A stretch of 64,000 nucleotides of DNA from a virus: IMG/VR virus record IMGVR_UViG_3300029258_001887. One strand, given 5' to 3'. How positions within the stretch are numbered: position 1 is the first letter of the stretch; each line of letters begins with the position of its first letter. The notes under the pieces were generated by a model. That model saw nothing but the letters and a program-made list of their open reading frames with translations, made no database searches and had not been told where the DNA came from. Below are positions 1 to 64,000 of the stretch, one piece after another. The translations under genes and the position numbers were made by a program.

Positions 1-347
1 ACCTTGGCCGAGAGGAACTGTTCGAACTGGGTCGTCGTGGTCCGTATCACCGGTTCGTTTCGTTCCCAACCGAGGTTACCTGTGCGATTGATACTACATC
101 GTCTGAGGGTGACCTGATTGATGCCCTGGCCGATCCGGTCGGTGGCAGCAACATTACCGACCAGAAGATTTTCATCTGGGTCGAGGAAGGGACGCGGATC
201 AACCTGGGTGCAAAGAACAAGCTGGCTTCGGTTACTTATGGTGGGGGCGATGCCGGTGGTGGTAACGTCACTGTGACCTATAACTATTCGAATTTCAATT
301 CCTTAAAGGTGACTCACCCTCAAGACCCGGCTGGCCTTGCTACGTAA
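1..347 (+). CDS. 3' end of probable virion structural protein (tail tube-like), truncated by window start
   Basis: Open frame 3 (LGREELFELGRRGPYHRFVSFPTEVT...PAGLAT*) ending TAA 345-347, followed by an intrinsic terminator; product inferred. Confidence 0.6.
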   Translation, partial: LGREELFELGRRGPYHRFVSFPTEVTCAIDTTSSEGDLIDALADPVGGSNITDQKIFIWVEEGTRINLGAKNKLASVTYGGGDAGGGNVTVTYNYSNFNSLKVTHPQDPAGLAT

Positions 348-377
348 TCAATCGCATGTGTGCTTGTGACCAATGAG

Positions 378-404
378 GGGGCGGATTTTCCGCCCTCTTT
401 TTTT
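378..404 (+). terminator. Intrinsic terminator
   Basis: GGGCGGA-TTT-TCCGCCC hairpin followed by T-run. Confidence 0.85.
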
Positions 405-412
405 ATTTTCTA

Positions 413-442
413 TGAAACAGACACGGATGTTCGACGTATAAT
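413..442 (+). promoter_or_regulatory. Promoter, class TG(A/G)AAC-N18-TATAAT
   Basis: TGAAAC 413-418, TATAAT 437-442; same spacing at 4 other sites. Confidence 0.75.
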
Positions 443-458
443 ATACTGAAGGGAGAAA

Positions 459-1223
459 GTGATGGCAAAGAAGGAAACAATCGAGTACCGGAAAGCAAAC
501 AATCTGTGTCCGAGAGATGGCCGACCGAATGCTCCTGGGAGAAAGATGTGTGAACGTTGTTTGAAGAAGGCGGCTGAAAAAACAGAACGATATCGGCAGA
601 AAAAGATAAAAGCAAATCTGTGTACTAATTGTGGCATCAGTAAACCAGCAGGAACTTCTCGTTTGTGTGATCTCTGCAAAGAACGTGCAGCAGTATATCT
701 ACACACATCTCACACCCGTAGGTATGCTCGTCGTAAACAAGCTGGTCAATGCGTAGATTGTTCACAGCCATCTGTCTCTGGAAGAACAATGTGTCAAGAT
801 TGTTTAGATAAAAGAGCGGTCAATCAGAAAGCTAAAAGAGAATCGTTAATAGAACAGGGTTTGTGTGTTCAGTGTGGCAAGCAGACCCCTGTTGGTGATG
901 GGAAAAGGTGCGCTGATTGTGTTGAGAAGCGCAACGAATGGTACCAGGGGTCCACCACCCAGAAGAAAGACAAAGCTCGGCGAGACGCTAATAGGCTGGC
1001 TGTTTTGGCACATTATGGTGGCAAATGTGTCAAGTGTGGAGAAATGAAACCACATTGCTTGGCCGTAGATCATATTCATGGGGACGGGAATACTCATAGA
1101 CGAACCATCGGGAAACATGGCTCTGGATTTTTCAAATGGCTGGTAGACAATGATTTTCCAGATGGATTTCAGATTCTATGTCACAATTGTAACATGGAGA
1201 AGCATTTGAGAGGTAGGCGATGA
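459..1223 (+). CDS. Multi-CxxC zinc-finger protein with C-terminal HNH-like nuclease domain
   Basis: Repeated CxxC pairs; C-terminal CxxC..DH..G..HR...GFQILCHNCN; paralog of 17075..17638. Confidence 0.75.
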   Translation: MMAKKETIEYRKANNLCPRDGRPNAPGRKMCERCLKKAAEKTERYRQKKIKANLCTNCGISKPAGTSRLCDLCKERAAVYLHTSHTRRYARRKQAGQCVDCSQPSVSGRTMCQDCLDKRAVNQKAKRESLIEQGLCVQCGKQTPVGDGKRCADCVEKRNEWYQGSTTQKKDKARRDANRLAVLAHYGGKCVKCGEMKPHCLAVDHIHGDGNTHRRTIGKHGSGFFKWLVDNDFPDGFQILCHNCNMEKHLRGRR

Positions 1224-1429
1224 TTTACTTTGTTGTGGCTCAGAAAGAAGATAGTGGTAAGTGGGAGCTTTTCGGTCCTTGGGATTACATCGACGGAGCC
1301 GATGCCAAGATAGCCGAACTGGACGATGATCAGACGTATGCCCAGACCGAGATCGCCAGAGTGCTCACGGACGACGATAATCCCGACCGTGGCGAATGGT
1401 TGGAACACGACACCCACGATCCGTCGTAG
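1220..1429 (+). CDS. Small acidic hypothetical protein
   Basis: ATGA overlap with upstream stop, GAGG upstream. Confidence 0.65.
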   Translation: MIYFVVAQKEDSGKWELFGPWDYIDGADAKIAELDDDQTYAQTEIARVLTDDDNPDRGEWLEHDTHDPS

Positions 1430-1438
1430 GAGGCTGAA

Positions 1439-1810
1439 ATGAAGAAGTGGTTGATTTTGTTGCTAGTGACTATATTCATGTCTCCAGTCATGGCCGAGCG
1501 TCCGAAGCTGAAAGGCCCAAGCCGACCGAAGCCACGAAAGGTCACCCGCGTCGAAACAAGGCGGCATTGCCGTCATTGTCGGCCATATCGACTCAGACGA
1601 TACAGCAGGAGACCTAGCTATGTTTGTCGTCCTCCGCAGCAGATTATCGTCATCGTACAGCCACAGGCACCGCCTCCACCCAAGCCAAAAGCCGCTCCAG
1701 CACCGAAACATAAGACCATACATATCGGTTCCAGCCCACAACGAACCATGCCGAGGGCCAAAACCAGGAACCAAATTTTGAAGGAATCCCGAGCAAAAGT
1801 GCGATCGTAG
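1439..1810 (+). CDS. Secreted basic Pro-rich hypothetical protein
   Basis: AGGAGG RBS; signal-peptide-like N-terminus MKKWLILLLVTIFMSPVMA. Confidence 0.65.
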   Translation: MKKWLILLLVTIFMSPVMAERPKLKGPSRPKPRKVTRVETRRHCRHCRPYRLRRYSRRPSYVCRPPQQIIVIVQPQAPPPPKPKAAPAPKHKTIHIGSSPQRTMPRAKTRNQILKESRAKVRS

Positions 1811-1819
1811 GTGTATAAT
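1811..1819 (+). promoter_or_regulatory. GTGTATAAT promoter motif
   Basis: Recurs at 8627, 16317, 17645, 30963, 41170 (variants at 8132, 17044), mostly upstream of operon starts. Confidence 0.65.
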
Positions 1820-1823
1820 ACCT

Positions 1824-1895
1824 ATGAACGAGAGCAGTGAGCAGGCGTCAAAGTCGAGTTACGCCATCCTTGCGCGTCGTTCGCTACCTTGGTGA
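1824..1895 (+). CDS. Putative leader peptide A (MNESSEQASKSSYAILARRSLPW)
   Basis: 23-aa ORF between promoter motif and terminator; 6 Ser codons. Confidence 0.5.
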   Translation: MNESSEQASKSSYAILARRSLPW

Positions 1896-1896
1896 C

Positions 1897-1927
1897 CGGG
1901 GGTCTGAAAGACGGCCCCCGCTTTTTT
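1897..1927 (+). terminator. Intrinsic terminator / attenuator A
   Basis: CGGGGGTC...GGCCCCCG hairpin + CTTTTTT directly after leader stop. Confidence 0.8.
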
Positions 1928-1940
1928 CGTTGGAGGTTGG

Positions 1941-2255
1941 ATGTACAGGAAGTGGTTTTTCATCCTACCCCTGATCGTGTTTCTAGTATCGTGTTTGGAT
2001 TTGGGAGCCACCCTATACTTCAGTAAGACCAGCAAGAATTTCGAGGAAGCGAATCCTATAGCGTTGCGAGTATGGCATAACCATGGCGACATTGGATTAT
2101 CGGTATTCAAACTCACTGTCACTTTGGTGTCGTGCTACTATATGGGATGGGTGCTACGTTACAAAAAGCGACCTTGGCAGGTCGCTGTTTCAGTATTCGG
2201 ACTTGGTGGTTGTGCCCTCCTTATCGGATGGTGGATTTTCTGGTTTTTCTGGTGA
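1941..2255 (+). CDS. Small membrane protein, DUF5658-like
   Basis: Three hydrophobic segments, D..T...E.ANP motif, GGAGG RBS. Confidence 0.7.
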   Translation: MYRKWFFILPLIVFLVSCLDLGATLYFSKTSKNFEEANPIALRVWHNHGDIGLSVFKLTVTLVSCYYMGWVLRYKKRPWQVAVSVFGLGGCALLIGWWIFWFFW

Positions 2256-2282
2256 AACACAGGCCAGAGTTCCACGTATAAT
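2253..2282 (+). promoter_or_regulatory. Promoter, class TG(A/G)AAC-N18-TATAAT
   Basis: TGAAAC 2253-2258, TATAAT 2277-2282. Confidence 0.75.
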
Positions 2283-2328
2283 GATGTGTCGCAGACGTTG
2301 TTGAGTTTGGGTCCAACGGAGAGAAGAG

Positions 2329-2526
2329 ATGAAGCGTATTCTTGGTGGCCTGTTGGCCGTGTCGTTGTTGGTGTCGGTTGTCGGTTGTGCGTCGAATGGT
2401 GGACCGTATTTCCAGCGGTCGGCTGATCGCAGCGTTCATTCTCAGAGGGATCGGATTTACAATCCGGCTGATCTGCGACATGAGCGGCACGATACTGGCA
2501 TCGAAAGTCAGACGAACGACTACTAG
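2329..2526 (+). CDS. Small lipoprotein
   Basis: Signal peptide with lipobox VVGC. Confidence 0.65.
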   Translation: MKRILGGLLAVSLLVSVVGCASNGGPYFQRSADRSVHSQRDRIYNPADLRHERHDTGIESQTNDY

Positions 2527-2542
2527 GAGGTAGTCACGAAAT

Positions 2543-2894
2543 GGGGGTGAAAGGATTTCGACAGGGTCGAGGAAGGTTGTGTGGCGTGCCGAGGTTGTCA
2601 GTGGGCCTCGTAAAACAACTGGCAAAAAACCTTAAACGGCGAAGCTCGTTTTCGCATGGCTGCGTAAGTAGCCCGCTGATCGGAAGACTCCCGCTATTCC
2701 GTGAAGCGACGACCAGTGGGATAGTGTCGATCTGATACCTTGCCGGATCGCTACGAAACAACAGCAGGGCGTGGAAAAGCGAAAGCCTGTCGGTTGGCGT
2801 TCGTGGCTCCGAGAGTTAAAAAACTGACTACGCACGTAGAAGCAGAATTGGAATGACTTCTGGACCGGGCTCTCGGATGCCCGCACCTCCACCA
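2543..2894 (+). ncRNA. ssrA: tmRNA; tag reading frame (A)GEARFRMAA* at 2638-2667
   Basis: 5' GGGGGTGAAAGGATTTCGAC and 3' CACCTCCACCA form an acceptor stem with G3-U wobble; tag ending AA-stop; ~350 nt. Confidence 0.92.
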
Positions 2895-2908
2895 AAAGGA
2901 ACCATCTC

Positions 2909-3406
2909 ATGCTTGAGATGTTACGGCAGTATGCCGATAAGTTCTGGGCGAGGGTTGCCAAACGTGGCGACGATGAATGTTGGCTGTGGACGAAAGCCCA
3001 CGATCGCTATGGATATGGCAAGTTTCAGTTTCAACACAGACGGAAGAAACAATGTGTCAAGGCTCATCGTACTGCCTATATGCTTGTTCATGGTCGTGAG
3101 ATAGGCCCTGAAGAGTTTGTCTGCCATACGTGTGACAATCGTTCATGTTCGAATCCCGCCCACCTAGTATTGGGCGACAATGACTTCAATATGGCAGATT
3201 GTGTCTCAAAGGGGAGAGCGGCCAAAGGCCACAGGCACCCCAACGCTAAATTGACCGAGACACAAGTGGTTGAGATCAGACGCAGGGTTGATGCTGGCGA
3301 AATCCGGTCTGCCCTGGCTCGGGAGTTCGGCGTGTCAAAAAGCACCATTACTTATGTGATGGGTCGTGGTTGGAAAAATGGCTGGAGACACGTTAATGAC
3401 AGATAA
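2909..3406 (+). CDS. HNH homing endonuclease with C-terminal HTH
   Basis: CWLW..GYG..AHR..VCHTCDNRSCSNPAHL; AKLTE..V.EIR HTH. Confidence 0.9.
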   Translation: MLEMLRQYADKFWARVAKRGDDECWLWTKAHDRYGYGKFQFQHRRKKQCVKAHRTAYMLVHGREIGPEEFVCHTCDNRSCSNPAHLVLGDNDFNMADCVSKGRAAKGHRHPNAKLTETQVVEIRRRVDAGEIRSALAREFGVSKSTITYVMGRGWKNGWRHVNDR

Positions 3407-3674
3407 ATTAGAGGGTGTAAAGCGAATCCACTCTCGATTGATACACGCTAAGATACTTGTGGTTGATGACGACTTTCAGGATACCGAAGACGGTTTTCTA
3501 AGACAACATGCTGACGTTATTATGACGCAAGACGGAGTAGTGGTAAAAAGCAAACTGACCAGAGTTCCTGTTGAGGCCGATTTGGAGCAGTGTTCGGATG
3601 ATGGCCAACTGGCGAAGCTGAGAACAGCCATCATTGATGCTGCCAAGAAAATCCGTAGGATTGAGCTAGACTGA
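3396..3674 (+). CDS. Hypothetical protein
   Basis: GGAG RBS, TGATG coupling to next gene. Confidence 0.55.
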   Translation: MTDKLEGVKRIHSRLIHAKILVVDDDFQDTEDGFLRQHADVIMTQDGVVVKSKLTRVPVEADLEQCSDDGQLAKLRTAIIDAAKKIRRIELD

Positions 3675-4210
3675 TGAGAACACTGATCGACGCTGAACGT
3701 CTCCAGGCCAGGGTTTCTGATATGGCTCTGGAGATTGATTCGTATTATCAGAGGCAGGAATGGTATCGTCTTAGCAACGAACCAGTCGTCGTTATAGGTG
3801 TGATGACTGGCGCTCTGTTCTTCTTGGTCGATCTGGTCCGTCAATTGACTATTCGGACTGAGTTGGATTTGATGAGGGTATCCACCTATCCGGGTCGAGC
3901 TACTACAGCCCAAGAACCACGAGTGATCGCACCACCGACAAAACGATTACACGACTCTCATATTTTGTTGGTGGATGACATATTGGACACCGGCAAAACT
4001 ATTCAGACAATTCGAACTTGTCTAGCATGGCCGTACCCGGAAGATATCAGGACAGCGGTATTGTTGAGGAAACCTGACAAGGTGCCGCCCGACGTAACAG
4101 CAGACTTCATTGGGTTTGATATTTCCGATGAATGGGTGGCTGGTTACGGAATGGATGATCGGCATGGACGGCGAAGAGAAGTTCAAGATGTTTTTATAGA
4201 CGAGGATTAA
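3674..4210 (+). CDS. hpt: Hypoxanthine phosphoribosyltransferase-like protein
   Basis: PRPP motif ILLVDDILDTGKT; GVMTGALFFLVDL; WVAGYGMD. Confidence 0.88.
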   Translation: MRTLIDAERLQARVSDMALEIDSYYQRQEWYRLSNEPVVVIGVMTGALFFLVDLVRQLTIRTELDLMRVSTYPGRATTAQEPRVIAPPTKRLHDSHILLVDDILDTGKTIQTIRTCLAWPYPEDIRTAVLLRKPDKVPPDVTADFIGFDISDEWVAGYGMDDRHGRRREVQDVFIDED

Positions 4211-4215
4211 GCATT

Positions 4216-4785
4216 ATGCCGTCATGTGAACTCTGGAAAGATGTTACTGGATACGAAGGCAGATACCAAGTATCTGATTGTGGTTCTGTCAGAAGTTTAC
4301 CCAGGCCATGGCGAAAACAGTTGTTAATTTTGAAGCCTGGTAGAGATACCGATGGATACCAACAAGTTGCATTGCACAAAAATGGCAAAAGGGTCACCAG
4401 AAAAGTACATCAATTAGTGCTTGAGACATTCGGTGCTACTCGCCTATCGAAGGATGATGTAACCAGGCATCTGGATGGCAATAAAGATACCAACAGGATA
4501 GACAACTTGAAGTGGGGGAGTGTGGCCGAAAACGCAACGGATGCTGTCCAGCATGGAACATCACCGGGCTTTGGGAGTTGTGGTGAGAACAATGGGCAGT
4601 CAAAACTAACGTCTGACGACGTGCGTCGTATTCGACAACTACTCAGAACCGGAAAATACGAACAACAGAAGTTGGCTTCCTTATTTGGTGTTTCCAAGCA
4701 GACGATAACATTTATTAAGCAGGGGAAAACGTGGAAAGGTATTGGTGAACAAAATGAATCTGGACAAAATCAAGACAAGGGTTGA
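4216..4785 (+). CDS. NUMOD4-HNH homing endonuclease
   Basis: WKDVTGYEGRYQVSDCGSVRS; RHLDGNKDTNRIDNLKW; C-terminal HTH. Confidence 0.9.
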   Translation: MPSCELWKDVTGYEGRYQVSDCGSVRSLPRPWRKQLLILKPGRDTDGYQQVALHKNGKRVTRKVHQLVLETFGATRLSKDDVTRHLDGNKDTNRIDNLKWGSVAENATDAVQHGTSPGFGSCGENNGQSKLTSDDVRRIRQLLRTGKYEQQKLASLFGVSKQTITFIKQGKTWKGIGEQNESGQNQDKG

Positions 4786-5074
4786 TGAAATCAGTCGATC
4801 TACTGGCACCAAGAATCCGAAGGTATTGGTAGCCGAGTTGTGTGGTGTGATCAAGGGGCTTATCGGGGAACTTGAAAAGATTCAGAATCCTCCGGTCACT
4901 GTTTTGCCGAAGCGACTGCCGGAAGACCTTGAACTTCCGTTGAAATCCGAGCCGGTGGAATTGCCGCCGATGATGCCGCCCCCAACGGGTGAGCCGAGGC
5001 CGCAGTTTCCGTCACCGAATCCGAGTGTGTTGCCGCCGAGACGGCGCGAAGGGAATGCAGGAGACGCAGAGTAA
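4754..5074 (+). CDS. Pro-rich hypothetical protein
   Basis: ORF coupled (TAATG) to ligase gene. Confidence 0.6.
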   Translation: MNLDKIKTRVDEISRSTGTKNPKVLVAELCGVIKGLIGELEKIQNPPVTVLPKRLPEDLELPLKSEPVELPPMMPPPTGEPRPQFPSPNPSVLPPRRREGNAGDAE

Positions 5075-6036
5075 TGTTCGTAACCGAGCACACATGCGAT
5101 GTTGTTGAAGTCAAGCTGATGCCACACCCCAACGCTGATGCGTTGAGTCTGGTGATGGTTGGAGATTTCCAATGCGCTGTCCGCACCGCAGACTGGAATG
5201 ACGGCGATCTGGCTGTCTACATTCCACCGGACAGTATCGTGCCCGAGACCAAGGAATTTGAGTTTCTGGGCAAGCATCGCAGGATCAAGGCTCGGAAGCT
5301 GAGGGGCGAATGGTCTGTCGGACTACTGGTTCCTGCACCAGAAGGCGCGAAGGTGGGCGACGACTGCATGGAGCAGTTGGGGGTCGTTCATTATGAACCG
5401 CAGGTGCATGGCAACTTCAAGACCGGTGGAGACAATGTGACGCCGCCGCCTGGATTCATGCCAACATACGATGTGCTGAATTTCCGCAAATATTCTCGGT
5501 TGTTCCAGGCTGGTGAAGAGGTGATTGTCACCGAGAAGATACACGGAGCCAACGCACGATTCGCTTGTGTCAACGATGTGATGTACTGCGGGTCGCGCAA
5601 GTTTTGGAAGCAGGAAGACCCCAACAACCTGTGGTGGAAAGTGCTCCAGCAAAACACAGCCCTTGAAGCATGGCTGAGACATCATCAGGATTACGTGGTC
5701 TACGGTGAAGTGTTTGGGCAGGTTCAGAACTTGAAGTATGGATCGACCAATGGTGCTCTCTTCTTTGCTGCGTTCGACATTCTCCACGGCAATCGGTGGC
5801 TGGACTTTGACGAGGCGCACGAGATCGGTGCTCCGTTGCCTTGGGTGCCTTTGGTGCATCGCGGCCCATTTGACAAGGATCAGATATTGGCATTCGCGGA
5901 AGAGGACAGTTTGTGGCCAGGTGCGAAACATCATGCTGAGGGGGTAGTGGTTAAGCCGGTTCATGAACGCACCGATCCGCGAATCGGTAGAGTCCAACTG
6001 AAAGTGGTAGGTAACCGGTATTTGAGCAAGAGCTAA
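5074..6036 (+). CDS. ATP-dependent RNA ligase (DRB0094-like, N-terminal OB-like domain)
   Basis: Motif I EKIHG, YGEVFG, FAAFDI, EGVVVK, LKVVG; N-terminal PHPNAD. Confidence 0.88.
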   Translation: MFVTEHTCDVVEVKLMPHPNADALSLVMVGDFQCAVRTADWNDGDLAVYIPPDSIVPETKEFEFLGKHRRIKARKLRGEWSVGLLVPAPEGAKVGDDCMEQLGVVHYEPQVHGNFKTGGDNVTPPPGFMPTYDVLNFRKYSRLFQAGEEVIVTEKIHGANARFACVNDVMYCGSRKFWKQEDPNNLWWKVLQQNTALEAWLRHHQDYVVYGEVFGQVQNLKYGSTNGALFFAAFDILHGNRWLDFDEAHEIGAPLPWVPLVHRGPFDKDQILAFAEEDSLWPGAKHHAEGVVVKPVHERTDPRIGRVQLKVVGNRYLSKS

Positions 6037-6503
6037 TGTTACGGTTTGTTGACGGCAATATGTTTGATCTGGACGCCGACGTACTGGTAAATACGGTGAA
6101 TTGTGTTGGTGTCATGGGGTGCGGCGTTGCGCTAGCCACCAAACAACGGTATCCAGAGATATACAGGCGGTATCGTGCCGACTGCAAGAATGCCACGATA
6201 ATGCCGGGTGGCGTTTATGTTTATCGAGCCAATGACGATAAGCTCATTCTCCAGTTTGCCACCAAGGATCATTGGAGACAACCATCGCGGCTCGTTTATA
6301 TCCAAAATGGTCTTGATGCCCTGAAGAATATATTGCAACAGCAACCACATGGAACTGTCGTAGCGATACCGGCTCTCGGATGTGGGCATGGTGGCTTGGA
6401 CTGGGATACCGTCAAGGCAATGATCGAAAGTCGTCTGAGTGATTTGGATCACCTGGACATCCATGTTTTTCAGCCACAGGATTCCAGGGCATTGGGGAGG
6501 TAG
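6036..6503 (+). CDS. Macrodomain ADP-ribosylhydrolase, DarG-like
   Basis: GNMFD..LVNTVNCVGVMGCGVA..TKDHWRQPS..IPALGCGHGGLDW. Confidence 0.88.
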   Translation: MLRFVDGNMFDLDADVLVNTVNCVGVMGCGVALATKQRYPEIYRRYRADCKNATIMPGGVYVYRANDDKLILQFATKDHWRQPSRLVYIQNGLDALKNILQQQPHGTVVAIPALGCGHGGLDWDTVKAMIESRLSDLDHLDIHVFQPQDSRALGR

Positions 6504-6505
6504 AG

Positions 6506-6796
6506 ATGCCATACATCCCGAAAAAGGAACGTGAGAAATACGACTATCTGATCGATGCTCTGGCCCACATACTCAACACACGGGCCGACAGCGATGAACT
6601 ATCGGGAGAAATGAACTACGTCCTGTTTCGTCTGGCAAGGCTGTTGTGCGACGGCGAATCTGGCGGTAAGCGCGGATACGCAAGAATGGCTGTGGTGTCA
6701 TCTGCGCTCGCAGAAGCTCAGGCGGAATTCCGTCGTCGGGTGATGGCACCCTACGAAGACGAGAAAATCAGTTTGGCAGGAGATGTCGAACTGTGA
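6506..6796 (+). CDS. Conserved phage hypothetical protein (MPYI...PYEDEK family)
   Basis: MPYI, GEMNY, EFRRR..PYEDEK motifs; GGAGG RBS. Confidence 0.7.
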   Translation: MPYIPKKEREKYDYLIDALAHILNTRADSDELSGEMNYVLFRLARLLCDGESGGKRGYARMAVVSSALAEAQAEFRRRVMAPYEDEKISLAGDVEL

Positions 6797-6872
6797 GGGT
6801 TGGTAGCTCAGCTATGGTAAGAGCGTCGGTCTGAAAAGCCGAGCGTCGGTGGTTCGACTCCACCCCGACCCA
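6797..6872 (+). tRNA. tRNA-Phe(GAA)
   Basis: Cloverleaf; anticodon arm TCGGT-CTGAAAA-GCCGA. Confidence 0.95.
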
Positions 6873-6875
6873 TGA

Positions 6876-6949
6876 GGCGGTATAGCTCAATTGGATAGAG
6901 CACCGGCCTGTCGAGCCGGGTGGTGCGAGTTCGAGTCTCGCTACCGTCG
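6876..6949 (+). tRNA. tRNA-Asp(GTC)
   Basis: Cloverleaf; CCGGC-CTGTCGA-GCCGG. Confidence 0.95.
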
Positions 6950-6960
6950 TTGAATTTTGA

Positions 6961-7032
6961 TGCGGGGTGGAGCAGTGGTAGCTTAGCGGTTTCATAAGCC
7001 GAAGGTCGCCGGTTCAAATCCGGCCCCCGCAA
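6961..7032 (+). tRNA. tRNA-Met(CAT), initiator-like
   Basis: (T)GCGGGGTGGAGCAG start typical of fMet; GCGGT-TTCATAA-GCCGA. Confidence 0.9.
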
Positions 7033-7043
7033 GTCTAACTCTT

Positions 7044-7341
7044 GGCGACACAAGAGAGAGCATGAGAGAATCGCTTGCGATTCTCAAGAAATTGTGCCGA
7101 AACCGATGTCGCGGTAGTTAGCGGTGAACGCCGGAATAGTGACCGCCGAACGGAGTGCGAGGCCCGTATTGGTGACGGTTGTGCCGAATTGTTGGGGCGG
7201 CACACGACAGGTAGTCGGCTGTACGGCGGGGTGTTCCCGTGAAACCGCCAGCCCCGAATGTTAGGACCAGGGGCCAAAGTCAGTGTCGGCAAGGTTGGAC
7301 AATGTGACAGGGGACTGCTGGTCGAATCCAGCCCGTCGCCA
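7044..7341 (+). ncRNA. Unknown ~300-nt structured RNA with tRNA-like acceptor stem and T-arm
   Basis: GGCGAC...GTCGCCA terminal pairing; GCTGG-TCGAAT-CCAGC arm; several internal hairpins; no plausible ORF. Confidence 0.65.
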
Positions 7342-7371
7342 TTAGTTCCGTAAGGTTAAGGGAGAAGAAAG

Positions 7372-7671
7372 ATGTTGCGAGTAAGACAAGGTTCTGATGA
7401 AGTTGAAATTCGGTTCGACCACAAGTTTTGTCGGCCAGACGAGATAGAGGGGCTGACCGGTATCTGTGTTGACGAAGACCGTAGATGTACGTTGGCTACG
7501 CTGCAACTGAACGGATCGGTCATTAGTCGTGGGATGGCTGTGTGTCATCCGGCTGACAACTTCTGTCGGGCTACTGGCAGGAAAAAGGCTTTGGTCTATG
7601 CAATCCACCCTCTTGATAAGCAATTCCGCGCCGCTATTTGGCGTGAATACGAAGCCCAGTGTGGTTTCTGA
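7372..7671 (+). CDS. Conserved phage hypothetical protein
   Basis: G.A.CHP.D.F.R.TGRK.AL motif; GGAG RBS. Confidence 0.7.
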   Translation: MLRVRQGSDEVEIRFDHKFCRPDEIEGLTGICVDEDRRCTLATLQLNGSVISRGMAVCHPADNFCRATGRKKALVYAIHPLDKQFRAAIWREYEAQCGF

Positions 7672-7680
7672 AAGTGGGCC

Positions 7681-7869
7681 ATGGATACTGAATATATCAT
7701 TGTATCGGACGATGACGGACACAACTATGTGATTCCTGCCGACAAGTCGAAAGAGTGGAATCGTTGGCTTGACTCCCAAGATTGCCAAGGTGGTATAGTC
7801 CCGACATGGTGTGAATCCATCGGTGGTTCGATCAGCTTGGTGAAATTCAAGAGCTACCGTATTGACTAG
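7681..7869 (+). CDS. Hypothetical protein
   Basis: ORF in operon context. Confidence 0.6.
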   Translation: MDTEYIIVSDDDGHNYVIPADKSKEWNRWLDSQDCQGGIVPTWCESIGGSISLVKFKSYRID

Positions 7870-7878
7870 GAGATTGCT

Positions 7879-8139
7879 TTGAATCCAGAAGAAGCAAAGA
7901 AAATCAAGTGTGACCGTTGTGGAGCAGTTATCGGTCTCCATCGTCACTCGGATGGCTGGCGATGTCCGCAATGCATCTGGAACGAGCGCGAGAACTTGAT
8001 TGAGTGGGCTAGGTGCTTGCTGAGTGCGACCGATTACACGACCGCAGCCAACACCGATAGGCAAGCCGTCGTGGTTTCTCGTCGAACGATGGACGCCCTG
8101 GCGGAAGTTGTCCGCGAGGTTACCGCCACAGGTGTATAA
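7879..8139 (+). CDS. Zn-ribbon hypothetical protein
   Basis: CxxC...CxxC; AGGAG RBS, TTG start. Confidence 0.6.
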   Translation: MNPEEAKKIKCDRCGAVIGLHRHSDGWRCPQCIWNERENLIEWARCLLSATDYTTAANTDRQAVVVSRRTMDALAEVVREVTATGV

Positions 8140-8152
8140 GCTATGGGGATGC

Positions 8153-8225
8153 GCCCCTGTAACTCAATAGGAAGAGTACCTGTTTTGTACACAGGATGTT
8201 GGCGGTTCGATTCCGTCCAGGGGCT
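8153..8225 (+). tRNA. tRNA-Thr(TGT)
   Basis: Cloverleaf; CCTGT-TTTGTAC-ACAGG. Confidence 0.95.
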
Positions 8226-8227
8226 AT

Positions 8228-8624
8228 ATGAAGAGATGTAGGAAAAAAACCGTGTATCAGGTGTGGGGTCATAACTGCCAATTTCAAATATTGCTCAACA
8301 GAATGTCAGCACCTACATGTTTGGGAGCAACTAAAAAAAGCAGCACTCGAAGCTTGGAAGTTCCTGACATGGAAAAATGCCAAGCGTTATCTCTTGGAGA
8401 CATATGGGCAGAAATGTGCTATATGCGGTCTCACGGAATGGAATGATCAACCAATGCCGGTTACGATCGATCACATCAATGGCGATTATTCGGATCATGG
8501 CATTTCTAATGTTCGATTGATCTGTCCAAATTGTGATGCTCAAACCGACACATATAAGGGGCGCAACAGGGGGAACGGTAGACACAGCCGCCGAGAGCGG
8601 TACCAAAAGGGCTTGAGCTACTGA
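8228..8624 (+). pseudogene. HNH endonuclease with +1 frameshift in an A7 run (8243-8249)
   Basis: MKRCRKK in one frame continues in +1 frame as PCIRCG..KYCSTEC..CAICG..DHING..NVRLICPNC. Confidence 0.7.
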
Positions 8625-8637
8625 GGGTGTATAATCT

Positions 8638-8916
8638 ATGGGTCAGAGCGGAAAGAAGCGCAAGCAGCAACGGCGAGCCCAGGAGCGTGAACGCGCCAAG
8701 CCTGAGCCCCCAAATCAAGAGGTACTTGATTCTATAGGCAGTCCAAACGCCTGGACTCCAGAAGCCGAAGATGCTTGGCTCAAAGAGCTTCGTAAGATAC
8801 CGGCAGGGGAAATCTATCGGAGATTCCCGCCGATGCGGAAACCCCCGAATGTTCGGAAAAGGGGTAGTGGGTCAGGTTGGGGTGACAATGCCTGGGCGGT
8901 GGAAAGATATCTGTAA
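8638..8916 (+). CDS. Basic hypothetical protein
   Basis: ORF right after GTGTATAAT motif (8627-8635). Confidence 0.6.
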   Translation: MGQSGKKRKQQRRAQERERAKPEPPNQEVLDSIGSPNAWTPEAEDAWLKELRKIPAGEIYRRFPPMRKPPNVRKRGSGSGWGDNAWAVERYL

Positions 8917-8942
8917 TACGGGGAAAAGATGGGGGGAGTCAA

Positions 8943-9149
8943 GTGCGTAAGATTTCTTGTGCAATTTTTTTTACAGCGTGCTTGCTGATGACCAGTGGGT
9001 GTCGGCTCCTGGAATCCGCAGTGAGTGATGTCGGAGGTTGGGATGTAAGTGCTTGCGTTGACGGCTTCGGGACGTGTTGGGAACTCTTTTTCGATAATGC
9101 CGACAAGTTCGAAGATGGCTTTGTTGAGGCCATGGGGGATCTACCGTGA
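8943..9149 (+). CDS. Small lipoprotein
   Basis: Lipobox TSGC after hydrophobic segment; GGAG RBS. Confidence 0.6.
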   Translation: MRKISCAIFFTACLLMTSGCRLLESAVSDVGGWDVSACVDGFGTCWELFFDNADKFEDGFVEAMGDLP

Positions 9150-9316
9150 AACAAAACAAAGTAACAGTTGATGGTGGCCAGATTTGTCACGATCGCATGG
9201 GTGTAGTTAAGAGGGGGGTTGAGATATTAGTATCGCAGATGCCAGAAGACTTCGACTGGACCAAGCACAATCTGGTCATGACCATTACCCCAAAGACCCA
9301 GGAAGGGGTCAAATAA
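9146..9316 (+). CDS. Small hypothetical protein (56 aa)
   Basis: GTGA overlap; MKQNKVTVDGG...QEGVK*. Confidence 0.5.
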   Translation: MKQNKVTVDGGQICHDRMGVVKRGVEILVSQMPEDFDWTKHNLVMTITPKTQEGVK

Positions 9317-9491
9317 TTCGTCTCGTGGCCGCTGTGCCCTTTTCCTGTCTGGCCTGGGGTCTGAGACCCCAAAACAGCACACGGCTCCCCAGACGGCTTA
9401 GGCGTGGTTCTCGGGGGCACCAAAAGGGGAATACACCATATAAGTATTACTTGAATATGGAGGAAATCCTCCGTCGTAGAAAGGGGAAGCT

Positions 9492-9704
9492 GTGACTGAC
9501 TGGAACGAAGAAGTACAACGGGCTGCTGAACGAGCTATGGAAGTGGCTACTGCGGTAATCCGCAAAGACGGCCCCAAGAGCAAGCCCTACTGCGTGTACA
9601 GTGAGAAGACAGGGCGGAAGTTCGGGTGTTACCCGAGTCGTAAGCAGGCCGAGGAACGGCTAAAGCAAATTGAGAAATTTCGCTACATAAAGGGTAATAA
9701 ATAA
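9492..9704 (+). CDS. Small basic phage protein
   Basis: YCVYSEKTGRKFGCYPS...RLKQIEKF motif. Confidence 0.65.
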   Translation: MTDWNEEVQRAAERAMEVATAVIRKDGPKSKPYCVYSEKTGRKFGCYPSRKQAEERLKQIEKFRYIKGNK

Positions 9705-9705
9705 C

Positions 9706-9768
9706 ATGATTGAAATTGATGCCATGACTGGCCCAGTAATTTTGAATTTATATGCCCAGCCCGTCTGA
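9706..9768 (+). CDS. Putative leader peptide D (MIEIDAMTGPVILNLYAQPV)
   Basis: 20-aa ORF followed by alternative hairpins and a terminator. Confidence 0.45.
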   Translation: MIEIDAMTGPVILNLYAQPV

Positions 9769-9814
9769 CGTATCAGCGGTACCCAGCTTGCCCACCATGT
9801 GTGGGTGGAGTAAC

Positions 9815-9848
9815 GGTGTCGTCTTCCGGGGGCGGCACCAGTTTTTTT
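9815..9848 (+). terminator. Intrinsic terminator / attenuator D
   Basis: GGTGTCGTC/GGCGGCACC stem + AGTTTTTTT. Confidence 0.8.
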
Positions 9849-9857
9849 CATTTTTTG

Positions 9858-9887
9858 TGAAACAAACACCGGAGTTTGGGGTATAAT
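9858..9887 (+). promoter_or_regulatory. Promoter, class TG(A/G)AAC-N18-TATAAT
   Basis: TGAAAC 9858-9863, TATAAT 9882-9887. Confidence 0.75.
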
Positions 9888-9909
9888 GATACTGTAGGAG
9901 GAACAACCA

Positions 9910-9993
9910 ATGAGATCGATACGCAGACATTATAAACCCGCCATTTTAGCCGCCGCGCTCAATCCACGCGCACGGGGTGGTGATGCGGGCTAA
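9910..9993 (+). CDS. Leader peptide B (MRSIRRHYKPAILAAALNPRARGGDAG)
   Basis: AGGAGG RBS 9896-9901; 27 aa; 3' end forms a 14-bp antiterminator with the terminator 5' arm. Confidence 0.8.
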   Translation: MRSIRRHYKPAILAAALNPRARGGDAG

Positions 9994-10026
9994 GGTCTGT
10001 CTGTTCCTTTTTGACTGGAGACTTTG

Positions 10027-10052
10027 GCCCGCGAGAAATCGCGGGCTTTTTT
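10027..10052 (+). terminator. Intrinsic terminator / attenuator B
   Basis: GCCCGCGA-GAAA-TCGCGGGC + TTTTTT. Confidence 0.9.
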
Positions 10053-10067
10053 ATTGGAATATCGGAC

Positions 10068-10667
10068 ATGAAGACCACAGTGGTAAATATTCGCCAAAAC
10101 GAATACGACGTGTATATCGGCAGGGAGGGACACGGCCATGATGGCTATTTTGGGAATCCCTTTTCCGCTATGCGAGATGGTGGCCGTGAGAGGGCAATCG
10201 CGCTGTACAGGGAGTATTTCTACCGGCGATTGCGGGTTGACTCAGAATTTGCTGAACGAGTACAGGAATTAAAGGGTAAACGATTAGGATGTTTTTGCGC
10301 ACCGAAACCATGCCATGGTGATATTATAGCCGATTATGTAAATATTGAACCCAATGTTAAACCATATGTTGATGAGTTAATGGCTGGAGGTTTCTACACT
10401 TTTTCGTCTTGCGACGGTGGTAATGGTCACTCATTCAAAAAAAGAACAATTAAAATCAACGTAGATCAGCCAACTGTCGATGATCCATGTGGATATGATA
10501 TTACTATCCGTGGAGAACGCAGATGTTACGAAAGATTCATCGATTTGTGCGATTTTATTGAAGGTAAGAAATGGACATATTGCAAAGTATTATTAGTAAG
10601 AGAATATATAATAAATGACCAGAATGTGCCCAAAGCAAATGTCCATTTTGAATTGGTGTGGAATTAA
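10068..10667 (+). CDS. DUF4326-like protein with C-terminal extension
   Basis: YDVYIGR..FGNPF..LKGKRLGCFCAPKPCHGDII. Confidence 0.8.
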   Translation: MKTTVVNIRQNEYDVYIGREGHGHDGYFGNPFSAMRDGGRERAIALYREYFYRRLRVDSEFAERVQELKGKRLGCFCAPKPCHGDIIADYVNIEPNVKPYVDELMAGGFYTFSSCDGGNGHSFKKRTIKINVDQPTVDDPCGYDITIRGERRCYERFIDLCDFIEGKKWTYCKVLLVREYIINDQNVPKANVHFELVWN

Positions 10668-10668
10668 A

Positions 10669-10773
10669 ATGAAGGTTATTGTTTGTGGTAGTCAAGATTG
10701 GAAGGGATACCAGACGATTAGAAAGCGGTTGGAATTGCTTCCGCCCAATGCCATAGCGATGAAAGTGGGTTGA
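10669..10773 (+). pseudogene. Truncated SLOG/YspA-like (DUF2493) gene remnant
   Basis: MKVIVCGSQDW..TIRKRL N-terminus then stop after 34 aa. Confidence 0.5.
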
Positions 10774-10806
10774 TCGAGCGGTTCGAGGTTGGGGGATATA
10801 GATAAC

Positions 10807-11040
10807 ATGGATACGACAGAAAAGAGAACGCTGTATCGAAATGCGTATGGACAGGTTCAGTGTGACAGGTGTGGTTGCTATAGTGATCTAATCTATCCGG
10901 TACACTTGCGGAATCAGAATGGATCGTGGGTAAGTATGTTGTGTCATCGCTGTCAGGGTGGACCGCCCGGAAGTCGTGTTGAGAGAATCGACGATCCGAT
11001 CGATCTCAAGACTTATGATGGACCTGTCAAAGAAGGGTAG
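10807..11040 (+). CDS. Zn-ribbon hypothetical protein
   Basis: CDRC...CHRC; stop abuts tRNA-Pro. Confidence 0.6.
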   Translation: MDTTEKRTLYRNAYGQVQCDRCGCYSDLIYPVHLRNQNGSWVSMLCHRCQGGPPGSRVERIDDPIDLKTYDGPVKEG

Positions 11041-11113
11041 CGGAGTGTAGCTCAGTTGGTGGAGCGCGCGGTTTGGGACCGTGAGGTCGGTGGTTCGAGT
11101 CCACTCACTCCGA
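11041..11113 (+). tRNA. tRNA-Pro(TGG)
   Basis: Cloverleaf; CGCGG-TTTGGGA-CCGTG. Confidence 0.95.
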
Positions 11114-11116
11114 GTC

Positions 11117-11189
11117 TTGCGGGTAGCTCAATGGCTAGAGCGTTCGCCTGTTAAGCGAAAGTGTGCGGGTTCGAATCCCGTCCCGTAAG
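11117..11189 (+). tRNA. tRNA-Asn(GTT)
   Basis: Cloverleaf; TTCGC-CTGTTAA-GCGAA. Confidence 0.95.
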
Positions 11190-11202
11190 TTAGGAGATTG
11201 GT

Positions 11203-11379
11203 ATGAAGTGTGGCGAAAAAATATGGGTTATTTACGATACCAGGACTGGCAATATTGCTGAAAGTGGAGATAATTCTTTGCCTTTGATTTTCGAAGATGA
11301 AGACGCCGCAAGAGATTGTGCTGATTTGGTTCGTCACTGGGATGTATATCCAGCCTTTCTTACACGAGAGGAAAAATAA
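11203..11379 (+). CDS. Small hypothetical protein (58 aa)
   Basis: AGGAG RBS; TAATG coupling to next gene. Confidence 0.6.
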   Translation: MKCGEKIWVIYDTRTGNIAESGDNSLPLIFEDEDAARDCADLVRHWDVYPAFLTREEK

Positions 11380-11783
11380 TGCAGACATTTTTGCCCTATG
11401 CCGATTTCGACAAGAGTGTCCATTGTTTGGACAGGCAGCGGTTGGGGAAGCAGCGGGTGGAGGCGATGCAGATTCTCAATACCCTTGCCCGTGGTAGTCG
11501 ATGGGCAAATCACCCTGCTGTCCTGATGTGGCGGGGATACGAGAATGCATTGCGACTGTACATGAACAAGTGTATCCAGGAATGGATTCGACGTGGATAC
11601 AACAATACGATGCAGATTGCAGAAGTGACAGAACCAGTTGAGATGCCACCGTGGTTCGGGGATGAAGAATTCCATGCATCTCATAGATCGAATCTGCTTC
11701 GCAAGGATGCAGAGTGGTACGGACAATTTTGGTGGGGCGAGACAGACAAGTTGCCGTATGTTTGGCCCGTGAGGAAAAGCTGA
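11379..11783 (+). CDS. Pyrimidine-dimer DNA glycosylase family protein (MSMEG_6728-like)
   Basis: MQTFLPY..LDRQRLGKQRVEAMQIL..HPAVLMWRGY..SHRSNLLRKD. Confidence 0.85.
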   Translation: MQTFLPYADFDKSVHCLDRQRLGKQRVEAMQILNTLARGSRWANHPAVLMWRGYENALRLYMNKCIQEWIRRGYNNTMQIAEVTEPVEMPPWFGDEEFHASHRSNLLRKDAEWYGQFWWGETDKLPYVWPVRKS

Positions 11784-12064
11784 TGGATTTGAGTGGTATT
11801 GAGGAATTGTTGGAGTTTGCTAGGGTGGACAAAGAAACAGCGCAGCAAATTTGGAAAGACGTAAAGGCGAACCACAAGAGGTTGGACAATTGCAAGGGGC
11901 CACATGATTTTCGACCAGTTCCGGCTGAAGGGAAAAGTCTTGTCCGCGATTACGTGTGTTCCCGGTGCAATGGCAAGGTCGATGCCATCCACAAGTTGTG
12001 GTACGAGAGGGGGTTGGAGCATGGACGCAGCGAAGCTCAAGGCGATTCTGGAAAGACTACGTAA
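11783..12064 (+). CDS. Hypothetical protein with Cys/His cluster
   Basis: TGATG coupling; C..PHDF...CSRCNG. Confidence 0.65.
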   Translation: MDLSGIEELLEFARVDKETAQQIWKDVKANHKRLDNCKGPHDFRPVPAEGKSLVRDYVCSRCNGKVDAIHKLWYERGLEHGRSEAQGDSGKTT

Positions 12065-12100
12065 GGTCTATGGCGAGATGCTCAAGCGGCTGGCGAAGTA

Positions 12101-12224
12101 ACAACCTCCAGGGGTTGTATTTCGGGAAAACAACCTTTAAGGGTTGTCTTTGGGAAAACAACCAAAAAAGGTTGTCTGGCAGCCAAAAATGGTTGCCTCA
12201 GCGGAGGCAGCCGAAAATGGTTGC
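12101..12224. repeat. Array of five 18-bp palindromes RCARCC-N6-GGTTGY
   Basis: Copies start at 12101, 12130, 12158, 12179, 12207; invariant 6-nt spacer. Confidence 0.9.
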
Positions 12225-12235
12225 CTGGAGAAAAA

Positions 12236-12718
12236 ATGAGCATAACAGTACAAGATATCAGGAAGGCGATTACCGAGATCAAGCGGGTCCACAATTTACC
12301 TACTTCGCAAGTGGTAGAAGCATTTTTGATCAACCGCGACGATCTGGACGAGCTATGTAGCTGGGCTGTCGATCAAGGACAGCCGATACACGATCGAGAA
12401 ACTGGAACGGTTTTTGTCTATGGTGTCAAGATCATCGAAAGCCCTTATGTCCCGAAGGGAACCATCTACAAATTGCTCAAGGATAATTTACAGGAATATG
12501 CGATGGGTGGTTTTGGGGCTGGTGTTAGTGGAATGATACCAGCGTCATCCGATTTCGCTACCACGATACCAGCGAGTGGTTCGTTCAAGATGCCCGACTG
12601 CTTTCCTGTCGTGCCAGAGAGTGGGACGATCTACGTACCAAAGCCTACGCCGACACCGGCTGTACCAAAGAAGCCAGAGAAGAAACACAGTTCAAAGAGA
12701 CGGATCGAGTTGGACTGA
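12236..12718 (+). CDS. Hypothetical protein
   Basis: GGAG RBS; ends RRIELD like 3396..3674. Confidence 0.65.
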   Translation: MSITVQDIRKAITEIKRVHNLPTSQVVEAFLINRDDLDELCSWAVDQGQPIHDRETGTVFVYGVKIIESPYVPKGTIYKLLKDNLQEYAMGGFGAGVSGMIPASSDFATTIPASGSFKMPDCFPVVPESGTIYVPKPTPTPAVPKKPEKKHSSKRRIELD

Positions 12719-12724
12719 CAATAC

Positions 12725-12796
12725 GGGGGGATAGTGATAACGGGAGCACACCTGCCTTGCAAGCAGGAAGTCGGGGTTCGATTCCCCGTCCTTCCA
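12725..12796 (+). tRNA. tRNA-Ala(TGC)
   Basis: Cloverleaf, G3-U70; CCTGC-CTTGCAA-GCAGG. Confidence 0.93.
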
Positions 12797-12809
12797 TTGG
12801 AGAACAGAG

Positions 12810-13162
12810 ATGAAAGTGGATAAGCCTAAACTCAGAAGTGGGCCAACAGGACCACATTCACATGGATACAAAATGTGTATGGTTAGGTATTCGGACGGAA
12901 CCGACAAAGCTATTACATGGCACAAGTATATCTACGAATCTGAATAGAGAATCTGGAAGCTAAGGTAGTTTCTGATCATACCAGAGGACATCAGACACCG
13001 GCGTCGGCAAAGACCTATGTGTGCCCATGGTGTGGTATTAGTTTCGAACGCTCGGATCGTAGAGTACGACACAATCAAACGAGTCAGCGGAAGGCTGGCC
13101 CCTTTTGTAGTCGATCGTGTGGTGCAAGCTGGGGAAGAGAAAAACAGCTTGGAAGATTGTAG
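12810..13162 (+). pseudogene. Internally deleted HNH endonuclease gene
   Basis: N-part ...HKYIYESE* then, in another frame, IENLE..H..H + CPWCG...FCSRSC; HNH core missing. Confidence 0.6.
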
Positions 13163-13244
13163 CCCCTGTGATGGAATTGGCAGACATGACTGGTTTAAGC
13201 CCAGTTGCCTTCATGGCGTGTAGGTTCGAACCCTACCGGGGGTA
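13162..13244 (+). tRNA. tRNA-Leu(TAA)
   Basis: Long variable arm; ACTGG-TTTAAGC-CCAGT. Confidence 0.93.
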
Positions 13245-13250
13245 GTAGCA

Positions 13251-13323
13251 GCCCGAGTAGCCCAACGGCAGAGGCACACGGCCTAGAACCGTGTCAGTGG
13301 TGGTTCGAATCCACTCTCGGGTA
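13251..13323 (+). tRNA. tRNA-Leu(TAG), short variable loop, C33
   Basis: CACGG-CCTAGAA-CCGTG. Confidence 0.85.
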
Positions 13324-13329
13324 TTTGAT

Positions 13330-13402
13330 AGGTAGGTAGCTCAACTGGTAGAGCAGTGGTCTCCAAAACCAAAGGTTGAGGGTTCGAATCCCTCCCTGCC
13401 CA
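13330..13402 (+). tRNA. tRNA-Trp(CCA)
   Basis: Cloverleaf; loop CTCCAAA. Confidence 0.92.
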
Positions 13403-13404
13403 TA

Positions 13405-13477
13405 GGGCGGTTAGCTCAGTTGGGAGAGCACCTGCCTTACAAGCAGGGGGTCGCAGGTTCAAGCCCTGCACTGCCCA
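13405..13477 (+). tRNA. tRNA-Val(TAC)
   Basis: Cloverleaf; CCTGC-CTTACAA-GCAGG. Confidence 0.95.
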
Positions 13478-13482
13478 TTTGA

Positions 13483-13554
13483 GCCGGTGTAGTTCAACTG
13501 GTAGAACGCTCGGCTGTGGACCGGGAAATACAGGTTCGAGCCCTGTCGCTGGTG
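13483..13554 (+). tRNA. tRNA-His(GTG)
   Basis: CTCGG-CTGTGGA-CCGGG; lacks encoded G-1/C73. Confidence 0.85.
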
Positions 13555-13600
13555 TAACAGGTTTGGTATACAAAAACCGCCTCGCGGATATTGGCTCAAA

Positions 13601-13675
13601 GCGCCCGTAGTCTAATTGGATAAGGCCCTCGCCTTCTAAGCGAGTTTGTTGGGGGTTCGAGTCCCTCCGGGCGTG
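13601..13675 (+). tRNA. tRNA-Arg(TCT)
   Basis: CTCGC-CTTCTAA-GCGAG. Confidence 0.95.
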
Positions 13676-13677
13676 TA

Positions 13678-13750
13678 GGGGATGTAGCTTAATTGGCAGA
13701 GCACTGGTCTCTTAAACCAGAGGATGTGGGATCGTTGCCCACTGTCCCCA
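13678..13750 (+). tRNA. tRNA-Lys(CTT), atypical T-loop ATCGTTG
   Basis: CTGGT-CTCTTAA-ACCAG. Confidence 0.88.
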
Positions 13751-13762
13751 TTGGAGGCTAGA

Positions 13763-14140
13763 ATGGTAAAGCACGGATCACCGCCGTATCTGGAATGCAG
13801 CACACACGGAGACCGAAGGTTCTCTGCGTTCTGTGCTCGCCTGGAAGGCCGGGGTGGAAAGAGTATCGAAGAAATCTACCAAGCAGCCAAGGTGTTCGAA
13901 GGCGGGGTGACTGGCCTGACATGGCAAGATGCGAAGGGTCGGGTGCCTATCAATGGAGAAGAGGTAGCTCGATTGTACTCCCAGCTTTGGGATGAATACA
14001 TTGACGAGAATCCACACTTGTTGGATGTCTTGAAGATGGTGAGTGGCGTCAGCGACAAGTTCGGTCAACGGGGTCACATGTGCCAAGCGACAGAATTATG
14101 GAGGATTAGATGTGAGAGGGCTGGTAACTCAATGGATTAG
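13763..14140 (+). CDS. NADAR-like protein (resembles DarT1-associated antitoxin family)
   Basis: LECST.GD.RFSAF..RL...SIEEIYQAAKVFEGG...D.FG...CQA; GGAGG RBS; stop inside tRNA-Lys(TTT). Confidence 0.65.
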   Translation: MVKHGSPPYLECSTHGDRRFSAFCARLEGRGGKSIEEIYQAAKVFEGGVTGLTWQDAKGRVPINGEEVARLYSQLWDEYIDENPHLLDVLKMVSGVSDKFGQRGHMCQATELWRIRCERAGNSMD

Positions 14141-14191
14141 AGTAGCGGGCTTTTAACCCGCAGGCTGTGGGTTCGAGTCCCACCCAGCCCA
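14118..14191 (+). tRNA. tRNA-Lys(TTT)
   Basis: GCGGG-CTTTTAA-CCCGC. Confidence 0.95.
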
Positions 14192-14209
14192 GTAGTGAAG
14201 GGGGTTGTC

Positions 14210-15217
14210 ATGAAGCTTGAAGACATTGGATTCTACACGCTATCTGACAAGCGTGCGTTGAACGCTAGCGACACCTCTCCGTTGCAGCGGTGTGAGTTGA
14301 TTCTTACGGATCGCTGTAACCTACGGTGTCCGTATTGCCGTGGTGTAAGACCGGAGATTCGTGGAGATATGCCGTTCAAACAGGCGATTAAAACTGTCAA
14401 TCTCTGGATCGCTCAAGGGCTGAAGAACGTCAGGTTCTCTGGTGGGGAGCCTACTCTATACAAGTGTCTGGGTAAGTTGGTTGATCGTTGTCGTGAAGGT
14501 GGGGTCGAGCGTATCGCAATCTCCACAAATGGTACGGCAAAGCTTGAGACCTATCTGGCTTTGGTCGGAGCGGGTGTCAACGATTTCTCCATCAGTCTTG
14601 ATGGTGGTTGCTGCGCTGTTGGTACGGACATGGCCGGTGGAGTGAAGGGTGCATGGGCGAAGGCTGTAGAGTCTATCCGCACTCTGAGCAAGATCACCTA
14701 CGTAACCGTTGGCATGGTCTTCACCGAGGCTAATGTTGACCAGTGTGTTGAGGCTGTGCTGTTCGTGGACAGCCTGGGGGTTTCTGACATCCGAGTTATC
14801 CCAGCGGCACAGTACAACCAAGCTTTGACAAAGCTGGCCGATTTGCCAGACGAGGTATTGGACAAGTACCCGATCCTGAAGTACCGGATTGGGAACCTGA
14901 AAGCTGATAGAAGTGTACGCGGAATCTGTGAGGGCAATTGTCGCAAGTGCTGGTTGGCACTGGACGACATGGCTGTAGCCGGTAAATGGCACTTCCCATG
15001 CATCATCCACTTACGGGAAGGTGGCGATCCTATCGGTGAAGTAGGTCCGAACATGAGGGCCGAGCGACTACAATGGATTCTTGAACACGATAGCATGGCC
15101 GACCCAATCTGTGCTGCGAACTGCCTGGACGTGTGCGTTGACTACAACGACACGGCAGCTATATCGCACCCAGAAAAGAGGGCCGGTAGCTCAGTGGTAC
15201 GAGCGGGATGCTTATAA
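14210..15217 (+). CDS. Radical SAM enzyme
   Basis: CNLRCPYC, SGGEPT, STNG, ISLDG; extra C-terminal Cys; stop inside tRNA-Ile(TAT). Confidence 0.9.
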   Translation: MKLEDIGFYTLSDKRALNASDTSPLQRCELILTDRCNLRCPYCRGVRPEIRGDMPFKQAIKTVNLWIAQGLKNVRFSGGEPTLYKCLGKLVDRCREGGVERIAISTNGTAKLETYLALVGAGVNDFSISLDGGCCAVGTDMAGGVKGAWAKAVESIRTLSKITYVTVGMVFTEANVDQCVEAVLFVDSLGVSDIRVIPAAQYNQALTKLADLPDEVLDKYPILKYRIGNLKADRSVRGICEGNCRKCWLALDDMAVAGKWHFPCIIHLREGGDPIGEVGPNMRAERLQWILEHDSMADPICAANCLDVCVDYNDTAAISHPEKRAGSSVVRAGCL

Positions 15218-15252
15218 CATCCAAGTCGCTGGTTCGATTCCAGCCCGGCCTA
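15180..15252 (+). tRNA. tRNA-Ile(TAT)
   Basis: GGATG-CTTATAA-CATCC. Confidence 0.92.
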
Positions 15253-15255
15253 TGT

Positions 15256-15334
15256 TGGCTGATAGCTCAGTTGGTAGAGCAGTGGTAGGGTCGCTCCCTG
15301 CTACGGCGCGCAGGTTCGAGTCCTGCTCAGCCAG
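15256..15334 (+). ncRNA. tRNA-like RNA with non-canonical 9-bp anticodon arm
   Basis: Canonical acceptor, D and T arms; anticodon arm GTGGTAGGG-TCGCT-CCCTGCTAC. Confidence 0.8.
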
Positions 15335-15339
15335 TAGAT

Positions 15340-15412
15340 GTCTCCGTAGTGTTCAACAGTAGCACGCCAGTCTTCCAAACTGGAGGTCTCGGTGCAAATC
15401 CGAGTGGGGACT
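15340..15412 (+). tRNA. tRNA-Gly(TCC), atypical D and T loops
   Basis: CCAGT-CTTCCAA-ACTGG; no GG in D-loop; T-loop TGCAAAT. Confidence 0.85.
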
Positions 15413-15416
15413 TTGG

Positions 15417-15490
15417 GGGCTTGTAGCTCAGTGGAATTAGAGCACCGTCTACGGAACCGGGTGTCGGGAGTTCGAATCTCTCCAGGCCCA
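15417..15490 (+). tRNA. tRNA-Arg(ACG) with 1-nt-short anticodon stem
   Basis: CCGT-CTACGGA-ACCGG. Confidence 0.8.
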
Positions 15491-15498
15491 TTGAAGCA

Positions 15499-15571
15499 GG
15501 GCTTGTAGTTTAGTGGTTAAAACACACGCCTGATAAGCGTGAGATCGCTGGTTCGATTCCAGCCAAGCCCA
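15499..15571 (+). tRNA. tRNA-Ile(GAT)
   Basis: CACGC-CTGATAA-GCGTG. Confidence 0.95.
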
Positions 15572-15638
15572 TAAAGGGGTAACATCGGGTCGATCTTACC
15601 CCATTAACGGGATTTTACCCCATTCCATTACCCCATTG

Positions 15639-15668
15639 TGGATAGAAACACCGTCATTGGTGTATAAA
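15639..15668 (+). promoter_or_regulatory. Promoter variant TGGATA-N18-TATAAA (also GTGTATAAA)
   Basis: Same 18-nt spacing; preceded by TTACCCCATT x3. Confidence 0.55.
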
Positions 15669-15671
15669 CTG

Positions 15672-15866
15672 ATGATGGAAGAAAGAGAAACAGGCATCCC
15701 ATGCTTTGGGTGCGGTCAACGATCGGGTATCGATTGCCCAGGCCGCAGGCCGGATGAGGCCACCCGTTGTAAGGTGTGCTTGGAAGAATTCATGCGGCAG
15801 ATGGACACAGCAGAGCGGGTCATGGAGGAACACAAGGACATGTTGAGAAGGTTGGCAGATTCGTAG
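15672..15866 (+). CDS. Small Zn-finger hypothetical protein
   Basis: CFGC...CKVC. Confidence 0.6.
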   Translation: MMEERETGIPCFGCGQRSGIDCPGRRPDEATRCKVCLEEFMRQMDTAERVMEEHKDMLRRLADS

Positions 15867-15875
15867 GAGCGAGAA

Positions 15876-15947
15876 ATGAAGCTACAACAGCAATCATCCC
15901 AGTCGAGTAGTCAACGGCCTCGTGGCCGTCTGGGGTGGACTGTGTAG
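15876..15947 (+). CDS. Leader peptide C (MKLQQQSSQSSSQRPRGRLGWTV)
   Basis: AGGAG RBS; 10 consecutive Gln/Ser codons; alternative hairpins with downstream terminator. Confidence 0.85.
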   Translation: MKLQQQSSQSSSQRPRGRLGWTV

Positions 15948-15969
15948 ATTCAGGTACACGGAAACACAG

Positions 15970-16005
15970 AACCGGGCGGTCCATGAGGGCTGTCCGGTTT
16001 TTTTT
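15970..16005 (+). terminator. Intrinsic terminator / attenuator C
   Basis: AACCGGGCGGTCC-ATGA-GGGCTGTCCGGTT + T-run, 10 nt before tRNA-Ser. Confidence 0.9.
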
Positions 16006-16014
16006 GTGCGCAGA

Positions 16015-16097
16015 GGAAAGCGCCGCGGAATGGTCTGCAACTCGGTTTGAACCCGAGGGGGGCTGAAAGGCTCGGGGTTCGATTCCTCCGCTTTCCG
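16015..16097 (+). tRNA. tRNA-Ser(TGA), 8/4 cloverleaf
   Basis: 8-bp acceptor GGAAAGCG/CGCTTTCC, 4-bp T-stem, long V arm, G73. Confidence 0.85.
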
Positions 16098-16138
16098 TTA
16101 TCTTGTGGTTCTATGGGGTATATATACACCATAGAATG

Positions 16139-16223
16139 GGGTGGTGAAGTCGCAAGGCGCGGCCACCGGCTGCTAACCGGTTGGGGCTCGCACGAGTCTG
16201 TGGGTCGGGACCACCGCCATCCG
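16139..16223 (+). tRNA. tRNA-Ser(GCT), 8/4 cloverleaf
   Basis: 8-bp acceptor GGGTGGTG/CGCCATCC, T-stem GTGG/CCAC, ACCGG-CTGCTAA-CCGGT, long V arm. Confidence 0.82.
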
Positions 16224-16227
16224 TTGA

Positions 16228-16301
16228 GGGCCGATAGCTCAAGCTGGCAGAGCGTCTGGCTTTGAACCAGGAGGTTGCAAGTTCGAACCTTGCTCGGCCT
16301 G
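16228..16301 (+). tRNA. tRNA-Gln(TTG)
   Basis: TCTGG-CTTTGAA-CCAGG. Confidence 0.93.
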
Positions 16302-16408
16302 TTTTGTACGCAAATGGTGTATAATCCAAGTGAGATGAATCTGCGAAGCCTTCGTTTCTATGTTGACTCGGAATCTTCGTGGCCTTATCAAAAGGAAGAG
16401 GTGAAGTC

Positions 16409-16954
16409 ATGAGTTTGGTAACAGACAACTGGGCAACGAATTTGAATCCAACACCGAAGCCGTTCAAGATGTACAAAACGCTTACGGCAACGGCTGCTTC
16501 TGGAGCGGCTGCGACAGACACACAGAATTTTTTCGTTAAGGACTGCCCGTTTCCGGTCGATGTGATCGGTTTCGAGGTTCACAGCGTCTCTGTATCTGGT
16601 GCTGGTTTCAGTGGCAGTGGGTCTAACCTGACTGTTGCCCTACAGACATCTACGACAGTCGATGCGTCACCGGCAGCGCCGGTATCAGCTTCCTGGGATA
16701 CCCCAGTGAGTGTGAATGCGTCTGGGTATGCGGCAAGTACCGACAGCCTGCTGTTTAGCGCACCGTCTAATTCCGGTGCTGTGCTGCACGCGACCCTCGA
16801 CAAGACCTACGTATCGGTTCCGAAGGGTGGTTCCATGAGGGCAACTCTGTCCGCACAGGCCAAGGACGCTATCGGTTCTGGTACCACTCCGGTTGAGCTT
16901 TTGGCAATCGTCGAGTGTATTCCTACTGAGGTAAAGGATAAGCGATACTTCTAA
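16409..16954 (+). CDS. Probable virion/decoration protein (Ser/Gly/Ala/Thr-rich)
   Basis: GTGTATAAT at 16317; GAGG RBS; beta-rich composition, own terminator. Confidence 0.6.
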   Translation: MSLVTDNWATNLNPTPKPFKMYKTLTATAASGAAATDTQNFFVKDCPFPVDVIGFEVHSVSVSGAGFSGSGSNLTVALQTSTTVDASPAAPVSASWDTPVSVNASGYAASTDSLLFSAPSNSGAVLHATLDKTYVSVPKGGSMRATLSAQAKDAIGSGTTPVELLAIVECIPTEVKDKRYF

Positions 16955-16980
16955 TCTGATCGCGTGAATAGCATCTCTCA

Positions 16981-17010
16981 GGCCGGGGGCGAAAGCTCTC
17001 GGCCTTTTTT
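16981..17010 (+). terminator. Intrinsic terminator
   Basis: GGCCGGGGGC-GAAA-GCTCTCGGCC + T-run. Confidence 0.9.
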
Positions 17011-17074
17011 ATTGTATTTATTATCCTCCACAGATTAATTTTTGTGTATAAATATGTTGTGGGAGGATATAGAT

Positions 17075-17638
17075 ATGCCCAGTAAGAAACAAAGAAAAAA
17101 AATACTAGAAAATGATTGTTGTACAATGTGCGGCAAAAAGAAAAATAATACCAATACTTTATGTGAGTCTTGCCTCGCATATAAACGTAATTGGAACAGA
17201 CAGAAGCGAGCTACATGGCGCAAAAATGGTTTGTGTACATATTGCGGGAAAAATCCAGCACGACCACAGTGGAAAACATGTCAAGAGTGTCATGATAAGC
17301 TTGCGCCAAAAGCGGTTATTAAAAATAGGGAATATAATCTTCGTTGTTTATCTCTGAAGCAACAAAGAAAACAAAGAGTTATGAATCACTATGGAGGTAG
17401 ATGTTTGTGCTGTGGTGAATCATGTCTTGATTTTTTAACCATTGACCATATCCAAGAAAATGGTGCTAAGCATCGGAGACAAATTGCACCAAATCATAGA
17501 GGCAAAGGGCCGGGTGGTGATCTTTTTTATCGATGGCTCGAAAACAATAATTATCCAGTCGGTTTTCAAGTATTATGTTATAACTGTAATATTGGTAAGC
17601 ACAGAAATAACGGTATTTGTCCGCATCAATTGCAATAG
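17075..17638 (+). CDS. Multi-CxxC zinc-finger HNH-like nuclease
   Basis: HYGGRCLCCGE..LTIDHI..G..HR..GFQVLCYNCN; AT-rich; paralog of 459..1223. Confidence 0.75.
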   Translation: MPSKKQRKKILENDCCTMCGKKKNNTNTLCESCLAYKRNWNRQKRATWRKNGLCTYCGKNPARPQWKTCQECHDKLAPKAVIKNREYNLRCLSLKQQRKQRVMNHYGGRCLCCGESCLDFLTIDHIQENGAKHRRQIAPNHRGKGPGGDLFYRWLENNNYPVGFQVLCYNCNIGKHRNNGICPHQLQ

Positions 17639-17718
17639 ATGATTGTGTATAATCACTAGGGATAGGCCATGTGGTAGGATAGTTGGTTTGGTTTGTACCG
17701 AACTAAGGAATTTATAGG

Positions 17719-18801
17719 ATGGATACGAATAATCTGCAAAGATTGATAGCGCGTATAAGCTGGGGATATACCTCCGCGACCGTCAGCACTCAGGATGGTG
17801 AATTGGTATCACTTCTGCTACGCCCACCTACGCCCAAAGAGCAGGCGAAAGCTGCTATGGTCTACTCGACCGAACGCCAGCGCGCTGCTCTGATCGGCCT
17901 ACCTTCCGAAAAAGAAATGCTGGAAAATCTCATCAATCTGGGACGATGGAATGTCGAAACAGAGGAAGAGATTGCTGGACTCGAAAAGGATATCCACACA
18001 ATCCGACGAGGATTGTTGGATTTCTTGTTCAATAAGACAAAGTTGGAACAAGCACGCTCCCTTTTGCGTCGGGCAGAAAAGGCTTTGATTGATCGCCTTT
18101 GCCAGAAACACGAACTGCTTCAGAATAGCGCCGAGGCCCACGCGGAGATTTGTCAACAGCGGTATTTGATCGGTAGAATCACGGAAACTGACGATGGCAA
18201 TCCATTTTGGCCTACCGAGAAGGACTTCGATGATTGCGATGATAACAAACTGATTGCCCAACTGTGTGAATTGTTCTTTCAGAAATCCAGATTGCCCGTT
18301 TCTGTTGTTCGGGAGATTGCGAGATCATCCACCTGGAGATCATACTGGGAAGTCGCCAAAACGTCTCATGAATTGTTCGACGGACCGGTATCTGGATGGT
18401 CTCTGAATCAACGAGAATTGGCTTATTGGTCTACCATATACGACTCTGTTTACGCTGCTTTCGAGAGACCGTCCAAGGACATCATTACAGATGACGATCT
18501 GCTAGACTCTTGGTTCATTCGTCAGGGCGAGAAGATCGAGAGCAAGACGCAAACAGGCATGGCTCCGCAACCACTCAAGCCGGGTCGTAACGAAGAATTC
18601 ATAATGGCTGACAGGGAAGGTGCTCAGCGTGTGTACAATATGAATGATCCTGCTACTCGCGCTAGAATCAAAGCTAAGCAGAAGATGATCAGCCAGCGAG
18701 GAACAGTAAGAGAACAGGACATGCCGGATAGTCAGAACGAAATGAGACAGCAACTAATGGAGAAACAGAGGAAGCATGTCAAGGACATTAGTCGTAGGTA
18801 A
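17719..18801 (+). CDS. Hypothetical protein (tail assembly region)
   Basis: Long ORF after GTGTATAAT (17645), upstream of tape measure. Confidence 0.75.
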   Translation: MDTNNLQRLIARISWGYTSATVSTQDGELVSLLLRPPTPKEQAKAAMVYSTERQRAALIGLPSEKEMLENLINLGRWNVETEEEIAGLEKDIHTIRRGLLDFLFNKTKLEQARSLLRRAEKALIDRLCQKHELLQNSAEAHAEICQQRYLIGRITETDDGNPFWPTEKDFDDCDDNKLIAQLCELFFQKSRLPVSVVREIARSSTWRSYWEVAKTSHELFDGPVSGWSLNQRELAYWSTIYDSVYAAFERPSKDIITDDDLLDSWFIRQGEKIESKTQTGMAPQPLKPGRNEEFIMADREGAQRVYNMNDPATRARIKAKQKMISQRGTVREQDMPDSQNEMRQQLMEKQRKHVKDISRR

Positions 18802-18811
18802 GGGGGTAGGA

Positions 18812-19180
18812 ATGTCTCGGAAAGAGGAAGAACTAGCAGCACTGCGTCGAAGGCAGAAAGAGGCTCACCGTGGACGGATTGCTCAGGATTCACGGGATCG
18901 CCTCAAGAGAATAGCAAGCAAGAAGTTCAGGACTTGCTTCATTTCTGCTTTGGCTGAATTCGAGAATACGTTTGGTTTTGAAGTTTGGGGTCACAATTTA
19001 CCAGAAGAGAGCCTCACCCCAGAACAGAAGGCCAATAGAATACGTTGGGAACAAGTTCGCAAGAACATTCTTGACAAGGGGAATGCCCAAGCGCGTGCCT
19101 TGGGGATGGAAATCGATCTCCACAAGGTCGAATTCGAAGGATACCGGATGGATTTTGGAGGAACAACCGATGGACAGTAA
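18812..19180 (+). CDS. Hypothetical protein
   Basis: ORF in operon. Confidence 0.7.
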   Translation: MSRKEEELAALRRRQKEAHRGRIAQDSRDRLKRIASKKFRTCFISALAEFENTFGFEVWGHNLPEESLTPEQKANRIRWEQVRKNILDKGNAQARALGMEIDLHKVEFEGYRMDFGGTTDGQ

Positions 19181-20114
19181 GAGGATAGTTGTCGATACAG
19201 TGGATGTTGAGGGCAATCCGCTCAAATTGGCGGTACTTCGCCCCACGAACAGAATCAGCCAGGAAGCGAATATGGCATATAATCTACGGATGGCAGAGTT
19301 GATGCGTCGAGGGTCTCAGAATCCTTCGCAGCGGCTTATGCTTCGGGCTGAACTAGAAGAGTATCTCGCCAAGATGGGCGTCTGGACTCTTCGGGATCAG
19401 GCAGAAGTGGAGAAACTGGCGTTGGAAATTCGTGCGCACGAACTGATGCTCAAGAAGGGTGGTATCAAAGTTTCCGAGGGGCGAGCGTTGGCTCTAGAGA
19501 TGGCCGAGAAGCGACAATTGATTCTCGAAAAGCATCATAAGCGGTTGCAGTTTGATTCCGCTACAATTGAGTCTCAGGCCGAGAATTTTCGGTTTGAGTT
19601 TCTGCTTGTCAAATGCTTGGTGTCGGCTGATACCGGCAAGCCATTTTTGCGCAATCATGACGAGTATGTTGAACGGCAGGATGAGCAGGCTATTGTCGAT
19701 TGTGCTGGAGTGCTGGCGAATATGGTGTATGGTATCGATGATAGCGTTCAAAAGAATATGTTTGAGATGAAATGGCTCAAGGACGCTGGCATGATTAACG
19801 ATGATGGACGATATACCAGACCGGACGGGACAATTGTTGACCGTAATGGTCGGCTGATCAATGAGGATGGGCGATATATCGATCGAGAGGGTAATCTGAT
19901 CGATACGTTTGGGCGTCCAGTAGATGAGCATGGCAATCTGTTGGTGGACGACTCAAAGCCATTTATCGATGACGAGACTGGGGAAATGGTGGTGATTGGT
20001 GACATAGGAGTAGTGACTAAAACAAAACCGAAGGCCAAGAAAAAGCAAGCTTCTGCCAAGAAAGGAACGGGCACGAAGAAAAAGAAGAAGACCACCACCA
20101 AGCAGAAGAGTTAG
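19170..20114 (+). CDS. Putative tail assembly chaperone-like protein
   Basis: Immediately upstream of tape measure; short D/N-G-R/N repeats; Lys-rich tail. Confidence 0.55.
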   Translation: MDSKRIVVDTVDVEGNPLKLAVLRPTNRISQEANMAYNLRMAELMRRGSQNPSQRLMLRAELEEYLAKMGVWTLRDQAEVEKLALEIRAHELMLKKGGIKVSEGRALALEMAEKRQLILEKHHKRLQFDSATIESQAENFRFEFLLVKCLVSADTGKPFLRNHDEYVERQDEQAIVDCAGVLANMVYGIDDSVQKNMFEMKWLKDAGMINDDGRYTRPDGTIVDRNGRLINEDGRYIDREGNLIDTFGRPVDEHGNLLVDDSKPFIDDETGEMVVIGDIGVVTKTKPKAKKKQASAKKGTGTKKKKKTTTKQKS

Positions 20115-20127
20115 GAGCGTGATGTAA

Positions 20128-23100
20128 GTGGCATTTGTACTTGATGTTAATCTCAGAATCCAAGAGATTCTCGGTCTGCAAAAGGTCGAGGCTGCTCTTG
20201 GTAAGCTGCAAGGCGCAGTACAAACTGGCGCGGCGGCTGGGGCTGGCGCTGCGGCTGGCGCTGGCGGTGCAAATGCTATGACGAAGGCGGCTAAGACACA
20301 AGCTGCTGCCGCGAATACTCTTGCAGCGGCGCAAAACAATGTAACCTCTTCCACTAACAAAATGAGTGCTGCTCAGGGGAAGGCAGCTTCCAGCACGCAA
20401 CAAGCCTCTGGTGGAATGAAGAAAGCAGGTCAATCTGCTGAGAGCTTTGCTCATTCAGTTAGAATCGCCGGTAGGCGATATGCTGCGTTTGTTACTGCGA
20501 CCGCTGCACCGCTTGCTATCATTGGTGGTCTGACTAAGGCTACGGCATCGGTTATCGAATTTGACACCGCCATGCTGAAGTTACGACAGATTATGGGCCA
20601 GACAGAACAGCAGATCGGTGGCACAAGAGAAACAATTCTTGATCTTGCATCGAGCACTGGTACGGCTGCTAGCGAGATTGCTCGTGTCGGTAAGATTTTG
20701 GCTCAGGCTGGTCAGCGTGGCGATGTACTAACTGAATCATTAACTGCCTTGTCCAAGGTTCCGCTTACGCCGTCTTTCGAGACCATAGACGCTGCTATCG
20801 AAGGTACTATCGCTGCCCTCAACCAGTTTAATAGTGAGGGGCTGACTACAGCCAATGTTCTTGATGTTATGACTGCGCTATCTAACAAGTTTGCTGCATC
20901 ATCAGAGGATATCGCTAAGGGTGTCGCCCGTGGTGGTGCTGCTTTTGAGGCTATTGGTGGTACATTCCAAGAGTTTGCTTCTGTGTTCACTACAATTCGT
21001 CAGGCCACGCGAGAAAGTGCCGAGACGGTCGGTACATTCATGAAGACCATCTCTTCTCGTCTTGCTGATCCGAAAATCGTCAACTTCCTTGAAGGTAAGG
21101 GTATCCGCATCTCTGAGGCTATTGAAGCTGGTAATCCAGTCGAAGCGATTAAGCGGATTGCCGCCACATTAAAAGAAACAGCCAGTATTCAGGATAGAAT
21201 CGAGATAGGTACCAAGCTCGGTGGTAGACGACAGATTTCTCGTTTGCTTGCTTTGATCAGCAACATCGACGTACTGGATGAGGCCCTGAAGACTGCTGCC
21301 GGATCGAGTGGAGAATTCGGCAAGATCGCAGAAGAAGGTTTGAAAGGTCTACAAGCGCAACTTAATATCATGGTTCAAGAGTGGAACAAGCTGGTTCAAT
21401 CATTGGCTGGTCCTGTGTTTGTTCCATTGATCAAAATGGCTACACAGGCAGGCAAGGCTCTTGCCTATATGGCTGATTTCGCCAAGCCAATTATCCCAGC
21501 CCTGACGTATATCGTTGGATTTAGCGCTGCATTCAAACTTTTGGCTGTTTCTATCACCAGCGCTGGTAAGGCATTGGCCTTTATGGGCACAGTCGGTCGG
21601 ACTGTCGGCGGTGGACTTGCTGCTACTGCTGCTGCCGCTCAGGGTATGGCGCTTGGTGCTGGGGCTGCTGGCGGTGCTGCCGGGGCCACAGCTAGAGAAA
21701 GAGTCCAACGACGTTTGGCTGGTGGCGTTGGGGTGAGCGCTGGTGGCGCTGCTGCTGCCGGGGCTGCGGGCGGGAGACTAACTGGTCTTCGAGGCGCTGC
21801 CGCCACCTCGCCAATGGCTGCTTTGGCTGCATTTGGTGCCATAACTCTCGTAGCTGACAAATTCTCCGACTCTTTAGAAAAAGCTGGTAGTTCAACTGGG
21901 GTATTTGCTGCGGAAACCGCTAAGGCCATCGGTATTATCGGATTGGCTGCTACTGTTCTGTCGGGCAAAGGTCTTGCAGGTGCAATTACAGGCGTTGTAG
22001 GAGCACTTGGGTCATTCGGTGCCGCTCTTGCTGCTGCCGTCGCAGTTTTGGGTGCATTTACATACGCGGCGACCAAAGCTGTTGACATAGACGTACAAGG
22101 TATCCTAGATGCGGCTGCTAAAAAAGTCGGCGAGATACAAGTATCACCTGGGCAACTGGAGACGCAAGAGGGTCTTCAGCAGGTCACAGGAGAAGTGGGC
22201 CTGGAGGCTATCAAGGCTATTCAAGAATCTGCCGAAAGATATGGAGAGGGGATTAGCGGTTTCTTGGCCAGCACCTATGAACGTGTCAAGAATTTGTTCC
22301 AAGGCGAAGGCTTGATGACCATCAGCGATGCTGACGCGCAGCAAATGATTGAGGATATTGTCGGCAACAATCCAGAATTGCTCAATCAGGTTCTTCGGTC
22401 TGCTATCGAGCAATTTGGTGCTGGAGGTTTGGAAGCTGGCATCGATCAGATGTTGTCAGAATCCTTTGGTGGCAACGTAGAAGTTGCTGCTCGTATCCGT
22501 CAGGCTATGATTAAGCAGCTTGGCGGCATGGAGCAAATCGCTACCAATATCGAGCAAGTACGGATTGATGCAGAGGTGACCAAACTTGGTAATGCCATTG
22601 CCAAGGCTTCGAAAGATTTCGAGACACTACATGTTCCCGCACAGATTAGTACCGAACTTGGTCTACTGAGTGACGCAGTGGGTAACGCAGCCCGCGCCAT
22701 TGAGACCAATGTCACTATGTTTGATCGGTTGAGTCAAGTTATTGGTCAGGATGTTGGCATCGCAAAACCAGGAACAGAGTTCAGTAGAGAGGCTGTTGAA
22801 CAATTGGTGCGAACTGGTGACATAGGCGACCTATTAGACCTGAGCCAGTTCGAAGGGCTGGATGCATTTACTACGGATATGGCCCAAGTCGGCAAGGCTC
22901 TTGATGACTTTATGAAATCGATTATAAAGAGTAAGGCCAACGCCGATTCACTGCGTTCGTTGTTGAGTGATCCACAGGTTGACCCATTTGATGTGCTGGA
23001 TGACTATATCGACAAGTTCATGGCTGAGTACCCAGAGCAGATTCCGCCTGAAGCGGAGGCGGCTTTCAAGGCGGCTGCGGCAGGTTTGGGTCAGCAATTG

Positions 23101-25224
23101 AAGGGGTTGCTTGTAGATTCTGCTGGCGTAGTTCCTTCTACCGAGGAAGTTCAGAGTGCCTTCGAGTCTGTTCTGGGTAAGCAGCAACCATTCTATGATG
23201 CTGCCATTGATGTCTATAAGACTTGGTTGGATCGACAGATGCAGCAACTCAATCTGGCTCTTTCTGGTGAAGAAACTTTGGCTCAGGTTGATGTTGGTAC
23301 TGCCGAACTCAGTGATACCATTGTGAGAAGTTTGCGGAATGCTCTACAAAATGTCGGCCTTGAGATGGACACGCTTGGGTTTGATATTGGCCTTCAGGAC
23401 GCCAATGATGTTATGATTGACTTGGCGCAAAATGGAGACTTGGTAGCACAAGTGCTGCGGGAGTACGAAGGCAGTTACCGCAAACATGCTGAGTTACAGA
23501 GACAAGTAGCAGAGGCACAGCAAACTGGTGAAGGTGCCAGTCTAGGTCTGCTGAAAGCTTCTAATGAAGCATCGATTGAAGTGCTGAATCTTCAGGTCGC
23601 CCTAAGCCAATTGGCGAAGATCGCACAGCAGGCTCCGCAGGCGTTGTCCGAAAGACAAGAAGAGCAGCGAGAGCTTGGCTATGGCTTCAACGAGGAAGCC
23701 GCCGCAAGATTCTCTGAGCGACTCGAAGATAGCAGCAAGCAAATGTCGGAATTTATCAGTCGGCAACGCCAATTTATCGAAGCTCAAACGGCTATAGATG
23801 TTTCCCAAGCATTCGAGGAACCAGCGGATATTTTTGCGGCAGCATTGCGAGAGAGTGCCTCGGCAGTGCGGGCATTTACCTCGGCTTTGACCACAACCGA
23901 CTTGCAGAAGGGGCTTGGTGCTCTTAATGTCAGGACGACTCCAGAAGGTCGTGTATACACAGAACGTGCTCCTGTCCCGGAGGCTCGCCCGACAGAACAG
24001 CGGGCCGTAGAAACGCGACACCTGCAATCTGCGCTGTTTGGTGGAGATATGGGCCGCGTTATGGAGGCTATGGTCCAGGGTGCTGTTCAGGTGGCTGGTG
24101 ACAAGTTGCAGAGTCAACTCTACCGTGGTGATTACACAGAAGCAGAAGCTACCAAGGAATTCCGCGATAGCATTAAGGACTTCAAGGGCTTCATCTATGA
24201 TATCCCGAAATTGATTCAAGATAGTGGCTTGGACCCCACCGAAGTAGCTCGTGCCGCTGCCGATGTACTGAAAGAGCAGGCTGCTGAACCTGGAGTCCGA
24301 GAAGTTGAGCACATCGGAGCTTTGCAGCGATCTGTTGGAGACCTAACCAACAGCCTGAAAACTCTGATCGAACGACCCGAAGTGGCTCGTGAGCCACAGC
24401 AGATTATAGAACAACTGCCAGCTAGCATGTTGCAGATGTTGCAGAATCTAGGACAGCCGGGTATGCCATCGCCAGAAGCAGACGCAGCGCCACGCGCGTT
24501 CGAGGATATTTCTGCTTCAGCGGCGGATATCCAGAGGGCCGCATCTGAGACCCGGATGGCGGCTGACGCTACGGCTCGATCGACCGAAGAGATGAAAACC
24601 GCGTCCACGGATATGAGGACTGGCGGAACTGATTTGCTGACAGCCAGCAAGGGGATGAGTGAGTCTGTCGGTCAGTTGCAGGCGGTAGCTGACGTTCAGA
24701 GAGAAGCCCTATCTGCACAACAAGAGGCTGCTGCTGGTAGTGGCGCTGATGGGGAGGGTGCTCGTGAGGCTATCGCCCAGACCACAGAGGCCGTAAATGC
24801 TCTTGGCGAAAGAGTCGATTCGGTTGCCAAGGCCGTTGACACTCAGACGCAACAGGCAGCAGAATTGGCTGCCGCTGAGAGGGAGAAGCCCCTAGAAGTG
24901 GCAGGTCTGGAAGCGAATACCGAAGCGATTGCTTCTAATAATGAAGTCATCAATAAGTCCCAGGAGAGTATGGGTAGTCTCAACGAGGGTATGACAAGAA
25001 TCGCTGGAGCAATGGAGGAAGGTGTTGGCATTAACGTTGAGACTATGAGCGATGTCAAGATAGATGTTGCTGGTGTTGGGGAAGCAGCGAAAGAATTTAC
25101 GGCAGAGTTTGAAGCCGTAGCGACAAGGGTTGCTAAGGCTGAGATCAACGCCGTGCTCCAGCAGTTGGCTCGTGCGGCTGGTAGCTCGGAAGCTGCGGCT
25201 ACTTTTGAGAGTGCGGTAACTTAA
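20128..25224 (+). CDS. Tail tape measure protein
   Basis: 1698 aa, Ala/Gly-rich helical; TP901-type core (EFDTAM...FAASSEDIAKGVARGG); hydrophobic middle. Confidence 0.9.
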   Translation: MAFVLDVNLRIQEILGLQKVEAALGKLQGAVQTGAAAGAGAAAGAGGANAMTKAAKTQAAAANTLAAAQNNVTSSTNKMSAAQGKAASSTQQASGGMKKAGQSAESFAHSVRIAGRRYAAFVTATAAPLAIIGGLTKATASVIEFDTAMLKLRQIMGQTEQQIGGTRETILDLASSTGTAASEIARVGKILAQAGQRGDVLTESLTALSKVPLTPSFETIDAAIEGTIAALNQFNSEGLTTANVLDVMTALSNKFAASSEDIAKGVARGGAAFEAIGGTFQEFASVFTTIRQATRESAETVGTFMKTISSRLADPKIVNFLEGKGIRISEAIEAGNPVEAIKRIAATLKETASIQDRIEIGTKLGGRRQISRLLALISNIDVLDEALKTAAGSSGEFGKIAEEGLKGLQAQLNIMVQEWNKLVQSLAGPVFVPLIKMATQAGKALAYMADFAKPIIPALTYIVGFSAAFKLLAVSITSAGKALAFMGTVGRTVGGGLAATAAAAQGMALGAGAAGGAAGATARERVQRRLAGGVGVSAGGAAAAGAAGGRLTGLRGAAATSPMAALAAFGAITLVADKFSDSLEKAGSSTGVFAAETAKAIGIIGLAATVLSGKGLAGAITGVVGALGSFGAALAAAVAVLGAFTYAATKAVDIDVQGILDAAAKKVGEIQVSPGQLETQEGLQQVTGEVGLEAIKAIQESAERYGEGISGFLASTYERVKNLFQGEGLMTISDADAQQMIEDIVGNNPELLNQVLRSAIEQFGAGGLEAGIDQMLSESFGGNVEVAARIRQAMIKQLGGMEQIATNIEQVRIDAEVTKLGNAIAKASKDFETLHVPAQISTELGLLSDAVGNAARAIETNVTMFDRLSQVIGQDVGIAKPGTEFSREAVEQLVRTGDIGDLLDLSQFEGLDAFTTDMAQVGKALDDFMKSIIKSKANADSLRSLLSDPQVDPFDVLDDYIDKFMAEYPEQIPPEAEAAFKAAAAGLGQQLKGLLVDSAGVVPSTEEVQSAFESVLGKQQPFYDAAIDVYKTWLDRQMQQLNLALSGEETLAQVDVGTAELSDTIVRSLRNALQNVGLEMDTLGFDIGLQDANDVMIDLAQNGDLVAQVLREYEGSYRKHAELQRQVAEAQQTGEGASLGLLKASNEASIEVLNLQVALSQLAKIAQQAPQALSERQEEQRELGYGFNEEAAARFSERLEDSSKQMSEFISRQRQFIEAQTAIDVSQAFEEPADIFAAALRESASAVRAFTSALTTTDLQKGLGALNVRTTPEGRVYTERAPVPEARPTEQRAVETRHLQSALFGGDMGRVMEAMVQGAVQVAGDKLQSQLYRGDYTEAEATKEFRDSIKDFKGFIYDIPKLIQDSGLDPTEVARAAADVLKEQAAEPGVREVEHIGALQRSVGDLTNSLKTLIERPEVAREPQQIIEQLPASMLQMLQNLGQPGMPSPEADAAPRAFEDISASAADIQRAASETRMAADATARSTEEMKTASTDMRTGGTDLLTASKGMSESVGQLQAVADVQREALSAQQEAAAGSGADGEGAREAIAQTTEAVNALGERVDSVAKAVDTQTQQAAELAAAEREKPLEVAGLEANTEAIASNNEVINKSQESMGSLNEGMTRIAGAMEEGVGINVETMSDVKIDVAGVGEAAKEFTAEFEAVATRVAKAEINAVLQQLARAAGSSEAAATFESAVT

Positions 25225-25238
25225 ATGGGTGATAAATT

Positions 25239-28200
25239 GTGGCATTAAGACATTATGAAGAATATTATGGTGGATGGGTCTGCCCCAATGCGTCAAGTGA
25301 CGATCAGTGGATAGAATATGACTTAACCAGTTTTGGTGTTCCCGCTAGTGCTGTTGTTGAAATTGCTATAGCCCATCCTCGAAATAATACTGAATACTGG
25401 GCTGGTGTTCGTTCCAAAGGGTCAAGCATTGATCGTCGGGTACAAATTGCTGAATCAGAAGGTGAAGGCGATCATATTTGTACCATGTTGGTACAAGCCG
25501 ACGCAGATAGCCATATTGAATATTATTCAGACTATTATGCTGAAGATTTTCCATCTGTTATTGCACCAAATTTTACTATAGTTGGTTGGTGGATTGGTTG
25601 TCAATATGTTGAAAAATTTGAGAATTTTACTGCATCATCTGATTCGGTATGGGAAAGTTACGCACTTGATCAATATGGTATTAGTGGTAGTCCTGTAGTA
25701 GATATTGCTTTAGCCAATAGTAGTGCTAATACAGGCTATAATATTGGTATAAGATCAAGTGGTTCCCAACTAGAAAGACAATTTCATATTAAAGAAGCCG
25801 AAGGTGGTGGAGAAACATTTTTAAGCATACCTAGTGCGACCAGTGGAAATAATGCTGCTATTGATATTTATGTAGATAATACTCTTGCGTGTTCATATTA
25901 TTTATTAGGATATTTTGAAATTGCTCCTGGAAATTTTTCAGAGAGTTTTATTCAATATCCCAAACCTGATTCGCAAAATGAGGAATGGCAAAACTTAGAT
26001 ATAGGAAGTTCCGGTATACCTAGTGGTTGTACAGCTAATATTATTGTCAGTCATAACAATAGTGCAAATAGCAACCAGTTTGGTTCAAGATCTACGTCTT
26101 CATCTTTAGAACGTATTTTAAACCTAGATGAATCAGAAACAGATGGTACCACACCTGGTCGTACATGGTGTAGTATGTATGTTAACACCGATGACGATGG
26201 TTATATACAATACATGGCTGAAGATATATCTTATGATGTACAAGTATATTTAGATGGATATTGGAATAATTTTACTAATTCTGATATTCCTTTTATAAAA
26301 TCAAATTGTATTTCATGTTTTATACAAGGATTAAATCCTAATGCACATTATATAGAACTTGACACTGATCCTGGTACAATTACAACATCACCCGCAGAAA
26401 CATGGAATACTTTAGATCTAACTGCATATGGTGTACCCGCATCATCTGGCAATATGAATATTGTTGCGGAAGTTATAATCAGCAATGAAGATAATGTAAA
26501 TGGTTATTATGGTGGAGCTAGATCAACCGATAGTAATTTGGATCGTAAATTTCAATTACACAATGCTTCTAATTATGATGTTGAATCTATTAGTGTTTTA
26601 GTTCCTGTTGATATTTCGGGTGCAATCCAAGTCTACGCAGAACATATCTCTGATATTACTTTTCGACTGGCTGGTTATTGGTGTGGTGGTCACTATATAG
26701 AATCTGCCAGTGGTTTTAATGCCAGCAGCGGTAGTGTTTGGGAGAATTATGATTTAGGTTCTGATTATGCCAATACTGTTGTGGAAGTATTGGTTGAAAA
26801 TTTATCGGATATCGCTCAAAGCGGTGGAGTTAGACAAATTGGTTCATCTCTAAATAGATATTTTGAAATTTGTAAAACTATAGATGGTGTTGAACGTGCT
26901 ACATTACATGTTAACACTAGCGGGGTTGGTGGAACTATTCAAGTATATGCTCAAAATACATCTGGTATTCAATTCAATCTGATAGGAAAGTGGGACATAC
27001 CACCTGGCCAATACAACGAACGTTTTCATGACGTCGGAACTGTAGGTGAAAATAGTGAATGGTATCCACTGGCAATTAGTGGTGTTACGGAATATGATGT
27101 TTGTGAAATTGCTTTAGAACATAGAGAAAATGATAGCAGCCGATCTTTAGGTGTGCGTCAAATTGGGTCAACTTTAGATACCAGATATTATGAGTTACGT
27201 GAAACAGGCGAAGCTATTAATGATACATCTTCGAGTATTATTAGAATACACAGCAACATAACCAGTGGCAATTATGCTGAATTTTGGCACGATATTGTAG
27301 TTAATCCTCACACTAATAGACTGGTAGGCTATTGGAATAATTTAAGATTCATCCCAATTATCAAAACATCAACTGTTCCCGCAATAATATTCGGTCATGC
27401 CTTTGGATCTTCCATAGATCTTTCATATCCAAGTGGTGTAACTTTATATATTGATGGCGCTCAAAAGAAAAGTATTGATTTGTTTATCAATGGGAATGAA
27501 GTTTTAAGTAATAATGTTAATATATTTATTGATGCATATAATACAATAAATACTAATGATAATTATCCTTCTGGCATTCCTATGAATATTCATGGCGCTC
27601 AACTAAAAGATATTAATTTATTTACTTATGGTCTAGATACACATTACACTTCTAATGACTTATATATTTTTGGTATTAATTTTTATGCCACAGATCCAGA
27701 TTATAGTGTCGGTTATCCATCTGGTGTGTCATGTTATATTGAAGGCATTGGTCTTACATCACATAATGATGAATGTAATCTGTTTATCAATAGTAAAAGT
27801 TCATCTAATGCATCGAATAACTTATACACTCAAGGTATTGATTTCCAATCAAAAATCAGTTCTTTATTTTTGAAAGTTCTGGAACAAACAACTGCATCAA
27901 TTAATATGTATATTCATAATCCTGTTGATCCTGGATCTGGTATTATTAGAGAATCAAATTGTATCTTCTACCTAAGTCGTCGTGATCATTATCCTGTGGT
28001 TGGTAATATTACAGAACATATTGAGACCATTGATTGGCCAGTCTCATCAACTATTATCACAAACACATCATGGTTACCAATTGTAGGAGCAACAACAACA
28101 GTAGGAGATGGCACACTTCCTATATATAATGATATGGGTGGTGGATTATCATCCCATTTGGGTGGTTATGCACTTGAAGATATAGCTCAAAATCAACAAC

Positions 28201-31004
28201 ATGTATGTGGTAGAATACAGGATTATGTTTATCCAGGATCGGGCAGTATCACTGCTGCATTTTGGATGTCTGGCGCAAAAACCGCTGGTAATCAAGTTGA
28301 TGTAGGATGGTTTTGGCATAGCTTGGAATCTTTGCCATCGGGAGATTTTCAATCTCCTGGGTCTACAATACAAGTTCACAGTGTTGGACTAAGAATAGCA
28401 GACGGAAATAATATTAATGTTTATACAACAGTTAAAGATAAATCATATGATCAAGTTGGGGATGGTAGTGGATGGTGGGGTGGTACCACTCACTGGGGTA
28501 CTCCAACTGGGTCTGATTGGTCATGGAATCCAAACGAAAGTGGAACATATCATACATGGAGACAATTCTGGCCGGAACAAAATATTCCGCATGATGATAT
28601 AGCATTTTTTATTGTTAGATCCGAATTTATTCCTAGTGGTATTGACGGAGATGCACCAGATCATATGAAGGTGTATCTTAGTGTTGATGGTCAACCATGG
28701 GTATATATCGGTTCTGGAATTACTGGACCACCTACCGGAACATTGTATAGTTCTTCAGATCCAAACAATCAATATGCAGAAAATGCCATCGGTGTAAAAT
28801 TGCGTGCAGTTAATCAGGATGGTGGTTTAGCAAATGTCAGTATATCGGTTAATGAAGTTGCTCTTTGGTCAGATTCTAGTAGGTTTACTGAAGACGAATT
28901 ATTAGGTTTATATAGTACAGTAGCTAATTATTATCGTCCACTAAGTGAATATAAACCAACAATATCACCATTACCTACATATATAAATCGTACCATTAGT
29001 CCATTTACATATGAACCATTTATACCTTCATCTTATTATCAAGGAGAAATATGGTCGGGGTGTTTAGTAACACTTGAGGTTGGTTTGGGAAATTATGGGG
29101 AAGATTGTTCTGCATATCTTCTAGAAGAAATTCCTCCATCTGGATTTCAAGTTCGTGATATTAGTCCATTACAAGTTACCTACCCTTCGCAAGGGTCACG
29201 TCCACCAACTAAACAGCAAATATTCCATGATCCCCAAAGTGGTATAATACAACCATATGAAAATGACTGGGCCAATACATACGGCGCTGCTGTTCGGTGG
29301 ATTTGTCATCACAATCATCCAGAGAAAGACCAGAGACGTTCCCCGAGACCTACCGCAACTTATACCTATAAGCTGTATCCGATTCATCACCTAGATGTTC
29401 CTAGAGTGGACGATTTCTCGTTTAGTGGTAGCGGACTTTTCTTCGGTGGCACGACAGGTAGTGGAGTGTTCACTGTCCTAACTACTGGTGATGTCAGTGG
29501 AACCACAAGTGGTTTGACAGGCAGCACCGTTATGCAGGGCATGGACATGTATATATCTGGACCACCAACAATTAGTGGAACAGCCAGCCTGTATCTCCGT
29601 ACACTAGAATCATTTACCAGTGCCTACATAGGAACAGCCGCTCGCACGCCAAAAATAACAGACTTTATCTATGCCGCTGATGGCGCAGCAGCTATTGAAA
29701 GCATGGCCGGTATGGAGTATGGCCCACATCTATGCATCAAAGGACCGCTACAATGCACAGAGACATGTAATTTAGTTATATTCGGTCCTGCTGCTGATAA
29801 TACCGATTTATTTATACATGGACATAATGCTTCCAGCACTAGTGGTAATTATCCATCTGGTATGCTTTTGAAAGTTGGAGATGGCCATTTGGTGAAGGTT
29901 GGCTCTGGCACTCTATTTGCACTTGGTCCTGTACCATATTCTGGCAACATGTATATGCATACACGGGCTGGTGCTTTTGAGCCACCTATCGATCTATTTA
30001 TGACTGGACATGAATGGTGGCTAGGATCGAGATGGTGCTTCACAAAGGGTCCAGAGTTTACTTGTTCCAGCGGTAATTTTCCGTATCCAGAATTTGATTA
30101 TCCTATTAATTCTGGTTCATTTACTTATCCGTCTGGCGGCAAGAGCCCCGACTTATATATAAAGGGACCGGAATTCATTTGTTCAAGTGGTAGCTTTGAT
30201 TACCCAGGAGACCCAGATGATTTCACCTATCCATACGGTGATCCAAGCCCAACACTCTATATGTGCGCTTCTGAAACAGCTACCGGTACTTGCCCATTAT
30301 ATATCGGGCCTCTTAAACACAACCAATCGTGGACCATCTACCTCAAGACCGAAGACAACGACAAGACTGGTTCGCTCAATCTGTTCATCAACTGTTTCAC
30401 ACCACCATCTGGGTCATCGGGTGTCAATCAGACATTCAACAACGCCAGACTCTACCTAGAGGCTGCCGACGCCGATTACCCATACACCGCTGGCGGGACA
30501 GAAGAGTGGACGCTGTTCTTGAAGGCCCAAGATGGCAACCTGACCAGCGACGAAGCGTGGACACTATTCCTGAAGTCTGATTTCACGGTACCAGCATCCT
30601 GCTCGATGTACATGCGCGGCCATGCTTCCGGCGAAGCGCCACGCGGGAACGAGATCAGCGACTCCGTAGGATTGGTGTGCAGCGTCAATCCTGACGACCC
30701 GACCCGGATCGGCTCCATGCCATGCAATGCGCATGGTGACCCGTGGACCCTGTTCTTGAAGTGCGAGCCCGGCTACTTCGGAACGGCCACTCTGTACATG
30801 TCGGGAGCCATCCCAGCACTGTATTCTGCGTCGGGCAATCTGTTTGTAGAGGGACTCTTTGAACAAGAGACTGGTACAGCACTGCTTTATTTGATGGGCA
30901 TCTCTGGACTGTTCAATAACGGCCCAAGCGGGCTTCACCTGTTCTTAGACGCTGGTACCCTTGTGTATAATACCAGCGGGAACCTGTATACGCACGGGTA
31001 TTAA
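25239..31004 (+). CDS. Large tail/virion protein with repeated beta domains
   Basis: 1921 aa; ~6 N-terminal ~110-aa repeats; short L(F/Y)IxG repeats; many Ser-Gly dipeptides. Confidence 0.75.
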   Translation: MALRHYEEYYGGWVCPNASSDDQWIEYDLTSFGVPASAVVEIAIAHPRNNTEYWAGVRSKGSSIDRRVQIAESEGEGDHICTMLVQADADSHIEYYSDYYAEDFPSVIAPNFTIVGWWIGCQYVEKFENFTASSDSVWESYALDQYGISGSPVVDIALANSSANTGYNIGIRSSGSQLERQFHIKEAEGGGETFLSIPSATSGNNAAIDIYVDNTLACSYYLLGYFEIAPGNFSESFIQYPKPDSQNEEWQNLDIGSSGIPSGCTANIIVSHNNSANSNQFGSRSTSSSLERILNLDESETDGTTPGRTWCSMYVNTDDDGYIQYMAEDISYDVQVYLDGYWNNFTNSDIPFIKSNCISCFIQGLNPNAHYIELDTDPGTITTSPAETWNTLDLTAYGVPASSGNMNIVAEVIISNEDNVNGYYGGARSTDSNLDRKFQLHNASNYDVESISVLVPVDISGAIQVYAEHISDITFRLAGYWCGGHYIESASGFNASSGSVWENYDLGSDYANTVVEVLVENLSDIAQSGGVRQIGSSLNRYFEICKTIDGVERATLHVNTSGVGGTIQVYAQNTSGIQFNLIGKWDIPPGQYNERFHDVGTVGENSEWYPLAISGVTEYDVCEIALEHRENDSSRSLGVRQIGSTLDTRYYELRETGEAINDTSSSIIRIHSNITSGNYAEFWHDIVVNPHTNRLVGYWNNLRFIPIIKTSTVPAIIFGHAFGSSIDLSYPSGVTLYIDGAQKKSIDLFINGNEVLSNNVNIFIDAYNTINTNDNYPSGIPMNIHGAQLKDINLFTYGLDTHYTSNDLYIFGINFYATDPDYSVGYPSGVSCYIEGIGLTSHNDECNLFINSKSSSNASNNLYTQGIDFQSKISSLFLKVLEQTTASINMYIHNPVDPGSGIIRESNCIFYLSRRDHYPVVGNITEHIETIDWPVSSTIITNTSWLPIVGATTTVGDGTLPIYNDMGGGLSSHLGGYALEDIAQNQQHVCGRIQDYVYPGSGSITAAFWMSGAKTAGNQVDVGWFWHSLESLPSGDFQSPGSTIQVHSVGLRIADGNNINVYTTVKDKSYDQVGDGSGWWGGTTHWGTPTGSDWSWNPNESGTYHTWRQFWPEQNIPHDDIAFFIVRSEFIPSGIDGDAPDHMKVYLSVDGQPWVYIGSGITGPPTGTLYSSSDPNNQYAENAIGVKLRAVNQDGGLANVSISVNEVALWSDSSRFTEDELLGLYSTVANYYRPLSEYKPTISPLPTYINRTISPFTYEPFIPSSYYQGEIWSGCLVTLEVGLGNYGEDCSAYLLEEIPPSGFQVRDISPLQVTYPSQGSRPPTKQQIFHDPQSGIIQPYENDWANTYGAAVRWICHHNHPEKDQRRSPRPTATYTYKLYPIHHLDVPRVDDFSFSGSGLFFGGTTGSGVFTVLTTGDVSGTTSGLTGSTVMQGMDMYISGPPTISGTASLYLRTLESFTSAYIGTAARTPKITDFIYAADGAAAIESMAGMEYGPHLCIKGPLQCTETCNLVIFGPAADNTDLFIHGHNASSTSGNYPSGMLLKVGDGHLVKVGSGTLFALGPVPYSGNMYMHTRAGAFEPPIDLFMTGHEWWLGSRWCFTKGPEFTCSSGNFPYPEFDYPINSGSFTYPSGGKSPDLYIKGPEFICSSGSFDYPGDPDDFTYPYGDPSPTLYMCASETATGTCPLYIGPLKHNQSWTIYLKTEDNDKTGSLNLFINCFTPPSGSSGVNQTFNNARLYLEAADADYPYTAGGTEEWTLFLKAQDGNLTSDEAWTLFLKSDFTVPASCSMYMRGHASGEAPRGNEISDSVGLVCSVNPDDPTRIGSMPCNAHGDPWTLFLKCEPGYFGTATLYMSGAIPALYSASGNLFVEGLFEQETGTALLYLMGISGLFNNGPSGLHLFLDAGTLVYNTSGNLYTHGY

Positions 31005-31015
31005 GGGAGGACAAG

Positions 31016-32761
31016 ATGGCTTCGGTTGTATATGACAGCAAAGCAATTATTCCAGCACCACTGGTAACGGTGACCAAGGTATACCGTGCTGCGGGTGATG
31101 GCGGGAAGCACGGTGTGGGGTATGAGATTTCGCTGGCAGGAACGCTCCTGCCGTTCCGAGGTTCCCCAAGCGGTAGTTACCCTCTGGGCGACCCATCCAA
31201 CGCTTTCTGGACGGTTGGTGGCTATCCACCGGATGAGACATACGTGGGCGGCGATACGCCGTTCGTGCAGCTAGAGCGCAAGCAAGAGGCCCTACGGTGG
31301 CTGTTCAGGGAAGATGGTAAGGTGCTGGAGTGGTACGGCGGTGCCGCTTCCCCGGTCAAGTGTCGTCCGAAAGTCCGATCGATCAATTTCCCAGAAGGGC
31401 AATGGGCCGATCGTTGCGAATATCGGATTGAACTAGAAGCTGAATATCTGACGGGCATTATCGACGAGGACATTTTTGATGCTTCGGGTCTTCAGGATGT
31501 GTCGGAAGAATGGCAGTTCAGCGAAGTGGCAGGACACGAAGGTAAGGTGTTCGAGATTAGCCACGTTGTTAGTGCCAAGGGGTTGTTGACGTTCGACGAA
31601 ACAACCGGGGATGAGACTCAGGCTTGGGCCAACGCCAAGGGATGGTGTGATGCACGAGTCGCTGGGACACCAGACAGCACCTTTGTCTCCTACGCGACTG
31701 GCTTCACCAATTGGGTTAACGGCAGCTACACCAAGAACCTGAATGTGGCGGAACGCGATGGTAGCTATGCTATTACTGAGACGTGGAGAATTCGAGAAGC
31801 GGGTCCAGGCGAAGTCGCTGCGACCTATGTTGAGAAAACATTTACAGTAATCCATCGCACCGAAGATGAGGCTGTCGATGTCAGTTACAATGGAACCATT
31901 TACGGTTTACACGATCAAGAGCGCACTGGGGGATCATCCGCCGTGGCGAACGCGAAGGCGGAAGTTCCGACGAATGCCGCAGCCAAGACTGAGACGGAGA
32001 CATCGTTGGGCACACTGCTGGAAGGCTATGTGATACCAACGTCGCCGACTCAGAAGAACGTTACGGTTAACGAAAAAGACGCAGTTGTCACCTTCAGCTT
32101 TAGCTGGTCTGCTGGTGAAGATGCTGATTACACACAGGGTAATGAGGCTACCTTATCCTACAATGCTAGAGATGGTGTCTACACTCTTTCGCTCAGTGTT
32201 GATATCGAAGGCAAGGGGGATACGAAAACAGCACGGCTCAATAATGCTAGAAGCAATATCCCATCAGATACCGACGCCAGAACACTAGCTCAGACCTTGA
32301 TCGGATCGCAAAAGCCCGCTGGTGTTACCTTTACTGGTACCCATATAGCCAAAACGAGTGCGTTGAACGAAACAAGGGGGACATCTCGGACGGCGTGGAC
32401 CTGGACAGACAAGGACGAGAACAATGTCGATATTGTCGTCGATATTGCATATCCACAAATTATGGCAGCAAAGTTGTTTATTCCTGGCCGAATAGCTGGC
32501 CCAATCATTCAGCGGATCAACACAGCTACCGCCCAACAGATTAGTGTAAGCTATCGTTCCGAGGGGCATGGGTCAACAAAGCCTGATACTGATACGGTTG
32601 CTGATACCATGGATGCAGCAGGGGGTGTACCGTATGGTCCTCTGATCAGTCCGTGGTATCCTGGGTCATACATTCTAGAGAGTGATCATGAAGTGTGGAA
32701 TCCCACAACTGGTAAATACTCTCGTACTAGGGTGCATACGGTAACGGAGAGTGGATCGTAA
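31016..32761 (+). CDS. Putative tail/baseplate protein
   Basis: 581 aa beta-rich, downstream of tape measure, GGAGG RBS. Confidence 0.65.
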   Translation: MASVVYDSKAIIPAPLVTVTKVYRAAGDGGKHGVGYEISLAGTLLPFRGSPSGSYPLGDPSNAFWTVGGYPPDETYVGGDTPFVQLERKQEALRWLFREDGKVLEWYGGAASPVKCRPKVRSINFPEGQWADRCEYRIELEAEYLTGIIDEDIFDASGLQDVSEEWQFSEVAGHEGKVFEISHVVSAKGLLTFDETTGDETQAWANAKGWCDARVAGTPDSTFVSYATGFTNWVNGSYTKNLNVAERDGSYAITETWRIREAGPGEVAATYVEKTFTVIHRTEDEAVDVSYNGTIYGLHDQERTGGSSAVANAKAEVPTNAAAKTETETSLGTLLEGYVIPTSPTQKNVTVNEKDAVVTFSFSWSAGEDADYTQGNEATLSYNARDGVYTLSLSVDIEGKGDTKTARLNNARSNIPSDTDARTLAQTLIGSQKPAGVTFTGTHIAKTSALNETRGTSRTAWTWTDKDENNVDIVVDIAYPQIMAAKLFIPGRIAGPIIQRINTATAQQISVSYRSEGHGSTKPDTDTVADTMDAAGGVPYGPLISPWYPGSYILESDHEVWNPTTGKYSRTRVHTVTESGS

Positions 32762-35163
32762 TGGCTACTGTAATATATGATGATACATGGGGTGCTCGAA
32801 CAACCAAGGTGTTCGGCTGTTCTTTCAAGAGCATTACTGCGCAGATGGGTTTCAATAGCCAACCCATTGTGTTTACCGTTACAGTTGTCGAGGAAGAGGA
32901 TCAGGATTTTACTCTGGACCAGTATGATGTGCGATCTGCTCAGTATGTTGCTTTTGGTGAATTGAGTATTATTGGTATTGTTCAATCTTGGGAAAAAACA
33001 ACTACTGATCCGGCTGGCACAGGTATTTATGTGGTTCGCTTGACAGATTGTCGGACTGTCTTAGATGCCGCCCATATTTCTAATGTGTATGTTGATGATG
33101 GCGACCCAGAGGTATCACTTATTGGTGGTAATAATATTTTTGTTCCCACCAAGACTGATGAATCCACATCTACTAGTAATCGAGAACAAGATAGTGGAAG
33201 ACCGTTCGCCGATATTATAGATCGTGTTGAGGCAGCTACATTAGAGTATGGTAACAATACTTTTGAAGTAGACATGACAGCACTCAAGGATTTGACCAAT
33301 CTGCGCGGCGAGGGTGTTGAGGAATACTACATCGAAGGTGAAGTCCGTTCGTTGGTTTCCGTGATCACCGAGTTCTGCAATGCTGTAGGTGCAGAATGGT
33401 GGGTTGAATCTCGTCGCAAGAGTGTTGTTGATGACACCATTGTTATTGAAATCCAGGTAATTCGTAGACTAGATGGTATTGGTAATCCGCTCGCGCTTGA
33501 TATGGATGAGCTTGCAGCGCTACACGAAGGCCATATCATTCGTCGTAAAGATGGATATGAAAATACTGATACCACCACTCATCAGGTTGTTTGGGGTGGT
33601 GTGAAGAGAAAGCTGCACCAAGTCCACGGTGTCGATATCAAACAGTTTTGGGGATTTAATTCTGTCGGACAACCACTATCTTCTCCTGCTTATACTATTC
33701 CCGGAGAGCCTTCTTCCCGACGATTTGACACGACAACAGAACAAATGACGGATGCTCTTAATGGTGATCTCAATGATTCTATGGATGCTGACCAGTTGGC
33801 GGCACTCAAAAGATATATCAATGATTATTGGGGTAAACGCTTCTATGTCCCGCTGAGCAAGAGCGTGATGTCTGATGCTGGTCAAGACCTTGCCAATTAT
33901 CCAGAAATTATTCCAGCAGGATGGTGGGAAGGTAGTCTGCATCCTATTGGTACACAACTTTTTGAGCCTGACGTAATGTTGAAAATGACAACCGAAGATG
34001 GTCGATGGGGGCCATTTGTTCACTTATCAAATTTGGTGCTATATGGGTCTGGCACGGTTGAATCTCCACGACAGGCTAAGTATGTGACTTGGGGTGGTGT
34101 TGTTCGTAACTCAAGTAATTTGATATCCCACAACGATGAAGCATATATGAAATGTACTCTGGAGCAATATGGCCGATACGTAATTATTGTTCTACCGGTA
34201 GCCCTAACCAGAAGTTATATTGATCCCGATACAGGAGACGTAAATTCTGCGATTGATGTCAGACACGAAAGTTTGTTTAATGCATGGCTCCCACTGATGG
34301 ATCGTGGTGTTCATTATGGCCCATGGAGTAATACTTCGTTAACCAGAAGTAGAGTGCCTTCTCCTGGTCGTGCTGAAGTTTCGGTTGACAAGGATTTGGT
34401 CCCATGGACCTTCGGTGTCCGTGGTATGTTGCATACTACGGCTATGAATCAGTTGACTGATATGGCGGCTCAGAAAATTGATACAATGCCAGGGCTATCA
34501 GTTATCAATACTGGGCAACTTGAGGTAGCAGGTGTCCCACAAGTTAATATAGGGCAAGCGATAGGTCTTGGTGGTAGTATCACCGAAATCTTTATCCGCT
34601 TTGATGCCAACGGTGTCACCACCAGGTATGTGATGAATCTGTATACCAGAGAACTTGGTGAATTCAAACGGAAACGCCAGGAAGAACGGGAAAAGGATCA
34701 GGAGCAGGACGAGAAAGAACCAGAGGATGACTATCCAGAAGATAAGGACGATATGGAGCAACCACCAGAGCCAGAATCGGCTCCAGAGACCGAAGAGGTT
34801 GAACAGCTTGAAGGCCCAGATGATGGTACAAGGAGATATGTTTATCAAAAACCCGAAGGTGGGTTGGGAATTATTTCAGTTAAAGAGGGTGGTCCTTTTT
34901 ATTCTGTTAGACGTTTAAATTATCAAGATATTGATCCAGATAGTTTTGCTGGTGGTATTGATATAACTGGATCATATTTTTTAGCAGAATGGAATAGCGT
35001 AAGGAATTTAGCAGAACCAGATACTAGTCCAGGATTATTACCTGTTGGTACAAAGGTAACTGTTAGCATTTTTGCAGAAAGCGAAACTGGACCATTTATT
35101 CCGTACATAGAACAAACTCCACAAGTTTTTTCTCCTCCACCTACTGAAAATGGAGAGGATTAA
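32761..35163 (+). CDS. Putative baseplate hub/tail protein
   Basis: 800 aa, coupled start; ITEIFIRFDANGVTT hub-like C-terminal segment. Confidence 0.6.
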   Translation: MATVIYDDTWGARTTKVFGCSFKSITAQMGFNSQPIVFTVTVVEEEDQDFTLDQYDVRSAQYVAFGELSIIGIVQSWEKTTTDPAGTGIYVVRLTDCRTVLDAAHISNVYVDDGDPEVSLIGGNNIFVPTKTDESTSTSNREQDSGRPFADIIDRVEAATLEYGNNTFEVDMTALKDLTNLRGEGVEEYYIEGEVRSLVSVITEFCNAVGAEWWVESRRKSVVDDTIVIEIQVIRRLDGIGNPLALDMDELAALHEGHIIRRKDGYENTDTTTHQVVWGGVKRKLHQVHGVDIKQFWGFNSVGQPLSSPAYTIPGEPSSRRFDTTTEQMTDALNGDLNDSMDADQLAALKRYINDYWGKRFYVPLSKSVMSDAGQDLANYPEIIPAGWWEGSLHPIGTQLFEPDVMLKMTTEDGRWGPFVHLSNLVLYGSGTVESPRQAKYVTWGGVVRNSSNLISHNDEAYMKCTLEQYGRYVIIVLPVALTRSYIDPDTGDVNSAIDVRHESLFNAWLPLMDRGVHYGPWSNTSLTRSRVPSPGRAEVSVDKDLVPWTFGVRGMLHTTAMNQLTDMAAQKIDTMPGLSVINTGQLEVAGVPQVNIGQAIGLGGSITEIFIRFDANGVTTRYVMNLYTRELGEFKRKRQEEREKDQEQDEKEPEDDYPEDKDDMEQPPEPESAPETEEVEQLEGPDDGTRRYVYQKPEGGLGIISVKEGGPFYSVRRLNYQDIDPDSFAGGIDITGSYFLAEWNSVRNLAEPDTSPGLLPVGTKVTVSIFAESETGPFIPYIEQTPQVFSPPPTENGED

Positions 35164-36955
35164 AATGTCTATAGGCGATATTCGTCAAAATAAATTAATG
35201 AGTTTAGCTGCACATGGTTACAATCCTTTTCAGCCCGATTTGGGGATTATGTGTGGTGGATATCCAGGGCCGCTATATCCTAATCCAACTACATTAATAT
35301 ATCCTGGTTTTGATCCATATTTGTATATTAATCCGACACCCACAATTTATACTCCAGATATCGATTATACTGGATTGGGTGTAGGTAATCCAGGCATAGA
35401 TTATAAAAATCCTGGACATATATTGGGTTTGTTGGATACGTTTAGTAGAATGTCCTATGGCATAGCTATGTGGAATAATATTTATGCTGGTAATGATATA
35501 GATGGTGGATTTAGTCCTGTAGTGAATATTGAGATACCATTTATCGACATGGAAAATGAAGATGGAACTTATTTAAAAACTTCTGATATATATCCCAGCT
35601 TGTCGGAGATACCAACAGATTGGGTCAATAGTTTTGAAATATTATCTAATGGTAGAGTTGTACCTGATCCAAGACCTTTGTCTGCTTTTGTTACTTATCC
35701 AGCTAATTTACCATCTTTTACAACAATTGATGAAGATCAGTTTTATCGTTTGTTTAACAATAAAACTGTTTTGTCATACATAGGTATGCCACAATACTTG
35801 AGAGAAGTAATTGCTAATATGTATGAATATGCCAGGACAATGGATGAGCAAGTAGAATTACCTTTCACTATACCTGATGAGGAAGCAGCCGATTTTAATT
35901 TTTATAGTGATCAAGCAAGTTGGCATACTGATCTTCCAGAAAATTATAAAGGTGAAAGAAATTCTAAGGGAAAAATGTTTATTCAATGTAAATCTTTAGA
36001 TCCCACAAATGCATTAAAAGTATTAACTGGATCAGATGAGTACCACGATGGTGATGGCGAATTAAATGATTATAGATCATTAACAGAATTAAACTCAGTA
36101 GTAAATTTATTACCAGCACAAATGGTCGGTGCTCAATTCTGGACAGATACCAAGGGATATATGGAATCATTTTCTCCAATTGGTGGATGGTCATATTATG
36201 TTGGTCCTGAAACAGGTCGCACCTTTACTTATACTTCATATATGATTGTAGATTTTGTTATTAATGTGTCAGATTTACCCATAAATTTTGATGATCCAGA
36301 ATCAGGAGAAGTAACAATCAACGGAGAAGCTATTATCCGTAGTCCTATAAGTGATCCAACTAGTTATTATTATACAGAAAGTTCAACATGGTTTTTTTCC
36401 CCAGCCCATGTTCCACCACACGATCCAATAGAATATAACAATTATGAGTATGGATGTGGTCAATCTCTTAAAAAAACTGCTAGAATTAATATGTCTATGA
36501 AAAATAAATTTGGATGGGACAGTAGATGGTTAGGAAATGAATTATCAGAAGATCAACATAGTGAATTTGACGAATTTGAAGATGTAGCTACTGAAGGTGG
36601 CATTGTTCCTGGTGTTGGTTTCATAACATGTGATCAAAGCGATTTGATTGTTCCGTTTGATTATACTTTTGTATTAGCTGCCGGTTGTACAGCTATACGT
36701 CTGAGAGCTTATCTTCAAAATCGTCACTCGATAGATATGATACCAGCACCATTGTTTAATCCATTCAGTCCTGGACCTTATTCTCCAGGTCCGGGTATAA
36801 CATACATAATAACTAATAGTGGGCCAATTGGTGACCCTGATTCTGTTCCTAATAACCTGGTATCATCAAATATAGAATTTTCTTTTTCGGTTGTGGGGAC
36901 TAATATGAATAATTTATCATATGAATTTTCTATTGGTGGTAGTGATATTGAATAA
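35150..36955 (+). CDS. Hypothetical virion protein (AT-rich)
   Basis: 601 aa ORF in tail module. Confidence 0.65.
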   Translation: MERIKMSIGDIRQNKLMSLAAHGYNPFQPDLGIMCGGYPGPLYPNPTTLIYPGFDPYLYINPTPTIYTPDIDYTGLGVGNPGIDYKNPGHILGLLDTFSRMSYGIAMWNNIYAGNDIDGGFSPVVNIEIPFIDMENEDGTYLKTSDIYPSLSEIPTDWVNSFEILSNGRVVPDPRPLSAFVTYPANLPSFTTIDEDQFYRLFNNKTVLSYIGMPQYLREVIANMYEYARTMDEQVELPFTIPDEEAADFNFYSDQASWHTDLPENYKGERNSKGKMFIQCKSLDPTNALKVLTGSDEYHDGDGELNDYRSLTELNSVVNLLPAQMVGAQFWTDTKGYMESFSPIGGWSYYVGPETGRTFTYTSYMIVDFVINVSDLPINFDDPESGEVTINGEAIIRSPISDPTSYYYTESSTWFFSPAHVPPHDPIEYNNYEYGCGQSLKKTARINMSMKNKFGWDSRWLGNELSEDQHSEFDEFEDVATEGGIVPGVGFITCDQSDLIVPFDYTFVLAAGCTAIRLRAYLQNRHSIDMIPAPLFNPFSPGPYSPGPGITYIITNSGPIGDPDSVPNNLVSSNIEFSFSVVGTNMNNLSYEFSIGGSDIE

Positions 36956-36969
36956 TGGTGGGAGGAAAA

Positions 36970-37605
36970 ATGGCGACTTTGCAGTTGTATGCTGGTGAAA
37001 ACACATTAGTATCTACCGGTTCTGGTTTGGGATTCTTCGGGGACAATGGTTTTGGTTCACCGATAACTATTGGTGACTACAATGGTCGTACTTTTGTGAC
37101 TAATTCTGATGGTACAATAGAAGGTTTTGAGTGTAACAACAATAGGTATAGCGGTGTATCTGGTATTATTCATGGCCAGATTGGTTCTGGGATTCTGCTT
37201 CAAAAATTGCCAAATGAACTAGCAACTGTGAATATTAGATTCACACATGATTCTGCGGTGTATTGTCAGAATGCAAAGTTGTGGGTATTCGATGGCAGTT
37301 TTAATGGTATAACAGCTAGAAAAGAACAACCAGCAGAAAATCTAACATTTTATGCTGCTGAAATACGGCACCGTAGTAGACTCCAATCAGAAACTAGTGT
37401 TTATAGTGATTCAACATGGTCGAATGTGAGTGCTTCTGGTTCAAATTATATCGGATTGGTGAATTCGCCCGGCAGAAATGGTGTGAGACTAGGTGGTTTT
37501 GAGGAATTAAGCACTCAACATGATTGGTATGTCGCTTTGACTTGTACTCCCACCCAACTCGGTGATAAACAATTTGGCATGACTTTCGAGATGGAATATC
37601 TGTAG
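36970..37605 (+). CDS. Virion structural protein, paralog of 41232..41873
   Basis: GSGLGFFG..NIRFT..SPG..HDWYV..P..G.K.FG...EYL. Confidence 0.7.
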   Translation: MATLQLYAGENTLVSTGSGLGFFGDNGFGSPITIGDYNGRTFVTNSDGTIEGFECNNNRYSGVSGIIHGQIGSGILLQKLPNELATVNIRFTHDSAVYCQNAKLWVFDGSFNGITARKEQPAENLTFYAAEIRHRSRLQSETSVYSDSTWSNVSASGSNYIGLVNSPGRNGVRLGGFEELSTQHDWYVALTCTPTQLGDKQFGMTFEMEYL

Positions 37606-37616
37606 GGGTTAGTATT

Positions 37617-40600
37617 ATGCGTATGTATACTATGCATTTTGGTATGGGGATGGAACATACTAAGATGTTTCGTGATCAGGCTCGTGGTAACTTACCTTAC
37701 TCTTTTGTGGGATGGCAAAGTGGTGTAGGTGCTGTGGATGAAGCATATGCAGAAAATTGCCAAATTGTTTCTCACAAAGAGATCTTTGATAGATATGGTG
37801 TTACCGGTGGTCATGGGGCTTATTGTTTAGAAACATGGACGCATTCAAATACGAGCCGTAAAGCAGGCTATTCGTGTATGTTGCATACTGGAGGCAATGG
37901 TGCTGTTAATGCTGAACCTGGGTCAATTCGTGCATTTTATTTAAAATTTGATTTTATGTATACGCATGAATTAGGTGGAGATGTTATTGTTCTTCAACGT
38001 AGTCAAATTTTAGGAACAAAAGAATCTCGTGATCTAACAATAAGTTTGGTTGATGGTTATCTTCAAGTACAAGGTATTAAACATATTACACAGCCCGATA
38101 CTAATCCTCCATCGTATATGAAGACAGCATGGTTGGCAAGAGAAGATGGGCGATTTGGTACTATTCAGCTTGAGCCAAATAAGTGGCACGAAATTCAGGT
38201 ATTCATAAATCCAGCGCAAGGATGGGATACAAGTGAAGTAGGACCAGACCCAATAGGTCTAGGATATTATGTTGTTGATGTGTTTATGCCATTTTTCTCT
38301 GCATATGAAATCAATCCGAATACCCCACCATTATTATACGGTGCTGAGAGTTCTAATCCTGAGTATCCATTACAAATGGATCAATGGCCAGCCAATGGTC
38401 ACCCACAATTTCCGAATACTATGCTGCCTGGTGACGATCAAACAGTTTGGCCACCGGCGAATTACGCCAGTGGACAATATTTCTATCCGGCCAATCTTGG
38501 TTTGGTTTACGTGTGGGTTAATGGCAAGCTGGATATTCAACATACAACCAATATGTTTAACGAACAATCGTCACAAGGATGGTTAGGAGAAAATGTATCA
38601 CAAAAGGTTTACTTAGGTTACACTGTTGCTGGCTCAAACGAAAACAACAATCGGACTGCAAGATTTTTCTTTGATAATATCATTTACAATGATATCCGTG
38701 ATCCGTCTCAATCGTATCCATCCAAAATTTTTGATCCTATGTATTCATCCCACGCCAGTCTTGAATGGAATCCTAAGTATAGCTTGAAATTTACTGCTAT
38801 GGAGATAGACCCAGAATATTGGGACTATGATGCCTATGGTATTCCGAATGGACGTAAACACAACACATGGATGCCAGAATACCCTCGTGGTGCTCTCGTT
38901 CCAAGTGGTGATCCATATTGGGTAGCCGCACCAAATAGATTTGGTGCACCAACCAATGGTATGATACCTCACGGAACGAAACTGACTGTGGTTCATCTTG
39001 ACTGGGATGGTGAATTGCAAGATTATATCGTTCAAGACGGAAACCGAAATTTATATCCAGATTATGAGATAGATTATGGCTATCAACATATACACCCGAA
39101 CGAGAGCAATCCATTCTATGTCAATCAGGATGATCCGCGACTGCGCTCTAACAATTCTGGGAATAAAGCATTATTCTATCTAAAAAGACCACCTGCTGCG
39201 TCTGGCAAACAACCCATGGCGGGTGGTTACGGTCTAGGCGGTGTTAAGAATTATGTTCCAAATATCAATGCAGACATCGGTGAAACATCGTTGCCAGTGA
39301 TTTATCGCATCTGGACATGTGTTCAGGATCATGTGATAGGTGCGTCTGAACCAATTGATCATCAGCATCACATGATACGTGTACCATCTGGTGTTAGCGG
39401 TCATGTTGATTATATCTCAGATCATTGGTGTCCTGGTGATCGTGGAGCGAGAGCATACCATAATGGTACTGCTAGTAATAACAATGGTTATTCTATGGCT
39501 GATTGGCCATACAACCCCGTAACTGGCGAACCATGGACGTGGGATGATCTTGATGCTATTCAAGTAGGTGTATCTCACGAATGGCACAAAGGAAGTAATC
39601 GTGTGCTCACATATACTATGTTTGTTGTAGTAGAACATGCTAGCCCAATTGATCCAGAAGTAAGTATATTGGGGACTAATCTTATTGAGTGGGCCGTTGC
39701 GGATGACATACCATTTTTCATGCAAAAGAAAGCTATGTACCAACCAGGCTGGAGATTCTATGATGTAGGTTCTAATTATCGATACTACAACAGATGGGAT
39801 ATCAGTCCTGCTTTTGCAATTAATAGGTCTAATCGTCAATCTACTGATGGAGAAGCAACTATTACAAATCCACAATATAGCGGTACGATTGATTATGAAT
39901 ACAAGATTCGGTATATCAATGGTGAAGTAATTCAGGGGGCCAATTATCGTAAGTTTGACGAATATTTCCCAAAAGTTTGGGTCTACACAATTGATAATAT
40001 TATTCCAGACAATCCAATGCGTAATCCCTTCAGGGGAGAAGTTATAACAGACGCCAATGGTGATTATTTCACGTTCTTAACATATCCTGTTCTTGAATGG
40101 AATACTAAACGATATCCTACTGATCATGATCTTTCTCCACTTGATAGATATCCTTATGTTCACTATGACTATAATACTCTATATGTGATTCCTCTACATA
40201 CACACAATGTAGCTACATCGATTGATCCAGATGAAGTTCATAGAACCTGGACCGACCCTAATACGCCACCAGCAATTAGTGGTTCGCTTGGTAATACATG
40301 GAAAATCAATAAACAACAGAATGCTTTTAACTTTCAGATTGACCCAGATAGTTACTTTAAAACATTCAGTCCATCATCTGTCATGAATCACATGGTTACA
40401 CATCCAAACGAAAATATTGACACTACATATCCAGTTTCTCGTACTGGCCATGATTATTACTTCCAGGCACCAGATTTAGCATCCGGGTCTGTTATGCAAA
40501 CTATCCTATTGACTGATAAGCTCGGTGTACCAGAAGAAGGTATTGATCATGAATTGTATGATGCCCACATCGGTCTTTATCAAACTACTGTTAATCAAGC

Positions 40601-41129
40601 TATCAATGATACGGGCGAGGGTAGATTTGATTTCTATAGTGGCAACCCTGGTGCCGATACCTTCATTTCAGGATACACTTTTGGGCCAGACGGAACAGCA
40701 GGGTGGCATCTGAATGAAGCCAATATTACTATCCCATCAGGTACCCGTCAAGTAAGATTTATGTTCACCGCTATCAGGAACACGGTTGGGCCGAAGTCTC
40801 CGGGAGGGACTCTGGGTGGAACTTCCAATTTCGCGGCTTTCGACGAGCCATTTTTCATAATTAACATGGGGTCAGGTTACTTTGGAAACAGCTACCATCC
40901 AGCAGACACAAATCAGGATAGTCGGATTGGTTCCAGGGAATTGGCTCAGTATATTGGCATGTGGCAGAGTGGAATTCTCCCGATGGGTGTAGCGAAGGAC
41001 TATCTTACCAGAGCCGAACGTATTTGGCAGAGTGGATATTCTACATTTTTTGGTGATCCTTCTGGTGGAAGATACACTGACCACGGTGGCTCCAAACCAG
41101 AGAGATGGATGGGTTCAGGTTACGTTTAA
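37617..41129 (+). CDS. Large tail/receptor-binding-like protein with C-terminal dockerin-like motif
   Basis: LamG-like strands (W.EIQV, VWVNGKL, FFDNI); C-terminal HPADTNQDSRIG. Confidence 0.65.
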   Translation: MRMYTMHFGMGMEHTKMFRDQARGNLPYSFVGWQSGVGAVDEAYAENCQIVSHKEIFDRYGVTGGHGAYCLETWTHSNTSRKAGYSCMLHTGGNGAVNAEPGSIRAFYLKFDFMYTHELGGDVIVLQRSQILGTKESRDLTISLVDGYLQVQGIKHITQPDTNPPSYMKTAWLAREDGRFGTIQLEPNKWHEIQVFINPAQGWDTSEVGPDPIGLGYYVVDVFMPFFSAYEINPNTPPLLYGAESSNPEYPLQMDQWPANGHPQFPNTMLPGDDQTVWPPANYASGQYFYPANLGLVYVWVNGKLDIQHTTNMFNEQSSQGWLGENVSQKVYLGYTVAGSNENNNRTARFFFDNIIYNDIRDPSQSYPSKIFDPMYSSHASLEWNPKYSLKFTAMEIDPEYWDYDAYGIPNGRKHNTWMPEYPRGALVPSGDPYWVAAPNRFGAPTNGMIPHGTKLTVVHLDWDGELQDYIVQDGNRNLYPDYEIDYGYQHIHPNESNPFYVNQDDPRLRSNNSGNKALFYLKRPPAASGKQPMAGGYGLGGVKNYVPNINADIGETSLPVIYRIWTCVQDHVIGASEPIDHQHHMIRVPSGVSGHVDYISDHWCPGDRGARAYHNGTASNNNGYSMADWPYNPVTGEPWTWDDLDAIQVGVSHEWHKGSNRVLTYTMFVVVEHASPIDPEVSILGTNLIEWAVADDIPFFMQKKAMYQPGWRFYDVGSNYRYYNRWDISPAFAINRSNRQSTDGEATITNPQYSGTIDYEYKIRYINGEVIQGANYRKFDEYFPKVWVYTIDNIIPDNPMRNPFRGEVITDANGDYFTFLTYPVLEWNTKRYPTDHDLSPLDRYPYVHYDYNTLYVIPLHTHNVATSIDPDEVHRTWTDPNTPPAISGSLGNTWKINKQQNAFNFQIDPDSYFKTFSPSSVMNHMVTHPNENIDTTYPVSRTGHDYYFQAPDLASGSVMQTILLTDKLGVPEEGIDHELYDAHIGLYQTTVNQAINDTGEGRFDFYSGNPGADTFISGYTFGPDGTAGWHLNEANITIPSGTRQVRFMFTAIRNTVGPKSPGGTLGGTSNFAAFDEPFFIINMGSGYFGNSYHPADTNQDSRIGSRELAQYIGMWQSGILPMGVAKDYLTRAERIWQSGYSTFFGDPSGGRYTDHGGSKPERWMGSGYV

Positions 41130-41231
41130 GAAATAAAGTGGGATTCAAGGTCCATTTCTTGGGCTGTTGGTGTATAATAGAGTGGATGAAGTGTAGGCTT
41201 TTGAAAAACGAAATGGGAGGGGGTGAAAGAC

Positions 41232-41873
41232 ATGGCAGCAGCGATTAACTTCTATGCAGGGCAAGGTGGTGGAACCTGGGTCGATCTGAATTCGTCTGGT
41301 CTAGGCTTTTTCGGTGCATCGTTTGGAACTTCGGTTCAAGTCGGGGAGTATCAGGATAGCACCTACATCAGCGCGAGTGACGGTAGTGCCCCAGCGGGTC
41401 CAGAAGCCACGAACTGCAAGTATGACACTGTGACTTCCGGTGTGATCATCGATGGTGCGGAAGCAGTCGTTCCGTCAGCGGTGGCGATCAACTCTGGTAC
41501 GCTGAACATCCGTTTCACGTTTGATACGGCTGTGAAGACCCAGAATTGTCAGCTTCGCATTTTTGACCGCTCTAATATCAACAATGGCGCTGAAGGTGTA
41601 ACGACTCAGGTGCTTCAGGTGTGTAACGGTGGTTCTGGTGTTAGTTCCAGTGGTACAGCGCTTGCTCCGGGTAGCCATCCTGGATGGATTGCACCATCTG
41701 GTTCTGGCGTCACGGTGCCTTTGCTGAGCAGTCCAGGTGAGAGTGGCTTGAGTCCGTCTGGTACGGATACTCAGGACGATCGTCACGACTGGTACGTTTG
41801 CATTTCGGCTACGCCGTTGAGTATCGGTTCGAAGGAGAACTTCGGACTGTACGTCCAGCTTGAGTATCTGTAA
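41232..41873 (+). CDS. Virion structural protein, paralog of 36970..37605
   Basis: GTGTATAAT at 41170; same motifs as paralog; own terminator. Confidence 0.7.
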   Translation: MAAAINFYAGQGGGTWVDLNSSGLGFFGASFGTSVQVGEYQDSTYISASDGSAPAGPEATNCKYDTVTSGVIIDGAEAVVPSAVAINSGTLNIRFTFDTAVKTQNCQLRIFDRSNINNGAEGVTTQVLQVCNGGSGVSSSGTALAPGSHPGWIAPSGSGVTVPLLSSPGESGLSPSGTDTQDDRHDWYVCISATPLSIGSKENFGLYVQLEYL

Positions 41874-41894
41874 TCCACAGTCAGCAACGAATCA

Positions 41895-41942
41895 GGGGGG
41901 GGCGTTCCGTGACCCGACGCGGATAGCCCCCTTTTCTCTTTC
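41895..41942 (+). terminator. Intrinsic terminator
   Basis: GGGGG..TCCGTG/CGCGGA..CCCCC stem + T-rich tail. Confidence 0.65.
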
Positions 41943-41953
41943 TTGGGTGACCT

Positions 41954-42271
41954 ATGTGGCAAAAAACAACAGGACTTGACGGAGAGATTTACGATTCAAA
42001 ATCTGAAGCCGACGTGGCAGATTGGCTTCTTGTCAACGATATCGAATATGTGCCGCACAAACGACTACCAAAACCGAGCCGTAGTATCTGTGACTTTTAT
42101 CTACCTGAATACGATTTGTGGGTCGAATATGATGGGTTGATGGAGGTTCGTGCGGACAACAAGTTGGAACGAAAAAAGGCATTCTATGAGAAACACGGGT
42201 TGAAATTCTTGGTCATTACCAGAGATCATTGGCAAAGAGACTTACTGGAGCGGATAGAACTAGGAGGATAG
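41954..42271 (+). CDS. PD-(D/E)XK-type endonuclease
   Basis: YDSKSE..VADWL..CDFYL...WVEYDG. Confidence 0.75.
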   Translation: MWQKTTGLDGEIYDSKSEADVADWLLVNDIEYVPHKRLPKPSRSICDFYLPEYDLWVEYDGLMEVRADNKLERKKAFYEKHGLKFLVITRDHWQRDLLERIELGG

Positions 42272-42272
42272 A

Positions 42273-42629
42273 ATGACGAAGAAACAAAATACCTTATATG
42301 GTGTTGTTGGTCTATTCATAGGTATCTTCGGAGGTATTGTCGGCACAGCATTCTCTATGGGGGCTGAAAAACAACGAGTTCAGGATGCAATTACGGCCAC
42401 AAACGTTCGTATCACCAACATGGAGGAAAAACAAGATGCCCATGAAACGGATGTCGAAAACGAAATGGACCGCTATGCTGAAATCATAGCGGCCCACATG
42501 ACTCAATTACAAGAGAATATCGCCCGCCTCAATAATACTGTTGGCGATTTGCGCACTGATGTCCATGTGCTAAAAGCACTGATGGAACGAATGGAGATTG
42601 ATCTGAAAGCAAGGAGCGCTCCAGACTAA
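42273..42629 (+). CDS. Membrane-anchored coiled-coil protein (possible lysis accessory)
   Basis: N-terminal TM helix + heptad region; AGGAGG RBS. Confidence 0.6.
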   Translation: MTKKQNTLYGVVGLFIGIFGGIVGTAFSMGAEKQRVQDAITATNVRITNMEEKQDAHETDVENEMDRYAEIIAAHMTQLQENIARLNNTVGDLRTDVHVLKALMERMEIDLKARSAPD

Positions 42630-43099
42630 CACCACCGGTACATCACTTCAATGGCACGACGCAACAGGGTGCTGAGGACACACGCCTCGCCCTTGCTGAT
42701 AGCGTGCTGTACCACAGTCTTCTCTTCCCCTCGCTTAACGCTCAGGTAGATACGGAACCTTCCGTGCTCGTCCTTCCCGAAGTACAACACAGCATTCCCG
42801 CTCTGGTTGGAGTGGAACAACCCCTTATGCTTGCCCTTCGATGCATCAAACGGGCCAATACCATCTTGGAGTCCCACCAGGACTGCCAAAAGCTCGCCGA
42901 TATCAGCATCGCCCAGCTTGAAGCGAATCTTGTTGTCCCAGTCGAAACGGGCGTTATTGTCGTCGTCCTTGCCCTTCTGGTTCGCCATCTCCAGGAAGAC
43001 GCAATCCTTTTTTGACCCCAGGTTCCACTGGGACGCAGCGCCGTTTCCGTCACCCTTCGCCTTGTAGAGCACAAAGCCCTTGCTGAATTCCTCAGCCAT
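42626..43099 (-). CDS. Whirly-like ssDNA-binding protein
   Basis: FVLYK...VFLEMA...FDWDNKIRFKLGDADIGELL resembles Whirly YDW..K..F.LS..EIG. Confidence 0.6.
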   Translation of the reverse strand: MAEEFSKGFVLYKAKGDGNGAASQWNLGSKKDCVFLEMANQKGKDDDNNARFDWDNKIRFKLGDADIGELLAVLVGLQDGIGPFDASKGKHKGLFHSNQSGNAVLYFGKDEHGRFRIYLSVKRGEEKTVVQHAISKGEACVLSTLLRRAIEVMYRWC

Positions 43100-44007
43100 T
43101 ACTCGTCTCCCTTCTGTTCCTTCATCTTCCGCATCTCTGTTGCGGCAGCAAGCGCGTCCTCGTAGGACAACGATTGCAGATTGACATCACCCGTTTGGTC
43201 GTTGAGTTCGTATTCGATTCCGAGTCCATCCAACACGTCCGAAATCTTGAAGCCGTGGCGGTCAGATATCAGACGAATCATGCTGATCTGGCTGGTGTGG
43301 ATCGGACCACCCTTTTGGATATCCGCAGCGGTCGCTACGGTCTTGCTCACCTCTTCAGCAGCCACTACACGCCGCAGACACAGGGCGTTGCGATACATCC
43401 TGCCTTTGGCCCGTGTGTCGGCCATAGCCACCAGATACGTGGCGTAGTCCTCAAAGCAGTTCTCGCTGTGTGCGTCGGCCAGGGCTTCGAATCGCTTCTC
43501 CCTGCCTTCGGGGGTTAGAAATACACCCCACGCTTTTGCACATGCGCGGAATCGGTTGTCCTCGGTAGGCGCAGCAAGCAGATCGCAGCCTTCCTCGATC
43601 AGTTCCCCGACGAGTTCGCCCGCGACACGCCTGAGCCCTTCGACCCGTGGATTCTGCCCATCCACTTCATCTTCCAGGAACTTCCCCAGCACATACTGAG
43701 TCCATCCCGGATCGCTTGGTGTTGGAGGATCAAGCTTTTCCGGCTGAGGTTCACCAGTGTCGGCCCCCTCATCTGTTGTGTCAGGCCCAACGGCAACGCC
43801 CACATCGTCATCTTCCTCAACAGAAGATAGAATGGCAAGACCTTCCTCGCCCTTTTTGTGGGCCTGAAGCTTGGCAAGCAACTCTGGTCGCTTGAGCTTT
43901 TTGCCGTCTGTGTCCAACAACTGCTCTTCCGTATAGCCGAGAGCCAATAGTGCATCCTTGAGTTCTTTCTTCCCCATCCGAGTTGGTGGTTTCGTCTCAG
44001 TCGTCAT
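43099..44007 (-). CDS. Putative Rad52/Sak-like ssDNA-annealing protein
   Basis: GLRRVA..FEALADA..N..AMADTRAKGRMYRNAL..AEE. Confidence 0.55.
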   Translation of the reverse strand: MTTETKPPTRMGKKELKDALLALGYTEEQLLDTDGKKLKRPELLAKLQAHKKGEEGLAILSSVEEDDDVGVAVGPDTTDEGADTGEPQPEKLDPPTPSDPGWTQYVLGKFLEDEVDGQNPRVEGLRRVAGELVGELIEEGCDLLAAPTEDNRFRACAKAWGVFLTPEGREKRFEALADAHSENCFEDYATYLVAMADTRAKGRMYRNALCLRRVVAAEEVSKTVATAADIQKGGPIHTSQISMIRLISDRHGFKISDVLDGLGIEYELNDQTGDVNLQSLSYEDALAAATEMRKMKEQKGDE

Positions 44008-44593
44008 TCTTCATCTCCGTTAACACAAACTTCGACAGTGCTTCGGCATCGCAGTCGGGGATTACCTCAGAACAAACCTTGATGCCAAATTCTTCTTCAA
44101 TCAGTTCCATGTGAGACTCGTGTCTCACAATGACTCGTACCCTTGGGTCACAAAATGCAGGTTCCAGTTCTGCGGGTTCAATGTGTGATTTGCCGATGAA
44201 TTCTGGATCGAAAGCATAGTGATAAACGATCGGTGCATTGCTGGCCAACGCCTCGATTGTAGTTCCAATACTTGTTGCGATGAGTGGATAGTGATGCCAT
44301 CTGACCAGATCGGAAACACCGAAAACTGGGCATAGAGGCGGTAGACATGAGGGGATCAGGTGTTGAGTGAAGATGCAAATGTCGAGACCCGCATATGTTT
44401 TACATAGTCGGTTGATTGAATTGAGCCCCAAGTATGTTAAATGAGACACCGCTAGGTGGTTGAAAACAAACCCGACCAGTGCTTGATCATCATCTAGCTT
44501 GAGACCAAGCTTAGCCATTTCTTCGGCAGCACTTGCCTTTCTTTGGACGGCTTCCTTGTGCTTGATGTTTTTCTGCTTTTTTTTCTTAGCCAT
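43997..44593 (-). CDS. Hypothetical protein (glycosyltransferase-cluster associated)
   Basis: ORF in cluster; GT-B-like LIATS..T segment. Confidence 0.55.
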   Translation of the reverse strand: MAKKKKQKNIKHKEAVQRKASAAEEMAKLGLKLDDDQALVGFVFNHLAVSHLTYLGLNSINRLCKTYAGLDICIFTQHLIPSCLPPLCPVFGVSDLVRWHHYPLIATSIGTTIEALASNAPIVYHYAFDPEFIGKSHIEPAELEPAFCDPRVRVIVRHESHMELIEEEFGIKVCSEVIPDCDAEALSKFVLTEMKNDD

Positions 44594-45356
44594 TCGGAGC
44601 ACCTCTGCGCTGAGCCGCCATTTGCTTTGCTGCCGTCTCACACTGAGCAATAGATTGTTTAGTTGCTGCGTCTAGTTCACAAACGATATTGTGGTGTAGT
44701 GGTGCTGGTATGTGATAGATTAACCCAATTTCTGATATCCGAAGTAGCATGTCGTAATCGTCTCGAATTGGCATCTGAGCATTGAAACCGTTTTTGAGTT
44801 TAGGGAATAGTTGTGGACGCATCAGAAAGTTTCGGTCATAGGGGAATCCAGCCAAGAGTCTTTGCATGTCAAAAGAGCATCGGAACACTCTCTCTACTCT
44901 GCCATCGGGATGATGGTTATCGCAATCGCTCACGACACATGCAACTGATGGTTGTGTGCTGCAAACTCTAATCGCCTGTGCAATTTTGTCTGGTGCGTAC
45001 CAGCTTGTTGGGTCCATGAAACCAAACAGGGTAACACCCTGCCACTTCATTTGTAGTGCAACGTTCAGTGTGTCACCAATGGTGCTGAGTCTCTTTCGGA
45101 ATATTTTGACCGGTGTCCCATCAAGCTCACCGTCAAATTGCGGCGGCATTCCTGTTTGTTCGTCGATGGTGACAGGTTCGGCACCGAGCAATTTGCACAA
45201 TACATCATAGGTGCCGTCTGTGCTGTCATTGTCTCCGACGATGATCTGATTGGCCGGGCGGATACCCTTGCTTACTGATCGCAAGGCACGTTCGATTGTT
45301 TTGGCGTTATTGTGGGTTGCAATCACTACTGTTACGTTTTCTTTGTCTTTTATCAT
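44586..45356 (-). CDS. Glycosyltransferase family 2
   Basis: VTVVIATHN..IERALRSV..IIVGDNDSTDGT; DYDMLLR. Confidence 0.85.
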   Translation of the reverse strand: MIKDKENVTVVIATHNNAKTIERALRSVSKGIRPANQIIVGDNDSTDGTYDVLCKLLGAEPVTIDEQTGMPPQFDGELDGTPVKIFRKRLSTIGDTLNVALQMKWQGVTLFGFMDPTSWYAPDKIAQAIRVCSTQPSVACVVSDCDNHHPDGRVERVFRCSFDMQRLLAGFPYDRNFLMRPQLFPKLKNGFNAQMPIRDDYDMLLRISEIGLIYHIPAPLHHNIVCELDAATKQSIAQCETAAKQMAAQRRGAPNG

Positions 45357-46117
45357 ATCAACCAACAATCCGTGCAAAACCACGTAAGTCCCATCTCCGT
45401 CTCAGCTTCTTCTTTCCTCAACTGTGTCATGAATGGTTCCGCCTGGGGAGAAGTCATTAGTGCTCGATAGGGTGCGGTGATAAATAAACCATAATGAAGT
45501 TGAAGAGGTGCTATCGCGGTAGTTCCTATGGTAAATGGGAATGACCAATGGATTACGCGACTTGGTACGTGCTGAACCATTTTAGCAAAAATCTGGAAAT
45601 TTCTGAGTGCATTGCCAGCCGGAATTGCCATGAAAAACGGAGACTTCACTTGCTTGGACAGCCTGCGGATCGTATCACCTCGCTGGTCAATCGATTCATG
45701 TAATGCACTGCTGTCAACCACAATTTCTACCGGCTGCTTTTTGGTTTTGAGATACTGTAGTGCGAGGTTCTGTCTTGCCCCAAAGCCGGTTACATCCATG
45801 ATGATAACTTTGCCGGTGTATGGCACATACCAATCCTCATCTAGCGTTTTTCGCAAATCGTCGATGGTGTTTCTACCTTCATCGAAGAATACCAGAAGGT
45901 CCATTTTGAGAGCCCGTTCCTCAATGACTTTCTGGTACAACTTACCCAAATCTGTGGTGTTCTGTTTTTTAGCCCACTTGTGGCTCCGACACATTCGGCA
46001 GTATCCCGGAGCGAATGCCTTGCCATCCTTGATGGCGCATAGTTGGTGTAGAGTACACCCCTTGCCCCGATCATCTTTGTGTAAAAAACAACAGCCTTCA
46101 CATCCGGTTGTTATCAT
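45353..46117 (-). CDS. Hypothetical protein with Cys-rich N-terminus
   Basis: ORF coupled in operon. Confidence 0.65.
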   Translation of the reverse strand: MITTGCEGCCFLHKDDRGKGCTLHQLCAIKDGKAFAPGYCRMCRSHKWAKKQNTTDLGKLYQKVIEERALKMDLLVFFDEGRNTIDDLRKTLDEDWYVPYTGKVIIMDVTGFGARQNLALQYLKTKKQPVEIVVDSSALHESIDQRGDTIRRLSKQVKSPFFMAIPAGNALRNFQIFAKMVQHVPSRVIHWSFPFTIGTTAIAPLQLHYGLFITAPYRALMTSPQAEPFMTQLRKEEAETEMGLTWFCTDCWLI

Positions 46118-46596
46118 TTCACCGCCTCGACATAAATGGCCACACCCTCGTATCTCTTAACAGAAATGGTCAGCCCAACCTCCTGTAGAACATCGAGCAG
46201 CGTAGCGGCGTCCATGATCGATAGACGAGAATCGCCAGCCTCTTGGGTACCAAGTACCATCTGCGAGAACTCTTGTAGATTGAACTGCCCTTGAGCAAAT
46301 GCTTTGGCGATAGCATGACAGTCTGGCATCAGAATCTTCAGCGTACCGCCAGCGGCTAGTTTTTGTGCCCAGTTGGCCAAAGCTGGCTGTACTGCGTTGG
46401 TCGGTAGGTATTCGATACAATCCAAAGCAATGATTTCTTCGACCGTGTTGTCTTCGGTCAACCAATCAAGTGTTTGGATGTCTCCCTGTCGGTATAGGTC
46501 CGGTGGTATTTGGCCCGGAGGCAGACGATCGATGTTGACGTATCCCGACCGAATATCGTTGCCACATCCTAGGTTTAATCGCATAACTTTCTCCAA
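46114..46596 (-). CDS. SAM-dependent methyltransferase
   Basis: LNLGCG..GYVNID..L..GGTL.I..PD. Confidence 0.85.
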   Translation of the reverse strand: MEKVMRLNLGCGNDIRSGYVNIDRLPPGQIPPDLYRQGDIQTLDWLTEDNTVEEIIALDCIEYLPTNAVQPALANWAQKLAAGGTLKILMPDCHAIAKAFAQGQFNLQEFSQMVLGTQEAGDSRLSIMDAATLLDVLQEVGLTISVKRYEGVAIYVEAVK

Positions 46597-46760
46597 TTAA
46601 ATACGTTTCCATGTTTTCCTATTAACAATATTTTTGATAGTTGGTTGCTGAACTTCAAACATCGATGCCAATTTTCGTTGTGAATATTGTTTTTGCCCAG
46701 AAGATAATATCAATGCATATAATCTTCGTATCTCTAGAACTTGTTTTTCTGTATTAAATC
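46597..46760 (-). pseudogene. HTH remnant of HNH homing endonuclease
   Basis: AT-rich, start-less frame TEKQVLEIRR...YSQRKLASMFEVQQPTI..I.NRKTWKRI* like C-termini of 2909..3406 and 4216..4785. Confidence 0.65.
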
Positions 46761-47780
46761 CTATACCCATCTACCTGCGGGGCATCTAGCCACTTTCCAA
46801 AATGCCTCATTCCATTCGTCAAGAAAACGTTGCTGACCGAATGTTTCCAGCACAGTTTTTCTACCGGCAGCGCCAATCTCACGGGCCATATCCTGGTCCG
46901 CGATCAACTCCTGTAGCCGCTCTTTCATGGTGACCGGATCGTTTGTGATAAAACCATTCACCCCATCTTCGATGAATTCAGGGATTGATGTTGTCGCTGT
47001 TGTGACAATAGGACAACCCACAGACATCGCTTCCAGCAGAGAGAATGGGCAAGACGACCAAAGGGTGGTGTTCAAGAACACGGATGCGTGGCGGTAAAGT
47101 TCCCGTAAGTGATCAGCGCTATCAGCCATCTTTGAGAAGCCGGGTGTTTCTCCCCACGGGTTGACTTCGAGCCCCTGTGTGACTTCTTTCCATAGGGAAA
47201 ATCCACATATCCTGTCACGATTGATGTAATCCCAAACGGCGGTCATCACCTTGCCGTCTCCACCGATCCATCCATCCCAGTAGTCTGTGTCAATGCCGTG
47301 ATGAATGATTTGCACGTCCGGGTCGTTGACATCATGGAACCATGCCCCAACCGAGAATCTGGCCACGAAGATGTTGTGATCGCATTTGAGGTGACCGATT
47401 CGCTCTGTTGTGGTATCGTCCCAGTCAGGCCACGGAAGCGTGTGTTCCATTTGTAGCAATGGACAGCTAAGTTGGGCTGCAATCTGAGACATAATGGGAT
47501 AGTGATCAACCCTGTTCTGCGACAACACCAAGTCGAATGCCAAATCTGTTTTGAGTTGCTGTGGTATATCTCTGCCACTCAACACAAAGAAGTTGGGCGG
47601 CATTGGTCTTTCCTTGACATCCCACGGGTGGAATTTTGGATGATTGAGCATAAAGAAGTTGTGCCCTGTTCTGGCCAGCGTGGCGCTATAGGCTTCGTGA
47701 TTATTCGCGTACAGGATATTCAAGGGACGGCTTTCGTCCCTATTGATGCTTCTCAGTGCAGTTGAAAGTGGTGCTGCCAT
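46761..47780 (-). CDS. Glycosyltransferase family 4
   Basis: IHHGID; LLEAMSVGCPIV; EDGVNGF. Confidence 0.9.
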   Translation of the reverse strand: MAAPLSTALRSINRDESRPLNILYANNHEAYSATLARTGHNFFMLNHPKFHPWDVKERPMPPNFFVLSGRDIPQQLKTDLAFDLVLSQNRVDHYPIMSQIAAQLSCPLLQMEHTLPWPDWDDTTTERIGHLKCDHNIFVARFSVGAWFHDVNDPDVQIIHHGIDTDYWDGWIGGDGKVMTAVWDYINRDRICGFSLWKEVTQGLEVNPWGETPGFSKMADSADHLRELYRHASVFLNTTLWSSCPFSLLEAMSVGCPIVTTATTSIPEFIEDGVNGFITNDPVTMKERLQELIADQDMAREIGAAGRKTVLETFGQQRFLDEWNEAFWKVARCPAGRWV

Positions 47781-48959
47781 TTATGCCTCCAGGAGTTCTC
47801 TTGCTATCGCACCTACTCGTTGGTAACTGAAGTTGGCAGCGCGTTCGCGGGCCGCTTTCTGCCGTCGATCTATCGATTCCTCATTCCATTCTTTGTAGGC
47901 TTGCCTCATGCAGTGGATCAGGTGTTCCATGTCTGGATCGAACCATAGTTCGTCGCCAGTGTAAAGGTCTGGGAAACTGTCTGTGTGTCCGAAACATGGC
48001 GTCAGTTGTCCTCTGACCAACCAGCCACAATCAATCTCACCCGGCCACTTGAATCTGCGGGTCTCTGGTTCCCAGTATTCCGCAGCCTGTGGATACGTCA
48101 ATTCCGGGAATGATCCCCAGTTGCTAAGTATTACTGGATTGCCAAACCCCATTGCGTCATGCGCCGGAATGCCCCAGGCTTCACCATGGCTCGCCAAAAC
48201 GAAAACGTCGCAAGCTACGTGAAGTTGATCAAGCTTCTGATCCGGCAGGAAATCGGTGATACAAGCTACGGGTGGATAGTACGGATGTCGGACATATGTG
48301 TGCAACGACTTTTTCACGTCGTCGATTGTTGACCGCAACAATTCGGTTGCTTCATCCGGGGATTTGCCAGGGACGCTGGTTTTGATGACGAGTGCCACAT
48401 CGTCCCTGAGACTGAATGCTGTGTAGAACGCCCTCAAGACCGCTACCAGATTCTTGCGACGAGTCATCTCTCCGACCACATAAAACACGCACTTGTTTTT
48501 GAGCTTCTTGACTTCCAGCGGTGGAGGGGGATTGTCAAATCTAGTCGTGTCACAAGCACATGGGAAAATCTTAACTGGCACAGAGACATTGCTATCCTTC
48601 ACTGCTTGGGCATTCTGTATCGATGGCACCCATATTTCGTCCATCAGATTACAACAGTGTCCCCAATTCGACCTGCTAAAGTGGGTCGTTTCCCAGTCGA
48701 ACATGCCTATGTTTCTAACACCAGCCTTGTATTCGAACTGGTGCGGCAATACGTGCTGAACGACAACATCCACGTTGTCGGTTGTTTTACGTTCAAGGTG
48801 CTCAACTCTCTTGGCCAGTTCATGGTTGCTATGCGGAGACAGTTTGATAGCTCTCGCTACGACATCTATACCACCAGCTTCCATGGCGAGCATGTTATGA
48901 ATAGCTTGGTTGGCATAGCCGGTACCATCACGATATACAGACAGGTATGCTACCTTCAT
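47781..48959 (-). CDS. Glycosyltransferase family 4
   Basis: RKN..AF; DVFVLASHGEAWGIPAHDAM. Confidence 0.9.
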   Translation of the reverse strand: MKVAYLSVYRDGTGYANQAIHNMLAMEAGGIDVVARAIKLSPHSNHELAKRVEHLERKTTDNVDVVVQHVLPHQFEYKAGVRNIGMFDWETTHFSRSNWGHCCNLMDEIWVPSIQNAQAVKDSNVSVPVKIFPCACDTTRFDNPPPPLEVKKLKNKCVFYVVGEMTRRKNLVAVLRAFYTAFSLRDDVALVIKTSVPGKSPDEATELLRSTIDDVKKSLHTYVRHPYYPPVACITDFLPDQKLDQLHVACDVFVLASHGEAWGIPAHDAMGFGNPVILSNWGSFPELTYPQAAEYWEPETRRFKWPGEIDCGWLVRGQLTPCFGHTDSFPDLYTGDELWFDPDMEHLIHCMRQAYKEWNEESIDRRQKAARERAANFSYQRVGAIARELLEA

Positions 48960-51844
48960 TATATCACCGTCACGTTTACTTGGTCCAGGGTCTCGCGTTT
49001 CAGGGATGCCAAGCGTTTTTCTTCGACGGCATTCGCCTGTTGTACCATCCCAACGAAGTGATCGACAAAATCTTTTCGGTTAAATGGGACACGTCGATCG
49101 CCAACGGTTTTTGAACCACTATTTAGGGACTTGAGCCATTCACCAGCAAAGTGGGTGCGCAGCATGTCGGGGCGATTCCACACTTTGCCGATCACCCAAT
49201 TGACAAATTCGCTATTGTTCATGTCGTTGCTTGGTGGTACTAAATTGGGATGATGGGCACGCGAGGTTGGGCACAGCCAAGTTGTTTGCTGATCCTTGAT
49301 GGCGGTTTCACGTATGACTTGACCCCAGATAGCAGCAGTCCTCTCCCACCCACGACGACGCATCGGCTGGTCTTGTCCGTAGGTCGGGACCGCTTCCTCG
49401 ATGTACGCCCTGGTCTGCCTTGCTTTTTCGTCTCGCACAGCTTCACTTTGTTTAAGGAATCGATCCAGCTTGCTAACAAAATCGGTGTTGCTTGGCAGTG
49501 CTCGTCTTTGCTCCGTTTCGATAATGGCTTCCCAGAAGAATCTCTCAACCTCGATCGGGATCGCTGTTGGACTATCCAGATGATCTTCCATCGCCGAGTA
49601 GCGGACAGCCATTGTTGGCACACCACACGCCTGGGCTTCTGTCAGCGGCATTCCCCACCCCTCGCAGATGGAATACTGGACATACAGGTCGAACGTCTTC
49701 ATAATATCAGCCAAGACGTTACGAGGACATGAATGGTTGGCGTTGGGCGGATGCGCTGCTAGCTTGCCACACTTACGACACACCATCATTTCGCCAGAGA
49801 AGAAAGATGGATAGGCAGTCTGGCAATTGCTGCACAGATAGGTCATGATTACCTTGTTCCCGATTTTGAAGTCTCGGATAGCTTTGCCGATGTCATACCC
49901 AACATCCGGGTAGCTGGTGTGCAAATACAGGAAAGTGCGTCGCGCCAGGTCTACATGCCCCTTGCTTTTCGATTGGTGCAACCACTTGCCGAAAGCCTCG
50001 ATCAGATCGTAATACAGCTTACGTTTTTGGTTTCTCATGACCGTACCCACAATTAACGATGTGGGATCGATACCGAGCCGAGCCTTGTGTTGCCGTTTGT
50101 CCTCTGGTGGCTTGAACATTTCGAGATCGGCACCTGGGGATGCGATTGTGACCAGATCGGTGCCACGTCTACCAGTTCGCTTCAGAAGGTCCATTCCATA
50201 TTCGGAGTACGTAAGGATGCGGTCGCACTGACGATATGAGTCCAGCCATAATTCTCGTTGTGGTTCACCGTCAATAGTCGGCATCCAGATAAATGAGAAA
50301 TTCTGACGGAAAGGCGAACGCAGAACAAATTCGTCCATCCACCAGTCTCGAATTCCGCAGTTATGTACAGCAAATCCTGTCACATAGCTATTATCATTTT
50401 CTACTTCTAAATTATATACTTGACCTCTGTATGGTTCTGTTCTTACTCTTCGAATTGGAACAATAATGTAATTCTCATTTATCCATCCGACACTCCCTTT
50501 GTCTATCCATTTGGGGTTATCCGATTTTCTCGAAGGTAATTCAAAATGTTTGGTAATAAACCCATGAGCAATACGTGCGTATTGTCCATAACATTCAATT
50601 TCAAATGATGTGGGCTTATTAAGTTTTCTGGCAATAGATGTTTTTACACCCAATCTTGCAAATAATTGTCTGATTTGTCTTGCTAACACATTGGAGACAG
50701 TAGAACAAGAAACTGTATCACTTTTATAACACCCATCTCCTTTTATATATCCACTAAGGAACTCTTCTAGGAATTTATCTCGTTGGGTAGTATACACAAA
50801 TTCTGGTATATGTTTTTCGCGCGCATTTTCACCAAACCAATTTTTGAACAATTCTTCAAGTAATACAGAGTTGAATCTTACATTTGAACAATTCTTGTTA
50901 GTGAATACTTGACCGTCTATTTTGAAATATTTTGACATCAATCGTAAAACATCTTCTATATATTCTTTCTCATTTACATTAAAAGAAAACTGCACACCCC
51001 TTCCTGAACCAGAACCTTCGGCACAATAATAACCTAGTAATCTACCAAAATCGCTTGAATACTGTATAAATTCAGGTATGCCGTTATCCCTTTCAAAGTT
51101 TTCATGACCTACTGGATAAGCAAATCCATCCTTGGTTATAAATTGCTTCAAAAAATGAGTAATTGAAATGTCTTGAGATGTCCAAACATTCGGCCTATAT
51201 ATAGGAATCAATACGTAGTCGCCTTGGCACAGGTCTTTCGCTTCTACAAATTCAGCATCTTCGGTGTTGTATCTCGACTGTATATCTCTTTGTTTCCATG
51301 TGCGTTTTTTGCTTTTTATGGCTAGAATGGGATGGTTGGGCGTAAACGTATAACACTGATTGTCATTATGTGGGTATATTTTCACCACAATGCCATTGTG
51401 TTGACTGCGCATGGTACGAATAACTCGACATTCTTTCCCAGTGTGAGAAATAACCGTGTCACCTACACTGATATCTTCGATATTTCTAACACCGTTTGGC
51501 GTTTCGACTTTTGTTTCAGGAGGAACACAAACAATGTCAGGCTTGAAGTCCAGGCACACATCGTCGAATCGCCATTCGCCAAATTGGTTGGTCTGTTGCG
51601 ACATGTACTTCTGCATTGCTTGCTGATTACTGCGAGCAGGTGCTACTGGATAAAACTTCCACGGCACTTGTTGACAACGTGGGTCGTCATCGTGGGCATA
51701 GCTTCCGAGTTCAGCAATTTCGAACTCACCTGTGGCATGTAGTCGTTTGATCACCTCATGCCAATAGGTACTAAAACCAGTGGCGAGGAAGTTTGCTTCA
51801 CCGATGAACAAAACGCGACGTTTGCGGTCAGATTCCATAACCAC
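48959..51844 (-). CDS. Glycosyltransferase family 4 containing an intein
   Basis: TGFSTY; RNQKRK; EGWGMPLTEAQACGVP; interrupted by intein. Confidence 0.88.
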   Translation of the reverse strand: MVMESDRKRRVLFIGEANFLATGFSTYWHEVIKRLHATGEFEIAELGSYAHDDDPRCQQVPWKFYPVAPARSNQQAMQKYMSQQTNQFGEWRFDDVCLDFKPDIVCVPPETKVETPNGVRNIEDISVGDTVISHTGKECRVIRTMRSQHNGIVVKIYPHNDNQCYTFTPNHPILAIKSKKRTWKQRDIQSRYNTEDAEFVEAKDLCQGDYVLIPIYRPNVWTSQDISITHFLKQFITKDGFAYPVGHENFERDNGIPEFIQYSSDFGRLLGYYCAEGSGSGRGVQFSFNVNEKEYIEDVLRLMSKYFKIDGQVFTNKNCSNVRFNSVLLEELFKNWFGENAREKHIPEFVYTTQRDKFLEEFLSGYIKGDGCYKSDTVSCSTVSNVLARQIRQLFARLGVKTSIARKLNKPTSFEIECYGQYARIAHGFITKHFELPSRKSDNPKWIDKGSVGWINENYIIVPIRRVRTEPYRGQVYNLEVENDNSYVTGFAVHNCGIRDWWMDEFVLRSPFRQNFSFIWMPTIDGEPQRELWLDSYRQCDRILTYSEYGMDLLKRTGRRGTDLVTIASPGADLEMFKPPEDKRQHKARLGIDPTSLIVGTVMRNQKRKLYYDLIEAFGKWLHQSKSKGHVDLARRTFLYLHTSYPDVGYDIGKAIRDFKIGNKVIMTYLCSNCQTAYPSFFSGEMMVCRKCGKLAAHPPNANHSCPRNVLADIMKTFDLYVQYSICEGWGMPLTEAQACGVPTMAVRYSAMEDHLDSPTAIPIEVERFFWEAIIETEQRRALPSNTDFVSKLDRFLKQSEAVRDEKARQTRAYIEEAVPTYGQDQPMRRRGWERTAAIWGQVIRETAIKDQQTTWLCPTSRAHHPNLVPPSNDMNNSEFVNWVIGKVWNRPDMLRTHFAGEWLKSLNSGSKTVGDRRVPFNRKDFVDHFVGMVQQANAVEEKRLASLKRETLDQVNVTVI
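50360..51529 (-). mobile_element. Intein with LAGLIDADG homing endonuclease (390 aa)
   Basis: Starts CVPPET, block B TPNHP, LLGYYCAEG and FLSGYIKGDG, ends VYNLEV..SY..AVHN/C; lower GC. Confidence 0.93.
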
Positions 51845-52415
51845 TCCGTGACAGTTTGGGTCTCAGGCTTTTGGCCCTCGAATACCGTTGCTTCCGACTC
51901 AGGCCGAGATTATCAGAAGTCCCGCTGAACTTTGCCTGAAGAAAGGCCCGATCCTCCGCAGTCAAATCGCCAGACGACAAAAGGTCATCAAGAACAGAAA
52001 ACGGTTCTGACTCTCGCGTTGGCTCTTGAAATAGCATGTGCCAAGATTCCGCGAAGATGAGTGATCGTAGATGGGCAAGCGTGTTTAGGGTGATATTGAG
52101 TTCTTGACATATCTCACGCTCTGTATTGCCAGCGGCCAAGAGCATTTCGACTTTGTGTACCTGCTTTTTAACTCTACGCGGAGCAGACGCGGCGCACATC
52201 GCATCTAGGGCGGCGTTGCGCATTGTGTTGGCTATGGCCACAATGGCGTATGCCTGAAAATTGCGGTGATCATGTCCATCCCTGCTGATTTCTGCTAATG
52301 TAAGATGCCCGACTTGGATGTAGTCTTCCTCATCGGCACAATTGCTGGGATAAACAGTCGCAATTTTTTTCGCCAAACAGGCAATGAATTGGTTTAGCGA
52401 CTGCTTACGTTTCAT
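51828..52415 (-). CDS. Sigma-70-family RNA polymerase sigma factor (divergent)
   Basis: DEEDYIQVG..L...FQAYA...I; PRRV; HTH EREICQELNI. Confidence 0.7.
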   Translation of the reverse strand: MKRKQSLNQFIACLAKKIATVYPSNCADEEDYIQVGHLTLAEISRDGHDHRNFQAYAIVAIANTMRNAALDAMCAASAPRRVKKQVHKVEMLLAAGNTEREICQELNITLNTLAHLRSLIFAESWHMLFQEPTRESEPFSVLDDLLSSGDLTAEDRAFLQAKFSGTSDNLGLSRKQRYSRAKSLRPKLSRSGYGI

Positions 52416-52428
52416 TCACGGACACTTC

Positions 52429-52845
52429 CTAGAACGGGATGTCGTCATCACCACCAGCCGGTGGTTCTGCCGGGGAAGTCGTAGCGCCCGCTGGCTGCGG
52501 TTCACTCTTCTTTTTCCCGTTCTTTTCGCACAACTGGAAATCGCGGAGAGTGATCGAGAACGAAACCCTCTTCTGGCCGTCCTTCTCCCACGAATCCTGC
52601 TTCATGTACCCACACACATAGATCGGCTGGCCCTTCTTGACGAGTTCTGCCATCCGGTCAGCGCGAGCACCCCAGACCTGAGCACGGAGGAAGCAAGGTT
52701 CCTGTTGCCACTTCTTGTCCTTGTCCTGGTAGCTCCGGTTGAAGGCCAAGCTGACGGTACATACCGCCGTATTGTTCTGTCCGACGTAACGTAGCTCCGG
52801 GTCTGCCGTCGCAACACCAACACCAAATACACCGAGTTCTGCCAT
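52429..52845 (-). CDS. ssb: Single-stranded DNA-binding protein
   Basis: DPELRY; KG..YVCG...W.KDGQKR; C-terminal DDDIPF. Confidence 0.95.
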   Translation of the reverse strand: MAELGVFGVGVATADPELRYVGQNNTAVCTVSLAFNRSYQDKDKKWQQEPCFLRAQVWGARADRMAELVKKGQPIYVCGYMKQDSWEKDGQKRVSFSITLRDFQLCEKNGKKKSEPQPAGATTSPAEPPAGGDDDIPF

Positions 52846-52886
52846 TTTCTTCACCTTTCGTGTTTAGAGATCAGTCCACTCTTCTT

Positions 52887-52916
52887 ATTATACGTCCAAG
52901 TCGAGTGTTTGTTCCA
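52887..52916 (-). promoter_or_regulatory. Promoter TGGAAC-N18-TATAAT for ssb operon
   Basis: Reverse complement of ATTATA 52887-52892 and GTTCCA 52911-52916. Confidence 0.75.
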
Positions 52917-52920
52917 CAGA

Positions 52921-54768
52921 TTACATCAATTTTTGTATGTCGCGGATAATAAAACTGCCGTTCTTCTTCTGCCCGTAAATCAGACAGATCAAGTCATCCT
53001 TGCAAAATGCTTTCAGTCGTTCAAATACGTCAGGAAAAACAACCGCATGGTCGATTGAATAGGTCGAGTCGGATAGGGTCAAAAAGCACATCGGCTGACC
53101 CGGATTGCTTCCACGCTTGGTTTTTGTGTGCTTGACACCATCGATGATAGCACAAACTGCGATATCTTCGTTGTTGGGTGCCTTGGCAATCTCTAAGCAG
53201 GTGTGAGTCGCTAGACTGTCATCAGCGTCGTCTGCGGGAGAACACGACAGAGCTATCCCCAGGAAGTGCTTTTCTGCTGCCGCACTAGCCGTATTGCTGT
53301 CATCGAGGGGTGTTTCCAACATCGCTGCTTTGGCCGCTACTATTCTTCGTCGGGCATCGTTATTGCATGGTGGCTTCACTACCACATCTTGGTACCCATT
53401 CTGAACCATCAACTCTTCGATCTGTTTCTTGGTGCGATCCCCCAGAGTGTCCAGCCAAGCCTGCTTTTCTTCTGGGGACGTGTACACGAATTTACTGTCC
53501 CCGTCCACGATACCGTCGAACGCAGAACCGGCTTGGTCGAGATACCCGACCGCTGCGGCCACCAGTTCTTTCTTGACCATTTGGCCCATCGTCTTCGTTT
53601 TTTCGCCGGGGGGCTGGGCCATCTGAACTAGAATCTCTTGGGTGGTCATAGCACCCTGTTGTAACTGGTCGAAAAAGTACACTTTCTCTTTATTTGTCAA
53701 TCCTTTGACTTCAACTTTCTTGCCGGTGGCGTCGTGTGCGGTGGTGCCAAGAATGACTTCTAATTCTCGGACCATCTCGCTGCGACCCATTCCGTAGCAA
53801 TCACAGGCCCCCGATTTGATCAGGGCAATCCCAACATTCCTGTGGAAGTCTGGAACGGCTGCGAGGAAGCTGGCCCAAGTCTTCAGAGAGCCCGCTCCTG
53901 GCGTTGTAGAAGCCGCTGAGACGATCTTCTCGATGGCTGAGGCTCCGACACCCCTGACGTGCGCCAGGCCGAATGCTACGCCTTTCTGTGGTTCCTCGGT
54001 CATCTGGAAGTGGATGTTTCCACGGCGGATATCCGGGGGCAGAATGTCTACGCCGAACAGTCGGGCATCCTGTACCAGTTTATAAATTTCTTCCTTGGGA
54101 TCACCTTTGTACTGGGAGTAGGTGAGGTAGCTGGTGAAAAATTCGTGTGGGAAGTGGCACTTTAACCACGCGGTTTGGTAGGCGATCATCCCGTAGCTGA
54201 CGGCATGGCTTTTGTTAAACGAGTATCTCTGGCATTTTTCGATCCAGCCGAAGATTTCTTCTGCCACACCACGGGCAATATTCCCGTGCTCCTGAGCACC
54301 TTTGACGAATTTGTTCTTCAGCTTTGCCATGAGTTCCGGCTTTTTCTTGCCGATGGCCTTCCGAAGTTCGTCGGCACTCTCGGGGCTGAAACCAGCGATA
54401 TCTGTGGCGATACGGATGGCCTGCTCTTGGTAGACGAGGCAACCGTATGTGGGCTGGAGAATCGGCTTTAGAGATGGGTGTAGGTAGGATGGTTGCTTGC
54501 GACCGAATTTGATGTCAACGTAGTCTTGTGTCATCCCGGCCTCAAGTGGACCTGGACGGAGAAGGGCTGTGAGCGCAGCAAGTTCCTCTAGGCTATCAGG
54601 TCGGACTCTCTTGGCCCAATCCTGACCCAGTTTTTTTTCCAACTGGAAAACGCCCACCGTGTGGCCACCAGCGATCAGTCGCCATACAGCAGGACAATCC
54701 AGAGGGATATCGTTGATACTAAATTTACCCTTCTCGACATTGCACTTGCAATTGGTGAACTCGATCAT
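52921..54768 (-). CDS. dnaE: DNA polymerase III alpha, C-terminal part (fingers, HhH, OB)
   Basis: GVFQLE, ALLRPGP, TYGCLVYQEQ, RKAIGKK, YSFNKSHA, PPDI, C-terminal OB. Confidence 0.92.
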   Translation of the reverse strand: MIEFTNCKCNVEKGKFSINDIPLDCPAVWRLIAGGHTVGVFQLEKKLGQDWAKRVRPDSLEELAALTALLRPGPLEAGMTQDYVDIKFGRKQPSYLHPSLKPILQPTYGCLVYQEQAIRIATDIAGFSPESADELRKAIGKKKPELMAKLKNKFVKGAQEHGNIARGVAEEIFGWIEKCQRYSFNKSHAVSYGMIAYQTAWLKCHFPHEFFTSYLTYSQYKGDPKEEIYKLVQDARLFGVDILPPDIRRGNIHFQMTEEPQKGVAFGLAHVRGVGASAIEKIVSAASTTPGAGSLKTWASFLAAVPDFHRNVGIALIKSGACDCYGMGRSEMVRELEVILGTTAHDATGKKVEVKGLTNKEKVYFFDQLQQGAMTTQEILVQMAQPPGEKTKTMGQMVKKELVAAAVGYLDQAGSAFDGIVDGDSKFVYTSPEEKQAWLDTLGDRTKKQIEELMVQNGYQDVVVKPPCNNDARRRIVAAKAAMLETPLDDSNTASAAAEKHFLGIALSCSPADDADDSLATHTCLEIAKAPNNEDIAVCAIIDGVKHTKTKRGSNPGQPMCFLTLSDSTYSIDHAVVFPDVFERLKAFCKDDLICLIYGQKKNGSFIIRDIQKLM

Positions 54769-54773
54769 ACCTC

Positions 54774-54803
54774 ATTATACCTCTAAGTCGGTCAGTTGTT
54801 CCA
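54774..54803 (-). promoter_or_regulatory. Promoter TGGAAC-N18-TATAAT for dnaE C-part (likely leaderless mRNA)
   Basis: ATTATA 54774-54779, GTTCCA 54798-54803; 5 nt between -10 and ATG. Confidence 0.75.
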
Positions 54804-54808
54804 CAAAA

Positions 54809-55636
54809 TCAGAAATTTTCGTACGCGCGTGCGATTGCTGCAAGGATGCCACCGATCTGTGGGGACATGGCCGATAACTGTCGGAACAGAGGTGTCTTGA
54901 CAGCGGCCAAGATTTCTGGCTTATGGTTCCGATAACCTTTGGCACCCTGGAGTCCCCTGATGCCACCACATTCGGCCAGCCGAATATGCGTTCCATGATG
55001 GTTTGATGTTGCCAACGAGGGCCAGTATGTTTCCGATAGGTTGGCTGGTGGTTCCCCAAGGCTTGATTCCAAGACCATGTGCAGTAGGAGTTGTTCGTTG
55101 AAGCCCTGTTCAGGAAGGCGAATTTGACCGGCCTTGAGCATTGGGCGATACTTGTTAATCATGGGCCGCATCGCTGCGAACCATTCTCTTGGCTTGATGA
55201 CATGGATGCCGCTCATCCGTCTCGGCCCGGCCTGCGGCGGTCTGATGAAATTACTGTACGGGATTCCTAGCTGGTCACAATGTGCGAGATGCTGATCCAT
55301 GTACGGTGGAGTCTCAACATAGGTTGCCATATCGACATCGCCGATAGACATGCAGTCGTACTGTTCGAAGGCTGGCTCGAAGGTTAACCACCGGAGGCAT
55401 TTGATTGTATTGGCGTCCGTATGTGTGTATTCTGGAAAGGCTCGCTCTCGCACCTCGAAGTTGCCCGACAGCAAAGTGAGCATCTGGCGGATGTTGTCTG
55501 CCAATGCTACGTCAAGCAGCACAAGCTTGTGGGCTTTTGGGTATGCTCTGTTGAGGAAATACAGGAACCATGGGACATATTTTTGATATGGCCGGTTGGC
55601 TACTGTCATGAAGCACATCTTGCTTTCATCAGGCAT
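54809..55636 (-). CDS. Putative glycosyltransferase (DxD)
   Basis: IGDVD motif, NEQLL; cluster context. Confidence 0.55.
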   Translation of the reverse strand: MPDESKMCFMTVANRPYQKYVPWFLYFLNRAYPKAHKLVLLDVALADNIRQMLTLLSGNFEVRERAFPEYTHTDANTIKCLRWLTFEPAFEQYDCMSIGDVDMATYVETPPYMDQHLAHCDQLGIPYSNFIRPPQAGPRRMSGIHVIKPREWFAAMRPMINKYRPMLKAGQIRLPEQGFNEQLLLHMVLESSLGEPPANLSETYWPSLATSNHHGTHIRLAECGGIRGLQGAKGYRNHKPEILAAVKTPLFRQLSAMSPQIGGILAAIARAYENF

Positions 55637-56570
55637 TGGTTGTCCCCCTGTAATAATCTATGGCTCGTCGCATTCCCTCTTCGAAGCTGACAATGGGTTG
55701 GTATCCAAGCAGGGATTGTGCTAGTTGTATGTCGGCGCATGAATGCTTGATGTCTCCGGGGCGTTCTTCTGTGTAGTCCGCAATTCGCTGCATACCAAGT
55801 AGATCACAAATGATATCTATGACACGATTGACCGTGATCTGCCCACCACATGCAACGTTAACCGCTTCGCCGTGCGTCTCTTGTGCCATCATGGCGAGGA
55901 TGTTGCCTATTACAACATTGTCTATGTATGTGAAGTCTCGTGTTTGCTCGCCATCTCCGTAGACTGTTGGTGCTTGTCCTCGGAGTAGTAGGGTAACAAA
56001 CGCAGGGATGGCTGCTGCGTATTGACTGTTGGGGTCTTGTCTTTCGCCGAAAACATTGAAGTACCTCAGAGATACTGTCTGCAACCCATAGCACTCGTAG
56101 AACGCTTTGCAATATCGTTCTCCGGTGTACTTTTGTACCGCGTATGGGCTGAGTGGCATTGGACAAATGCCTTCGTGCTTGGGCGATTCTACCGTATCTC
56201 CGTATGCCGAACTGCTACCCGCATAAATGAATCTTTTGGCCCCACACCATTTGGCTGCTTTGAGCATATTGAATGTTCCGTTGATATTCACTGCGTGACT
56301 GGGATTGGGATTGTCTACTGACTTCGGAACAGATGGGATGGCCGCTTGGTGGAAGACATATTCGACCCCTTCGCACGCAATTTCGCACTGCTTCGGATCG
56401 CAAATGTCTCCATAGATGAAAGCTATTTGTTCTCGTACATCTTCTAGGTTGGTAAAATCGCCGGTAGAGAGATCATCTAGCACCCGCACCGTATGTCCAT
56501 CCTGGAGTAGTCTATGGACCAGATGCGATCCTATAAAACCGGCACCGCCCGTAACCAGCGTTACTGCCAT
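55629..56570 (-). CDS. NAD-dependent nucleotide-sugar epimerase/dehydratase (GalE/WbpP-like)
   Basis: TGGAGFIGSH; YAVQK; LRYFNVFG; GDGEQTRDF. Confidence 0.95.
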   Translation of the reverse strand: MAVTLVTGGAGFIGSHLVHRLLQDGHTVRVLDDLSTGDFTNLEDVREQIAFIYGDICDPKQCEIACEGVEYVFHQAAIPSVPKSVDNPNPSHAVNINGTFNMLKAAKWCGAKRFIYAGSSSAYGDTVESPKHEGICPMPLSPYAVQKYTGERYCKAFYECYGLQTVSLRYFNVFGERQDPNSQYAAAIPAFVTLLLRGQAPTVYGDGEQTRDFTYIDNVVIGNILAMMAQETHGEAVNVACGGQITVNRVIDIICDLLGMQRIADYTEERPGDIKHSCADIQLAQSLLGYQPIVSFEEGMRRAIDYYRGTTNA

Positions 56571-57310
56571 TAGCTTCCCACCGCCCTTCTGAACATTTGT
56601 CCGAGCAGAGATGGAGCTTCGAGCAGTTGTTGACGATTCATCCGCAGAACTGGGCTATTGTATTGCCTGAACATTTCGTGGAATAACATGCAGCCATATG
56701 CGTCGTTGCCGCAATACTTATCTATCGGTTCTTTCCCGTCGAACCTAAATGCTTCCCACGAGGCGATTGGCATCAGCAGCCGATGGTCGAGATGATGGTA
56801 CTTGCGCCCCTTGACAGCTTGTCTGACCGTACCCGGACCCAGCGACCCCCACTTGAAGATGTGTCCAGGTGGATGGAGACTCAAAGCGTACTCAATCAGA
56901 GATACGGCTTTGGTGATCGTCGCACCGCCTTTGGTGGACAAAAGGAATCCGCTTTCTGGCTGCCCCGGAGGGAGTGTCGGTGATGCTGTGGCGACCAAAT
57001 CGATTTCCCCCTGCAAGAGATCGGCCAATGGCTTGAGGCTTCTGAACAGTATCAGGTCGCTGTCCAGCCAGATGCCGCCGTGTTCTCTAAGCAGCATGTA
57101 TCTCAGGAAGTTGGACTTGTTGTTGATTTGAGCTATCTGGAAAAAGCTCTCTGGGATGCTGGGTAGAAACTGCCTTACGTTCTCTGTGGTTACAATATTG
57201 ATTTCAAAATCCTCTCCACAATGCTTGCGGATAGTTTCCCAGCATAGCTGTATGTATGCTGGTGCTTCTGTCCGTCCTGGCGGATTGTCCCAGTATAGCC
57301 AAATATGCAT
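56570..57310 (-). CDS. GT32/capsular polysaccharide synthesis-like glycosyltransferase
   Basis: IWLYW; SNFLRY.LL..HGGIWLDSD; GSLGP. Confidence 0.85.
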   Translation of the reverse strand: MHIWLYWDNPPGRTEAPAYIQLCWETIRKHCGEDFEINIVTTENVRQFLPSIPESFFQIAQINNKSNFLRYMLLREHGGIWLDSDLILFRSLKPLADLLQGEIDLVATASPTLPPGQPESGFLLSTKGGATITKAVSLIEYALSLHPPGHIFKWGSLGPGTVRQAVKGRKYHHLDHRLLMPIASWEAFRFDGKEPIDKYCGNDAYGCMLFHEMFRQYNSPVLRMNRQQLLEAPSLLGQMFRRAVGS

Positions 57311-57319
57311 TCTCTTCTC

Positions 57320-57895
57320 CTAACTGACTACCGAAAACAGCACCATGTGTCTGTGGTCCCCCATATAGACATGGACGTTGTTGATGCCCTCGGCCTTTAT
57401 TCGCTCTCGAAGTTCCTTTTCTTTGTGCTGCTGCGAAGGACTTTTCCTTACGTCGAAATCAACAAAGGTGGCTTTAACCTTCCTGTATTCACCCGTATCT
57501 AATAGGTCGCTGATAATATCGCATTCGCTACCTTCGCAATTCAACTTCAAGAACACTTCGTCATCTTCCGACATGTTCTCTCGGAACCAATCTGACGCCT
57601 TGACAAAACGACATCGCGTCACACGAGGCTCCGGGTTGCAGGTTGTTTGATAGTCGGCGTGTACTGTACCCCCTTGACTGCCTTCGTTGTGCAAGTCCAT
57701 CTCACACTCACTTGACCATAGACCGACCTTGACAATCGTCACCTTCGGGTTGGTTCCGAACTTGCGATCCAAGATATCGTGACACAAGGGCGATGGGTCA
57801 AATCCGAAGATGTGATCCACCTTGAATCTGGGTCTAAGTAGAAGTTCGATTGTCTGCCCATGATGGGCACCTATGTCCAGAAAGATACGCTTCAT
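57320..57895 (-). CDS. FkbM-family methyltransferase
   Basis: FLDIGAHHG; LKLNCEGSE. Confidence 0.85.
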   Translation of the reverse strand: MKRIFLDIGAHHGQTIELLLRPRFKVDHIFGFDPSPLCHDILDRKFGTNPKVTIVKVGLWSSECEMDLHNEGSQGGTVHADYQTTCNPEPRVTRCRFVKASDWFRENMSEDDEVFLKLNCEGSECDIISDLLDTGEYRKVKATFVDFDVRKSPSQQHKEKELRERIKAEGINNVHVYMGDHRHMVLFSVVS

Positions 57896-57896
57896 T

Positions 57897-58742
57897 CTAC
57901 TTCCTCCAGTCTGTGTAAACAAAGCGGGCCAAAAAACAATCGTCGTGGATGTGGAAGGCGAATTTCAGTTTCGGGAGTAATCCTGTGACCCTCAATTGTT
58001 TGAGTGCAAATTCATGATTGGAAGGAACACCTTGCCGCAGAAAGGTACCAAGATTGTCGTACAAATCGCCGAACTTGTCCATAATTTCAGAGCCGCCGAA
58101 GAACCAATAGTCTGCCAGTGCCGGGTAATGTGGGTCATGTGGGTATCCAATATGAACATGCCTGAGTGTTGGATCATTCTTCTTGTTCCATCCGTGGAAG
58201 AACCAATCTTCGTGTCTGATACCATGCCCATTTGGAAGCTTCATGACACACCAGTTGGATGCATAGAAGTGGTTCGGGTCAAACTTGCTGAAATAGACAT
58301 CCACCATCCATGCAACATCGAAGCGGCCAATCATTACCATGTCGTATCGAAAGCCATGTTCCTCTTCGTATTGCCGTTTGAGGTGCATACACTTTTGAAC
58401 GCTGTACCATCGGGCGGCGGTAATCTGAGTTTTGGATGTTTCGCCATCCGGGTAACCTACGTCCACCTTGCCCCCAACGAAACTGAATTTGGGGTCTGGT
58501 TCAAAGATCGCTGCCTTGGGTTGGTAAGCATCCCTTAGTTCTTGCTCCACTTGGACACTTGGGGTGTGCATGAAAACATCCACCTGATCATTCTTGCTAA
58601 ATAGATGTCGTTGATAGTGTTCTAGCCCCTTGGTCCATTCCACCGGAGTTCTTTTGCCGTTATGTCCGTTCCACATTTGGCCACCCACGACCTTCTTGCC
58701 TGGGTGCATTGCCATTCCACTCAAACAAAGTGCGACTCTCAT
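57897..58742 (-). CDS. Putative glycosyltransferase
   Basis: MRVALCLSG..DVFMH..YD.V..RFD..D.WFFG. Confidence 0.65.
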   Translation of the reverse strand: MRVALCLSGMAMHPGKKVVGGQMWNGHNGKRTPVEWTKGLEHYQRHLFSKNDQVDVFMHTPSVQVEQELRDAYQPKAAIFEPDPKFSFVGGKVDVGYPDGETSKTQITAARWYSVQKCMHLKRQYEEEHGFRYDMVMIGRFDVAWMVDVYFSKFDPNHFYASNWCVMKLPNGHGIRHEDWFFHGWNKKNDPTLRHVHIGYPHDPHYPALADYWFFGGSEIMDKFGDLYDNLGTFLRQGVPSNHEFALKQLRVTGLLPKLKFAFHIHDDCFLARFVYTDWRK

Positions 58743-58751
58743 GCGATCCTC

Positions 58752-59345
58752 CTACTCCAAGACGCGGACTATCTTGCGCTCTTCGCCAGATGGTGTATGA
58801 TCGACAAATGGTACAATTTCACAGCGACGACCGAATGCTGCTACCCATTCGTTGAACGCTCGCTGTTCATGATCATCATACTGAGCATCGTGTTTGTAGA
58901 ACCATTCGTCGAAGACGATGATCGTGCCCTCGACGATGTAGTCGTTCAAGGCCCACAACACCTCTTTGGCAGAGCTATAGAGGTCAGAATCAACGTGCAA
59001 TAACGCAATTGGTTGTGCTACTTTGAGATGGTCTGGCAATGTATCCGAAAACCATCCGGCGTAGAACTTTACATTTGGAACATTGGGGATAACACCGTTG
59101 GTCGAAAAGTATTCTGGTGGAACCACAACGACCCCGTGCTTGTCTATCCAAGCCTCTGGTAGTCCCACGAATGAGTCAAACCCAAATACCTGGAATGAAT
59201 CATCTAGTGTCTGTCGTATAACCCTGATTGTCTCACCACGACAAACACCAAATTCCAAGACGTGCTTGTACCTGCTATCCAACAACGTTAGTCCATGCTG
59301 TAGGCTAGAGCGTATCACGGCCACACCTTTCTTTGTATGTTTCAA
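58752..59345 (-). CDS. TylF-like O-methyltransferase
   Basis: LEFGV..G; GFDSF.GLP; GWF.DTL; HVDSDLYSS; IVFDE (start uncertain). Confidence 0.85.
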   Translation of the reverse strand: MKHTKKGVAVIRSSLQHGLTLLDSRYKHVLEFGVCRGETIRVIRQTLDDSFQVFGFDSFVGLPEAWIDKHGVVVVPPEYFSTNGVIPNVPNVKFYAGWFSDTLPDHLKVAQPIALLHVDSDLYSSAKEVLWALNDYIVEGTIIVFDEWFYKHDAQYDDHEQRAFNEWVAAFGRRCEIVPFVDHTPSGEERKIVRVLE

Positions 59346-59973
59346 ACAACTGGCTGAAACTAGCCAGAAATTCCTGGTCCTCCGTTGAGACTTCGAATGG
59401 TTGGTTGTTTAGAGGGTGCCAGCCCACTGTTTTAGTTACTGGGTCCAGAGATTTTCTTTTCCATCCCAACCGTTGCTGAACACTGTCCAAAACAACTTCC
59501 TGATCCTGTTGCATCTGTTCGTATGTGATAGTCCAATCTGCGTATGTTAACCAAAACATGTTGGTCAATAGCCACAGTTCGGGTGGCGTTGCTAATTGAT
59601 CTTGTATCCAACTTCTCCTGGGTTGAGATACGATCTTGTCGTCGAAGTAGATTTTGCATTTACCAATCACTCTTGGCATCTTCCTGTATGGCGTTCGGAT
59701 GAAATCCGAGAAGTCAGCCAGCTTGATACCATTACGTTCTCTCATTCTGAACACAGACATCAAAACAGGTTGTATGCTGCGACTACAGTGGAGGATGTGA
59801 GCACGCTTATAATGCTCTCGTATCTCTGTGTCGAACTTGTGGCCACCAAACATATCCATATACTTGGTATACGGAGTGACAAAACTATCGAAGATAGTTC
59901 TAAGCACCCAATGTGTTCCACTGCGTGGGTGAGTCACTAGCCGCAATCTGTCTTTCTTAAATTTCCGTGCCAC
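59305..59973 (-). CDS. Sulfotransferase family protein
   Basis: PAPS-binding PRSGTHW; R......S; ITYEQM. Confidence 0.75.
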   Translation of the reverse strand: MARKFKKDRLRLVTHPRSGTHWVLRTIFDSFVTPYTKYMDMFGGHKFDTEIREHYKRAHILHCSRSIQPVLMSVFRMRERNGIKLADFSDFIRTPYRKMPRVIGKCKIYFDDKIVSQPRRSWIQDQLATPPELWLLTNMFWLTYADWTITYEQMQQDQEVVLDSVQQRLGWKRKSLDPVTKTVGWHPLNNQPFEVSTEDQEFLASFSQLFETYKERCGRDTL

Positions 59974-61543
59974 TGTTTTCCTCCAAGAGATTGTGCAACA
60001 TCAACTTACCAAGGTGGAACAACATCTCGGCGTATGGTTGGTGATGCAATGCTGCGATATTTAGATATATCAGTGCTGTCAACACCTTGACCTTGTGACA
60101 ATCATAATGATGCCGTGTCAAATATCGTTGTAACCATGTTTCACAATCGATGAGAATTTGTCGCCTCAGAAAATCGAAGTTGACTGTAGTTCCATCGATA
60201 TCTATTTCGTATAAACCACGGTGGATAATGCCGTGAGAAACTATCAGGCCATGCCACAGTTTTGCCAGATCGTAGTATATGTCGCCATAGTCACTGAGTC
60301 CACCAAAGTTCTGTCGCCAGTCGAGCAAGCTGAAGGCACTGCCTGTGTCGATCGTGTTCTCGAAGTGGAGATCACCATGAAAGCGAACCGGAATACCTTC
60401 GGATATCCATGTCCAATCGACATGTTCCAGCAACTCTGCCGCAGATGGTACATTCACTCCGTTAATGCACTGCGCCGAATCCTCGTATCCGAATCGGTCG
60501 AAATAAGCCTGCACTCGTTGAATGGTTTTGTCTTGGTAGAATTTGCGGTATGCCTCTCTTACCTCCACAGTCAATAATTGTCTATCACCCCATAGTCCCT
60601 CCAGCCACGCCAAAAACTCTTTGAACCGCAGCATGGTAACTGTGTCGGATAGCACCCTACCCTCAACCATAGGATAACAATACATGTTGGCGGTGCTGCC
60701 CTCAATTTCGGGGACGTATCCATCGAGCGAAGTCTTGGCCCTGGCAACTCTTTGAGCAATGAAATCCCGATCTGTTGAGAACTTCACCACCCTACCATTG
60801 CAGAACCATATATGCTCCTGAGCCTTCGGTAGAATATTGGGATCATCTTCTGTCCCGAACACCTGATTAGCGTACGACAGGGCCTCTACTGTCCCTGTAT
60901 CGTACCATGTGAACTTGACACCCTTGACCGACTGTTGCTTGACCATCGAAGCCAGGGCAAATGACTCCCCCTGGTTCGTCGTGCCCTCTTGGAGCGCTCT
61001 ATCCATAGCCGCCCAGAAGGCTTTGTAGTCGTTGACGCCGCAGATGCCAATGTACGCCTTCGCCTCTGGGTGGACCCCCTTTTCCCCCAAGTCCTTGACA
61101 ACGGTATCATCCCACGAGTCAGCTACGACAGAACGATAATCGTTACCAGCCCGAATGTCTGCATATCCTATCCAGTCATGATCGGGGCGAGGGATACTTT
61201 CTGTGACGATAGCGTCGTTGGTAAAGAAGATGAATGGACATTGCAACACATCTCGGTAGTCGCATAAATCTGCGGTTAGACCTTTTCGGTTAGCCCAGAT
61301 GAATGTGAAATTGCGATCTGGGTATGCTAGCGTGAGAAACTCTTGGACCAATTCCCCCTTGTGTCCCAGGTCGATGATGAGTTCCACATCTGGCGGAAAC
61401 TTCTCGACAATGTAGGAAATAATTGGACGGTTGGCCACAGGAACCAATGTCTTGTTAACATGGTCACAGTGGTTTCCCAATCGAGAACCTACTCCAGCGG
61501 TTGGAACTAGAACTTTGTACGACTTATTTTCTTCCGTAGTCAT
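59957..61543 (-). CDS. Nucleotidyltransferase fused to APH/choline-kinase-like phosphotransferase
   Basis: PTAGVGSRL..NKTL; WYDTG; HGDLHFEN, LLDWR, YYDLAK. Confidence 0.85.
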   Translation of the reverse strand: MTTEENKSYKVLVPTAGVGSRLGNHCDHVNKTLVPVANRPIISYIVEKFPPDVELIIDLGHKGELVQEFLTLAYPDRNFTFIWANRKGLTADLCDYRDVLQCPFIFFTNDAIVTESIPRPDHDWIGYADIRAGNDYRSVVADSWDDTVVKDLGEKGVHPEAKAYIGICGVNDYKAFWAAMDRALQEGTTNQGESFALASMVKQQSVKGVKFTWYDTGTVEALSYANQVFGTEDDPNILPKAQEHIWFCNGRVVKFSTDRDFIAQRVARAKTSLDGYVPEIEGSTANMYCYPMVEGRVLSDTVTMLRFKEFLAWLEGLWGDRQLLTVEVREAYRKFYQDKTIQRVQAYFDRFGYEDSAQCINGVNVPSAAELLEHVDWTWISEGIPVRFHGDLHFENTIDTGSAFSLLDWRQNFGGLSDYGDIYYDLAKLWHGLIVSHGIIHRGLYEIDIDGTTVNFDFLRRQILIDCETWLQRYLTRHHYDCHKVKVLTALIYLNIAALHHQPYAEMLFHLGKLMLHNLLEENSGTEI

Positions 61544-61871
61544 CGCTCACCCTTATAACATCGTCTTGCTCTGGAGTAGACGCTTCTAGATAAATAGTAT
61601 CAGTTATCCCATACATACGGTGTGTTCTGCCTGCGGGAATTGTATAATGTTCTCCTGGCATTAATTGTATATCTTCCCAGATAGAATCTGAACCAGAAAA
61701 ATTAGTAGTAACGATTAGTATTCCACTTATTACTATAATAGTCTCGGTTTTGCGTTCATGATATTGTAAACTACAACGATTTCCAGCTTTCATAAATAAG
61801 CGCTTTACCATATAATTATTATTTACTTCTAACATTTCTTCCCTACCCCATGGCTTTTCAACGACTTTCAT
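61524..61871 (-). CDS. Cupin (mannose-6-phosphate isomerase type II-like)
   Basis: KPWG; SLQYH..K.E; HRM; EAST..D..R..DDYGR. Confidence 0.85.
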   Translation of the reverse strand: MKVVEKPWGREEMLEVNNNYMVKRLFMKAGNRCSLQYHERKTETIIVISGILIVTTNFSGSDSIWEDIQLMPGEHYTIPAGRTHRMYGITDTIYLEASTPEQDDVIRVSDDYGRK

Positions 61872-62874
61872 TATCCCCCTCCAAAGCAAAAAGGTAGTGT
61901 TCGATGACCTTGGTTACTTCGTGGATAATTCCTTCGCGGACACTGATCTCTTTGGATAGCTGGTCGGCAAGTTCCTTGTATGCCGGTCCATTGAAGTGAT
62001 AGTGTCCCGCAACGAGTACGACCAACATCTGTTGTAGGGCATGGGACGCATTGACCCACTTTTTCCATCGGCCACCTTCGGTTACCTCATCGACAAATGG
62101 CTGTGTGTCTATCCCATATAGCAATGCCTGGGAAAGAATGTAGTTTGTCTGCACCACCCCAAGTTGCGGAGCTATGTTGACAGCATCTACAATCCCACGC
62201 CGTAGTTCTAGTTGTTCGCGGCTCAGATAATCGGCATTGTGTTCCTTGAGCTTGACCCCACACCCAGAGATTGCCCGATACATCTCGCCGACAGCATTGG
62301 CGTCAAATGTTCCTGTGTTGTGTGCTTCTCTGACGAGACTACCTGTTTGCACGACGTAGAAGACAGGGGTGGCGACCTGTTGGCACGCACGGACCCCAGC
62401 GACTATCTTGCCTGTGTCGGTCTCTGTGACGCCCACATTCTCATCGGTGCCGATCTCGAACATGACATTCGGGTTGATACCCAGAGCGAATTGCATCAAC
62501 TCGGTTGTGAGGCGTATCTTCTGATCGTGTTCAACCTGCATGTGGCACAGGTCTAAATGAATCAAATCAAAACCGTTCTCCAAATCACACCGGATGGTCC
62601 GTCGTGTTTGATCCAGGTCGTGTTCGGGTTTCAGTCCGAATCCAGGCCCACAATGGTCTCGGCATATTACAACGTTAGCTTGCGGATATGATCTGCGCAA
62701 ATGATCAATATACTCTGTGTATTGTGGGGTCGTGAATACGTATCCATGATCAGCGTCTACCTGATTGCGCGAACAGATGAGCATTAGTTGTACGCCAAAC
62801 TTGTGGGAATAGCGAAAAACCGCTTCGATGACTTCATTGCTCATTGGCCCGCACGCCAGACTAGATGTCAACAT
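61858..62874 (-). CDS. GatZ/KbaZ-like class II aldolase-family protein
   Basis: SRNQVD..GY; RDHCGP; GFDLIHLD; EIGTDE; KEHNADY; NIAP. Confidence 0.75.
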   Translation of the reverse strand: MLTSSLACGPMSNEVIEAVFRYSHKFGVQLMLICSRNQVDADHGYVFTTPQYTEYIDHLRRSYPQANVVICRDHCGPGFGLKPEHDLDQTRRTIRCDLENGFDLIHLDLCHMQVEHDQKIRLTTELMQFALGINPNVMFEIGTDENVGVTETDTGKIVAGVRACQQVATPVFYVVQTGSLVREAHNTGTFDANAVGEMYRAISGCGVKLKEHNADYLSREQLELRRGIVDAVNIAPQLGVVQTNYILSQALLYGIDTQPFVDEVTEGGRWKKWVNASHALQQMLVVLVAGHYHFNGPAYKELADQLSKEISVREGIIHEVTKVIEHYLFALEGDNESR

Positions 62875-63235
62875 TTTCCATCCCCTTGTTTCGCTCGATG
62901 TTCACACACGCAGCCGTTTTACCCTTCCGGCCCGGTTTCACATCGTTAATAACCACACGCTGTCCTCTGGGTAAGTCCATAATCAGATGGTGATAGTAAA
63001 GCCCCGCTTCTCCTATCTGTTGTTCAGTCAGTTGTCGCAGACTCTCTGGCCGTCCCGTGGTCAGAACGACCGTATAGCCTTTGTAGGCCCACTGTTTGAA
63101 CGCCTCTCTGGCCCCAGGCAGTAACTCACATGGGTTGGTCAGTATTTCAGCTATATCCCCGTGGTGCTTGAAAACGCAACCATCCAGATCGCAAAATACG
63201 GTCTTGATATATACAGCATGATCAATCTGTGACAT
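62861..63235 (-). CDS. HAD-family phosphatase
   Basis: FCDLDG; TTGR; INDVKP. Confidence 0.8.
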   Translation of the reverse strand: MSQIDHAVYIKTVFCDLDGCVFKHHGDIAEILTNPCELLPGAREAFKQWAYKGYTVVLTTGRPESLRQLTEQQIGEAGLYYHHLIMDLPRGQRVVINDVKPGRKGKTAACVNIERNKGMENVDI

Positions 63236-64000
63236 CGACCAATCCTTCGTCAAGAACCTCATCTTCGTCGGTGCCGTTTATCAAGTCCTGCGCTTTCCAG
63301 AGCTTGTCCAGGGCAACTACTCCCAGGAAGTCAAACTTAACGGCACCCATATCCTCTGCATTGTACATCTCCAGACCCACCACGCGATCCTTATTTCGTG
63401 CATCATAGGCCAGCGGCATAAATTCGACAATGGGTCTATCTGCGATGACGACTCCAGCCGCGTGCTTGGACTGAGATTTCTTGGTGCCCTCAATTCGCAT
63501 GGCTTGATCAAACAACGGCTTAAACCACTCATACGCATCCTGGACCTGTTCCACATTGTGAACAGCCCACTGTAGAATGCCGTAGTCGTCACCCTGTTCG
63601 GCCCGTGCCTGCCGCAACTCATCTGCGATGCTGGCTTCGTCGGGTATATACTGCGTTATGTCATTGCATAGGTCGTGCGGTGTCATGTTGATGTCGTCAG
63701 CGTCCTTACCCTCTTTCACAGCCTTGACCTTCATCAAATGTCTGACTGTATCTGGGTGAGCCCGAAATACTTCCTTGAGAGCCGCTTTGCCTTGTAGGCG
63801 ACCGAAGGTGATCATTTGGGCGACATATTCCTCTCCCCATCGTTCTTTGAGGTAGGCGATGACTTCGTTGCGGAACACAACTCCGATGTCGGTGTCGATA
63901 TCCGGGAGGCTGATGTGTCCGTCATGGGTTTTGACCTTGCGGCTGACATCCAATTCGTCGCGGCCCGCCAGAGTCAGACCCAGCCCATAAGCCAAGTGTG
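63222..64000 (-). CDS. dnaE: DNA polymerase III alpha, palm-containing part (5' end outside window)
   Basis: SLPDIDTD, QMITFG, KHAAGVVI, KFDFLG, then stop about 30 aa later. Confidence 0.9.
   Translation of the reverse strand, partial: HLAYGLGLTLAGRDELDVSRKVKTHDGHISLPDIDTDIGVVFRNEVIAYLKERWGEEYVAQMITFGRLQGKAALKEVFRAHPDTVRHLMKVKAVKEGKDADDINMTPHDLCNDITQYIPDEASIADELRQARAEQGDDYGILQWAVHNVEQVQDAYEWFKPLFDQAMRIEGTKKSQSKHAAGVVIADRPIVEFMPLAYDARNKDRVVGLEMYNAEDMGAVKFDFLGVVALDKLWKAQDLINGTDEDEVLDEGLVDVTD

Follow-up and report, generated by a model that had tools for sequence, protein, structure and literature searches.

Does the dense cluster of RNA and enzyme genes at 2.5-16.3 kb of this viral DNA act as one device that senses damage to host translation, or is it a familiar kind of phage gene array whose wiring alone is less familiar? 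An earlier note had favored the former, describing an integrated, conditionally expressed translation-rescue island and a single sense-and-respond counter-defence regulon. The window, by which we mean the whole 64,000-nucleotide stretch analysed, spans bases 41883-105882 of a single viral contig of 160,681 bp, whose completeness is rated at 97%; the region is part of this 160.7-kb contig and is not inserted in a host, so that the term "integrated" has to be dropped. No close relative was found among GenBank phages, and comparisons were made with syntenic stretches of the closest relative, G001, and of a further one, L126. The region belongs to an uncultured phage of 161 kb, of which it forms an accessory arm of early type, devoted to tRNA/tmRNA genes and RNA/ADP-ribose repair. 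The array is a mosaic with many homing endonucleases, and interleaved with its 23 tRNA genes and tmRNA are genes for a radical SAM enzyme, a purine phosphoribosyltransferase, an Rnl5-type RNA ligase and proteins with a DarG-like macrodomain, a NADAR fold and DUF4326 (Table 1).

Table 1. Features of the arm and its leaders, in window coordinates.
Feature	Position	Strand	Detail
1.8-kb module	1810-1926	+	Promoter-like motif GGTGTATAAT (1810-1819), ~75-nt leader, intrinsic terminator (1896-1926)
tmRNA	2543-2894	+	Rfam RF00023, 132.9 bits (gathering score 47), full length
HNH endonuclease	2909-3406	+	
Hypoxanthine phosphoribosyltransferase-like gene	3674-4210	+	
HNH/NUMOD4 endonuclease	4216-4785	+	
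RNA ligase, N-terminal OB fold	5074-6036	+	Rnl5 (Naegleria NgrRnl) type; PF09414 6e-28, PF21189 6e-14
DarG-like macrodomain	6036-6503	+	PF01661
tRNA Phe(GAA), Asp(GUC), Met(CAU)	6797-7032	+	ARAGORN, Rfam
Structured RNA, no known family	7044-7341	+	5' module 7044-7171, ~170-nt 3' module
tRNA Thr(UGU)	8153-8225	+	ARAGORN, Rfam
Terminator of preceding unit	9815-9839	+	
9.9-kb module	9858-10053		Promoter, leader, terminator
9.9-kb promoter, -10	9879-9887	+	
9.9-kb small ORF	9910-9993	+	27 codons, after AGGAGG
9.9-kb antiterminator	9985-9998 with 10019-10032	+	
9.9-kb terminator	10026-10047	+	Followed by T run
DUF4326 protein	10068-10667	+	PF14216 1.7e-22
tRNA Pro, Asn	11041-11190	+	ARAGORN, Rfam
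tRNA Ala	12725-12796	+	ARAGORN, Rfam
tRNA Leu, Leu, Trp, Val, His, Arg, Lys	13162-13750	+	ARAGORN, Rfam
NADAR-fold protein	13724-14140	+	phrog_9995 1e-35
tRNA Lys(UUU), Ile(UAU), aberrant tRNA-like RNA, Gly, Arg(ACG), Ile(GAU), with radical SAM gene	14118-15571	+	
Radical SAM gene	14195-15217	+	
Aberrant tRNA-like RNA	15255-15335	+	81 nt, 8-bp acceptor stem, over-long anticodon stem
15.9-kb module	15660-16005		Promoter, leader, terminator
15.9-kb promoter-like motif	15660-15668	+	
Zn-ribbon ORF	15672-15866	+	
15.9-kb small ORF	15877-15947	+	23 codons, after AGGAG; ten consecutive Gln/Ser codons
15.9-kb candidate antiterminator	15920-15934 with 15972-15986	+	
15.9-kb terminator	15968-16001	+	14-15 bp, eight T
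tRNA Ser(UGA), Ser(GCU), Gln(UUG)	16015-16301	+	Ser at 16015-16097 (UGA) and 16139-16223 (GCU)

Much of the gene inventory first described for this locus stands. The tmRNA and the RNA ligase are both present, by their Rfam and PF09414 matches; ARAGORN does not detect the tmRNA, in which G3-U70 and an encoded CCA can be made out by eye. L126 has a copy, 77% identical, in the same place, and the 40 kb of syntenic sequence compared in G001 showed none. ARAGORN and Rfam return 21 tRNAs, and two low-scoring tRNA-Ser genes, detected solely at a relaxed threshold, raise the count to 23, against the 22 reported before; this figure includes one aberrant tRNA. As had been noted, none of the tRNA genes is followed by CCA, and tRNAs for Cys, Tyr and Glu are missing from the window, the sole further tRNA of the genome being a Glu(UUC) far away on the opposite strand. 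Small ORFs stand between the tRNA genes across 11041-13750, and the block at 2909-4785 is without a match in the syntenic G001 stretch. The structured RNA, for which we found neither an Rfam match nor an intron-containing tRNA, has a 3' module closed by an acceptor-like stem and a T-arm. Its core blocks are 97-100% identical to those of G001, with variable inserts between them, L126 keeps the 3' module alone, and compensatory changes occur at ten predicted pairs.

T4 Pnkp and Rnl1 repair tRNA-Lys cleaved by PrrC, and here, too, a phage RNA ligase lies next to tRNA genes. The comparison with Rnl1 nonetheless fails: the ligase matches the nick-sealing Rnl5/NgrRnl type, with 5cot as its best solved relative (full length, E 1e-12) and a PHA02142 OB fold match besides PF09414, and no match to Pnkp (AAA_33), KptA, a CCA-adding enzyme or SmpB was found in the genome. 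Three ADP-ribose-related proteins are encoded, as the earlier note had seen. The macrodomain matches PDB 5m3i (E 5e-33) and 5m31 (E 9e-33) over the whole protein. The NADAR-fold protein, whose true start is probably near 13760, scores below the cut-off against Pfam NADAR-DarT1 (0.0024), and its model (pLDDT 86) has one clear PDB match, to the Geobacter NADAR 8bat (E 2.4e-3, probability 1.00, TM 0.54). These two proteins hence look anti-DarT and not like agents of translation rescue. They resemble erasers of DNA ADP-ribosylation and may act on ADP-ribosylated DNA; unlike DarG and the DarT1-associated NADAR antitoxins, they stand alone, without a DarT partner. The third, the first gene after the 9.9-kb leader both here and in L126, contains DUF4326, a domain proposed to process phosphates on ADP-ribose products (PMC9503650). 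Genes for RNA ligase, Macro, NADAR and DUF4326 proteins sit in early regions of large phages (PMC9503650).

We regard the gene set as ordinary in kind, and its reading as a phage translation-support and anti-defence arm as supported. SmallFry carries a tmRNA, ~30 tRNAs, a peptidyl-tRNA hydrolase and an HNH gene, Beuffert a tmRNA, tRNAs, an RNA ligase and a polynucleotide kinase, and Cilsick and S13 provide further examples. Arrays of this type are well known from large phages: those of the Bxz1-like mycobacteriophages (cluster C1) and of the Streptomyces BE, T5-like, T4-like and Caulobacter phiCbK-like phages likewise intersperse dozens of tRNAs among HNH genes and small ORFs, and some also hold a tmRNA, RNA ligase or kinase. 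The present arm differs in that its Rnl5-type ligase comes without a kinase-phosphatase match, and in that DarG-like and NADAR-like genes lie inside the array.

The wiring is less common. Three co-directional units make up the arm, and at the head of each stand a promoter-like motif, a short leader and an intrinsic terminator; expression downstream thus depends on read-through, and conditional read-through of all three may fairly be read from this layout. Of the motif G[GT]GTATAAT there are 12 copies on the + strand and one on the - strand, the number expected being about 1.2 by our own estimate; strong terminators lie at 1897, 9815, 10026, 15968 and 16980, and no strong + strand terminator was found between 10047 and 15968. 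The description "conditionally expressed" is to this extent sound, with the switching itself a presumption from sequence. The 1.8-kb module heads the unit with the tmRNA, RNA ligase, macrodomain and tRNAs for Phe, Asp and Met, and is 82-85% conserved in G001 and L126, above the flanking coding DNA. A coding ORF in this leader was considered and rejected, as the frame is lost in G001 through indels of 1 and 6 nt; it is thus a noncoding leader or a small RNA. A promoter, a strong terminator and then a long operon form the classical layout for control of the lambda Q type, in which a short transcript (6S RNA in lambda) ends before the late operon, and here the terminators lie 90-310 nt beyond the promoters. 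Read-through might hence be brought about by a protein that modifies RNA polymerase, as lambda Q does or N at nut sites, with the modules as loading sites that time expression of the arm; the promoter motif shared by all three units and the noncoding yet conserved 1.8-kb leader are consistent with this. We nevertheless think such control highly improbable here, since it has no need of the conserved RNA alternatives and small ORFs found in this phage's leaders, nor of a conserved 14-bp antiterminator helix overlapping both an ORF stop and a terminator, and leaves the codon match at 15.9 kb unexplained.

That helix belongs to the 9.9-kb leader, which is 86% conserved in G001 and 72% in L126. The frame, length and stop of its small ORF are preserved in both despite many amino-acid changes, the terminator shows two independent compensatory pairs, and the antiterminator keeps 14 of 14 pairs in G001 and 12 of 14 in L126, so that the switch is conserved in three phages. 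For the nascent RNA, folding to minimum energy yields the antiterminator (-27.1 kcal/mol, z -3.9). Because the ORF stop codon lies within its 5' strand, we propose that ribosome progress decides transcription termination: a ribosome at the stop would free the terminator, and one held back upstream would allow read-through, provided that the ORF is translated. Leaders of erm, msrD, vmlR and other ABC-F genes share this short ORF with its stop inside the antiterminator, and the lack of a conserved amino-acid-specific codon run; in contrast to them, nothing points to a drug-dependent arrest peptide, the encoded peptide differs among relatives, and a DUF4326 enzyme followed by tRNAs is regulated. 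Against a switch, the Shine-Dalgarno sequence ahead of the ORF is lost in L126. The residues encoded agree with the tRNAs downstream in this genome (23 of 26, P 0.002) and in neither G001 nor L126; the leader of the large array hence does not track tRNA content across relatives and, as the codons are not conserved, the ORF would report general translation speed at most.

The 15.9-kb leader is most likely, from its sequence, a codon-matched leader-peptide attenuator. All ten consecutive codons of its run specify Gln or Ser (binomial 4e-10 against genome usage), and at most one other of the 2,795 small ORFs in the genome has as high a codon count. Downstream, tRNA-Ser(UGA) begins 13 nt after the terminator, which leaves no room for a promoter between them, and is followed by Ser(GCU) and Gln(UUG). 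Among the genome's 48 terminator-like hairpins, this is the one whose 5' arm pairs best with upstream sequence (-18.8 kcal/mol against -19.7 for the hairpin, z -2.4), and this pairing survives four substitutions in L126 when the aligned sequences are paired by hand. If ribosomes were slowed at the ten codons, 15920-15934 would be available for pairing with the terminator's 5' arm, and RNA polymerase would then enter tRNA-Ser(UGA) and probably also Ser(GCU) and Gln(UUG), in what would be a response to tRNA shortage. In the attenuators of trpL, hisL, leuL, pheL, thrL, ilvL and pheM (pheST), too, a promoter-proximal small ORF with a ribosome-binding site and a codon run for the sensed molecule precedes an intrinsic terminator whose 5' arm can pair with an ORF segment. 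The differences are that here tRNAs themselves would be regulated, in a phage and with two isotypes read at once, that the ORF is in frame with an upstream gene, and that the alternative helix is only moderately supported.

The same module might instead consist of ordinary cassettes, with leaky terminators ending upstream units or small RNAs, the Gln/Ser ORF a vestigial tail of the Zn-ribbon protein and its match to the tRNAs a coincidence. The ORF is indeed in frame with the Zn-ribbon ORF, a single TAG between them, and in L126 the Gln/Ser-rich stretch is the C-terminus of a 65-residue Zn-ribbon protein. In G001 an endonuclease gene replaces the ORF and the tRNAs are gone, and the terminator persists; terminator-promoter junctions are found repeatedly along the arm. 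The terminator is retained when the whole leader is folded to minimum energy, the alternative pairings reach z-scores of only about -2, and both tRNA-Ser genes score poorly and may be decaying, all of which counts against an attenuator. A promoter-like palindrome at ~16103-16130 could also provide a bypass, expressing Ser(GCU) and Gln independently. A coincidence has to contend, on the other hand, with the improbability of the ten-codon run and its near uniqueness in the genome, with a tRNA-Ser left without its own promoter by a strong terminator, and with a serine count that follows the tRNAs, five in the window with its two tRNA-Ser genes and two in L126, where a tRNA-Ser remnant alone is left. 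It must also accommodate the same layout, with other amino acids, in unrelated phages, and we consider it unlikely on balance.

Across phage tRNA clusters, concordance between the codons of upstream small ORFs and downstream anticodons, proposed earlier as the check on this idea, exceeds that of shuffled controls, and the pattern is rare. The first set gave 4 codon-level hits against 0.09 expected (0 of 1000 shuffles), and a stricter filter with GC-matched controls gave 2 against 0.08; in an independent set of 427 clusters, a general excess at moderate scores was absent, and both strong hits come from one phage. A hit of similar score in L129 was rejected as an out-of-frame artefact; as a product of chance it lends something to the coincidence. 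The features of amino-acid-operon attenuators recur in L062, where an Asn/Glu run and a terminator precede tRNAs for Met, Met, Glu, Asn and Asn (antiterminator z -3.7), in L242, with three such units, and in Caulobacter phage RB23, with two clear ones: in one of the ORFs, 33 of the 38 residues belong to the eight isotypes that the following 12 tRNAs represent, and in the other all 14 belong to the six isotypes that follow. A literature search found no papers on such tRNA leader attenuators.

Could all of 2.5-16.3 kb be one regulon, reading ribosome position on leader ORFs, turning on tmRNA, ligase, tRNAs and ADP-ribose erasers in response, and needing no protein regulator? Its modules open all three units, two leaders hold ORFs with Shine-Dalgarno sequences and alternative pairings, and the concordance test is positive. 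However, the leader of the tmRNA, ligase and macrodomain unit is not a conserved ORF, the ligase is Rnl5-like with no end-healing enzyme match in the genome, and the macrodomain and NADAR proteins resemble DarT antidotes acting on DNA. Three promoter-leader-terminator modules are present, and the Gln/Ser ORF, the only matched small ORF among the window's eight tRNA clusters, precedes three of the 23 tRNAs. Relatives at 70-90% identity carry 2, 6 or 11 tRNAs in this arm, and since their numbers differ so widely and the G001 stretch lacks the tmRNA, the arm is not a coherent regulon. A single protein-free regulon is unproven and, in our judgment, improbable.

The earlier note was thus partly right, in its gene inventory and in proposing an anti-defence arm with conditional read-through, and mistaken in seeing an integrated, coherent regulon. 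The features seen in the sequence, together with their conservation and the concordance statistics, are matters of observation. The explanation that we find best, and hold to be somewhat probable as a whole, is an accessory arm of read-through units, among them a codon-matched attenuator at 15.9 kb. Such an array would supply the phage with tRNAs, and probably with ribosome rescue too, when host tRNAs are degraded or cleaved, and would also bring enzymes to bear against ADP-ribose-based defences.

Across the genome, 12 copies of the motif G[GT]GTATAAT lie on the + strand and a single copy on the - strand, and the motif's positions in the window, read together with those of the strong + strand terminators, split the arm (the 2.5-16.3-kb stretch of tRNA, tmRNA, RNA ligase and ADP-ribose-enzyme genes) into three units, each headed by a promoter-like motif that a short leader and a terminator follow. 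As 10047-15968 is free of strong + strand terminators, the second unit may carry 17 tRNAs together with DUF4326, the radical SAM gene and the NADAR-fold gene. In several cases an ATG stands only 2-4 nt 3' of the motif. Leaderless or near-leaderless transcripts are suggested from these sites. The near-palindromic element between the two tRNA-Ser genes fits the promoter motif on both strands, and may provide an independent promoter for Ser(GCU) and Gln.

Coordinates of the features discussed, as window positions
Feature	Position	Strand	Remarks
1.8-kb leader	1810-1926	+	promoter-leader-terminator module
tmRNA	2543-2894	+	Rfam full-length match, 132.9 bits, model positions 1-374
Conserved structured RNA	7044-7341		directly 3' of a tRNA gene; also L003:4352-4815, L126:11343-11505
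ORFs with two CxxC pairs	7879-8139, 10789-11040, 13019-13162, 15672-15866		Zn-ribbon-like by eye
9.9-kb leader	9858-10053	+	promoter-leader-terminator module
9.9-kb small ORF	9910-9993	+	27 codons; AGGAGG 5' of ATG, -10 motif just before
9.9-kb terminator	10026-10047	+	9 bp, six T
Aberrant tRNA-like gene, called Ala(CGC)	15255-15335	+	81 nt, 8-bp acceptor stem, over-long anticodon stem
15.9-kb leader	15660-16005	+	promoter-leader-terminator module
Zn-ribbon ORF	15672-15866	+	5' of Gln/Ser ORF
Gln/Ser small ORF	15877-15947	+	23 codons; AGGAG 6 nt before ATG at 15877
15.9-kb terminator	15968-16001	+	14-15 bp, eight T
tRNA-Ser(UGA)	16015-16097	+	relaxed ARAGORN threshold; also sub-threshold tRNA-Sec match
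Near-palindromic element	16103-16130		between Ser(UGA) and Ser(GCU)
tRNA-Ser(GCU)	16139-16223	+	relaxed ARAGORN threshold
G[GT]GTATAAT	1811, 8627, 9879, 16317 (arm), 17645, 30963, 41170		
Looser TATAAA/TATATA variants	15660, 16116		
Strong terminators	375, 1897, 9815, 10026, 15968, 16980	+	

The 1.8-kb leader is 82-85% conserved, above the adjoining coding DNA, in two uncultured relatives of the phage, G001 (the closest; locus L003) and L126. The ORF that starts 4 nt past its -10 motif is broken in G001 by indels of 1 nt and 6 nt, and we read this module as a noncoding leader or small RNA. At 9.9 kb, the last codons and the stop of the small ORF pair with 10019-10032 in a 14-bp antiterminator helix that shares bases with the 5' arm of the terminator. 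In its minimum-energy fold the nascent RNA forms this helix (z -3.9), and the terminator forms instead when the whole ORF is unmasked. Two independent compensatory pairs mark the terminator across the window, G001 and L126, and the antiterminator pairs are kept in full in G001 (14/14) and in 12 of 14 positions in L126, where, by eye, a 2-nt bulge restores the remainder. Frame, length and stop of the ORF are the same in the three phages, while most N-terminal codons differ and the Shine-Dalgarno sequence is missing in L126. Isotypes of the downstream tRNAs cover 23 of the 26 ORF residues in the window (P 0.002), 3 of 26 in G001 and 13 of 25 in L126; the codon match to those tRNAs is thus not upheld across relatives. 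The first gene 3' of the leader is DUF4326 in the window and L126, with another gene intervening in G001. In a third uncultured relative, L129, the match to the module is confined to its upstream 62 nt, exact-pattern scans for two leaders returned G001 only, and a metagenome scan of radical SAM neighbourhoods added a single leader carrier, the twin of G001. We take the 9.9-kb module to be a real cis-acting switch, possibly ribosome-dependent, and not a codon-specific sensor.

It is at 15.9 kb that codons and tRNAs agree. Codons 4-13 of the small ORF all specify Gln or Ser (10/10; P 4e-10), and under strict wobble nine of these ten are readable by Ser(UGA), Ser(GCU) and Gln(UUG), the genes of which follow in that order from 13 nt past the terminator. 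With the 5' part of the ORF masked, and only then, the segment 15920-15934 pairs with the terminator's 5' arm; this upstream pairing ranks first among the 48 terminator-like hairpins of the genome (z -2.4), and the case for an antiterminator, clear at 9.9 kb, is weaker here. The small ORF shares the reading frame of the Zn-ribbon ORF before it, a single TAG (15864-15866) lying between them. In L126 an 84-nt in-frame gap fuses the two, and the Gln/Ser-rich stretch becomes the tail of a 65-residue protein, followed by an equivalent terminator, a tRNA-Ser remnant and tRNA-Gln. In G001 an endonuclease gene and a tRNA fragment stand in place of the Gln/Ser run, and the tRNAs have been lost, with the terminator kept. 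As a separate ORF, it is conserved in neither relative. None of the other seven tRNA clusters of the window has a codon-matched small ORF within 450 nt. We would give the 15.9-kb unit about an even chance of being functional. The earlier note had read the arm as one sense-and-respond regulon that needs no protein regulator and gauges host translation damage from ribosome position. Gating of tRNA genes by a ribosome on the leader fits the 15.9-kb unit, and in a general form ribosome-position gating may extend to the 9.9-kb switch; the unification goes too far, as concordance is confined to one unit, which covers three tRNAs and has an awkward evolutionary history.

The same note had proposed that codon/anticodon concordance be scored across genomes against shuffled controls. 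We did so in 140 non-redundant loci around radical SAM, ligase and NADAR homologues plus six GenBank tRNA regions (set A), which hold 192 tRNA clusters with 144 small intergenic ORFs in the 230 nt upstream of them, the score of an ORF being its best window of codons that the next four tRNAs can read. A score of at least 4 was reached by four ORFs, against 0.09 expected from 1000 shuffles of the tRNA sets. With a stricter filter and GC-matched controls the count was 2 against 0.08, the window's own case being removed by the filter, and an earlier test at the amino acid level had given 3 against 0.31. The idea that tRNA genes of phages are gated by ribosome position on a leader ORF passed the proposed test. 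The independent matches are the window itself and the viral loci L062, L090 and L076. In L062 a promoter, an Asn/Glu run and a terminator precede tRNAs for Met, Met, Glu, Asn and Asn, with an 11-bp antiterminator within the ORF (z -3.7), and from its sequence the locus would be a complete attenuator design. The other two are of different form: at L076:2636-2728 an AGA/AGG-rich small ORF abuts tRNA-Arg(UCU), and at L090:16416-16478 a small ORF rich in Gln and Glu codons abuts Glu, Glu, Gln and Gln tRNAs, no terminator lying between in either case. Both loci are consequently a poor fit as transcription attenuators, and if regulatory would employ a mechanism other than classical attenuation. A Met-rich high scorer in L129 was discarded as an artefact, since it lies within a real lipoprotein-like gene but in a different frame, and a Lys-rich mini-ORF 5' of two tRNA-Lys genes in the viral locus L064 reached scan scores of only 2.2-2.4.

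An independent set of 120 loci, recovered through a tRNA-Arg(UCU) pattern and comprising 427 clusters and 571 small ORFs (set B), showed no overall excess among moderate scores (at score 3, 3 against 3.2; at score 4, 2 against 0.66). Two scores above 5 were found where 0.27 were expected (P 0.02), both from the low-GC phage L242. On its reverse strand (394-570, 9651-9806 and 10972-11135), L242 carries three units, each with a matched run (Asn; Pro/Gln/Asp; Gln) and a terminator, preceding Asn, Gln-Pro-Asp and Gln-Gln tRNAs, respectively; the Asn unit has a clear antiterminator. The cultured Caulobacter phage RB23 (MZ574433.1) has small ORFs ahead of its two tRNA clusters, at L154:3755-3874 and L154:11609-11707. 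In one of them, 33 of 38 residues fall within the eight isotypes of the 12 downstream tRNAs (P 8e-8). The other has a 14-residue run that falls entirely (14/14) within the six isotypes of seven downstream tRNAs (P 8e-8); by eye, a terminator accompanies this ORF, and a copy of the terminator's 3' arm lies inside it. Taken together, sets A and B and RB23 indicate that the codon-matched design is real in some phages, rare overall and limited to certain lineages. A full-text literature search returned no paper describing codon-matched leaders of phage tRNA genes.

The arm as a whole is a standard, fast-changing, mosaic accessory gene set of a known kind, with comparable arrays in the cultured phages SmallFry, Beuffert, Cilsick, S13 and RB23. 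It had been described as integrated, and in this one respect the original observation does not hold: the arm lies inside a single IMG/VR viral record of 160,681 bp, of which the window is bases 41883-105882 and which CheckV rates 97% complete, and its relatives are syntenic viral contigs of 160-168 kb. The window has a G+C content of 49% and a positive GC skew over its first 42 kb. No close phage was found in GenBank, where DNA searches returned tRNA-sized matches at most. G001 (160,023 bp) is 71-88% identical to the window in syntenic stretches, L126 comes from a 165,526-bp contig with about 70% identity, and L129 from a contig of 168 kb. Over the syntenic stretch compared, G001 has six tRNAs and lacks both the tmRNA and the endonuclease/phosphoribosyltransferase block, L126 has a tmRNA and 11 tRNAs, and L129 has two tRNAs. 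Because gene content differs this sharply among relatives, a tightly integrated regulon is hard to reconcile with the data. Relatives of DUF4326 were not confirmed in a scan of viral contigs. In G001 (L003:10990-12470), two extra ORFs, by eye one with a ligase-like KxDG motif and one HNH-like, lie past the radical SAM gene and ahead of the conserved terminator, and are followed by a tRNA 5' half.

ARAGORN and Rfam are concordant on 21 tRNAs. As first noticed, the gene calls place no tRNA-Cys, tRNA-Tyr or tRNA-Glu in the window (one tRNA-Glu lies far off on the other strand), and no tRNA gene in the window is followed 3' by an encoded CCA. The tmRNA shows, by eye from the Rfam alignment, a G3-U70 pair, a CCA at the 3' end and a short reading frame whose last two codons before TAA are for Ala. 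A family search found no SmpB match in the phage genome, so that host SmpB would be needed. In the aberrant tRNA-like gene the anticodon arm can pair over 9 bp around a 5-nt loop, and YrlA is matched below threshold (39.8 bits); the gene may be an unusual tRNA, a pseudogene or a decoy. The conserved structured RNA has a 3' module of about 150-170 nt with a 6-7-bp acceptor-like closing stem and a T-arm, and one internal 5-bp helix in which, by eye, three pairs have changed in a compensatory way from the window to L126. Its 5' module is common to the window and G001 only, and G001 has a tRNA-Glu(CUC) between the modules. Neither Rfam (E up to 1) nor intron-permitting ARAGORN matched this RNA, and its identification as a tRNA with a group I intron, an RNase P RNA or a second tmRNA was dropped accordingly. 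The ORFs with two CxxC pairs end at, or a few bases from, a tRNA gene, and in Cronobacter phage S13 a gene annotated as a DksA-like zinc finger occupies the equivalent position.

The proteins encoded in the arm are three HNH endonucleases, a hypoxanthine phosphoribosyltransferase-like protein, the RNA ligase, a macrodomain protein, DUF4326, a phrog_9995 protein, a generic radical SAM enzyme and an MSMEG_6728-family protein. Along its whole length the ligase aligns with Naegleria NgrRnl, which is of the Rnl5 nick-sealing type and not of the T4 Rnl1 type. Searches of the genome with PF01743, PF01668, PF01885 and PF13671 gave no match for a CCA-adding enzyme, SmpB, KptA or an AAA_33 kinase (PF13671). 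T4 repairs tRNA with Pnkp and Rnl1; with an NgrRnl-like ligase and no kinase, KptA or CCA-adding match, a T4-like heal-and-seal pathway is not evident here. Neither the ligase nor the ADP-ribose enzymes of the arm speak for the T4/PrrC model. Residues 1-150 of the macrodomain protein match 5m3i (E 4.9e-33) and 5m31 (E 8.8e-33) in the PDB, both DarG macrodomains, and the domain is predicted to be DarG-like. DarG macrodomains strip ADP-ribose from DNA. The model of the phrog_9995 protein, encoded at 13.7 kb (18 homologues, pLDDT 86), has NADAR 8bat as its only clear structural match (probability 1.00, query TM 0.54, E 2.4e-3), and the protein scores 17.8 bits against Pfam NADAR-DarT1, under the cut-off of 27. 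To call these enzymes ADP-ribose erasers, as was done at the outset, is fair; their nearest relatives point to DNA-ADP-ribosylating defences and not to translation rescue. DUF4326 has been proposed to process phosphates on ADP-ribose products, such genes standing beside RNA repair genes in early regions of large phages (PMC9503650).

We suggest, as a tentative reading that we think somewhat more apt to fail than to stand, that phages gate their own tRNA genes by attenuators written in the cognate codons, and that the window holds a Ser/Ser/Gln unit of this design and a codon-unspecific switch at 9.9 kb. Codon-matched gating would act as a feedback loop or as a sensor of tRNA depletion, and a ribosome-sensing switch without codon specificity would head an operon of 6 kb with 17 tRNAs and enzymes that process ADP-ribose. 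Between them, the two switches would let most of the arm be expressed only when host translation falters. The purpose and timing of phage tRNAs are debated, the main views being that they serve in codon compensation, stand in for degraded host tRNAs or allow escape from anticodon nucleases.

The window's own contribution is modest, being one imperfect member, but it shows that the design can reside in an arm that also bears a tmRNA and DarG-like and NADAR-like genes. Since similar units are present in the cultured Caulobacter phage RB23, the design is directly testable. If true, a phage would gauge decoding capacity codon by codon and answer with the matching tRNA, which would favour the depletion- or cleavage-based views of phage tRNAs and widen classical attenuation from the supply of amino acids to the supply of tRNAs.

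Follow-up and report, generated by a model that had tools for sequence, protein, structure and literature searches.

A tRNA array with an additional RNA gene

The DNA analysed here, referred to as the window, is a 64,000-nt stretch of a 160,681-bp IMG/VR virus record (IMGVR_UViG_3300029258_001887), for which CheckV gives a completeness of 97%. ARAGORN predicts 21 tRNA genes in this phage genome. Three tRNA genes, encoding tRNA-Phe, tRNA-Asp and tRNA-Met in that order, span positions 6797-7032; the third, tRNA-Met(CAU), is located at 6961-7032 on the plus strand and is called by both ARAGORN and Rfam. Downstream of it, on the same strand, we found a 132-nt spacer block (7035-7166), a conserved tRNA-like RNA of 171 nt (7171-7341) and an ORF of 99 aa without known family (7372-7671). 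The RNA is separated from the start codon of this ORF by 30 nt, with AGGGAGAAG in between. A true tmRNA is encoded at 2543-2894 (132.9 bits, Rfam), 4.3 kb upstream of the tRNA-like RNA. The genes farther upstream of the tRNAs encode a phosphoribosyltransferase, an HNH endonuclease, an RNA ligase (PF09414), a macro-domain protein and a DUF6899 protein. We found no promoter-like sites in the region 5900-8300 and no terminator-like sites in the part of this region downstream of 6215.

The tRNA content differs among related phages, and the locus is a rearrangement hot spot. In distant relatives the DUF6899 gene is followed directly by the 99-aa gene with no RNA in between, and we therefore regard the block of tRNAs and RNA as an insertion. 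In relative L073 an ORF with an HNH-type motif, read by eye, occupies the place of the RNA. An intact 99-aa gene is found 3' of the RNA in seven of the ten copies described below. L041 has an intact RNA next to a broken version of this gene, and L016 and L071 have a different gene immediately downstream, the 99-aa gene of L071 following one gene later. The 99-aa protein was considered as an obligate partner of the RNA and rejected, because the RNA is kept where the gene is broken or not adjacent. Profile searches with the 99-aa protein gave weak matches only, to Rv1738, Rv2632c and Acb4 (E 0.04-0.28). A search of the 160.7-kb genome showed that the phage encodes no CCA-adding enzyme, no SmpB and no Ro/TROVE protein, and all protein partners of the RNA are therefore hypothetical.

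Extent of the RNA and its homologues

The initial annotation described positions 7044-7341, a stretch beginning 11 nt after tRNA-Met (6961-7032), as an RNA of approximately 300 nt closed by GGCGAC (7044-7049) and GTCGCC-A (7335-7341), with a T-arm at 7317-7332. It also listed helices at 7066-7085, 7181-7203, 7225-7249 and 7251-7274 and a long-range pairing of TGCCGA (7095) with TCGGCA (7286). All of these elements are present at those positions. The size was overestimated, since the conserved unit is 135-175 nt long across its copies and, in the close relative L007, a tRNA-Glu(CUC) gene lies between the 5' part and a 138-nt tRNA-like RNA that has its own 5' acceptor strand.

Related loci were reached via the RNA ligase, the DUF6899 protein and the 99-aa protein, and further loci by scanning IMG/VR and JGI metagenome contigs with a motif pattern. 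The 33 metagenome matches to the pattern included only five true members (L031, L036, L037, L041 and L056). In total there are ten distinct copies, the window and nine others, all from uncultured phage contigs; it should be noted that this sample is small and drawn from related phages. A covariance model, R1, was built from four copies (L007, L031, L011 and L016), with the window not included. R1 aligns end to end with 7171-7341 (41.2 bits, E 3e-12) and likewise with L041 and L002, and it further matches L078, L071 and L075. The copy in L002 is 152 nt long and starts 3 nt past tRNA-Met. The RNA gene is single copy in each genome, and R1 detected no copy in the complete relatives G001, G003 and G004 or in two other records. 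A scan of 185,579 prokaryote species genomes with the pattern gave 26 matches, all rejected by R1, and thus no member; in the phage GenBank collection only the tRNA-Met part was matched.

Searching Rfam with 7033-7341 at E<=10 gave no family matches; the models covered were those for tRNA, tRNA-Sec, the tmRNA clan, group I intron, RNase P, SRP, Y RNA, GOLLD and ROOL. Neither the spacer block nor its longer version in L007 gave any match at gathering thresholds or at E<=10. The description of an unclassified phage RNA with a tRNA-like acceptor stem and T-arm was thus borne out, and none of the families suggested for checking (GOLLD, ROOL, tmRNA, group I intron and Y RNA) accounts for it. The absence of G3-U70, of a tag ORF and of RNase P and SRP signatures also held, with U3.G70 in the window and Rfam silent. 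On the unit itself, the tRNA and tRNA-Sec models (RF00005 and RF01852), the tmRNA-clan models and Intron_gpI gave no match at E<=10, so that the unit stays below the RF00005 gathering threshold of 29 bits, and ARAGORN made no call for 7171-7341. A 96-nt 'tRNA-Ile' that ARAGORN calls in L011 is a forced partial fit. Genes of this kind are overlooked by tRNA finders and Rfam, the latter being silent at E<=10 and ARAGORN missing or miscalling the family.

tRNA-like termini

All elements of the unit described below are encoded on the plus strand. The acceptor 5' strand, GGUGACGG (7171-7178), forms 8 bp with 7333-7340, including a U3.G70 wobble. The 3' strand, CCGUCGCC, ends in the discriminator A7341 (7333-7341) and is followed by UUAG; no CCA is encoded. 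In the initial annotation the 3' strand was paired with GGCGAC at 7044. The conserved partner is the proximal GGTGACGG (7171-7178, 8 bp), and the distal pairing is weaker, with 6 bp and an A.C mismatch. The acceptor stem is paired in ten of ten copies, and at 8/8 positions in all six copies of subtype A (see below). Changes occur at pairs 1, 3, 4 and 7 (G-C/A-U/G.U), and at pair 6 the subtypes differ, with C-G in A and G-C in B. Pair 3 is U.G in the window and C3-G70 in most copies, and G3-U70 is absent.

The T-arm, GCUGG/UCGAAU/CCAGC (7317-7332), has a stem that is paired at 5/5 positions in all ten copies, with variants including GUUGG/CCGAU and UUCGG/CCGAA. Its loop is the 6-nt UCGAAU in subtype A, to which the window belongs, and the canonical 7-nt UUCGAAU or UUCGACU in subtype B. 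Acceptor stem and T-arm together form a branch of 13 bp in subtype A, compared with 11-12 bp in subtype B. Six copies have A as discriminator and four have G, and in nine of ten the discriminator is directly followed by UU. An encoded CCA is absent from all copies, as it is from all tRNAs here. In seven of the ten copies the RNA gene begins 2-4 nt after a tRNA-Met or tRNA-Glu gene; in the window the distance to tRNA-Met is 138 nt. With this spacing, the earlier proposal that the RNA is processed like a tRNA is probably correct.

Interior helices and pseudoknot

The interior contains up to five hairpins. H1 (7181-7203) is D-arm-like, with a 6-bp stem and the loop AAUUGUUGGGG; the stem is paired in ten of ten copies through eight stem variants, and the loop has A first and GGG last, with the conserved motif UGUURGGG. 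H2 (7205-7217) is a mini-hairpin in the place of an anticodon arm, with a 4-bp stem and, in the window, the loop AGGUA. Its six stem variants (CGAC/GUCG, CGGC/GUCG, AGGU/ACCU, UUGU/GCAA, UCAC/GUGA and CUGC/GCAG) are all paired, and its loop is 4-5 nt long (AGGUA, UGGA or UGGAA), with no 7-nt anticodon loop. H3 (7225-7249) shows a compensatory change in its stem, GGCGG/CCGCC in subtype A and GGUGG/CCACC in subtype B. H4 (7251-7274) has the stem GCCCC/GGGGC in the window, with variants including GUCCA/UGGAC, GUCCC/GGGGC, ACCCC/GGGGU and UUCCC/GGGGA, and the loop motif GGACC; in L071 the stem is nearly lost and the motif is kept. The GGACC loop is also found, as GGACCAA, in a tRNA-shaped RNA at L002:4240-4318, where it stands in place of the anticodon loop and suggests reuse of a module.

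H5, GUCA...UGAC (7279-7308), is found only in subtype A and is absent in subtype B. It has the form GUC-NNN-GAC in L041, L002 and L075, is 5 bp long in L071 and is extended in the window and L078. The 22-nt extension (7283-7304) is present only in the window and, in a related form, in L078.

The loop of H3 provides the 5' strand of a pseudoknot, GUUCCC (7233-7238), whose partner strand, GGGGAC (7310-7315), lies shortly before the T stem. The register is identical in ten of ten copies, with the variants GUUCCC/GGGAAC, GUUCCC/GGGGAC, GUCCCC/GGGGGC, GUCCCU/GGGGGC, GUCCU/AGGAC and GUCU/AGAC. These include a change from U-A to C-G, and the last, in L016, is a co-deletion on both strands. A competing pairing between GGG of the H1 loop and CCC of the H3 loop, both invariant in the copies, is possible. 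Loop-loop pairs between H2 and H4 and between H1 and the T loop were also considered and were rejected, having no consistent register across copies.

Compensatory changes back all helices. The model-fitted alignment A8, which covers seven copies, has 99.5% of its cells paired; 18 of its 29 pairs show changes on both sides, compared with 0-5 in slid controls. In A12, an unfitted MAFFT alignment of the six subtype A copies, the acceptor stem, H2, H3, T-arm and pseudoknot are 100% paired, with one pseudoknot pair occurring as UA:3 CG:2 UG:1. Hand segmentation of the ten copies likewise gave helices that are paired in each copy, with many stem variants. The search for homologues and covariation that had been proposed thus turned out positive, with ten distinct copies and covarying helices. 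The elements listed in the initial annotation fared differently: the T-arm, the 3' acceptor strand and the helices at 7181-7203, 7225-7249 and 7251-7274 are conserved and covary, whereas the hairpin at 7066-7085 is replaced in L007 and the TCGGCA insert is missing in L041, so that neither is conserved family-wide. Within the RNA, conservation is highest in the interior loops and the pseudoknot.

Subtypes and recombination

The copies fall into two subtypes. Subtype A (window, L041, L002, L078, L071 and L075) has an 8-bp acceptor stem, a 6-nt T loop and H5, while subtype B (L007, L031, L011 and L016) has an acceptor stem of 6-7 bp, the canonical 7-nt T loop and no H5. Nucleotide identity between copies of the RNA is 71-89%, compared with 63-86% for the flanking protein genes, and in most pairs the RNA is more similar than both flanking genes. 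The exception is the window versus L076, where the DUF6899 gene is 86% identical and the RNA 79%. The flanking genes of the window are nearest to a subtype B lineage although its RNA is of subtype A, and we conclude from this that RNA types were exchanged through recombination.

The spacer block

The block at 7035-7166 contains GGCGAC (7044), the hairpin 7066-7085 and TGCCGA (7095). It is common only to the window, L041 and L007 and is absent from the other seven copies of the RNA. The block has one mismatch in L041 and is 97-99% conserved over the three contigs, with unrelated flanks. In L007 it lies ahead of tRNA-Glu, beside a short cysteine-rich ORF, and approximately 112 nt of unrelated sequence replaces the hairpin 7066-7085. 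The fold of the block is no better than that of shuffled sequences (z = -1.5 for the window and -0.2 for L007), and we therefore rejected it as a structured RNA. The block repeats GGCGAC and the exact 10-nt TTGTGCCGAA of the 5' end of the unit; an origin as a decayed duplicate of that end was considered, and the score was not significant (58-70 of 1000 shuffles reach it). As far as sequence comparison goes, the extra 127 nt that had been included in the RNA is part of an unrelated spacer block.

Proposed function

Judged from the ten copies, 7171-7341 is a real, conserved gene whose predicted product has a tRNA frame, no anticodon and a pseudoknotted extra domain. In brief, the frame consists of the 8-bp acceptor stem stacked on the T-arm and of the D-arm-like hairpin, and the variable region is expanded, in the window to a domain of approximately 90 nt comprising H3, H4, H5 and the H3-loop pairing. 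As predicted from this fold, the RNA cannot supply decoding capacity, since the H2 loop has only 4-5 nt and the tRNA model misses the unit.

We consider it probable, on balance, that 7171-7341 encodes a stable, non-decoding tRNA mimic that is matured by tRNA-processing enzymes and acts in trans. The RNA would be co-transcribed with the neighbouring tRNA genes, RNase P would cut its 5' end at 7170/7171 and free the 132-nt spacer, and the 3' end would be trimmed after A7341, to which host enzymes would add CCA. The mature RNA would then act in trans by offering its acceptor/T-arm 'top half' to a tRNA-binding factor, with specificity coming from the conserved loops (UGUURGGG and GGACC) and the pseudoknot. 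We infer that its most likely single function would be that of a pseudo-substrate or decoy for a host enzyme or an antiphage toxin that reads the tRNA body, the variable region or the CCA end. A role as an anti-defence decoy or inhibitor, in which the CCA-tailed top half and the knotted 'variable arm' would trap an enzyme attacking tRNA outside the anticodon, is rather unlikely; its candidate targets, to be taken with the same reserve, would be a Septu/PtuAB-type variable-loop nuclease or a toxin modifying the CCA end. If this were true, it would give a first function to a 50-year-old class of phage tRNA-like stable RNAs.

Other explanations were weighed against the tRNA mimic. It is very unlikely that the whole 298 nt (7044-7341) is the functional RNA, closed by GGCGAC/GUCGCC and with the spacer block pairing to the 3' half. 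The block is complementary to parts of the unit, its conservation in three contigs fits this reading, and the minimum free energy (MFE) fold of the unprocessed 298 nt takes the distal stem together with the UGCCGA/UCGGCA pair; forcing the proximal stem costs 8.3 kcal/mol in the window and 6.7 kcal/mol in L041. Folded alone, however, the 298 nt reach -116.8 kcal/mol with a z of only -1.9, and the MFE fold disrupts H1 and H3, both of which covary, and takes no account of the pseudoknot. The distal stem of 6 bp and a mismatch also competes with the 8 bp of the proximal one, and UCGGCA lies in the 22-nt extension of H5, which is absent from L041, the closest copy, and has a different sequence in L078, which is without the block. 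Seven of the ten family members do not have the block at all, and in L007 the tRNA-Glu gene intervenes. It is quite unlikely that the RNA serves solely as a cis-acting processing signal that draws in RNase P and 3'-processing enzymes, thereby detaching the downstream mRNA from the tRNA transcript and defining the 5' end of that mRNA. The short distance to the 99-aa start codon, the intact 99-aa gene next to seven of ten copies and the lack of promoter-like sites in the region, and of terminator-like sites downstream of 6215, agree with such a signal, but mere cleavage would not call for the strong conservation of the interior loops and the pseudoknot. The ordinary tRNAs of the array would do the same job, and the RNA is intact where the next gene is broken (L041) or different (L016 and L071).

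The RNA might instead be an aminoacylatable carrier, charged by an anticodon-independent synthetase of the SerRS or LeuRS type, which recognises the long variable arm, the core and the discriminator, and serving as an amino-acid donor or enzyme sink. Its complete acceptor stem, purine discriminator, D-loop-like A...GGG and enlarged variable region agree with this reading. Bacterial tRNA-Sec, which is charged by SerRS, has a branch of 8+5 bp and a D-type stem of 5-6 bp, and the 8+5 bp branch of subtype A, with its D-type stem, resembles it. Yet the discriminator is not fixed and the branch length differs between the subtypes, so that no single synthetase-type identity set is conserved; there is also no G3-U70, and the tRNA-Sec model misses the unit at E<=10. 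We hold a carrier to be distinctly unlikely. A rearrangement hot spot, where tRNA content varies and where an ORF with an HNH-type motif (L073) and a cysteine-rich ORF (L007) are found, might also harbour a functionless RNA gene, either a tRNA or tmRNA pseudogene in decay or a tRNA with an intron. Against this stand the compensatory changes in the helices across ten copies and an RNA that is more conserved than the flanking genes in most pairs, and the phage already has a true tmRNA at 2543-2894. The intron-containing tRNA, raised in the initial annotation, has no anticodon arm, and not even halves of one, for splicing to restore; the interior is only approximately 100 nt in the shortest copies, and the group I intron, tRNA and tmRNA models all miss the unit. 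A functionless gene of either type is extremely improbable.

For the tRNA mimic that we favour, natural variation defines the parts under selection, namely the top half, the three conserved loops and the pseudoknot, and the role of phage tRNA mimics becomes a testable question on a defined fold.

Comparison with known RNAs

The RNA resembles tRNA (RF00005), above all class II tRNAs and bacterial tRNA-Sec, in its end-closed acceptor stem, T-arm, purine discriminator and D-arm-like hairpin, as well as in its position in a tRNA array, the 2-4 nt spacing and the lack of an encoded CCA. It differs from tRNA in having no anticodon or anticodon arm, a variable region of 47-99 nt with a pseudoknot and, in subtype A, a 6-nt T loop. 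With tmRNA (RF00023) it shares a tRNA-like top half without an anticodon arm, together with pseudoknot content. It lacks the G3-U70 pair and the tag reading frame of tmRNA, as well as a long helix joining the tRNA-like domain to a body; it has one pseudoknot instead of four, is less than half the size, and has its interior filled by hairpins.

The bacterial Y RNA YrlA and the eukaryotic mascRNA are comparable as non-decoding tRNA imitators on which tRNA-processing or tRNA-modifying enzymes act (PMC11693755 for mascRNA). YrlA has its tRNA-like part in the interior and a Ro-binding stem at its termini, whereas here the termini form the acceptor stem, with no Ro/TROVE gene and no Rfam match. The mascRNA is a plain 61-nt cloverleaf that is cut from a long ncRNA.

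Phage T4 has two tRNA-like stable RNAs, RNA C and RNA D, which were already known in the 1970s and for which there are few comparable relatives. By analogy, the closest known RNA is T4 RNA C (species 1 RNA), and the kind of RNA is that of phage tRNA-like stable RNAs. RNA C is encoded by rnaC, is 139 nt long and is located at 70908-71046 of NC_000866; RNA D is species 2 RNA. Both are still without known function (PMC3014915, PMC9697503). The T4 RNAs are similar in size to the present family (119-139 nt versus 135-175 nt), and their placement at the end of the T4 tRNA array, beside the homing-endonuclease gene segB, resembles that of this RNA. The 3' end of RNA C has a canonical T-arm, CCGGG-UUCGAAU-CCCGG, and an acceptor-like strand, like this family; its terminal stem is paired at 5/7 positions as read from the record. 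T4 rnaC is without the UGUURGGG, the GGACC and the H3-loop pseudoknot of this family, and R1, run over the T4 tRNA region, matches only the T-arm of rnaC (9.6 bits), with no detectable homology. We therefore regard the RNA as an analogue and not a homologue of T4 RNA C. The tRNA array here, like that of T4, is found in the company of homing endonucleases, and it also adjoins RNA-repair genes. In this comparison the RNA at 7171-7341 would be a second, independent example of the RNA C/D design, an anticodon-less tRNA frame in a phage tRNA array.

tRNA-shaped RNAs

The stretch encodes a second tRNA-shaped gene at 15256-15334 on the plus strand, which ARAGORN calls as an 81-nt tRNA-Ala(CGC) and which scores 46.9 bits with the Rfam tRNA model. 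The anticodon arm forms a hairpin in which a 9-bp stem (GUGGUAGGG / CCCUGCUAC) carries a loop of 5 nt. Because of this arm the gene is probably non-decoding, like the tRNA-like RNA at 7171-7341.

A tRNA-shaped RNA was also found in the related locus L002 (IMGVR_UViG_3300037247_000655, 4240-4318, plus strand), which carries a copy of the 7171-7341 family. It scores 21.5 bits with R1, the covariance model built from four subtype-B copies of the family, and was not called by ARAGORN. The acceptor, D and T arms are all normal, and the anticodon arm consists of a 6-bp stem with an 11-nt loop, AGCAGGACCAA. This loop contains the GGACCAA motif of the loop of H4, a hairpin of the 7171-7341 RNA family. 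The RNA was found in the L002 genome only.

At 16014-16097 on the plus strand there is a weak match to the tRNA-Sec model (32.2 bits, with a gathering score of 47) and no ARAGORN call. This is probably a class II tRNA of the Ser type, located 5' of tRNA-Gln.

A full tmRNA is encoded at 2543-2894, on the plus strand (Rfam RF00023, 132.9 bits), with the 3' terminus CCACCUCCACCA. ARAGORN did not call it, and no SmpB gene was found across the 160.7-kb genome.

The pattern search also met, by chance, a 168-nt stretch in three JGI metagenome contigs, L030 (996-1163), L032 and L053. It begins with GGAGCGG, ends with a T-arm followed by TCGCTCC-A, and has a second T-arm-like hairpin internally. L030 gave no match to Rfam at the gathering score. 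We rejected the 168-nt stretch as a member of the 7171-7341 family.

Gene neighborhood

The locus of the tRNA-like RNA is a selfish-element hot spot. In the related locus L073, an ORF with an HNH-type motif, recognized by eye, takes the place of the tRNA-like RNA (1300-1500). In L007 a short cysteine-rich ORF (2334-2523) adjoins the 5' block, a separate 132-nt spacer, and in L072 and L080 the neighboring RNA ligase gene contains an intein with a LAGLIDADG domain.

Upstream, at 5074-6796 on the plus strand, the gene order is RNA ligase (PF09414 and a PHA02142 OB domain), (macro domain), DUF6899. This order is kept in many related marine sediment contigs, and the set looks like a conserved module for RNA repair or ADP-ribose processing.

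Downstream, the gene at 7372-7671 (plus strand) encodes a 99-aa protein from a family with 54 homologues, none of them named. A profile of five members gave weak matches against PDB (E 0.04-0.28), all in one shared region, to Rv1738 and Rv2632c of Mycobacterium tuberculosis and to Acb4 (9e4w), an anti-CBASS protein of phage origin.

Follow-up and report, generated by a model that had tools for sequence, protein, structure and literature searches.

In the enterobacterial leaders trpL, hisL, leuL, thrL and pheL and the multivalent ilvGMEDA and thr leaders, a promoter and a Shine-Dalgarno (SD) sequence are followed by a short ORF and by four RNA regions that pair in exclusive ways, either as 1:2 and 3:4 or as 2:3. 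The ORF contains region 1 and its stop codon lies at or in region 2; the regulated genes come right after an intrinsic terminator. A run of regulatory codons is the usual mark of these classical attenuators and shows what the leader senses. We found a cassette of the same build in the genome of an uncultured phage, ahead of a series of tRNA genes. Unlike the enterobacterial leaders, the phage cassette has no regulatory codon run, its cargo consists of tRNAs and a gene for a DUF4326 protein, not of biosynthetic enzymes, and the signal that it reports would be decoding capacity, not amino-acid supply.

Three other described systems share part of this organization. In pheST, a component of the translation machinery is likewise set by the speed at which a leader is decoded; however, that leader senses Phe-tRNA via five Phe codons and the operon encodes a synthetase, whereas the phage cassette precedes the tRNAs themselves and shows no repeated codon of that kind. 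T-box leaders also use terminator/antiterminator control to report tRNA status, but they bind uncharged tRNA directly and need no translation, whereas the phage leader is short and would be translated. Lastly, the lambda pR'-6S RNA-tR' region, which is subject to Q antitermination, resembles the present locus in having a phage promoter, a short terminated transcript and a long operon behind it, but it has neither a conserved translated frame nor an alternative helix over a stop codon. Comparison with Rfam gave nothing above gathering thresholds: Trp_leader scored 18 bits (gathering 41) and Leu_leader 13 (50), the best hits being Trp_leader and terminator-like tails of small RNAs, and the T-box model did not match even at E values up to 10.

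To our knowledge, the timing and dosing of phage tRNA gene expression are essentially not understood. A full-text literature search, of incomplete coverage, returned no published description of leader-peptide control of tRNA genes or of phage tRNA arrays. Phage tRNAs are now connected both with the supply of codons and with evasion of defences that cleave tRNA (see PMC10264068, PMC11555353).

Layout and relatives of the cassette

The window, that is, the whole stretch of 64,000 nucleotides analysed here, corresponds to bases 41883-105882 of an IMG/VR phage record of 160,681 bp, estimated to be 97% complete. No close cultured relative of this phage was found among the INPHARED GenBank phages or by DUF4326 and DnaE-like protein searches: the INPHARED search with the region gave nothing related beyond a tRNA-Pro, and the two protein searches reached distant phages only. 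The cassette runs in the order upstream terminator, phage-type promoter, AGGAGG, short ORF, 14-bp antiterminator, intrinsic terminator and ribosome-binding site (RBS) of the next gene (Table 1). An earlier note on this DNA had proposed the promoter, the AGGAGG, the 27-aa ORF and the terminator; direct reading found all of them in place, beyond chance.

Table 1. Positions of the cassette elements and of the genes behind them in the window
Feature	Position	Strand	Remarks
Intrinsic terminator ending the preceding transcription unit	9815..9849	+	Conserved, with compensating changes, in L009, L020, L018, L015, L002
Phage-type promoter, GTGAAACAAAC ... GGGGTATAAT	9857..9887	+	-10 hexamer TATAAT 9882-9887
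Shine-Dalgarno AGGAGG, 7 nt ahead of ATG	9897..9902	+	AGGAG in 8/9 aligned relatives
Leader ORF, 27 codons + TAA, predicted peptide MRSIRRHYKPAILAAALNPRARGGDAG	9910..9993	+	ATG 9910, TAA 9991-9993
Region 1, anti-antiterminator candidates GCAGAC 9923-9928, CCCGC 9937-9941, TTAGCCGC 9946-9953	9923..9953	+	Each complementary to region 2
Local hairpin H1 (CCACGCGCA / GGTGATGCGGG)	9964..9989	+	RNAalifold consensus
Region 2, GCGGGCTAAGGTCT, holding the last two codons and the stop codon	9985..9998	+	
Region 3, AGACTTTGGCCCGC, antiterminator partner of region 2	10019..10032	+	3' half = terminator 5' arm
Intrinsic terminator GGCCCGCGA-GAAA-TCGCGGGCT, 9-bp stem, T6	10026..10052	+	
Conserved RBS stretch TTGGAATATCGGAC, then DUF4326 gene (10068-10667)	10055..10667	+	
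Putatively gated cargo, 16 tRNA genes with protein genes in between	11041..15571	+	ARAGORN/Rfam
tRNA-Leu(UAA)	13162-13244		
tRNA-Arg(UCU)	13601-13675		
tRNA-Ile(UAU)	15180-15252		
Next strong terminator, likely unit end	15968..16010	+	Part of second leader-peptide cassette

The promoter belongs to a phage-specific class made of GGAACAAAC, a spacer and GTATAAT. A regular expression for GAACAA(A/C)-spacer-GTATAAT matched seven copies in the genome, and the copy of the cassette is the only one on the + strand, where a near-variant of the motif also occurs at window position 2276. The motif is kept in all nine aligned loci described below, is weaker in the rearranged homologue L033 and is also present in L002, which has no leader. 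Downstream, the next gene's RBS starts no more than 5 nt past the T-run, and the gene itself, which matches Pfam DUF4326 (E = 1.4e-22), begins 15 bases past the terminator. About 1 kb of protein-coding sequence (the DUF4326 gene and small ORFs) then separates the element from the first downstream tRNA.

ARAGORN and Rfam detected 21 tRNAs in the window. The earlier note had placed the element in front of the tRNA array, which is correct for the 16 tRNAs of Table 1 but not for four others (6797-8225) that precede it; a tRNA-Gln at 16228 lies beyond the next strong terminator. A motif search found no further GTATAA-type promoter on the + strand from 9881 to 15662, and no terminator comparable in strength to that of the cassette was found between the cassette and 15662. 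Therefore, the cassette is the only recognisable entry to a unit made of DUF4326 and 16 tRNAs.

We collected relatives in two steps. Homologues of the DUF4326 protein gave contigs with and without the cassette, and a DNA pattern built from three leaders was then run over IMG/VR and the JGI/ENA metagenomes. The same cassette was found at nine further loci, two of them in other near-complete phages. Nine distinct sequences were aligned (alignment A1: the window, L011, L009, L020, L015, L010, L018, L007 and L006), which represent perhaps six independent lineages. Identity of the DUF4326 protein to that of the window ranges from 59 to 90% across the homologue loci, and the cassette is present at both ends of this range (L006, 90%; L007, 59%). 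A rearranged tenth homologue, L033 in the 179.6-kb phage G002, was found with a looser pattern; there a 47-codon ORF ends in ...PFGGDAG*, and regions 2-4 and the RBS are as in the other loci. The cassette can also be missing. In L002-L005, a close relative (DUF4326 82% identical), the upstream terminator is still followed by the promoter, which leads directly into DUF4326 with no cassette in between, and a single tRNA-Pro lies in the 6 kb downstream; in three other contigs DUF4326 adjoins or overlaps the gene ahead of it. Seven further matches of the two leader patterns (L016, L019 and L034-L038) were discarded as false, lying inside bacterial genes, as were those of a pattern combining promoter and SD, which hit only GIY-YIG-type coding sequence. 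Searches of IMG/VR with the DUF4326 protein, the exact terminator and the RBS junction found nothing.

The comparison also revealed what the cassette carries behind it. The first gene varies: it encodes DUF4326 in the window, L011, L006, L007, L015 and G002, a 65-aa ORF in L009 and L020, and another protein in L010, and in L018 it is a 45-codon remnant ending at the first tRNA. The RBS travels with the cassette even where the next gene differs (L009, L010). Transfer RNAs follow wherever the contig is long enough, namely 16 in the window, 12 in L011, 4 + 2 in L018, 2 + 1 in G002 and at least 2 in L015. In G001, the phage of L009, the cassette is followed by six of the seven tRNA matches of the genome. 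ARAGORN calls five of them, Leu(UAA), Leu(UAG), Trp, Leu(CAA) and Tyr; the sixth is a weak Pro-like sequence. In L018, Leu(UAA) lies 150 nt past the terminator and is followed by Leu(CAA), Ile(UAU) and Arg(UCU); the arrays of G002 and L015 contain Pro and Ala, and Pro and Asn, respectively. As the first gene varies while the tRNAs recur, the tRNAs and not DUF4326 are the constant cargo, judging from few independent cases. The cassette heads a tRNA-carrying operon in at least ten related uncultured phages.

Competing RNA helices and the proposed switch

The pairing that the earlier note had described between the end of the ORF and the terminator's 5' arm is indeed a helix of 14 contiguous base pairs, two of them G-U, formed by regions 2 and 3. 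Folded as a hairpin it reaches -25.6 kcal/mol, whereas the terminator reaches -17.8, and 5000 shuffles of the upstream leader gave no equally good pairing with region 3. The antiterminator shares 10026-10032 with the terminator stem, which makes the two helices mutually exclusive. Regions 2 and 3 can pair in 94.3% of cells across the nine aligned sequences, and slid registers give no more than 51%, but only one pair covaries, alternating AU/GC/GU, and its covariation score was reached by 43 of 500 shuffles. Conservation of the pairing is thus clear, whereas the covariation backing for the antiterminator appears modest in this alignment. RNAalifold recovered H1, the lower half of the 2:3 helix and the terminator, and the terminator stem contains five pairs with compensatory double changes among relatives.

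Candidates for region 1 were also identified. CCCGC, which the earlier note had described as able to pre-empt the 2:3 pairing, pairs with GCGGG in the minimum-energy fold, and GCAGAC and CCCGC together are 81% paired in a long-range fold, against 42-58% when slid. A second candidate, TTAGCCGC, is complementary to GCG(G)GCTAA of region 2, and H1, which could instead sequester region 2 in its 5' half, is paired in 93% of cells against at most 64% when slid. None of these pairings shows a compensatory change; the three candidates (GCAGAC/CCCGC, TTAGCCGC and H1), 81-93% paired, are each absent from at least one of the nine sequences. For the seven sequences of the main group, codons 5-16 contain the best upstream partner of region 2, and in none of the nine is a 1:2 duplex as strong as the 2:3 duplex. 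Two further pairings were considered and set aside. GCAGAC with GUCUGU (9999-10004, in the loop of the 2:3 hairpin) seemed compensatory in L006 but by eye is broken in L015, L010, L018 and L007. Sequestration of the SD by a U-rich stretch past the stop codon is seen in closer relatives, with 81% pairing overall, mostly G-U.

We then considered how a ribosome on the leader would act on these helices, using co-transcriptional folds in which the transcript ends at region 3 and a 29-nt ribosome footprint is masked. Results showed that the predicted 2:3 helix is high at most A-site positions from 2 to 21 in most homologues, the exceptions being L006, which is low throughout, and L009 and L020, which dip late. 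With the A site from codon 24 through the stop, the helix falls to about zero in 9/9 sequences. In the ribosome-free truncated transcript it is about zero in 6/9 and forms anyway in the window and in L018. Full-length equilibrium folds favour the terminator at almost every ribosome position, with windows that are inconsistent between homologues. As the equilibrium folds favour the terminator and the 2:3 helix forms without a ribosome in two sequences, the switch would have to be kinetic, as in trp, the folding arguments made here being thermodynamic and not kinetic.

Based on the architecture and the comparative evidence, we consider it fairly probable that the cassette is a trp-type ribosome-mediated attenuator gating DUF4326 and the 16 tRNAs. 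RNA polymerase would start near 9894 from the phage-type promoter, and a ribosome would load at AGGAGG. An unhindered ribosome, reaching the last five codons or the stop, would cover region 2 and leave region 3 free for region 4; the 3:4 terminator would then form and a leader RNA of about 160 nt would be released. A ribosome lagging in codons 2-21 would instead mask region 1 and leave region 2 free, so that the 2:3 helix would form first, the terminator 5' arm would be held and the polymerase would read on into DUF4326 and the tRNAs. If no ribosome loaded, region 1 or H1 would hold region 2 and transcription would terminate. The parts of the cassette, their conservation, the competing helices and the linkage to tRNA genes are observations; we infer that translation chooses between the helices, that tRNA transcription probably rises when ribosomes are slowed, and what signal is sensed. 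The output would be a negative feedback loop in which transcription of the tRNA genes answers to the capacity for translation elongation. The slow codons would most likely be the AGA, AUA and UUA located in region 1, and a general slowing of elongation would act alike.

Codon content of the leader and the signal that may be sensed

The earlier note had gone further and read the leader as a broad-spectrum sensor of the tRNAs behind it. Its list of codons 2-19 and the presence of downstream tRNA-Arg(UCU), Ile(UAU) and Leu(UAA) proved correct, as did the count of 16 among these 18 codons specifying amino acids of downstream tRNAs (nominal P = 0.008, background 0.596). For the whole leader of the window, the unit supplies a tRNA for the amino acid of 23 of 26 residues (15.5 expected by chance; nominal P = 0.0014), and in L011 the match is 18/26 (P = 0.03). 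All these codon statistics were chosen after seeing the data and their P values are nominal.

On this reading the leader would deliberately sample the codons of the array's tRNAs, AGA, AUA and UUA being the key reporters of the phage Arg(UCU), Ile(UAU) and Leu(UAA), so that the array would be switched on by a shortage of any of them, for example when an anticodon nuclease of the host has cleaved it. Several observations agree with this. Compared with the codon usage of phage ORFs, AGA, ATA and TTA together are in excess in the leaders of the window and L018 (4/26 against 3%; P = 0.007 each), a modest and post hoc effect, and the L018 array includes Ile(UAU), Arg(UCU) and both Leu(UAA) and Leu(CAA). 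TTA occurs at least once in every leader, at a differing position in L006, L007 and L010, and tRNA-Leu(UAA) is found in four of the five readable arrays (not in G002). In the four cases that allow a judgement, ATA and Ile(UAU) go together: three leaders with such an array carry the codon, and that of G001, whose array has no Ile(UAU), does not. Moreover, the AGA, ATA and TTA codons lie within region 1, where a stall would act.

A second cassette strengthens the general idea for the window phage. It lies at 15876-16010 and has the same build, with a leader that reads MKLQQQSSQSSSQ..., includes QQQSSQSSSQ and is followed by a terminator, whose 5' arm can pair with the end of the ORF. Three tRNA genes, for Ser, Ser and Gln, come next, and L011, L018 and G002 share this conserved cassette. 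By its codons this second cassette reads plainly as matched to its tRNAs, which makes codon matching more credible in this phage.

The relatives, however, argue against a roster of codons tuned to each array. The match is at chance in G001 (5/26, expected 4.6), L018 (6/26, expected 5.2) and G002 (8/45, expected 5.5), and from one relative to the next the leader codons do not follow the set of tRNAs in the array. Arrays with only three to four amino-acid specificities sit behind nearly the same leader, which suggests that the leader was inherited and not tuned per array. The leader of G001 keeps AGA though no tRNA-Arg(UCU) is among its seven tRNAs. Pairing offers another explanation for the invariant codons: both AGA and TTA belong to stretches that can pair with region 2 (AGAC:GUCU and UUAGCC:GGCUAA), so that RNA structure would be enough to keep them. 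In addition, Ala, Arg and Gly make up 14/26 leader residues, a richness that can be ascribed to the GC-rich helices. In the phage's own genes, AGA accounts for 20% of Arg codons, ATA for 19% of Ile codons and TTA for 8.6% of Leu codons; only TTA is rare there, and these values describe usage by the phage. The leader has no tandem run of a rare codon, its commonest codon being GCC, used three times, and a single hungry codon is a weak signal compared with the runs of known attenuators. The attenuator architecture of the earlier proposal is thus well supported by comparison, and the broad-spectrum part, at chance in relatives with small arrays, is not supported in the form given; we regard deliberate sampling of the array's codons as unlikely.

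A narrower version of sensing is that the attenuator works as a tRNA homeostat or alarm. AGA, AUA and UUA would be decoded mainly by the phage Arg(UCU), Ile(UAU) and Leu(UAA), and the array would be transcribed only while these tRNAs are in short supply, or if decoding is slowed by a host defence that cleaves tRNA. We put this forward tentatively and hold it to be somewhat unlikely. If true, the Gln/Ser cassette 6 kb downstream would make the two elements tiered, self-sensing tRNA operons.

Signs of translation in the leader frame and alternative explanations

The mechanism proposed above depends on a translated leader, and we looked at the frame for signs of this. In the nine aligned loci it is open from the same ATG column to the same stop column, and the other two frames are closed. 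The ORF has 27 codons in eight of them and 21 in L006, owing to an 18-nt in-frame deletion; the SD and its spacing to the ATG are kept. The stop codon falls within region 2 in 10/10 homologues. The encoded residues are far less constrained: codon differences among the aligned leaders are 65 synonymous and 306 nonsynonymous, and codons 2-17 are free to vary, with column entropies of 0.72, 1.00 and 0.95 at codon positions 1, 2 and 3, hence no third-position excess. An ORF held open with no constraint on its residues is consistent with a leader peptide and speaks against a micropeptide with a function of its own. Selection therefore appears, from these patterns of substitution, to act on the act of translation and not on the peptide.

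The exception is the C-terminal NP.A.GGDAG, which is nearly invariant (codons AAT CCA.GC GC. ... GGT GAT GCG GGC). It could speak for a stand-alone small gene, encoding a micropeptide or a small RNA of about 160 nt, in which the terminator would be leaky, the 2:3 helix a by-product and nothing would be sensed. A promoter, a short ORF and a strong terminator also fit an independent small gene, and in the full-length fold a long hairpin sequesters the SD, a trait of some small RNAs and type I toxin mRNAs. However, the conserved C-terminal codons fall in H1 and the 2:3 helix, and the rest of the peptide, its N-terminal two thirds, is variable. DUF4326 and the 16 tRNAs would be left without any other recognisable promoter, and both the co-travelling RBS of the next gene and the presence of the 2:3 helix in all ten homologues tie the element to what follows it. 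We thus consider a stand-alone gene improbable. A type I toxin or hok-like ORF was considered separately and rejected, as the predicted peptide is basic, Ala/Gly-rich and poorly conserved, is not hydrophobic and has no transmembrane stretch. A nascent-peptide arrest motif in NP.A.GGDAG was also rejected, its nucleotides being already constrained by the helices; we know of no arrest motif that matches it.

It is highly improbable that the ORF is incidental and that a phage antitermination factor or RNA (lambda Q/tR'-, N- or put-like) overcomes a promoter-proximal terminator, since, although a phage-specific promoter, the only regex-matched copy on the + strand (the near-variant aside), is immediately followed by a short terminated transcript as in lambda pR'-6S-tR', a conserved SD, start, frame and stop would be unexpected at a Q- or N-type site, the conserved alternative helix has the stop codon inside region 2, and no Q-like gene or site was noticed among the features analysed here.

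The relatives form a useful test family, with large arrays, small arrays and no cassette, to which the codon-matched second cassette nearby can be added. Moreover, the cassette is self-contained in about 200 bp and can be tested with reporters without culturing the phage. A tRNA operon gated by a translated leader would, if true, extend trp-type attenuation from amino-acid supply to decoding capacity, and it would give these phages a direct feedback loop on the translation machinery that they bring along.

A second leader cassette

We also observed a second leader cassette in the window, at 15862-16301, in which a Shine-Dalgarno sequence and a short ORF are followed by a terminator and tRNA-like genes (see table). 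The end of this ORF (15923-15952) could pair with the 5' flank of the terminator at -25 kcal/mol, a value matched by 17 of 3,000 shuffles. The two tRNA-Ser-like genes were called neither by ARAGORN nor by Rfam at its gathering score, and the first of them reached 32 bits against tRNA-Sec, compared to a gathering score of 47. Reading by eye, their anticodon loops are UGA and GCU. The second cassette is conserved in L011 and L018, two related loci carrying the first cassette, and in G002, a 179.6-kb phage that keeps the Ser codons although its Ser tRNAs are only a remnant.

Features of the window and their positions
Feature	Position	Remarks
GGAACAAAC-GTATAAT motif	2276, 9881, 52913(-), 54781(-)	further copies outside the window
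GCTTGCCCACCATGTGTGGGTGGAGTAAC	9768-9812	between upstream gene and terminator 9815-9849
34-codon ORF, MKVIVCGSQDWKGYQTIRKRLELLPPNAIAMKVG	10669-10773	
23-codon ORF, MKLQQQSSQSSSQRPRGRLGWTV	15876-15947	second leader cassette, with SD
15-bp terminator	15968-16010	3' of second-cassette ORF
Two long-arm tRNA-Ser-like genes	16014-16097, about 16130-16222	downstream of terminator 15968-16010
tRNA-Gln	16228-16301	after the tRNA-Ser-like genes
GGTGTATAA(T/A/G) motif	8134, 8629, 15662, 16319, 17046, 17647	copy at 8134 immediately 5' of tRNA-Thr

Recurring motifs

A promoter-like, phage-specific motif, composed of GGAACAAAC, about 15 nt and GTATAAT, is present in at least 7 copies across the 160-kb genome, most of them on the minus strand. 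Another motif, GGTGTATAA(T/A/G), is also repeated.

Variants and surroundings of the first cassette

Two variants of the first cassette were observed in relatives. The one in locus L007 (5778-5823) has an additional hairpin and T-run between promoter and Shine-Dalgarno sequence, while in G002 (locus L041, 208-278) a tRNA-Ala(CGC)-like gene lies between promoter and ORF, and the 47-codon ORF has kept none of the usual leader except its last five codons.

Upstream, the GCTTGCCCACCATGTGTGGGTGGAGTAAC stretch, which contains a CCCACC/GGTGGG hairpin, is near-identical in L009, L020, L015, L018 and G002 as well as in the leaderless relative L002. Separately, precomputed Pfam matches place an intein with a LAGLIDADG endonuclease in the RNA ligase gene of L002 (239-2302).

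The 34-codon ORF behind DUF4326 looks like the N-terminal stump of a YspA/YAcAr (PF10686) SLOG-domain gene. As relatives carry this gene at full length (116-123 aa), either 3' of DUF4326 or fused to it, the window copy is probably a truncated remnant.

Follow-up and report, generated by a model that had tools for sequence, protein, structure and literature searches.

The locus described here raises the question of whether a phage may make the expression of its own tRNA genes conditional on how readily the codons read by those tRNAs are being decoded. To our knowledge, the regulation of phage tRNA genes is largely unknown, and we know of no sensor through which it would operate. The role of phage tRNAs is itself a matter of debate, in which codon compensation is set against escape from tRNA-cleaving defences (PMC10264068), and host nucleases do cleave tRNAs, tRNA-Ser species included (PMC10264068).

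The stretch of DNA that was analysed (hereafter the window) is 64,000 nt long, corresponds to bases 41883-105882 of a 160,681-bp phage genome, has a G+C content of 49%, and contains 22 tRNA genes according to ARAGORN run with default settings. Searches with blastn and tblastn returned no relatives of the locus among the GenBank phages, and a radical-SAM protein encoded in the neighbourhood finds matches in huge uncultured phages only; the source is evidently a large uncultured phage.

The original prediction placed an attenuator of the trp/his type directly 5' of a trio of tRNA genes, and the comparative analysis has strengthened this proposal, given that 12 copies of the module preserve the open reading frame (ORF), its Shine-Dalgarno (SD) sequence, the terminator, and a set of three helices that exclude one another. 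The reading favoured here, to which we assign a probability of roughly 60% on the evidence of the sequences and of modelled folds, is that of a multivalent ribosome-mediated attenuator (trp/his/thr type), which would read the decoding of Ser and Gln codons and gate the tRNA genes that lie behind its terminator.

The leader and the tRNA genes behind its terminator

The features of the locus lie on the plus strand, beginning with a promoter-like GGTGTATAA-type motif (15658-15669), which precedes a small zinc-ribbon-like ORF of 64 aa (15672-15866, with its ATG at 15672). Motifs of this type precede both the zinc-ribbon ORF and the gene of a 181-aa protein in all the related loci, and the only other occurrence in this locus is at 16314-25, after the tRNA-Gln gene and before the 181-aa gene. 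A sigma-70 scan did not call the motif at 15658-15669, which is nonetheless probably where the leader transcript begins. Neither Pfam nor PHROG provided a family for the zinc-ribbon ORF, the leader peptide, or the 181-aa protein.

The TAG stop codon of the zinc-ribbon ORF overlaps the SD of the leader, AGGAG at 15866-15870, which is located 5 nt 5' of the leader ATG at 15876. The ribosome-binding site and the short ORF of the original prediction are thus both present, the latter with 23 codons including the stop (MKLQQQSSQSSSQRPRGRLGWTV, 15876-15947), and codons 4-13 (15885-15914) specify Gln and Ser exclusively, exactly as had been listed. Runs of ten codons restricted to no more than two amino acids are rare in the 160,681-bp genome, being found in only 3 of the 1,994 ORFs of 15-40 codons.

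The leader is followed by the predicted 13-bp terminator and T-run (15970-16005), which the analysis confirmed as a stem at 15970-15999 with a loop at 15983-15986, an energy of -24.3 kcal/mol, and a run of eight T residues (the terminator scan reports 15968-16001). A GTGCGCA box (16006-16012), kept in 10 of the 12 copies, separates the T-run from the first tRNA gene, and the same box is found in the related loci L004 and L005, where the terminator is a different one and tRNAs are absent.

The claim that three tRNA genes of matching isotype follow the terminator is solid in the case of tRNA-Gln(UUG) (16228-16301), which is called by default ARAGORN and scores 63.6 bits in Rfam, and weaker for the two tRNA-Ser genes, which are missed by both default ARAGORN and the Rfam tRNA thresholds, and were recovered only by relaxed ARAGORN. 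The first of these, the type II tRNA-Ser(UGA) (16015-16097), scores 32.2 bits on the Rfam tRNA-Sec model, which is similar to the values obtained by its homologues on this type II model (31.7-46.2 bits). The second, a tRNA-Ser(GCU)-like gene (16139-16223), has a degenerate, non-canonical T-loop and no Rfam match even at E<=10, and it may be impaired or decaying, given that its homologues retain the canonical T-loop and score 34-46 bits. The two tRNA-Ser genes are separated by a 30-nt inverted repeat (16108-16137), from which transcription of the second and third tRNAs could conceivably begin.

The tRNA-Ser(UGA) gene starts 9 nt 3' of the T-run, a gap which would seem too short for a separate promoter, and no sigma-70-like site was called between the two, although the promoter types of this phage may differ from sigma-70. 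The other tRNA clusters of the window (at 6797, 8153, 11041, 12725, 13162, 14118, and 15180) are found directly 3' of ORFs and have no terminator just upstream, so that no second module of this type is found immediately 5' of tRNAs in the window.

This arrangement might be read as an ordinary operon end, in which a micro-protein gene, or a 3' relic of the zinc-ribbon gene, is closed by a terminator without further function, leaky read-through supplies the tRNAs, and the antiterminator pairing discussed below (2:3) has no regulatory role. Terminator efficiency is known to depend on the distance to the stop codon of the preceding gene (PMC4824070), which is in keeping with such a reading, but the leader stop codon lies 22 nt 5' of the terminator stem, out of the reach of a ribosome, and a promoter-less tRNA gene placed 9 nt behind a terminator of -24 kcal/mol would be poorly expressed. 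We regard an operon end of this type as unlikely, and the evidence presented in the following sections bears on it from both sides.

Leader codons across twelve copies

Contigs of viral and metagenomic origin yielded eleven more distinct copies of the leader-terminator module (L001, L003, L009, L012, L013, L016, L017, L019, L022, L023, and L025), which brings the total to 12 with that of the window. These copies were retrieved through the conserved downstream 181-aa protein and two DNA patterns, the first of which specified some of the bases of codons 7-9, 12-14, and 18-20, while L025 was retrieved with a different pattern. Given that the search patterns fixed those bases, the invariance of parts of regions 1 and 2 of the RNA is in part a matter of ascertainment. 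Other routes yielded no additional relatives: the upstream 76-aa ORF found none when used as a query, a profile of the zinc-ribbon protein gained no further lineage, and the 14 matches of a pattern scan of genome contigs were all due to chance, as were two of the 12 metagenome matches (L020 and L021), which were dropped. The leader is wholly absent from the relatives L004/5, L007, and L011.

The signals that would be required for the translation of the leader persist throughout the stand-alone copies. The ATG, the stop codon (TAG or TAA), and the length of 23 codons are kept in all 10 of these copies, and a purine run resembling an SD precedes the ATG in all nine that could be read at this position, in eight of them as a GGAG/GAGG-type sequence with differing flanks and in L023 as a weaker AGGT. 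The SD of L016 could not be read, given that the sequence begins at the edge of its contig. No insertion or deletion occurs within the ORF of the stand-alone copies, and indels of 2 and 6 nt are found directly after the stop codon. The conservation of these signals suggests that the leader is translated.

The homologous loci also keep the Gln/Ser bias, as expected under the original prediction, with codons 9 (CAA or CAG), 10 (TCG, TCT, or TCA), and 13 (CAG in L025) varying only synonymously, and codon 6 being either CAA or CAG in all the copies except L022, which has AAG. In columns 41-49 of the alignment, which were free of the search patterns, two sites vary, each of them at the third position of a codon and with synonymous changes alone. 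Further downstream, at codons 15-17 and 21-22, the encoded amino acid varies and the RNA pairs are retained. Given the synonymous-only changes in the 5' half and the pairing-preserving amino acid changes in the 3' half, the leader appears to be read as codons in its 5' half and as RNA in its 3' half. This pattern of variation, as far as the sequences allow it to be judged, is unlike that of a functional peptide, and it argues against the micro-protein of the operon end, whose amino acids would not be expected to go unconserved precisely where the RNA pairs are kept.

Codons 10-13 (15903-15914) read UCG AGU AGU CAA, which provides at least one codon for each of the downstream tRNAs, in the order of their genes, and these four are likely to be the sensing codons. 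A translation-coupled attenuator might instead sense the general status of translation, such as the availability of ribosomes or a global block of elongation caused by a defence or by phage shut-off, with the Ser and Gln codons being conserved for some other reason. The same RNA architecture and the conservation of the ORF would suffice for a sensor of this type, which would also account for the persistence of the leader in lineages without the Ser tRNAs (L025 and L009) or without all three tRNAs (L003). On the other hand, it would have to treat as coincidence the restriction of codons 9, 10, and 13 to synonymous changes, and the correspondence, in order, between codons 10-13 and the three tRNAs, and it offers no reason for a two-amino-acid run that so few of the short ORFs of the genome contain. 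This alternative is therefore considered improbable, and the codon-reading attenuator is retained as the preferred interpretation.

Competing helices and the predicted switch

The free leader RNA is predicted to fold into two hairpins, P1 and P2, followed by the terminator, both in the minimum free energy (MFE) structure (z = -5.8) and in the RNAalifold consensus. Region 1 (15897-15919) supplies the 5' strands of P1 in two segments, 1a (15897-15902), which pairs with 15930-35, and 1b (15914-15919), which pairs with 15924-29. The 1:2 pairing originally proposed between 15894-902 and 15930-38 is recovered in the MFE fold. Region 2 (15921-15935, with its core GGCCGUCUGG at 15924-15933) supplies the 3' strands of P1 and may take either region 1 or the 5' arm of the terminator as its partner. 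Hairpin P2 (15942-15959), formed by 15942-46 with 15955-59, holds the stop codon of the leader and is nested within the antiterminator. Over the 12 sequences, P1 and P2 together are 97.9% paired, and P1 shows a small amount of covariation, consisting of a single pair in which both bases have changed in a compensatory manner (C-G to U-A in L025) and of a C-G, U.G, and U-A series at columns 57:64, while P2 is 100% paired, with changes between G-C and G.U and between U-A and U.G.

Region 3 (15970-15985) consists of the 5' arm of the terminator (15970-15982) and the loop bases which extend the 2:3 pairing, and region 4 (15987-16005) of the 3' arm (15987-15999) and the T8 run (15998-16005). The pairing of the terminator is kept at 98% in 11 sequences, with double changes at two pairs.

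The antiterminator, which surfaced when the nascent RNA was folded with a stalled ribosome masked, joins 15921-15933 to 15972-15985, through 13 bp and one bulge in the window and through 10-13 bp in every homologue. Its core is 99% paired across 11 sequences, in comparison with 14-50% in slid registers. This pairing takes the place of the antiterminator of the original prediction (15935-43 with 15976-84), which can form in the window and was rejected, given that its 5' half breaks in four to six of the 11 homologues, that 79% of its cells are paired across them, and that no predicted fold contains it. A further candidate, a fixed-register extension of 2:3 into the two hairpin loops, was also set aside, as its pairs are lineage-specific (A-U in L012 versus U-A in L016 and L023) and have no statistical support.

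The energies of the three duplexes in the 12 copies range from -13 to -23.5 kcal/mol for 1:2, from -15.5 to -23.9 kcal/mol for 2:3, and from -19 to -26 kcal/mol for 3:4. The 2:3 duplex of the window, at -20 to -22 kcal/mol, exceeds that of shuffled leaders (p ~0.01-0.02), and the same is true of all 12 copies when compared with dinucleotide-shuffled leaders (p 0-0.048), whereas five other terminators of the window have no upstream complement (p 0.22-0.93). A plain terminator at the end of an operon would not be expected to carry so consistent a partner, and the contrast with these five controls weighs further against that explanation. The covariation of 2:3 and 3:4 does not rise above that of shuffles, given that the changes are mostly wobble-tolerated and the divergence is low; the variation in the 2:3 helix consists of wobble-tolerated transitions only, and in L012 a change in region 3 is compensated in region 4 and uncompensated in region 2.

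The consequences of a ribosome on the leader were modelled with a footprint of approximately -14 to +15 around the P site, a value assumed from general knowledge, and the switch anticipated from folding with and without ribosome masking was obtained in 12 of 12 copies. The free RNA forms P1 and the terminator in all 12, and a ribosome placed on the stop codon likewise leaves the terminator in every copy and the antiterminator in none. When the ribosome is stalled with codon 12 in its A site and the 3' arm of the terminator has yet to be transcribed, the antiterminator forms in all 12, and a stall at codons 10-13 covers region 1b. Nascent RNA without any ribosome prefers the antiterminator in six of the 12 copies. 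When the full-length RNA is allowed to reach equilibrium with the stalled ribosome in place, the terminator is preferred in 11 of 12; given this, the antiterminator would, according to these models, have to act as a kinetic trap, as it does in the classical systems.

These elements may be assembled into the following course of events. Transcription would start near 15660 and proceed through the zinc-ribbon ORF into the leader of 23 codons. In the absence of translation, or when ribosomes reach the leader stop codon without delay, region 2 (15921-15935) would be retained in P1 or covered by the ribosome, which would allow the terminator at 15970-16005 to form and transcription to stop 9 nt 5' of the tRNA-Ser(UGA) gene. 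If ribosomes stall on the Ser and Gln codons, as we infer that they would, and above all on codons 10-13 (15903-15914), region 1 would be covered, and the region 2 thus freed would pair with the nascent 5' arm of the terminator to form the antiterminator of 10-13 bp. The terminator would then arise too late, and the RNA polymerase would read into the two tRNA-Ser genes and that of tRNA-Gln. Slow decoding would, in this way, result in more tRNA, and faster decoding in termination, a feedback loop which would be self-limiting, given that the gated tRNAs are those which read the stalling codons.

The strength of the structure (z = -5.8) would also suit an RNA element that operates independently of translation, either a small RNA with its 3' end at the terminator, or a leader that behaves like a riboswitch or binds tRNA, with the unpaired bases at 15903-15914 contacting a ligand or a tRNA. 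This 12-nt internal loop is nearly invariant in its nucleotides, and in other bacteria, attenuator RNAs released by termination can reportedly act in trans (rnTrpL, PMC6614838). An element of this type would nevertheless have little use for an SD, an ATG, a stop codon, and a reading frame that are conserved while the surrounding bases drift, nor would it confine the variable sites of the loop to third codon positions. The leader, moreover, matches no Rfam family, the T-box included, at E<=1, and its approximately 130 nt fall far below the length of a T-box leader. We consider this explanation very unlikely, and less probable than either of the two alternatives discussed above, so that the ribosome-mediated attenuator remains the interpretation to be carried into the comparison of lineages.

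tRNA loss across lineages and the resemblance to known attenuators

If the leader senses the tRNAs that it gates, its codons should change along with the downstream genes, and this expectation of the original prediction was borne out only in part. In L009, both tRNA-Ser genes have been lost, together with the UCG AGU AGU codons, which were removed through an in-frame 6-nt deletion, while the CAA codon and the tRNA-Gln gene are kept, and this is the single case in the sequences which can be read as the predicted covariation between leader codons and tRNAs. L003 and L025, by comparison, keep their leader codons despite the loss of tRNAs. All three tRNA genes are deleted in L003, where the first ~24 nt of tRNA-Ser remain, and the leader ORF is intact with the strongest antiterminator of all, while L025 retains all its Ser codons and has, behind the terminator, only a 13-nt remnant of tRNA-Ser and the tRNA-Gln gene.

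Three lineages thus keep the leader with some or all of the tRNAs lost. In addition, the tRNA-Ser(GCU) gene of L013 is broken by an internal deletion, and the terminator of L022 is separated from the tRNAs by an inserted promoter and small ORF. Given the lost, broken, or degenerate tRNAs of L003, L025, L013, and the window, the leader appears to have been better preserved through evolution than the genes it is proposed to control, although the deletions may be recent, as the remnants have barely decayed.

The same lineages provide the operon-end explanation with some evidence. Homologues of the zinc-ribbon ORF are found upstream of the leader in L012, L013, L022, L023, and L025, and a deletion in L009 joins the leader in frame to this ORF, so that it forms a C-terminal tail of the zinc-ribbon protein. 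The retention of leader and terminator without tRNAs in L003, and the simple terminator found at the same place in L004/L005, would also be consistent with a mere end of transcription. These observations do not outweigh, in our judgement, the conserved antiterminator and the pattern of codon variation, and attenuation through the Ser and Gln codons continues to be the favoured reading.

In its general architecture, as judged in silico, the locus resembles trpL, hisL, leuL, and pheL, with which it shares a short ORF led by an SD, a run of regulatory codons, the 1:2, 2:3, and 3:4 helices, an intrinsic terminator, a spacing of approximately 90 nt between the U-run and the codons that are sensed, and a default termination which is relieved by stalling. 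One difference is the position of the leader stop codon, which lies 3' of region 2 here, whereas in the trp leader it comes before region 2. The more fundamental difference is in what is controlled, given that the enterobacterial attenuators govern biosynthetic enzymes, and attenuators in general the genes of amino acid biosynthesis, transport, and aminoacyl-tRNA synthetases, whereas here the targets would be phage tRNA genes; the usual class of target is, in this sense, a matter of habit and not of mechanism. The output would accordingly differ in the scarcity to which it responds, more tRNA being an answer to a shortage of tRNA, whereas the enterobacterial operons answer a shortage of amino acids.

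The closest resemblance is to the multivalent thr (Thr/Ile) and ilvGMEDA (Ile/Val/Leu) leaders, which also contain mixed regulatory codons, and in which a shortage of any one of the charged tRNAs relieves termination. The mixture of codons follows a shared biosynthetic pathway in those leaders, whereas here the two Ser boxes and Gln mirror the downstream anticodons. In purpose, the closest counterpart is the pheST leader, which likewise attenuates a gene whose product takes part in decoding the codons that are sensed, although its product is a synthetase protein translated from an mRNA, whereas the tRNAs here would be processed from the read-through transcript. The T-box is similar in that the status of a tRNA selects between terminator and antiterminator 5' of translation-related genes; it differs in binding uncharged tRNA without translation, and in having more than 200 nt, a Stem I, and a T-box sequence. 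The leader described here has none of these, and no T-box was matched by Rfam at E<=1 within 15500-16500.

A bolder proposition is that the tRNA genes of this phage are under an autoregulatory, codon-matched attenuation, in which UCN, AGU, and CAA would serve as a checklist and read-through would occur only when decoding is slow, for example when the tRNA-Ser or tRNA-Gln of the host are scarce or have been cleaved. Here our judgement is close to evenly balanced and leans slightly to the negative, and the codon-specific, self-limiting function may be regarded as plausible. The trigger would presumably be the scarcity or the cleavage of the host tRNA-Ser and tRNA-Gln, and we infer that an on-demand, codon-matched supply of tRNAs, as was originally suggested, may counter anticodon nucleases.

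No description of the leader-peptide attenuation of tRNA genes was found by full-text searching of the literature, and this would, if true, be the first case in which the products of such attenuation are tRNAs. It would represent a simple homeostat for decoding capacity, through which a textbook mechanism would come to include a class of genes not previously associated with it, and it would also allow a directly testable reading of the tRNAs that run short in the course of infection. The element is compact, with a length of approximately 140 nt, and might find use as a natural sensor of the availability of specific tRNAs.

Promoter-like motifs and the genes that follow them

A motif resembling a promoter, GGTGTATAA with A, C or T as the next base, precedes both the zinc-ribbon ORF (motif at window 15658-15669) and the gene for a 181-aa protein downstream of the tRNA-Gln gene (motif at 16314-16325), and it recurs at both sites in all of the related loci, which come from viral and metagenome contigs of uncultured relatives; a scan for the sigma-70 consensus made no call at this motif. 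The first of these genes (15672-15866), located upstream of the Gln/Ser-rich leader, encodes a small zinc-ribbon protein (CxxC...CPGR...CxxC) without a known family.

The 181-aa protein, encoded at 16409-16954, is conserved in all relatives, with identities of 46-77%, and could not be assigned to a family of Pfam or PHROGs. Given that its gene is preceded by a strong promoter-like site and followed by a good terminator (16980-17005), the product is probably made late and in large amounts. The 5' untranslated region of this gene (16326-16408), which is also conserved in all relatives, contains a twofold repeat, in which GAATCT and GCCTT are separated by approximately 5-6 nt, and may represent a translational operator or a protein-binding site.

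Variation around the leader and its terminator

Directly 3' of the terminator T-run lies a GTGCGCA box (16006-16012), which is retained in 10 of the 12 copies of the leader-terminator module, i.e., that of the window and 11 further distinct ones. The same box is found in the related loci L004 and L005, despite an unrelated terminator hairpin and the lack of tRNAs.

At two other loci, L009 and L010, the leader sequence is joined in frame to the zinc-ribbon ORF (L009:2530-2721), and is thus translated as a C-terminal tail of the zinc-ribbon protein. In L022 (minus strand), an insertion of approximately 300 nt, with a TTGACA-17-TATTAT promoter and a short reading frame (about 65 codons), separates the terminator from the tRNA-Ser(UGA) gene and uncouples the tRNAs of this lineage from the putative attenuator.

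A second unit of promoter, SD, 27-codon ORF and terminator (10026-10047 plus T-run) was read from the sequence at 9858-10052, the terminator also being found in the scan; it lies upstream of a protein gene, with tRNA-Pro/Asn approximately 1 kb further on.

The tRNA region and the tRNA-Ser genes

The tRNA region also includes a radical-SAM protein gene (14195-15217; Pfam PF04055), whose closest relatives among GenBank phages, at approximately 50% identity, belong to uncultured phages with genome sizes of 485-735 kb.

Between the two tRNA-Ser genes, a 9-bp inverted repeat (16108-16137) flanks an AT-rich palindrome, and may act as a hairpin for processing or as an internal promoter, or may have arisen as a small insertion. 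It is shared with L001, L013, L017 and L019, where stem bases have changed and the arms still pair, and is missing from L012, L016, L022 and L023, in which the tRNAs abut.

The tRNA-Ser(GCU)-like gene (16139-16223) was not called by ARAGORN at its default settings, nor by Rfam at E<=10. Its T-loop is non-canonical, the usual T-loop being retained in the homologues, and its counterpart in L013 has an internal deletion. The Ser tRNA genes seem to have decayed repeatedly in this phage group.
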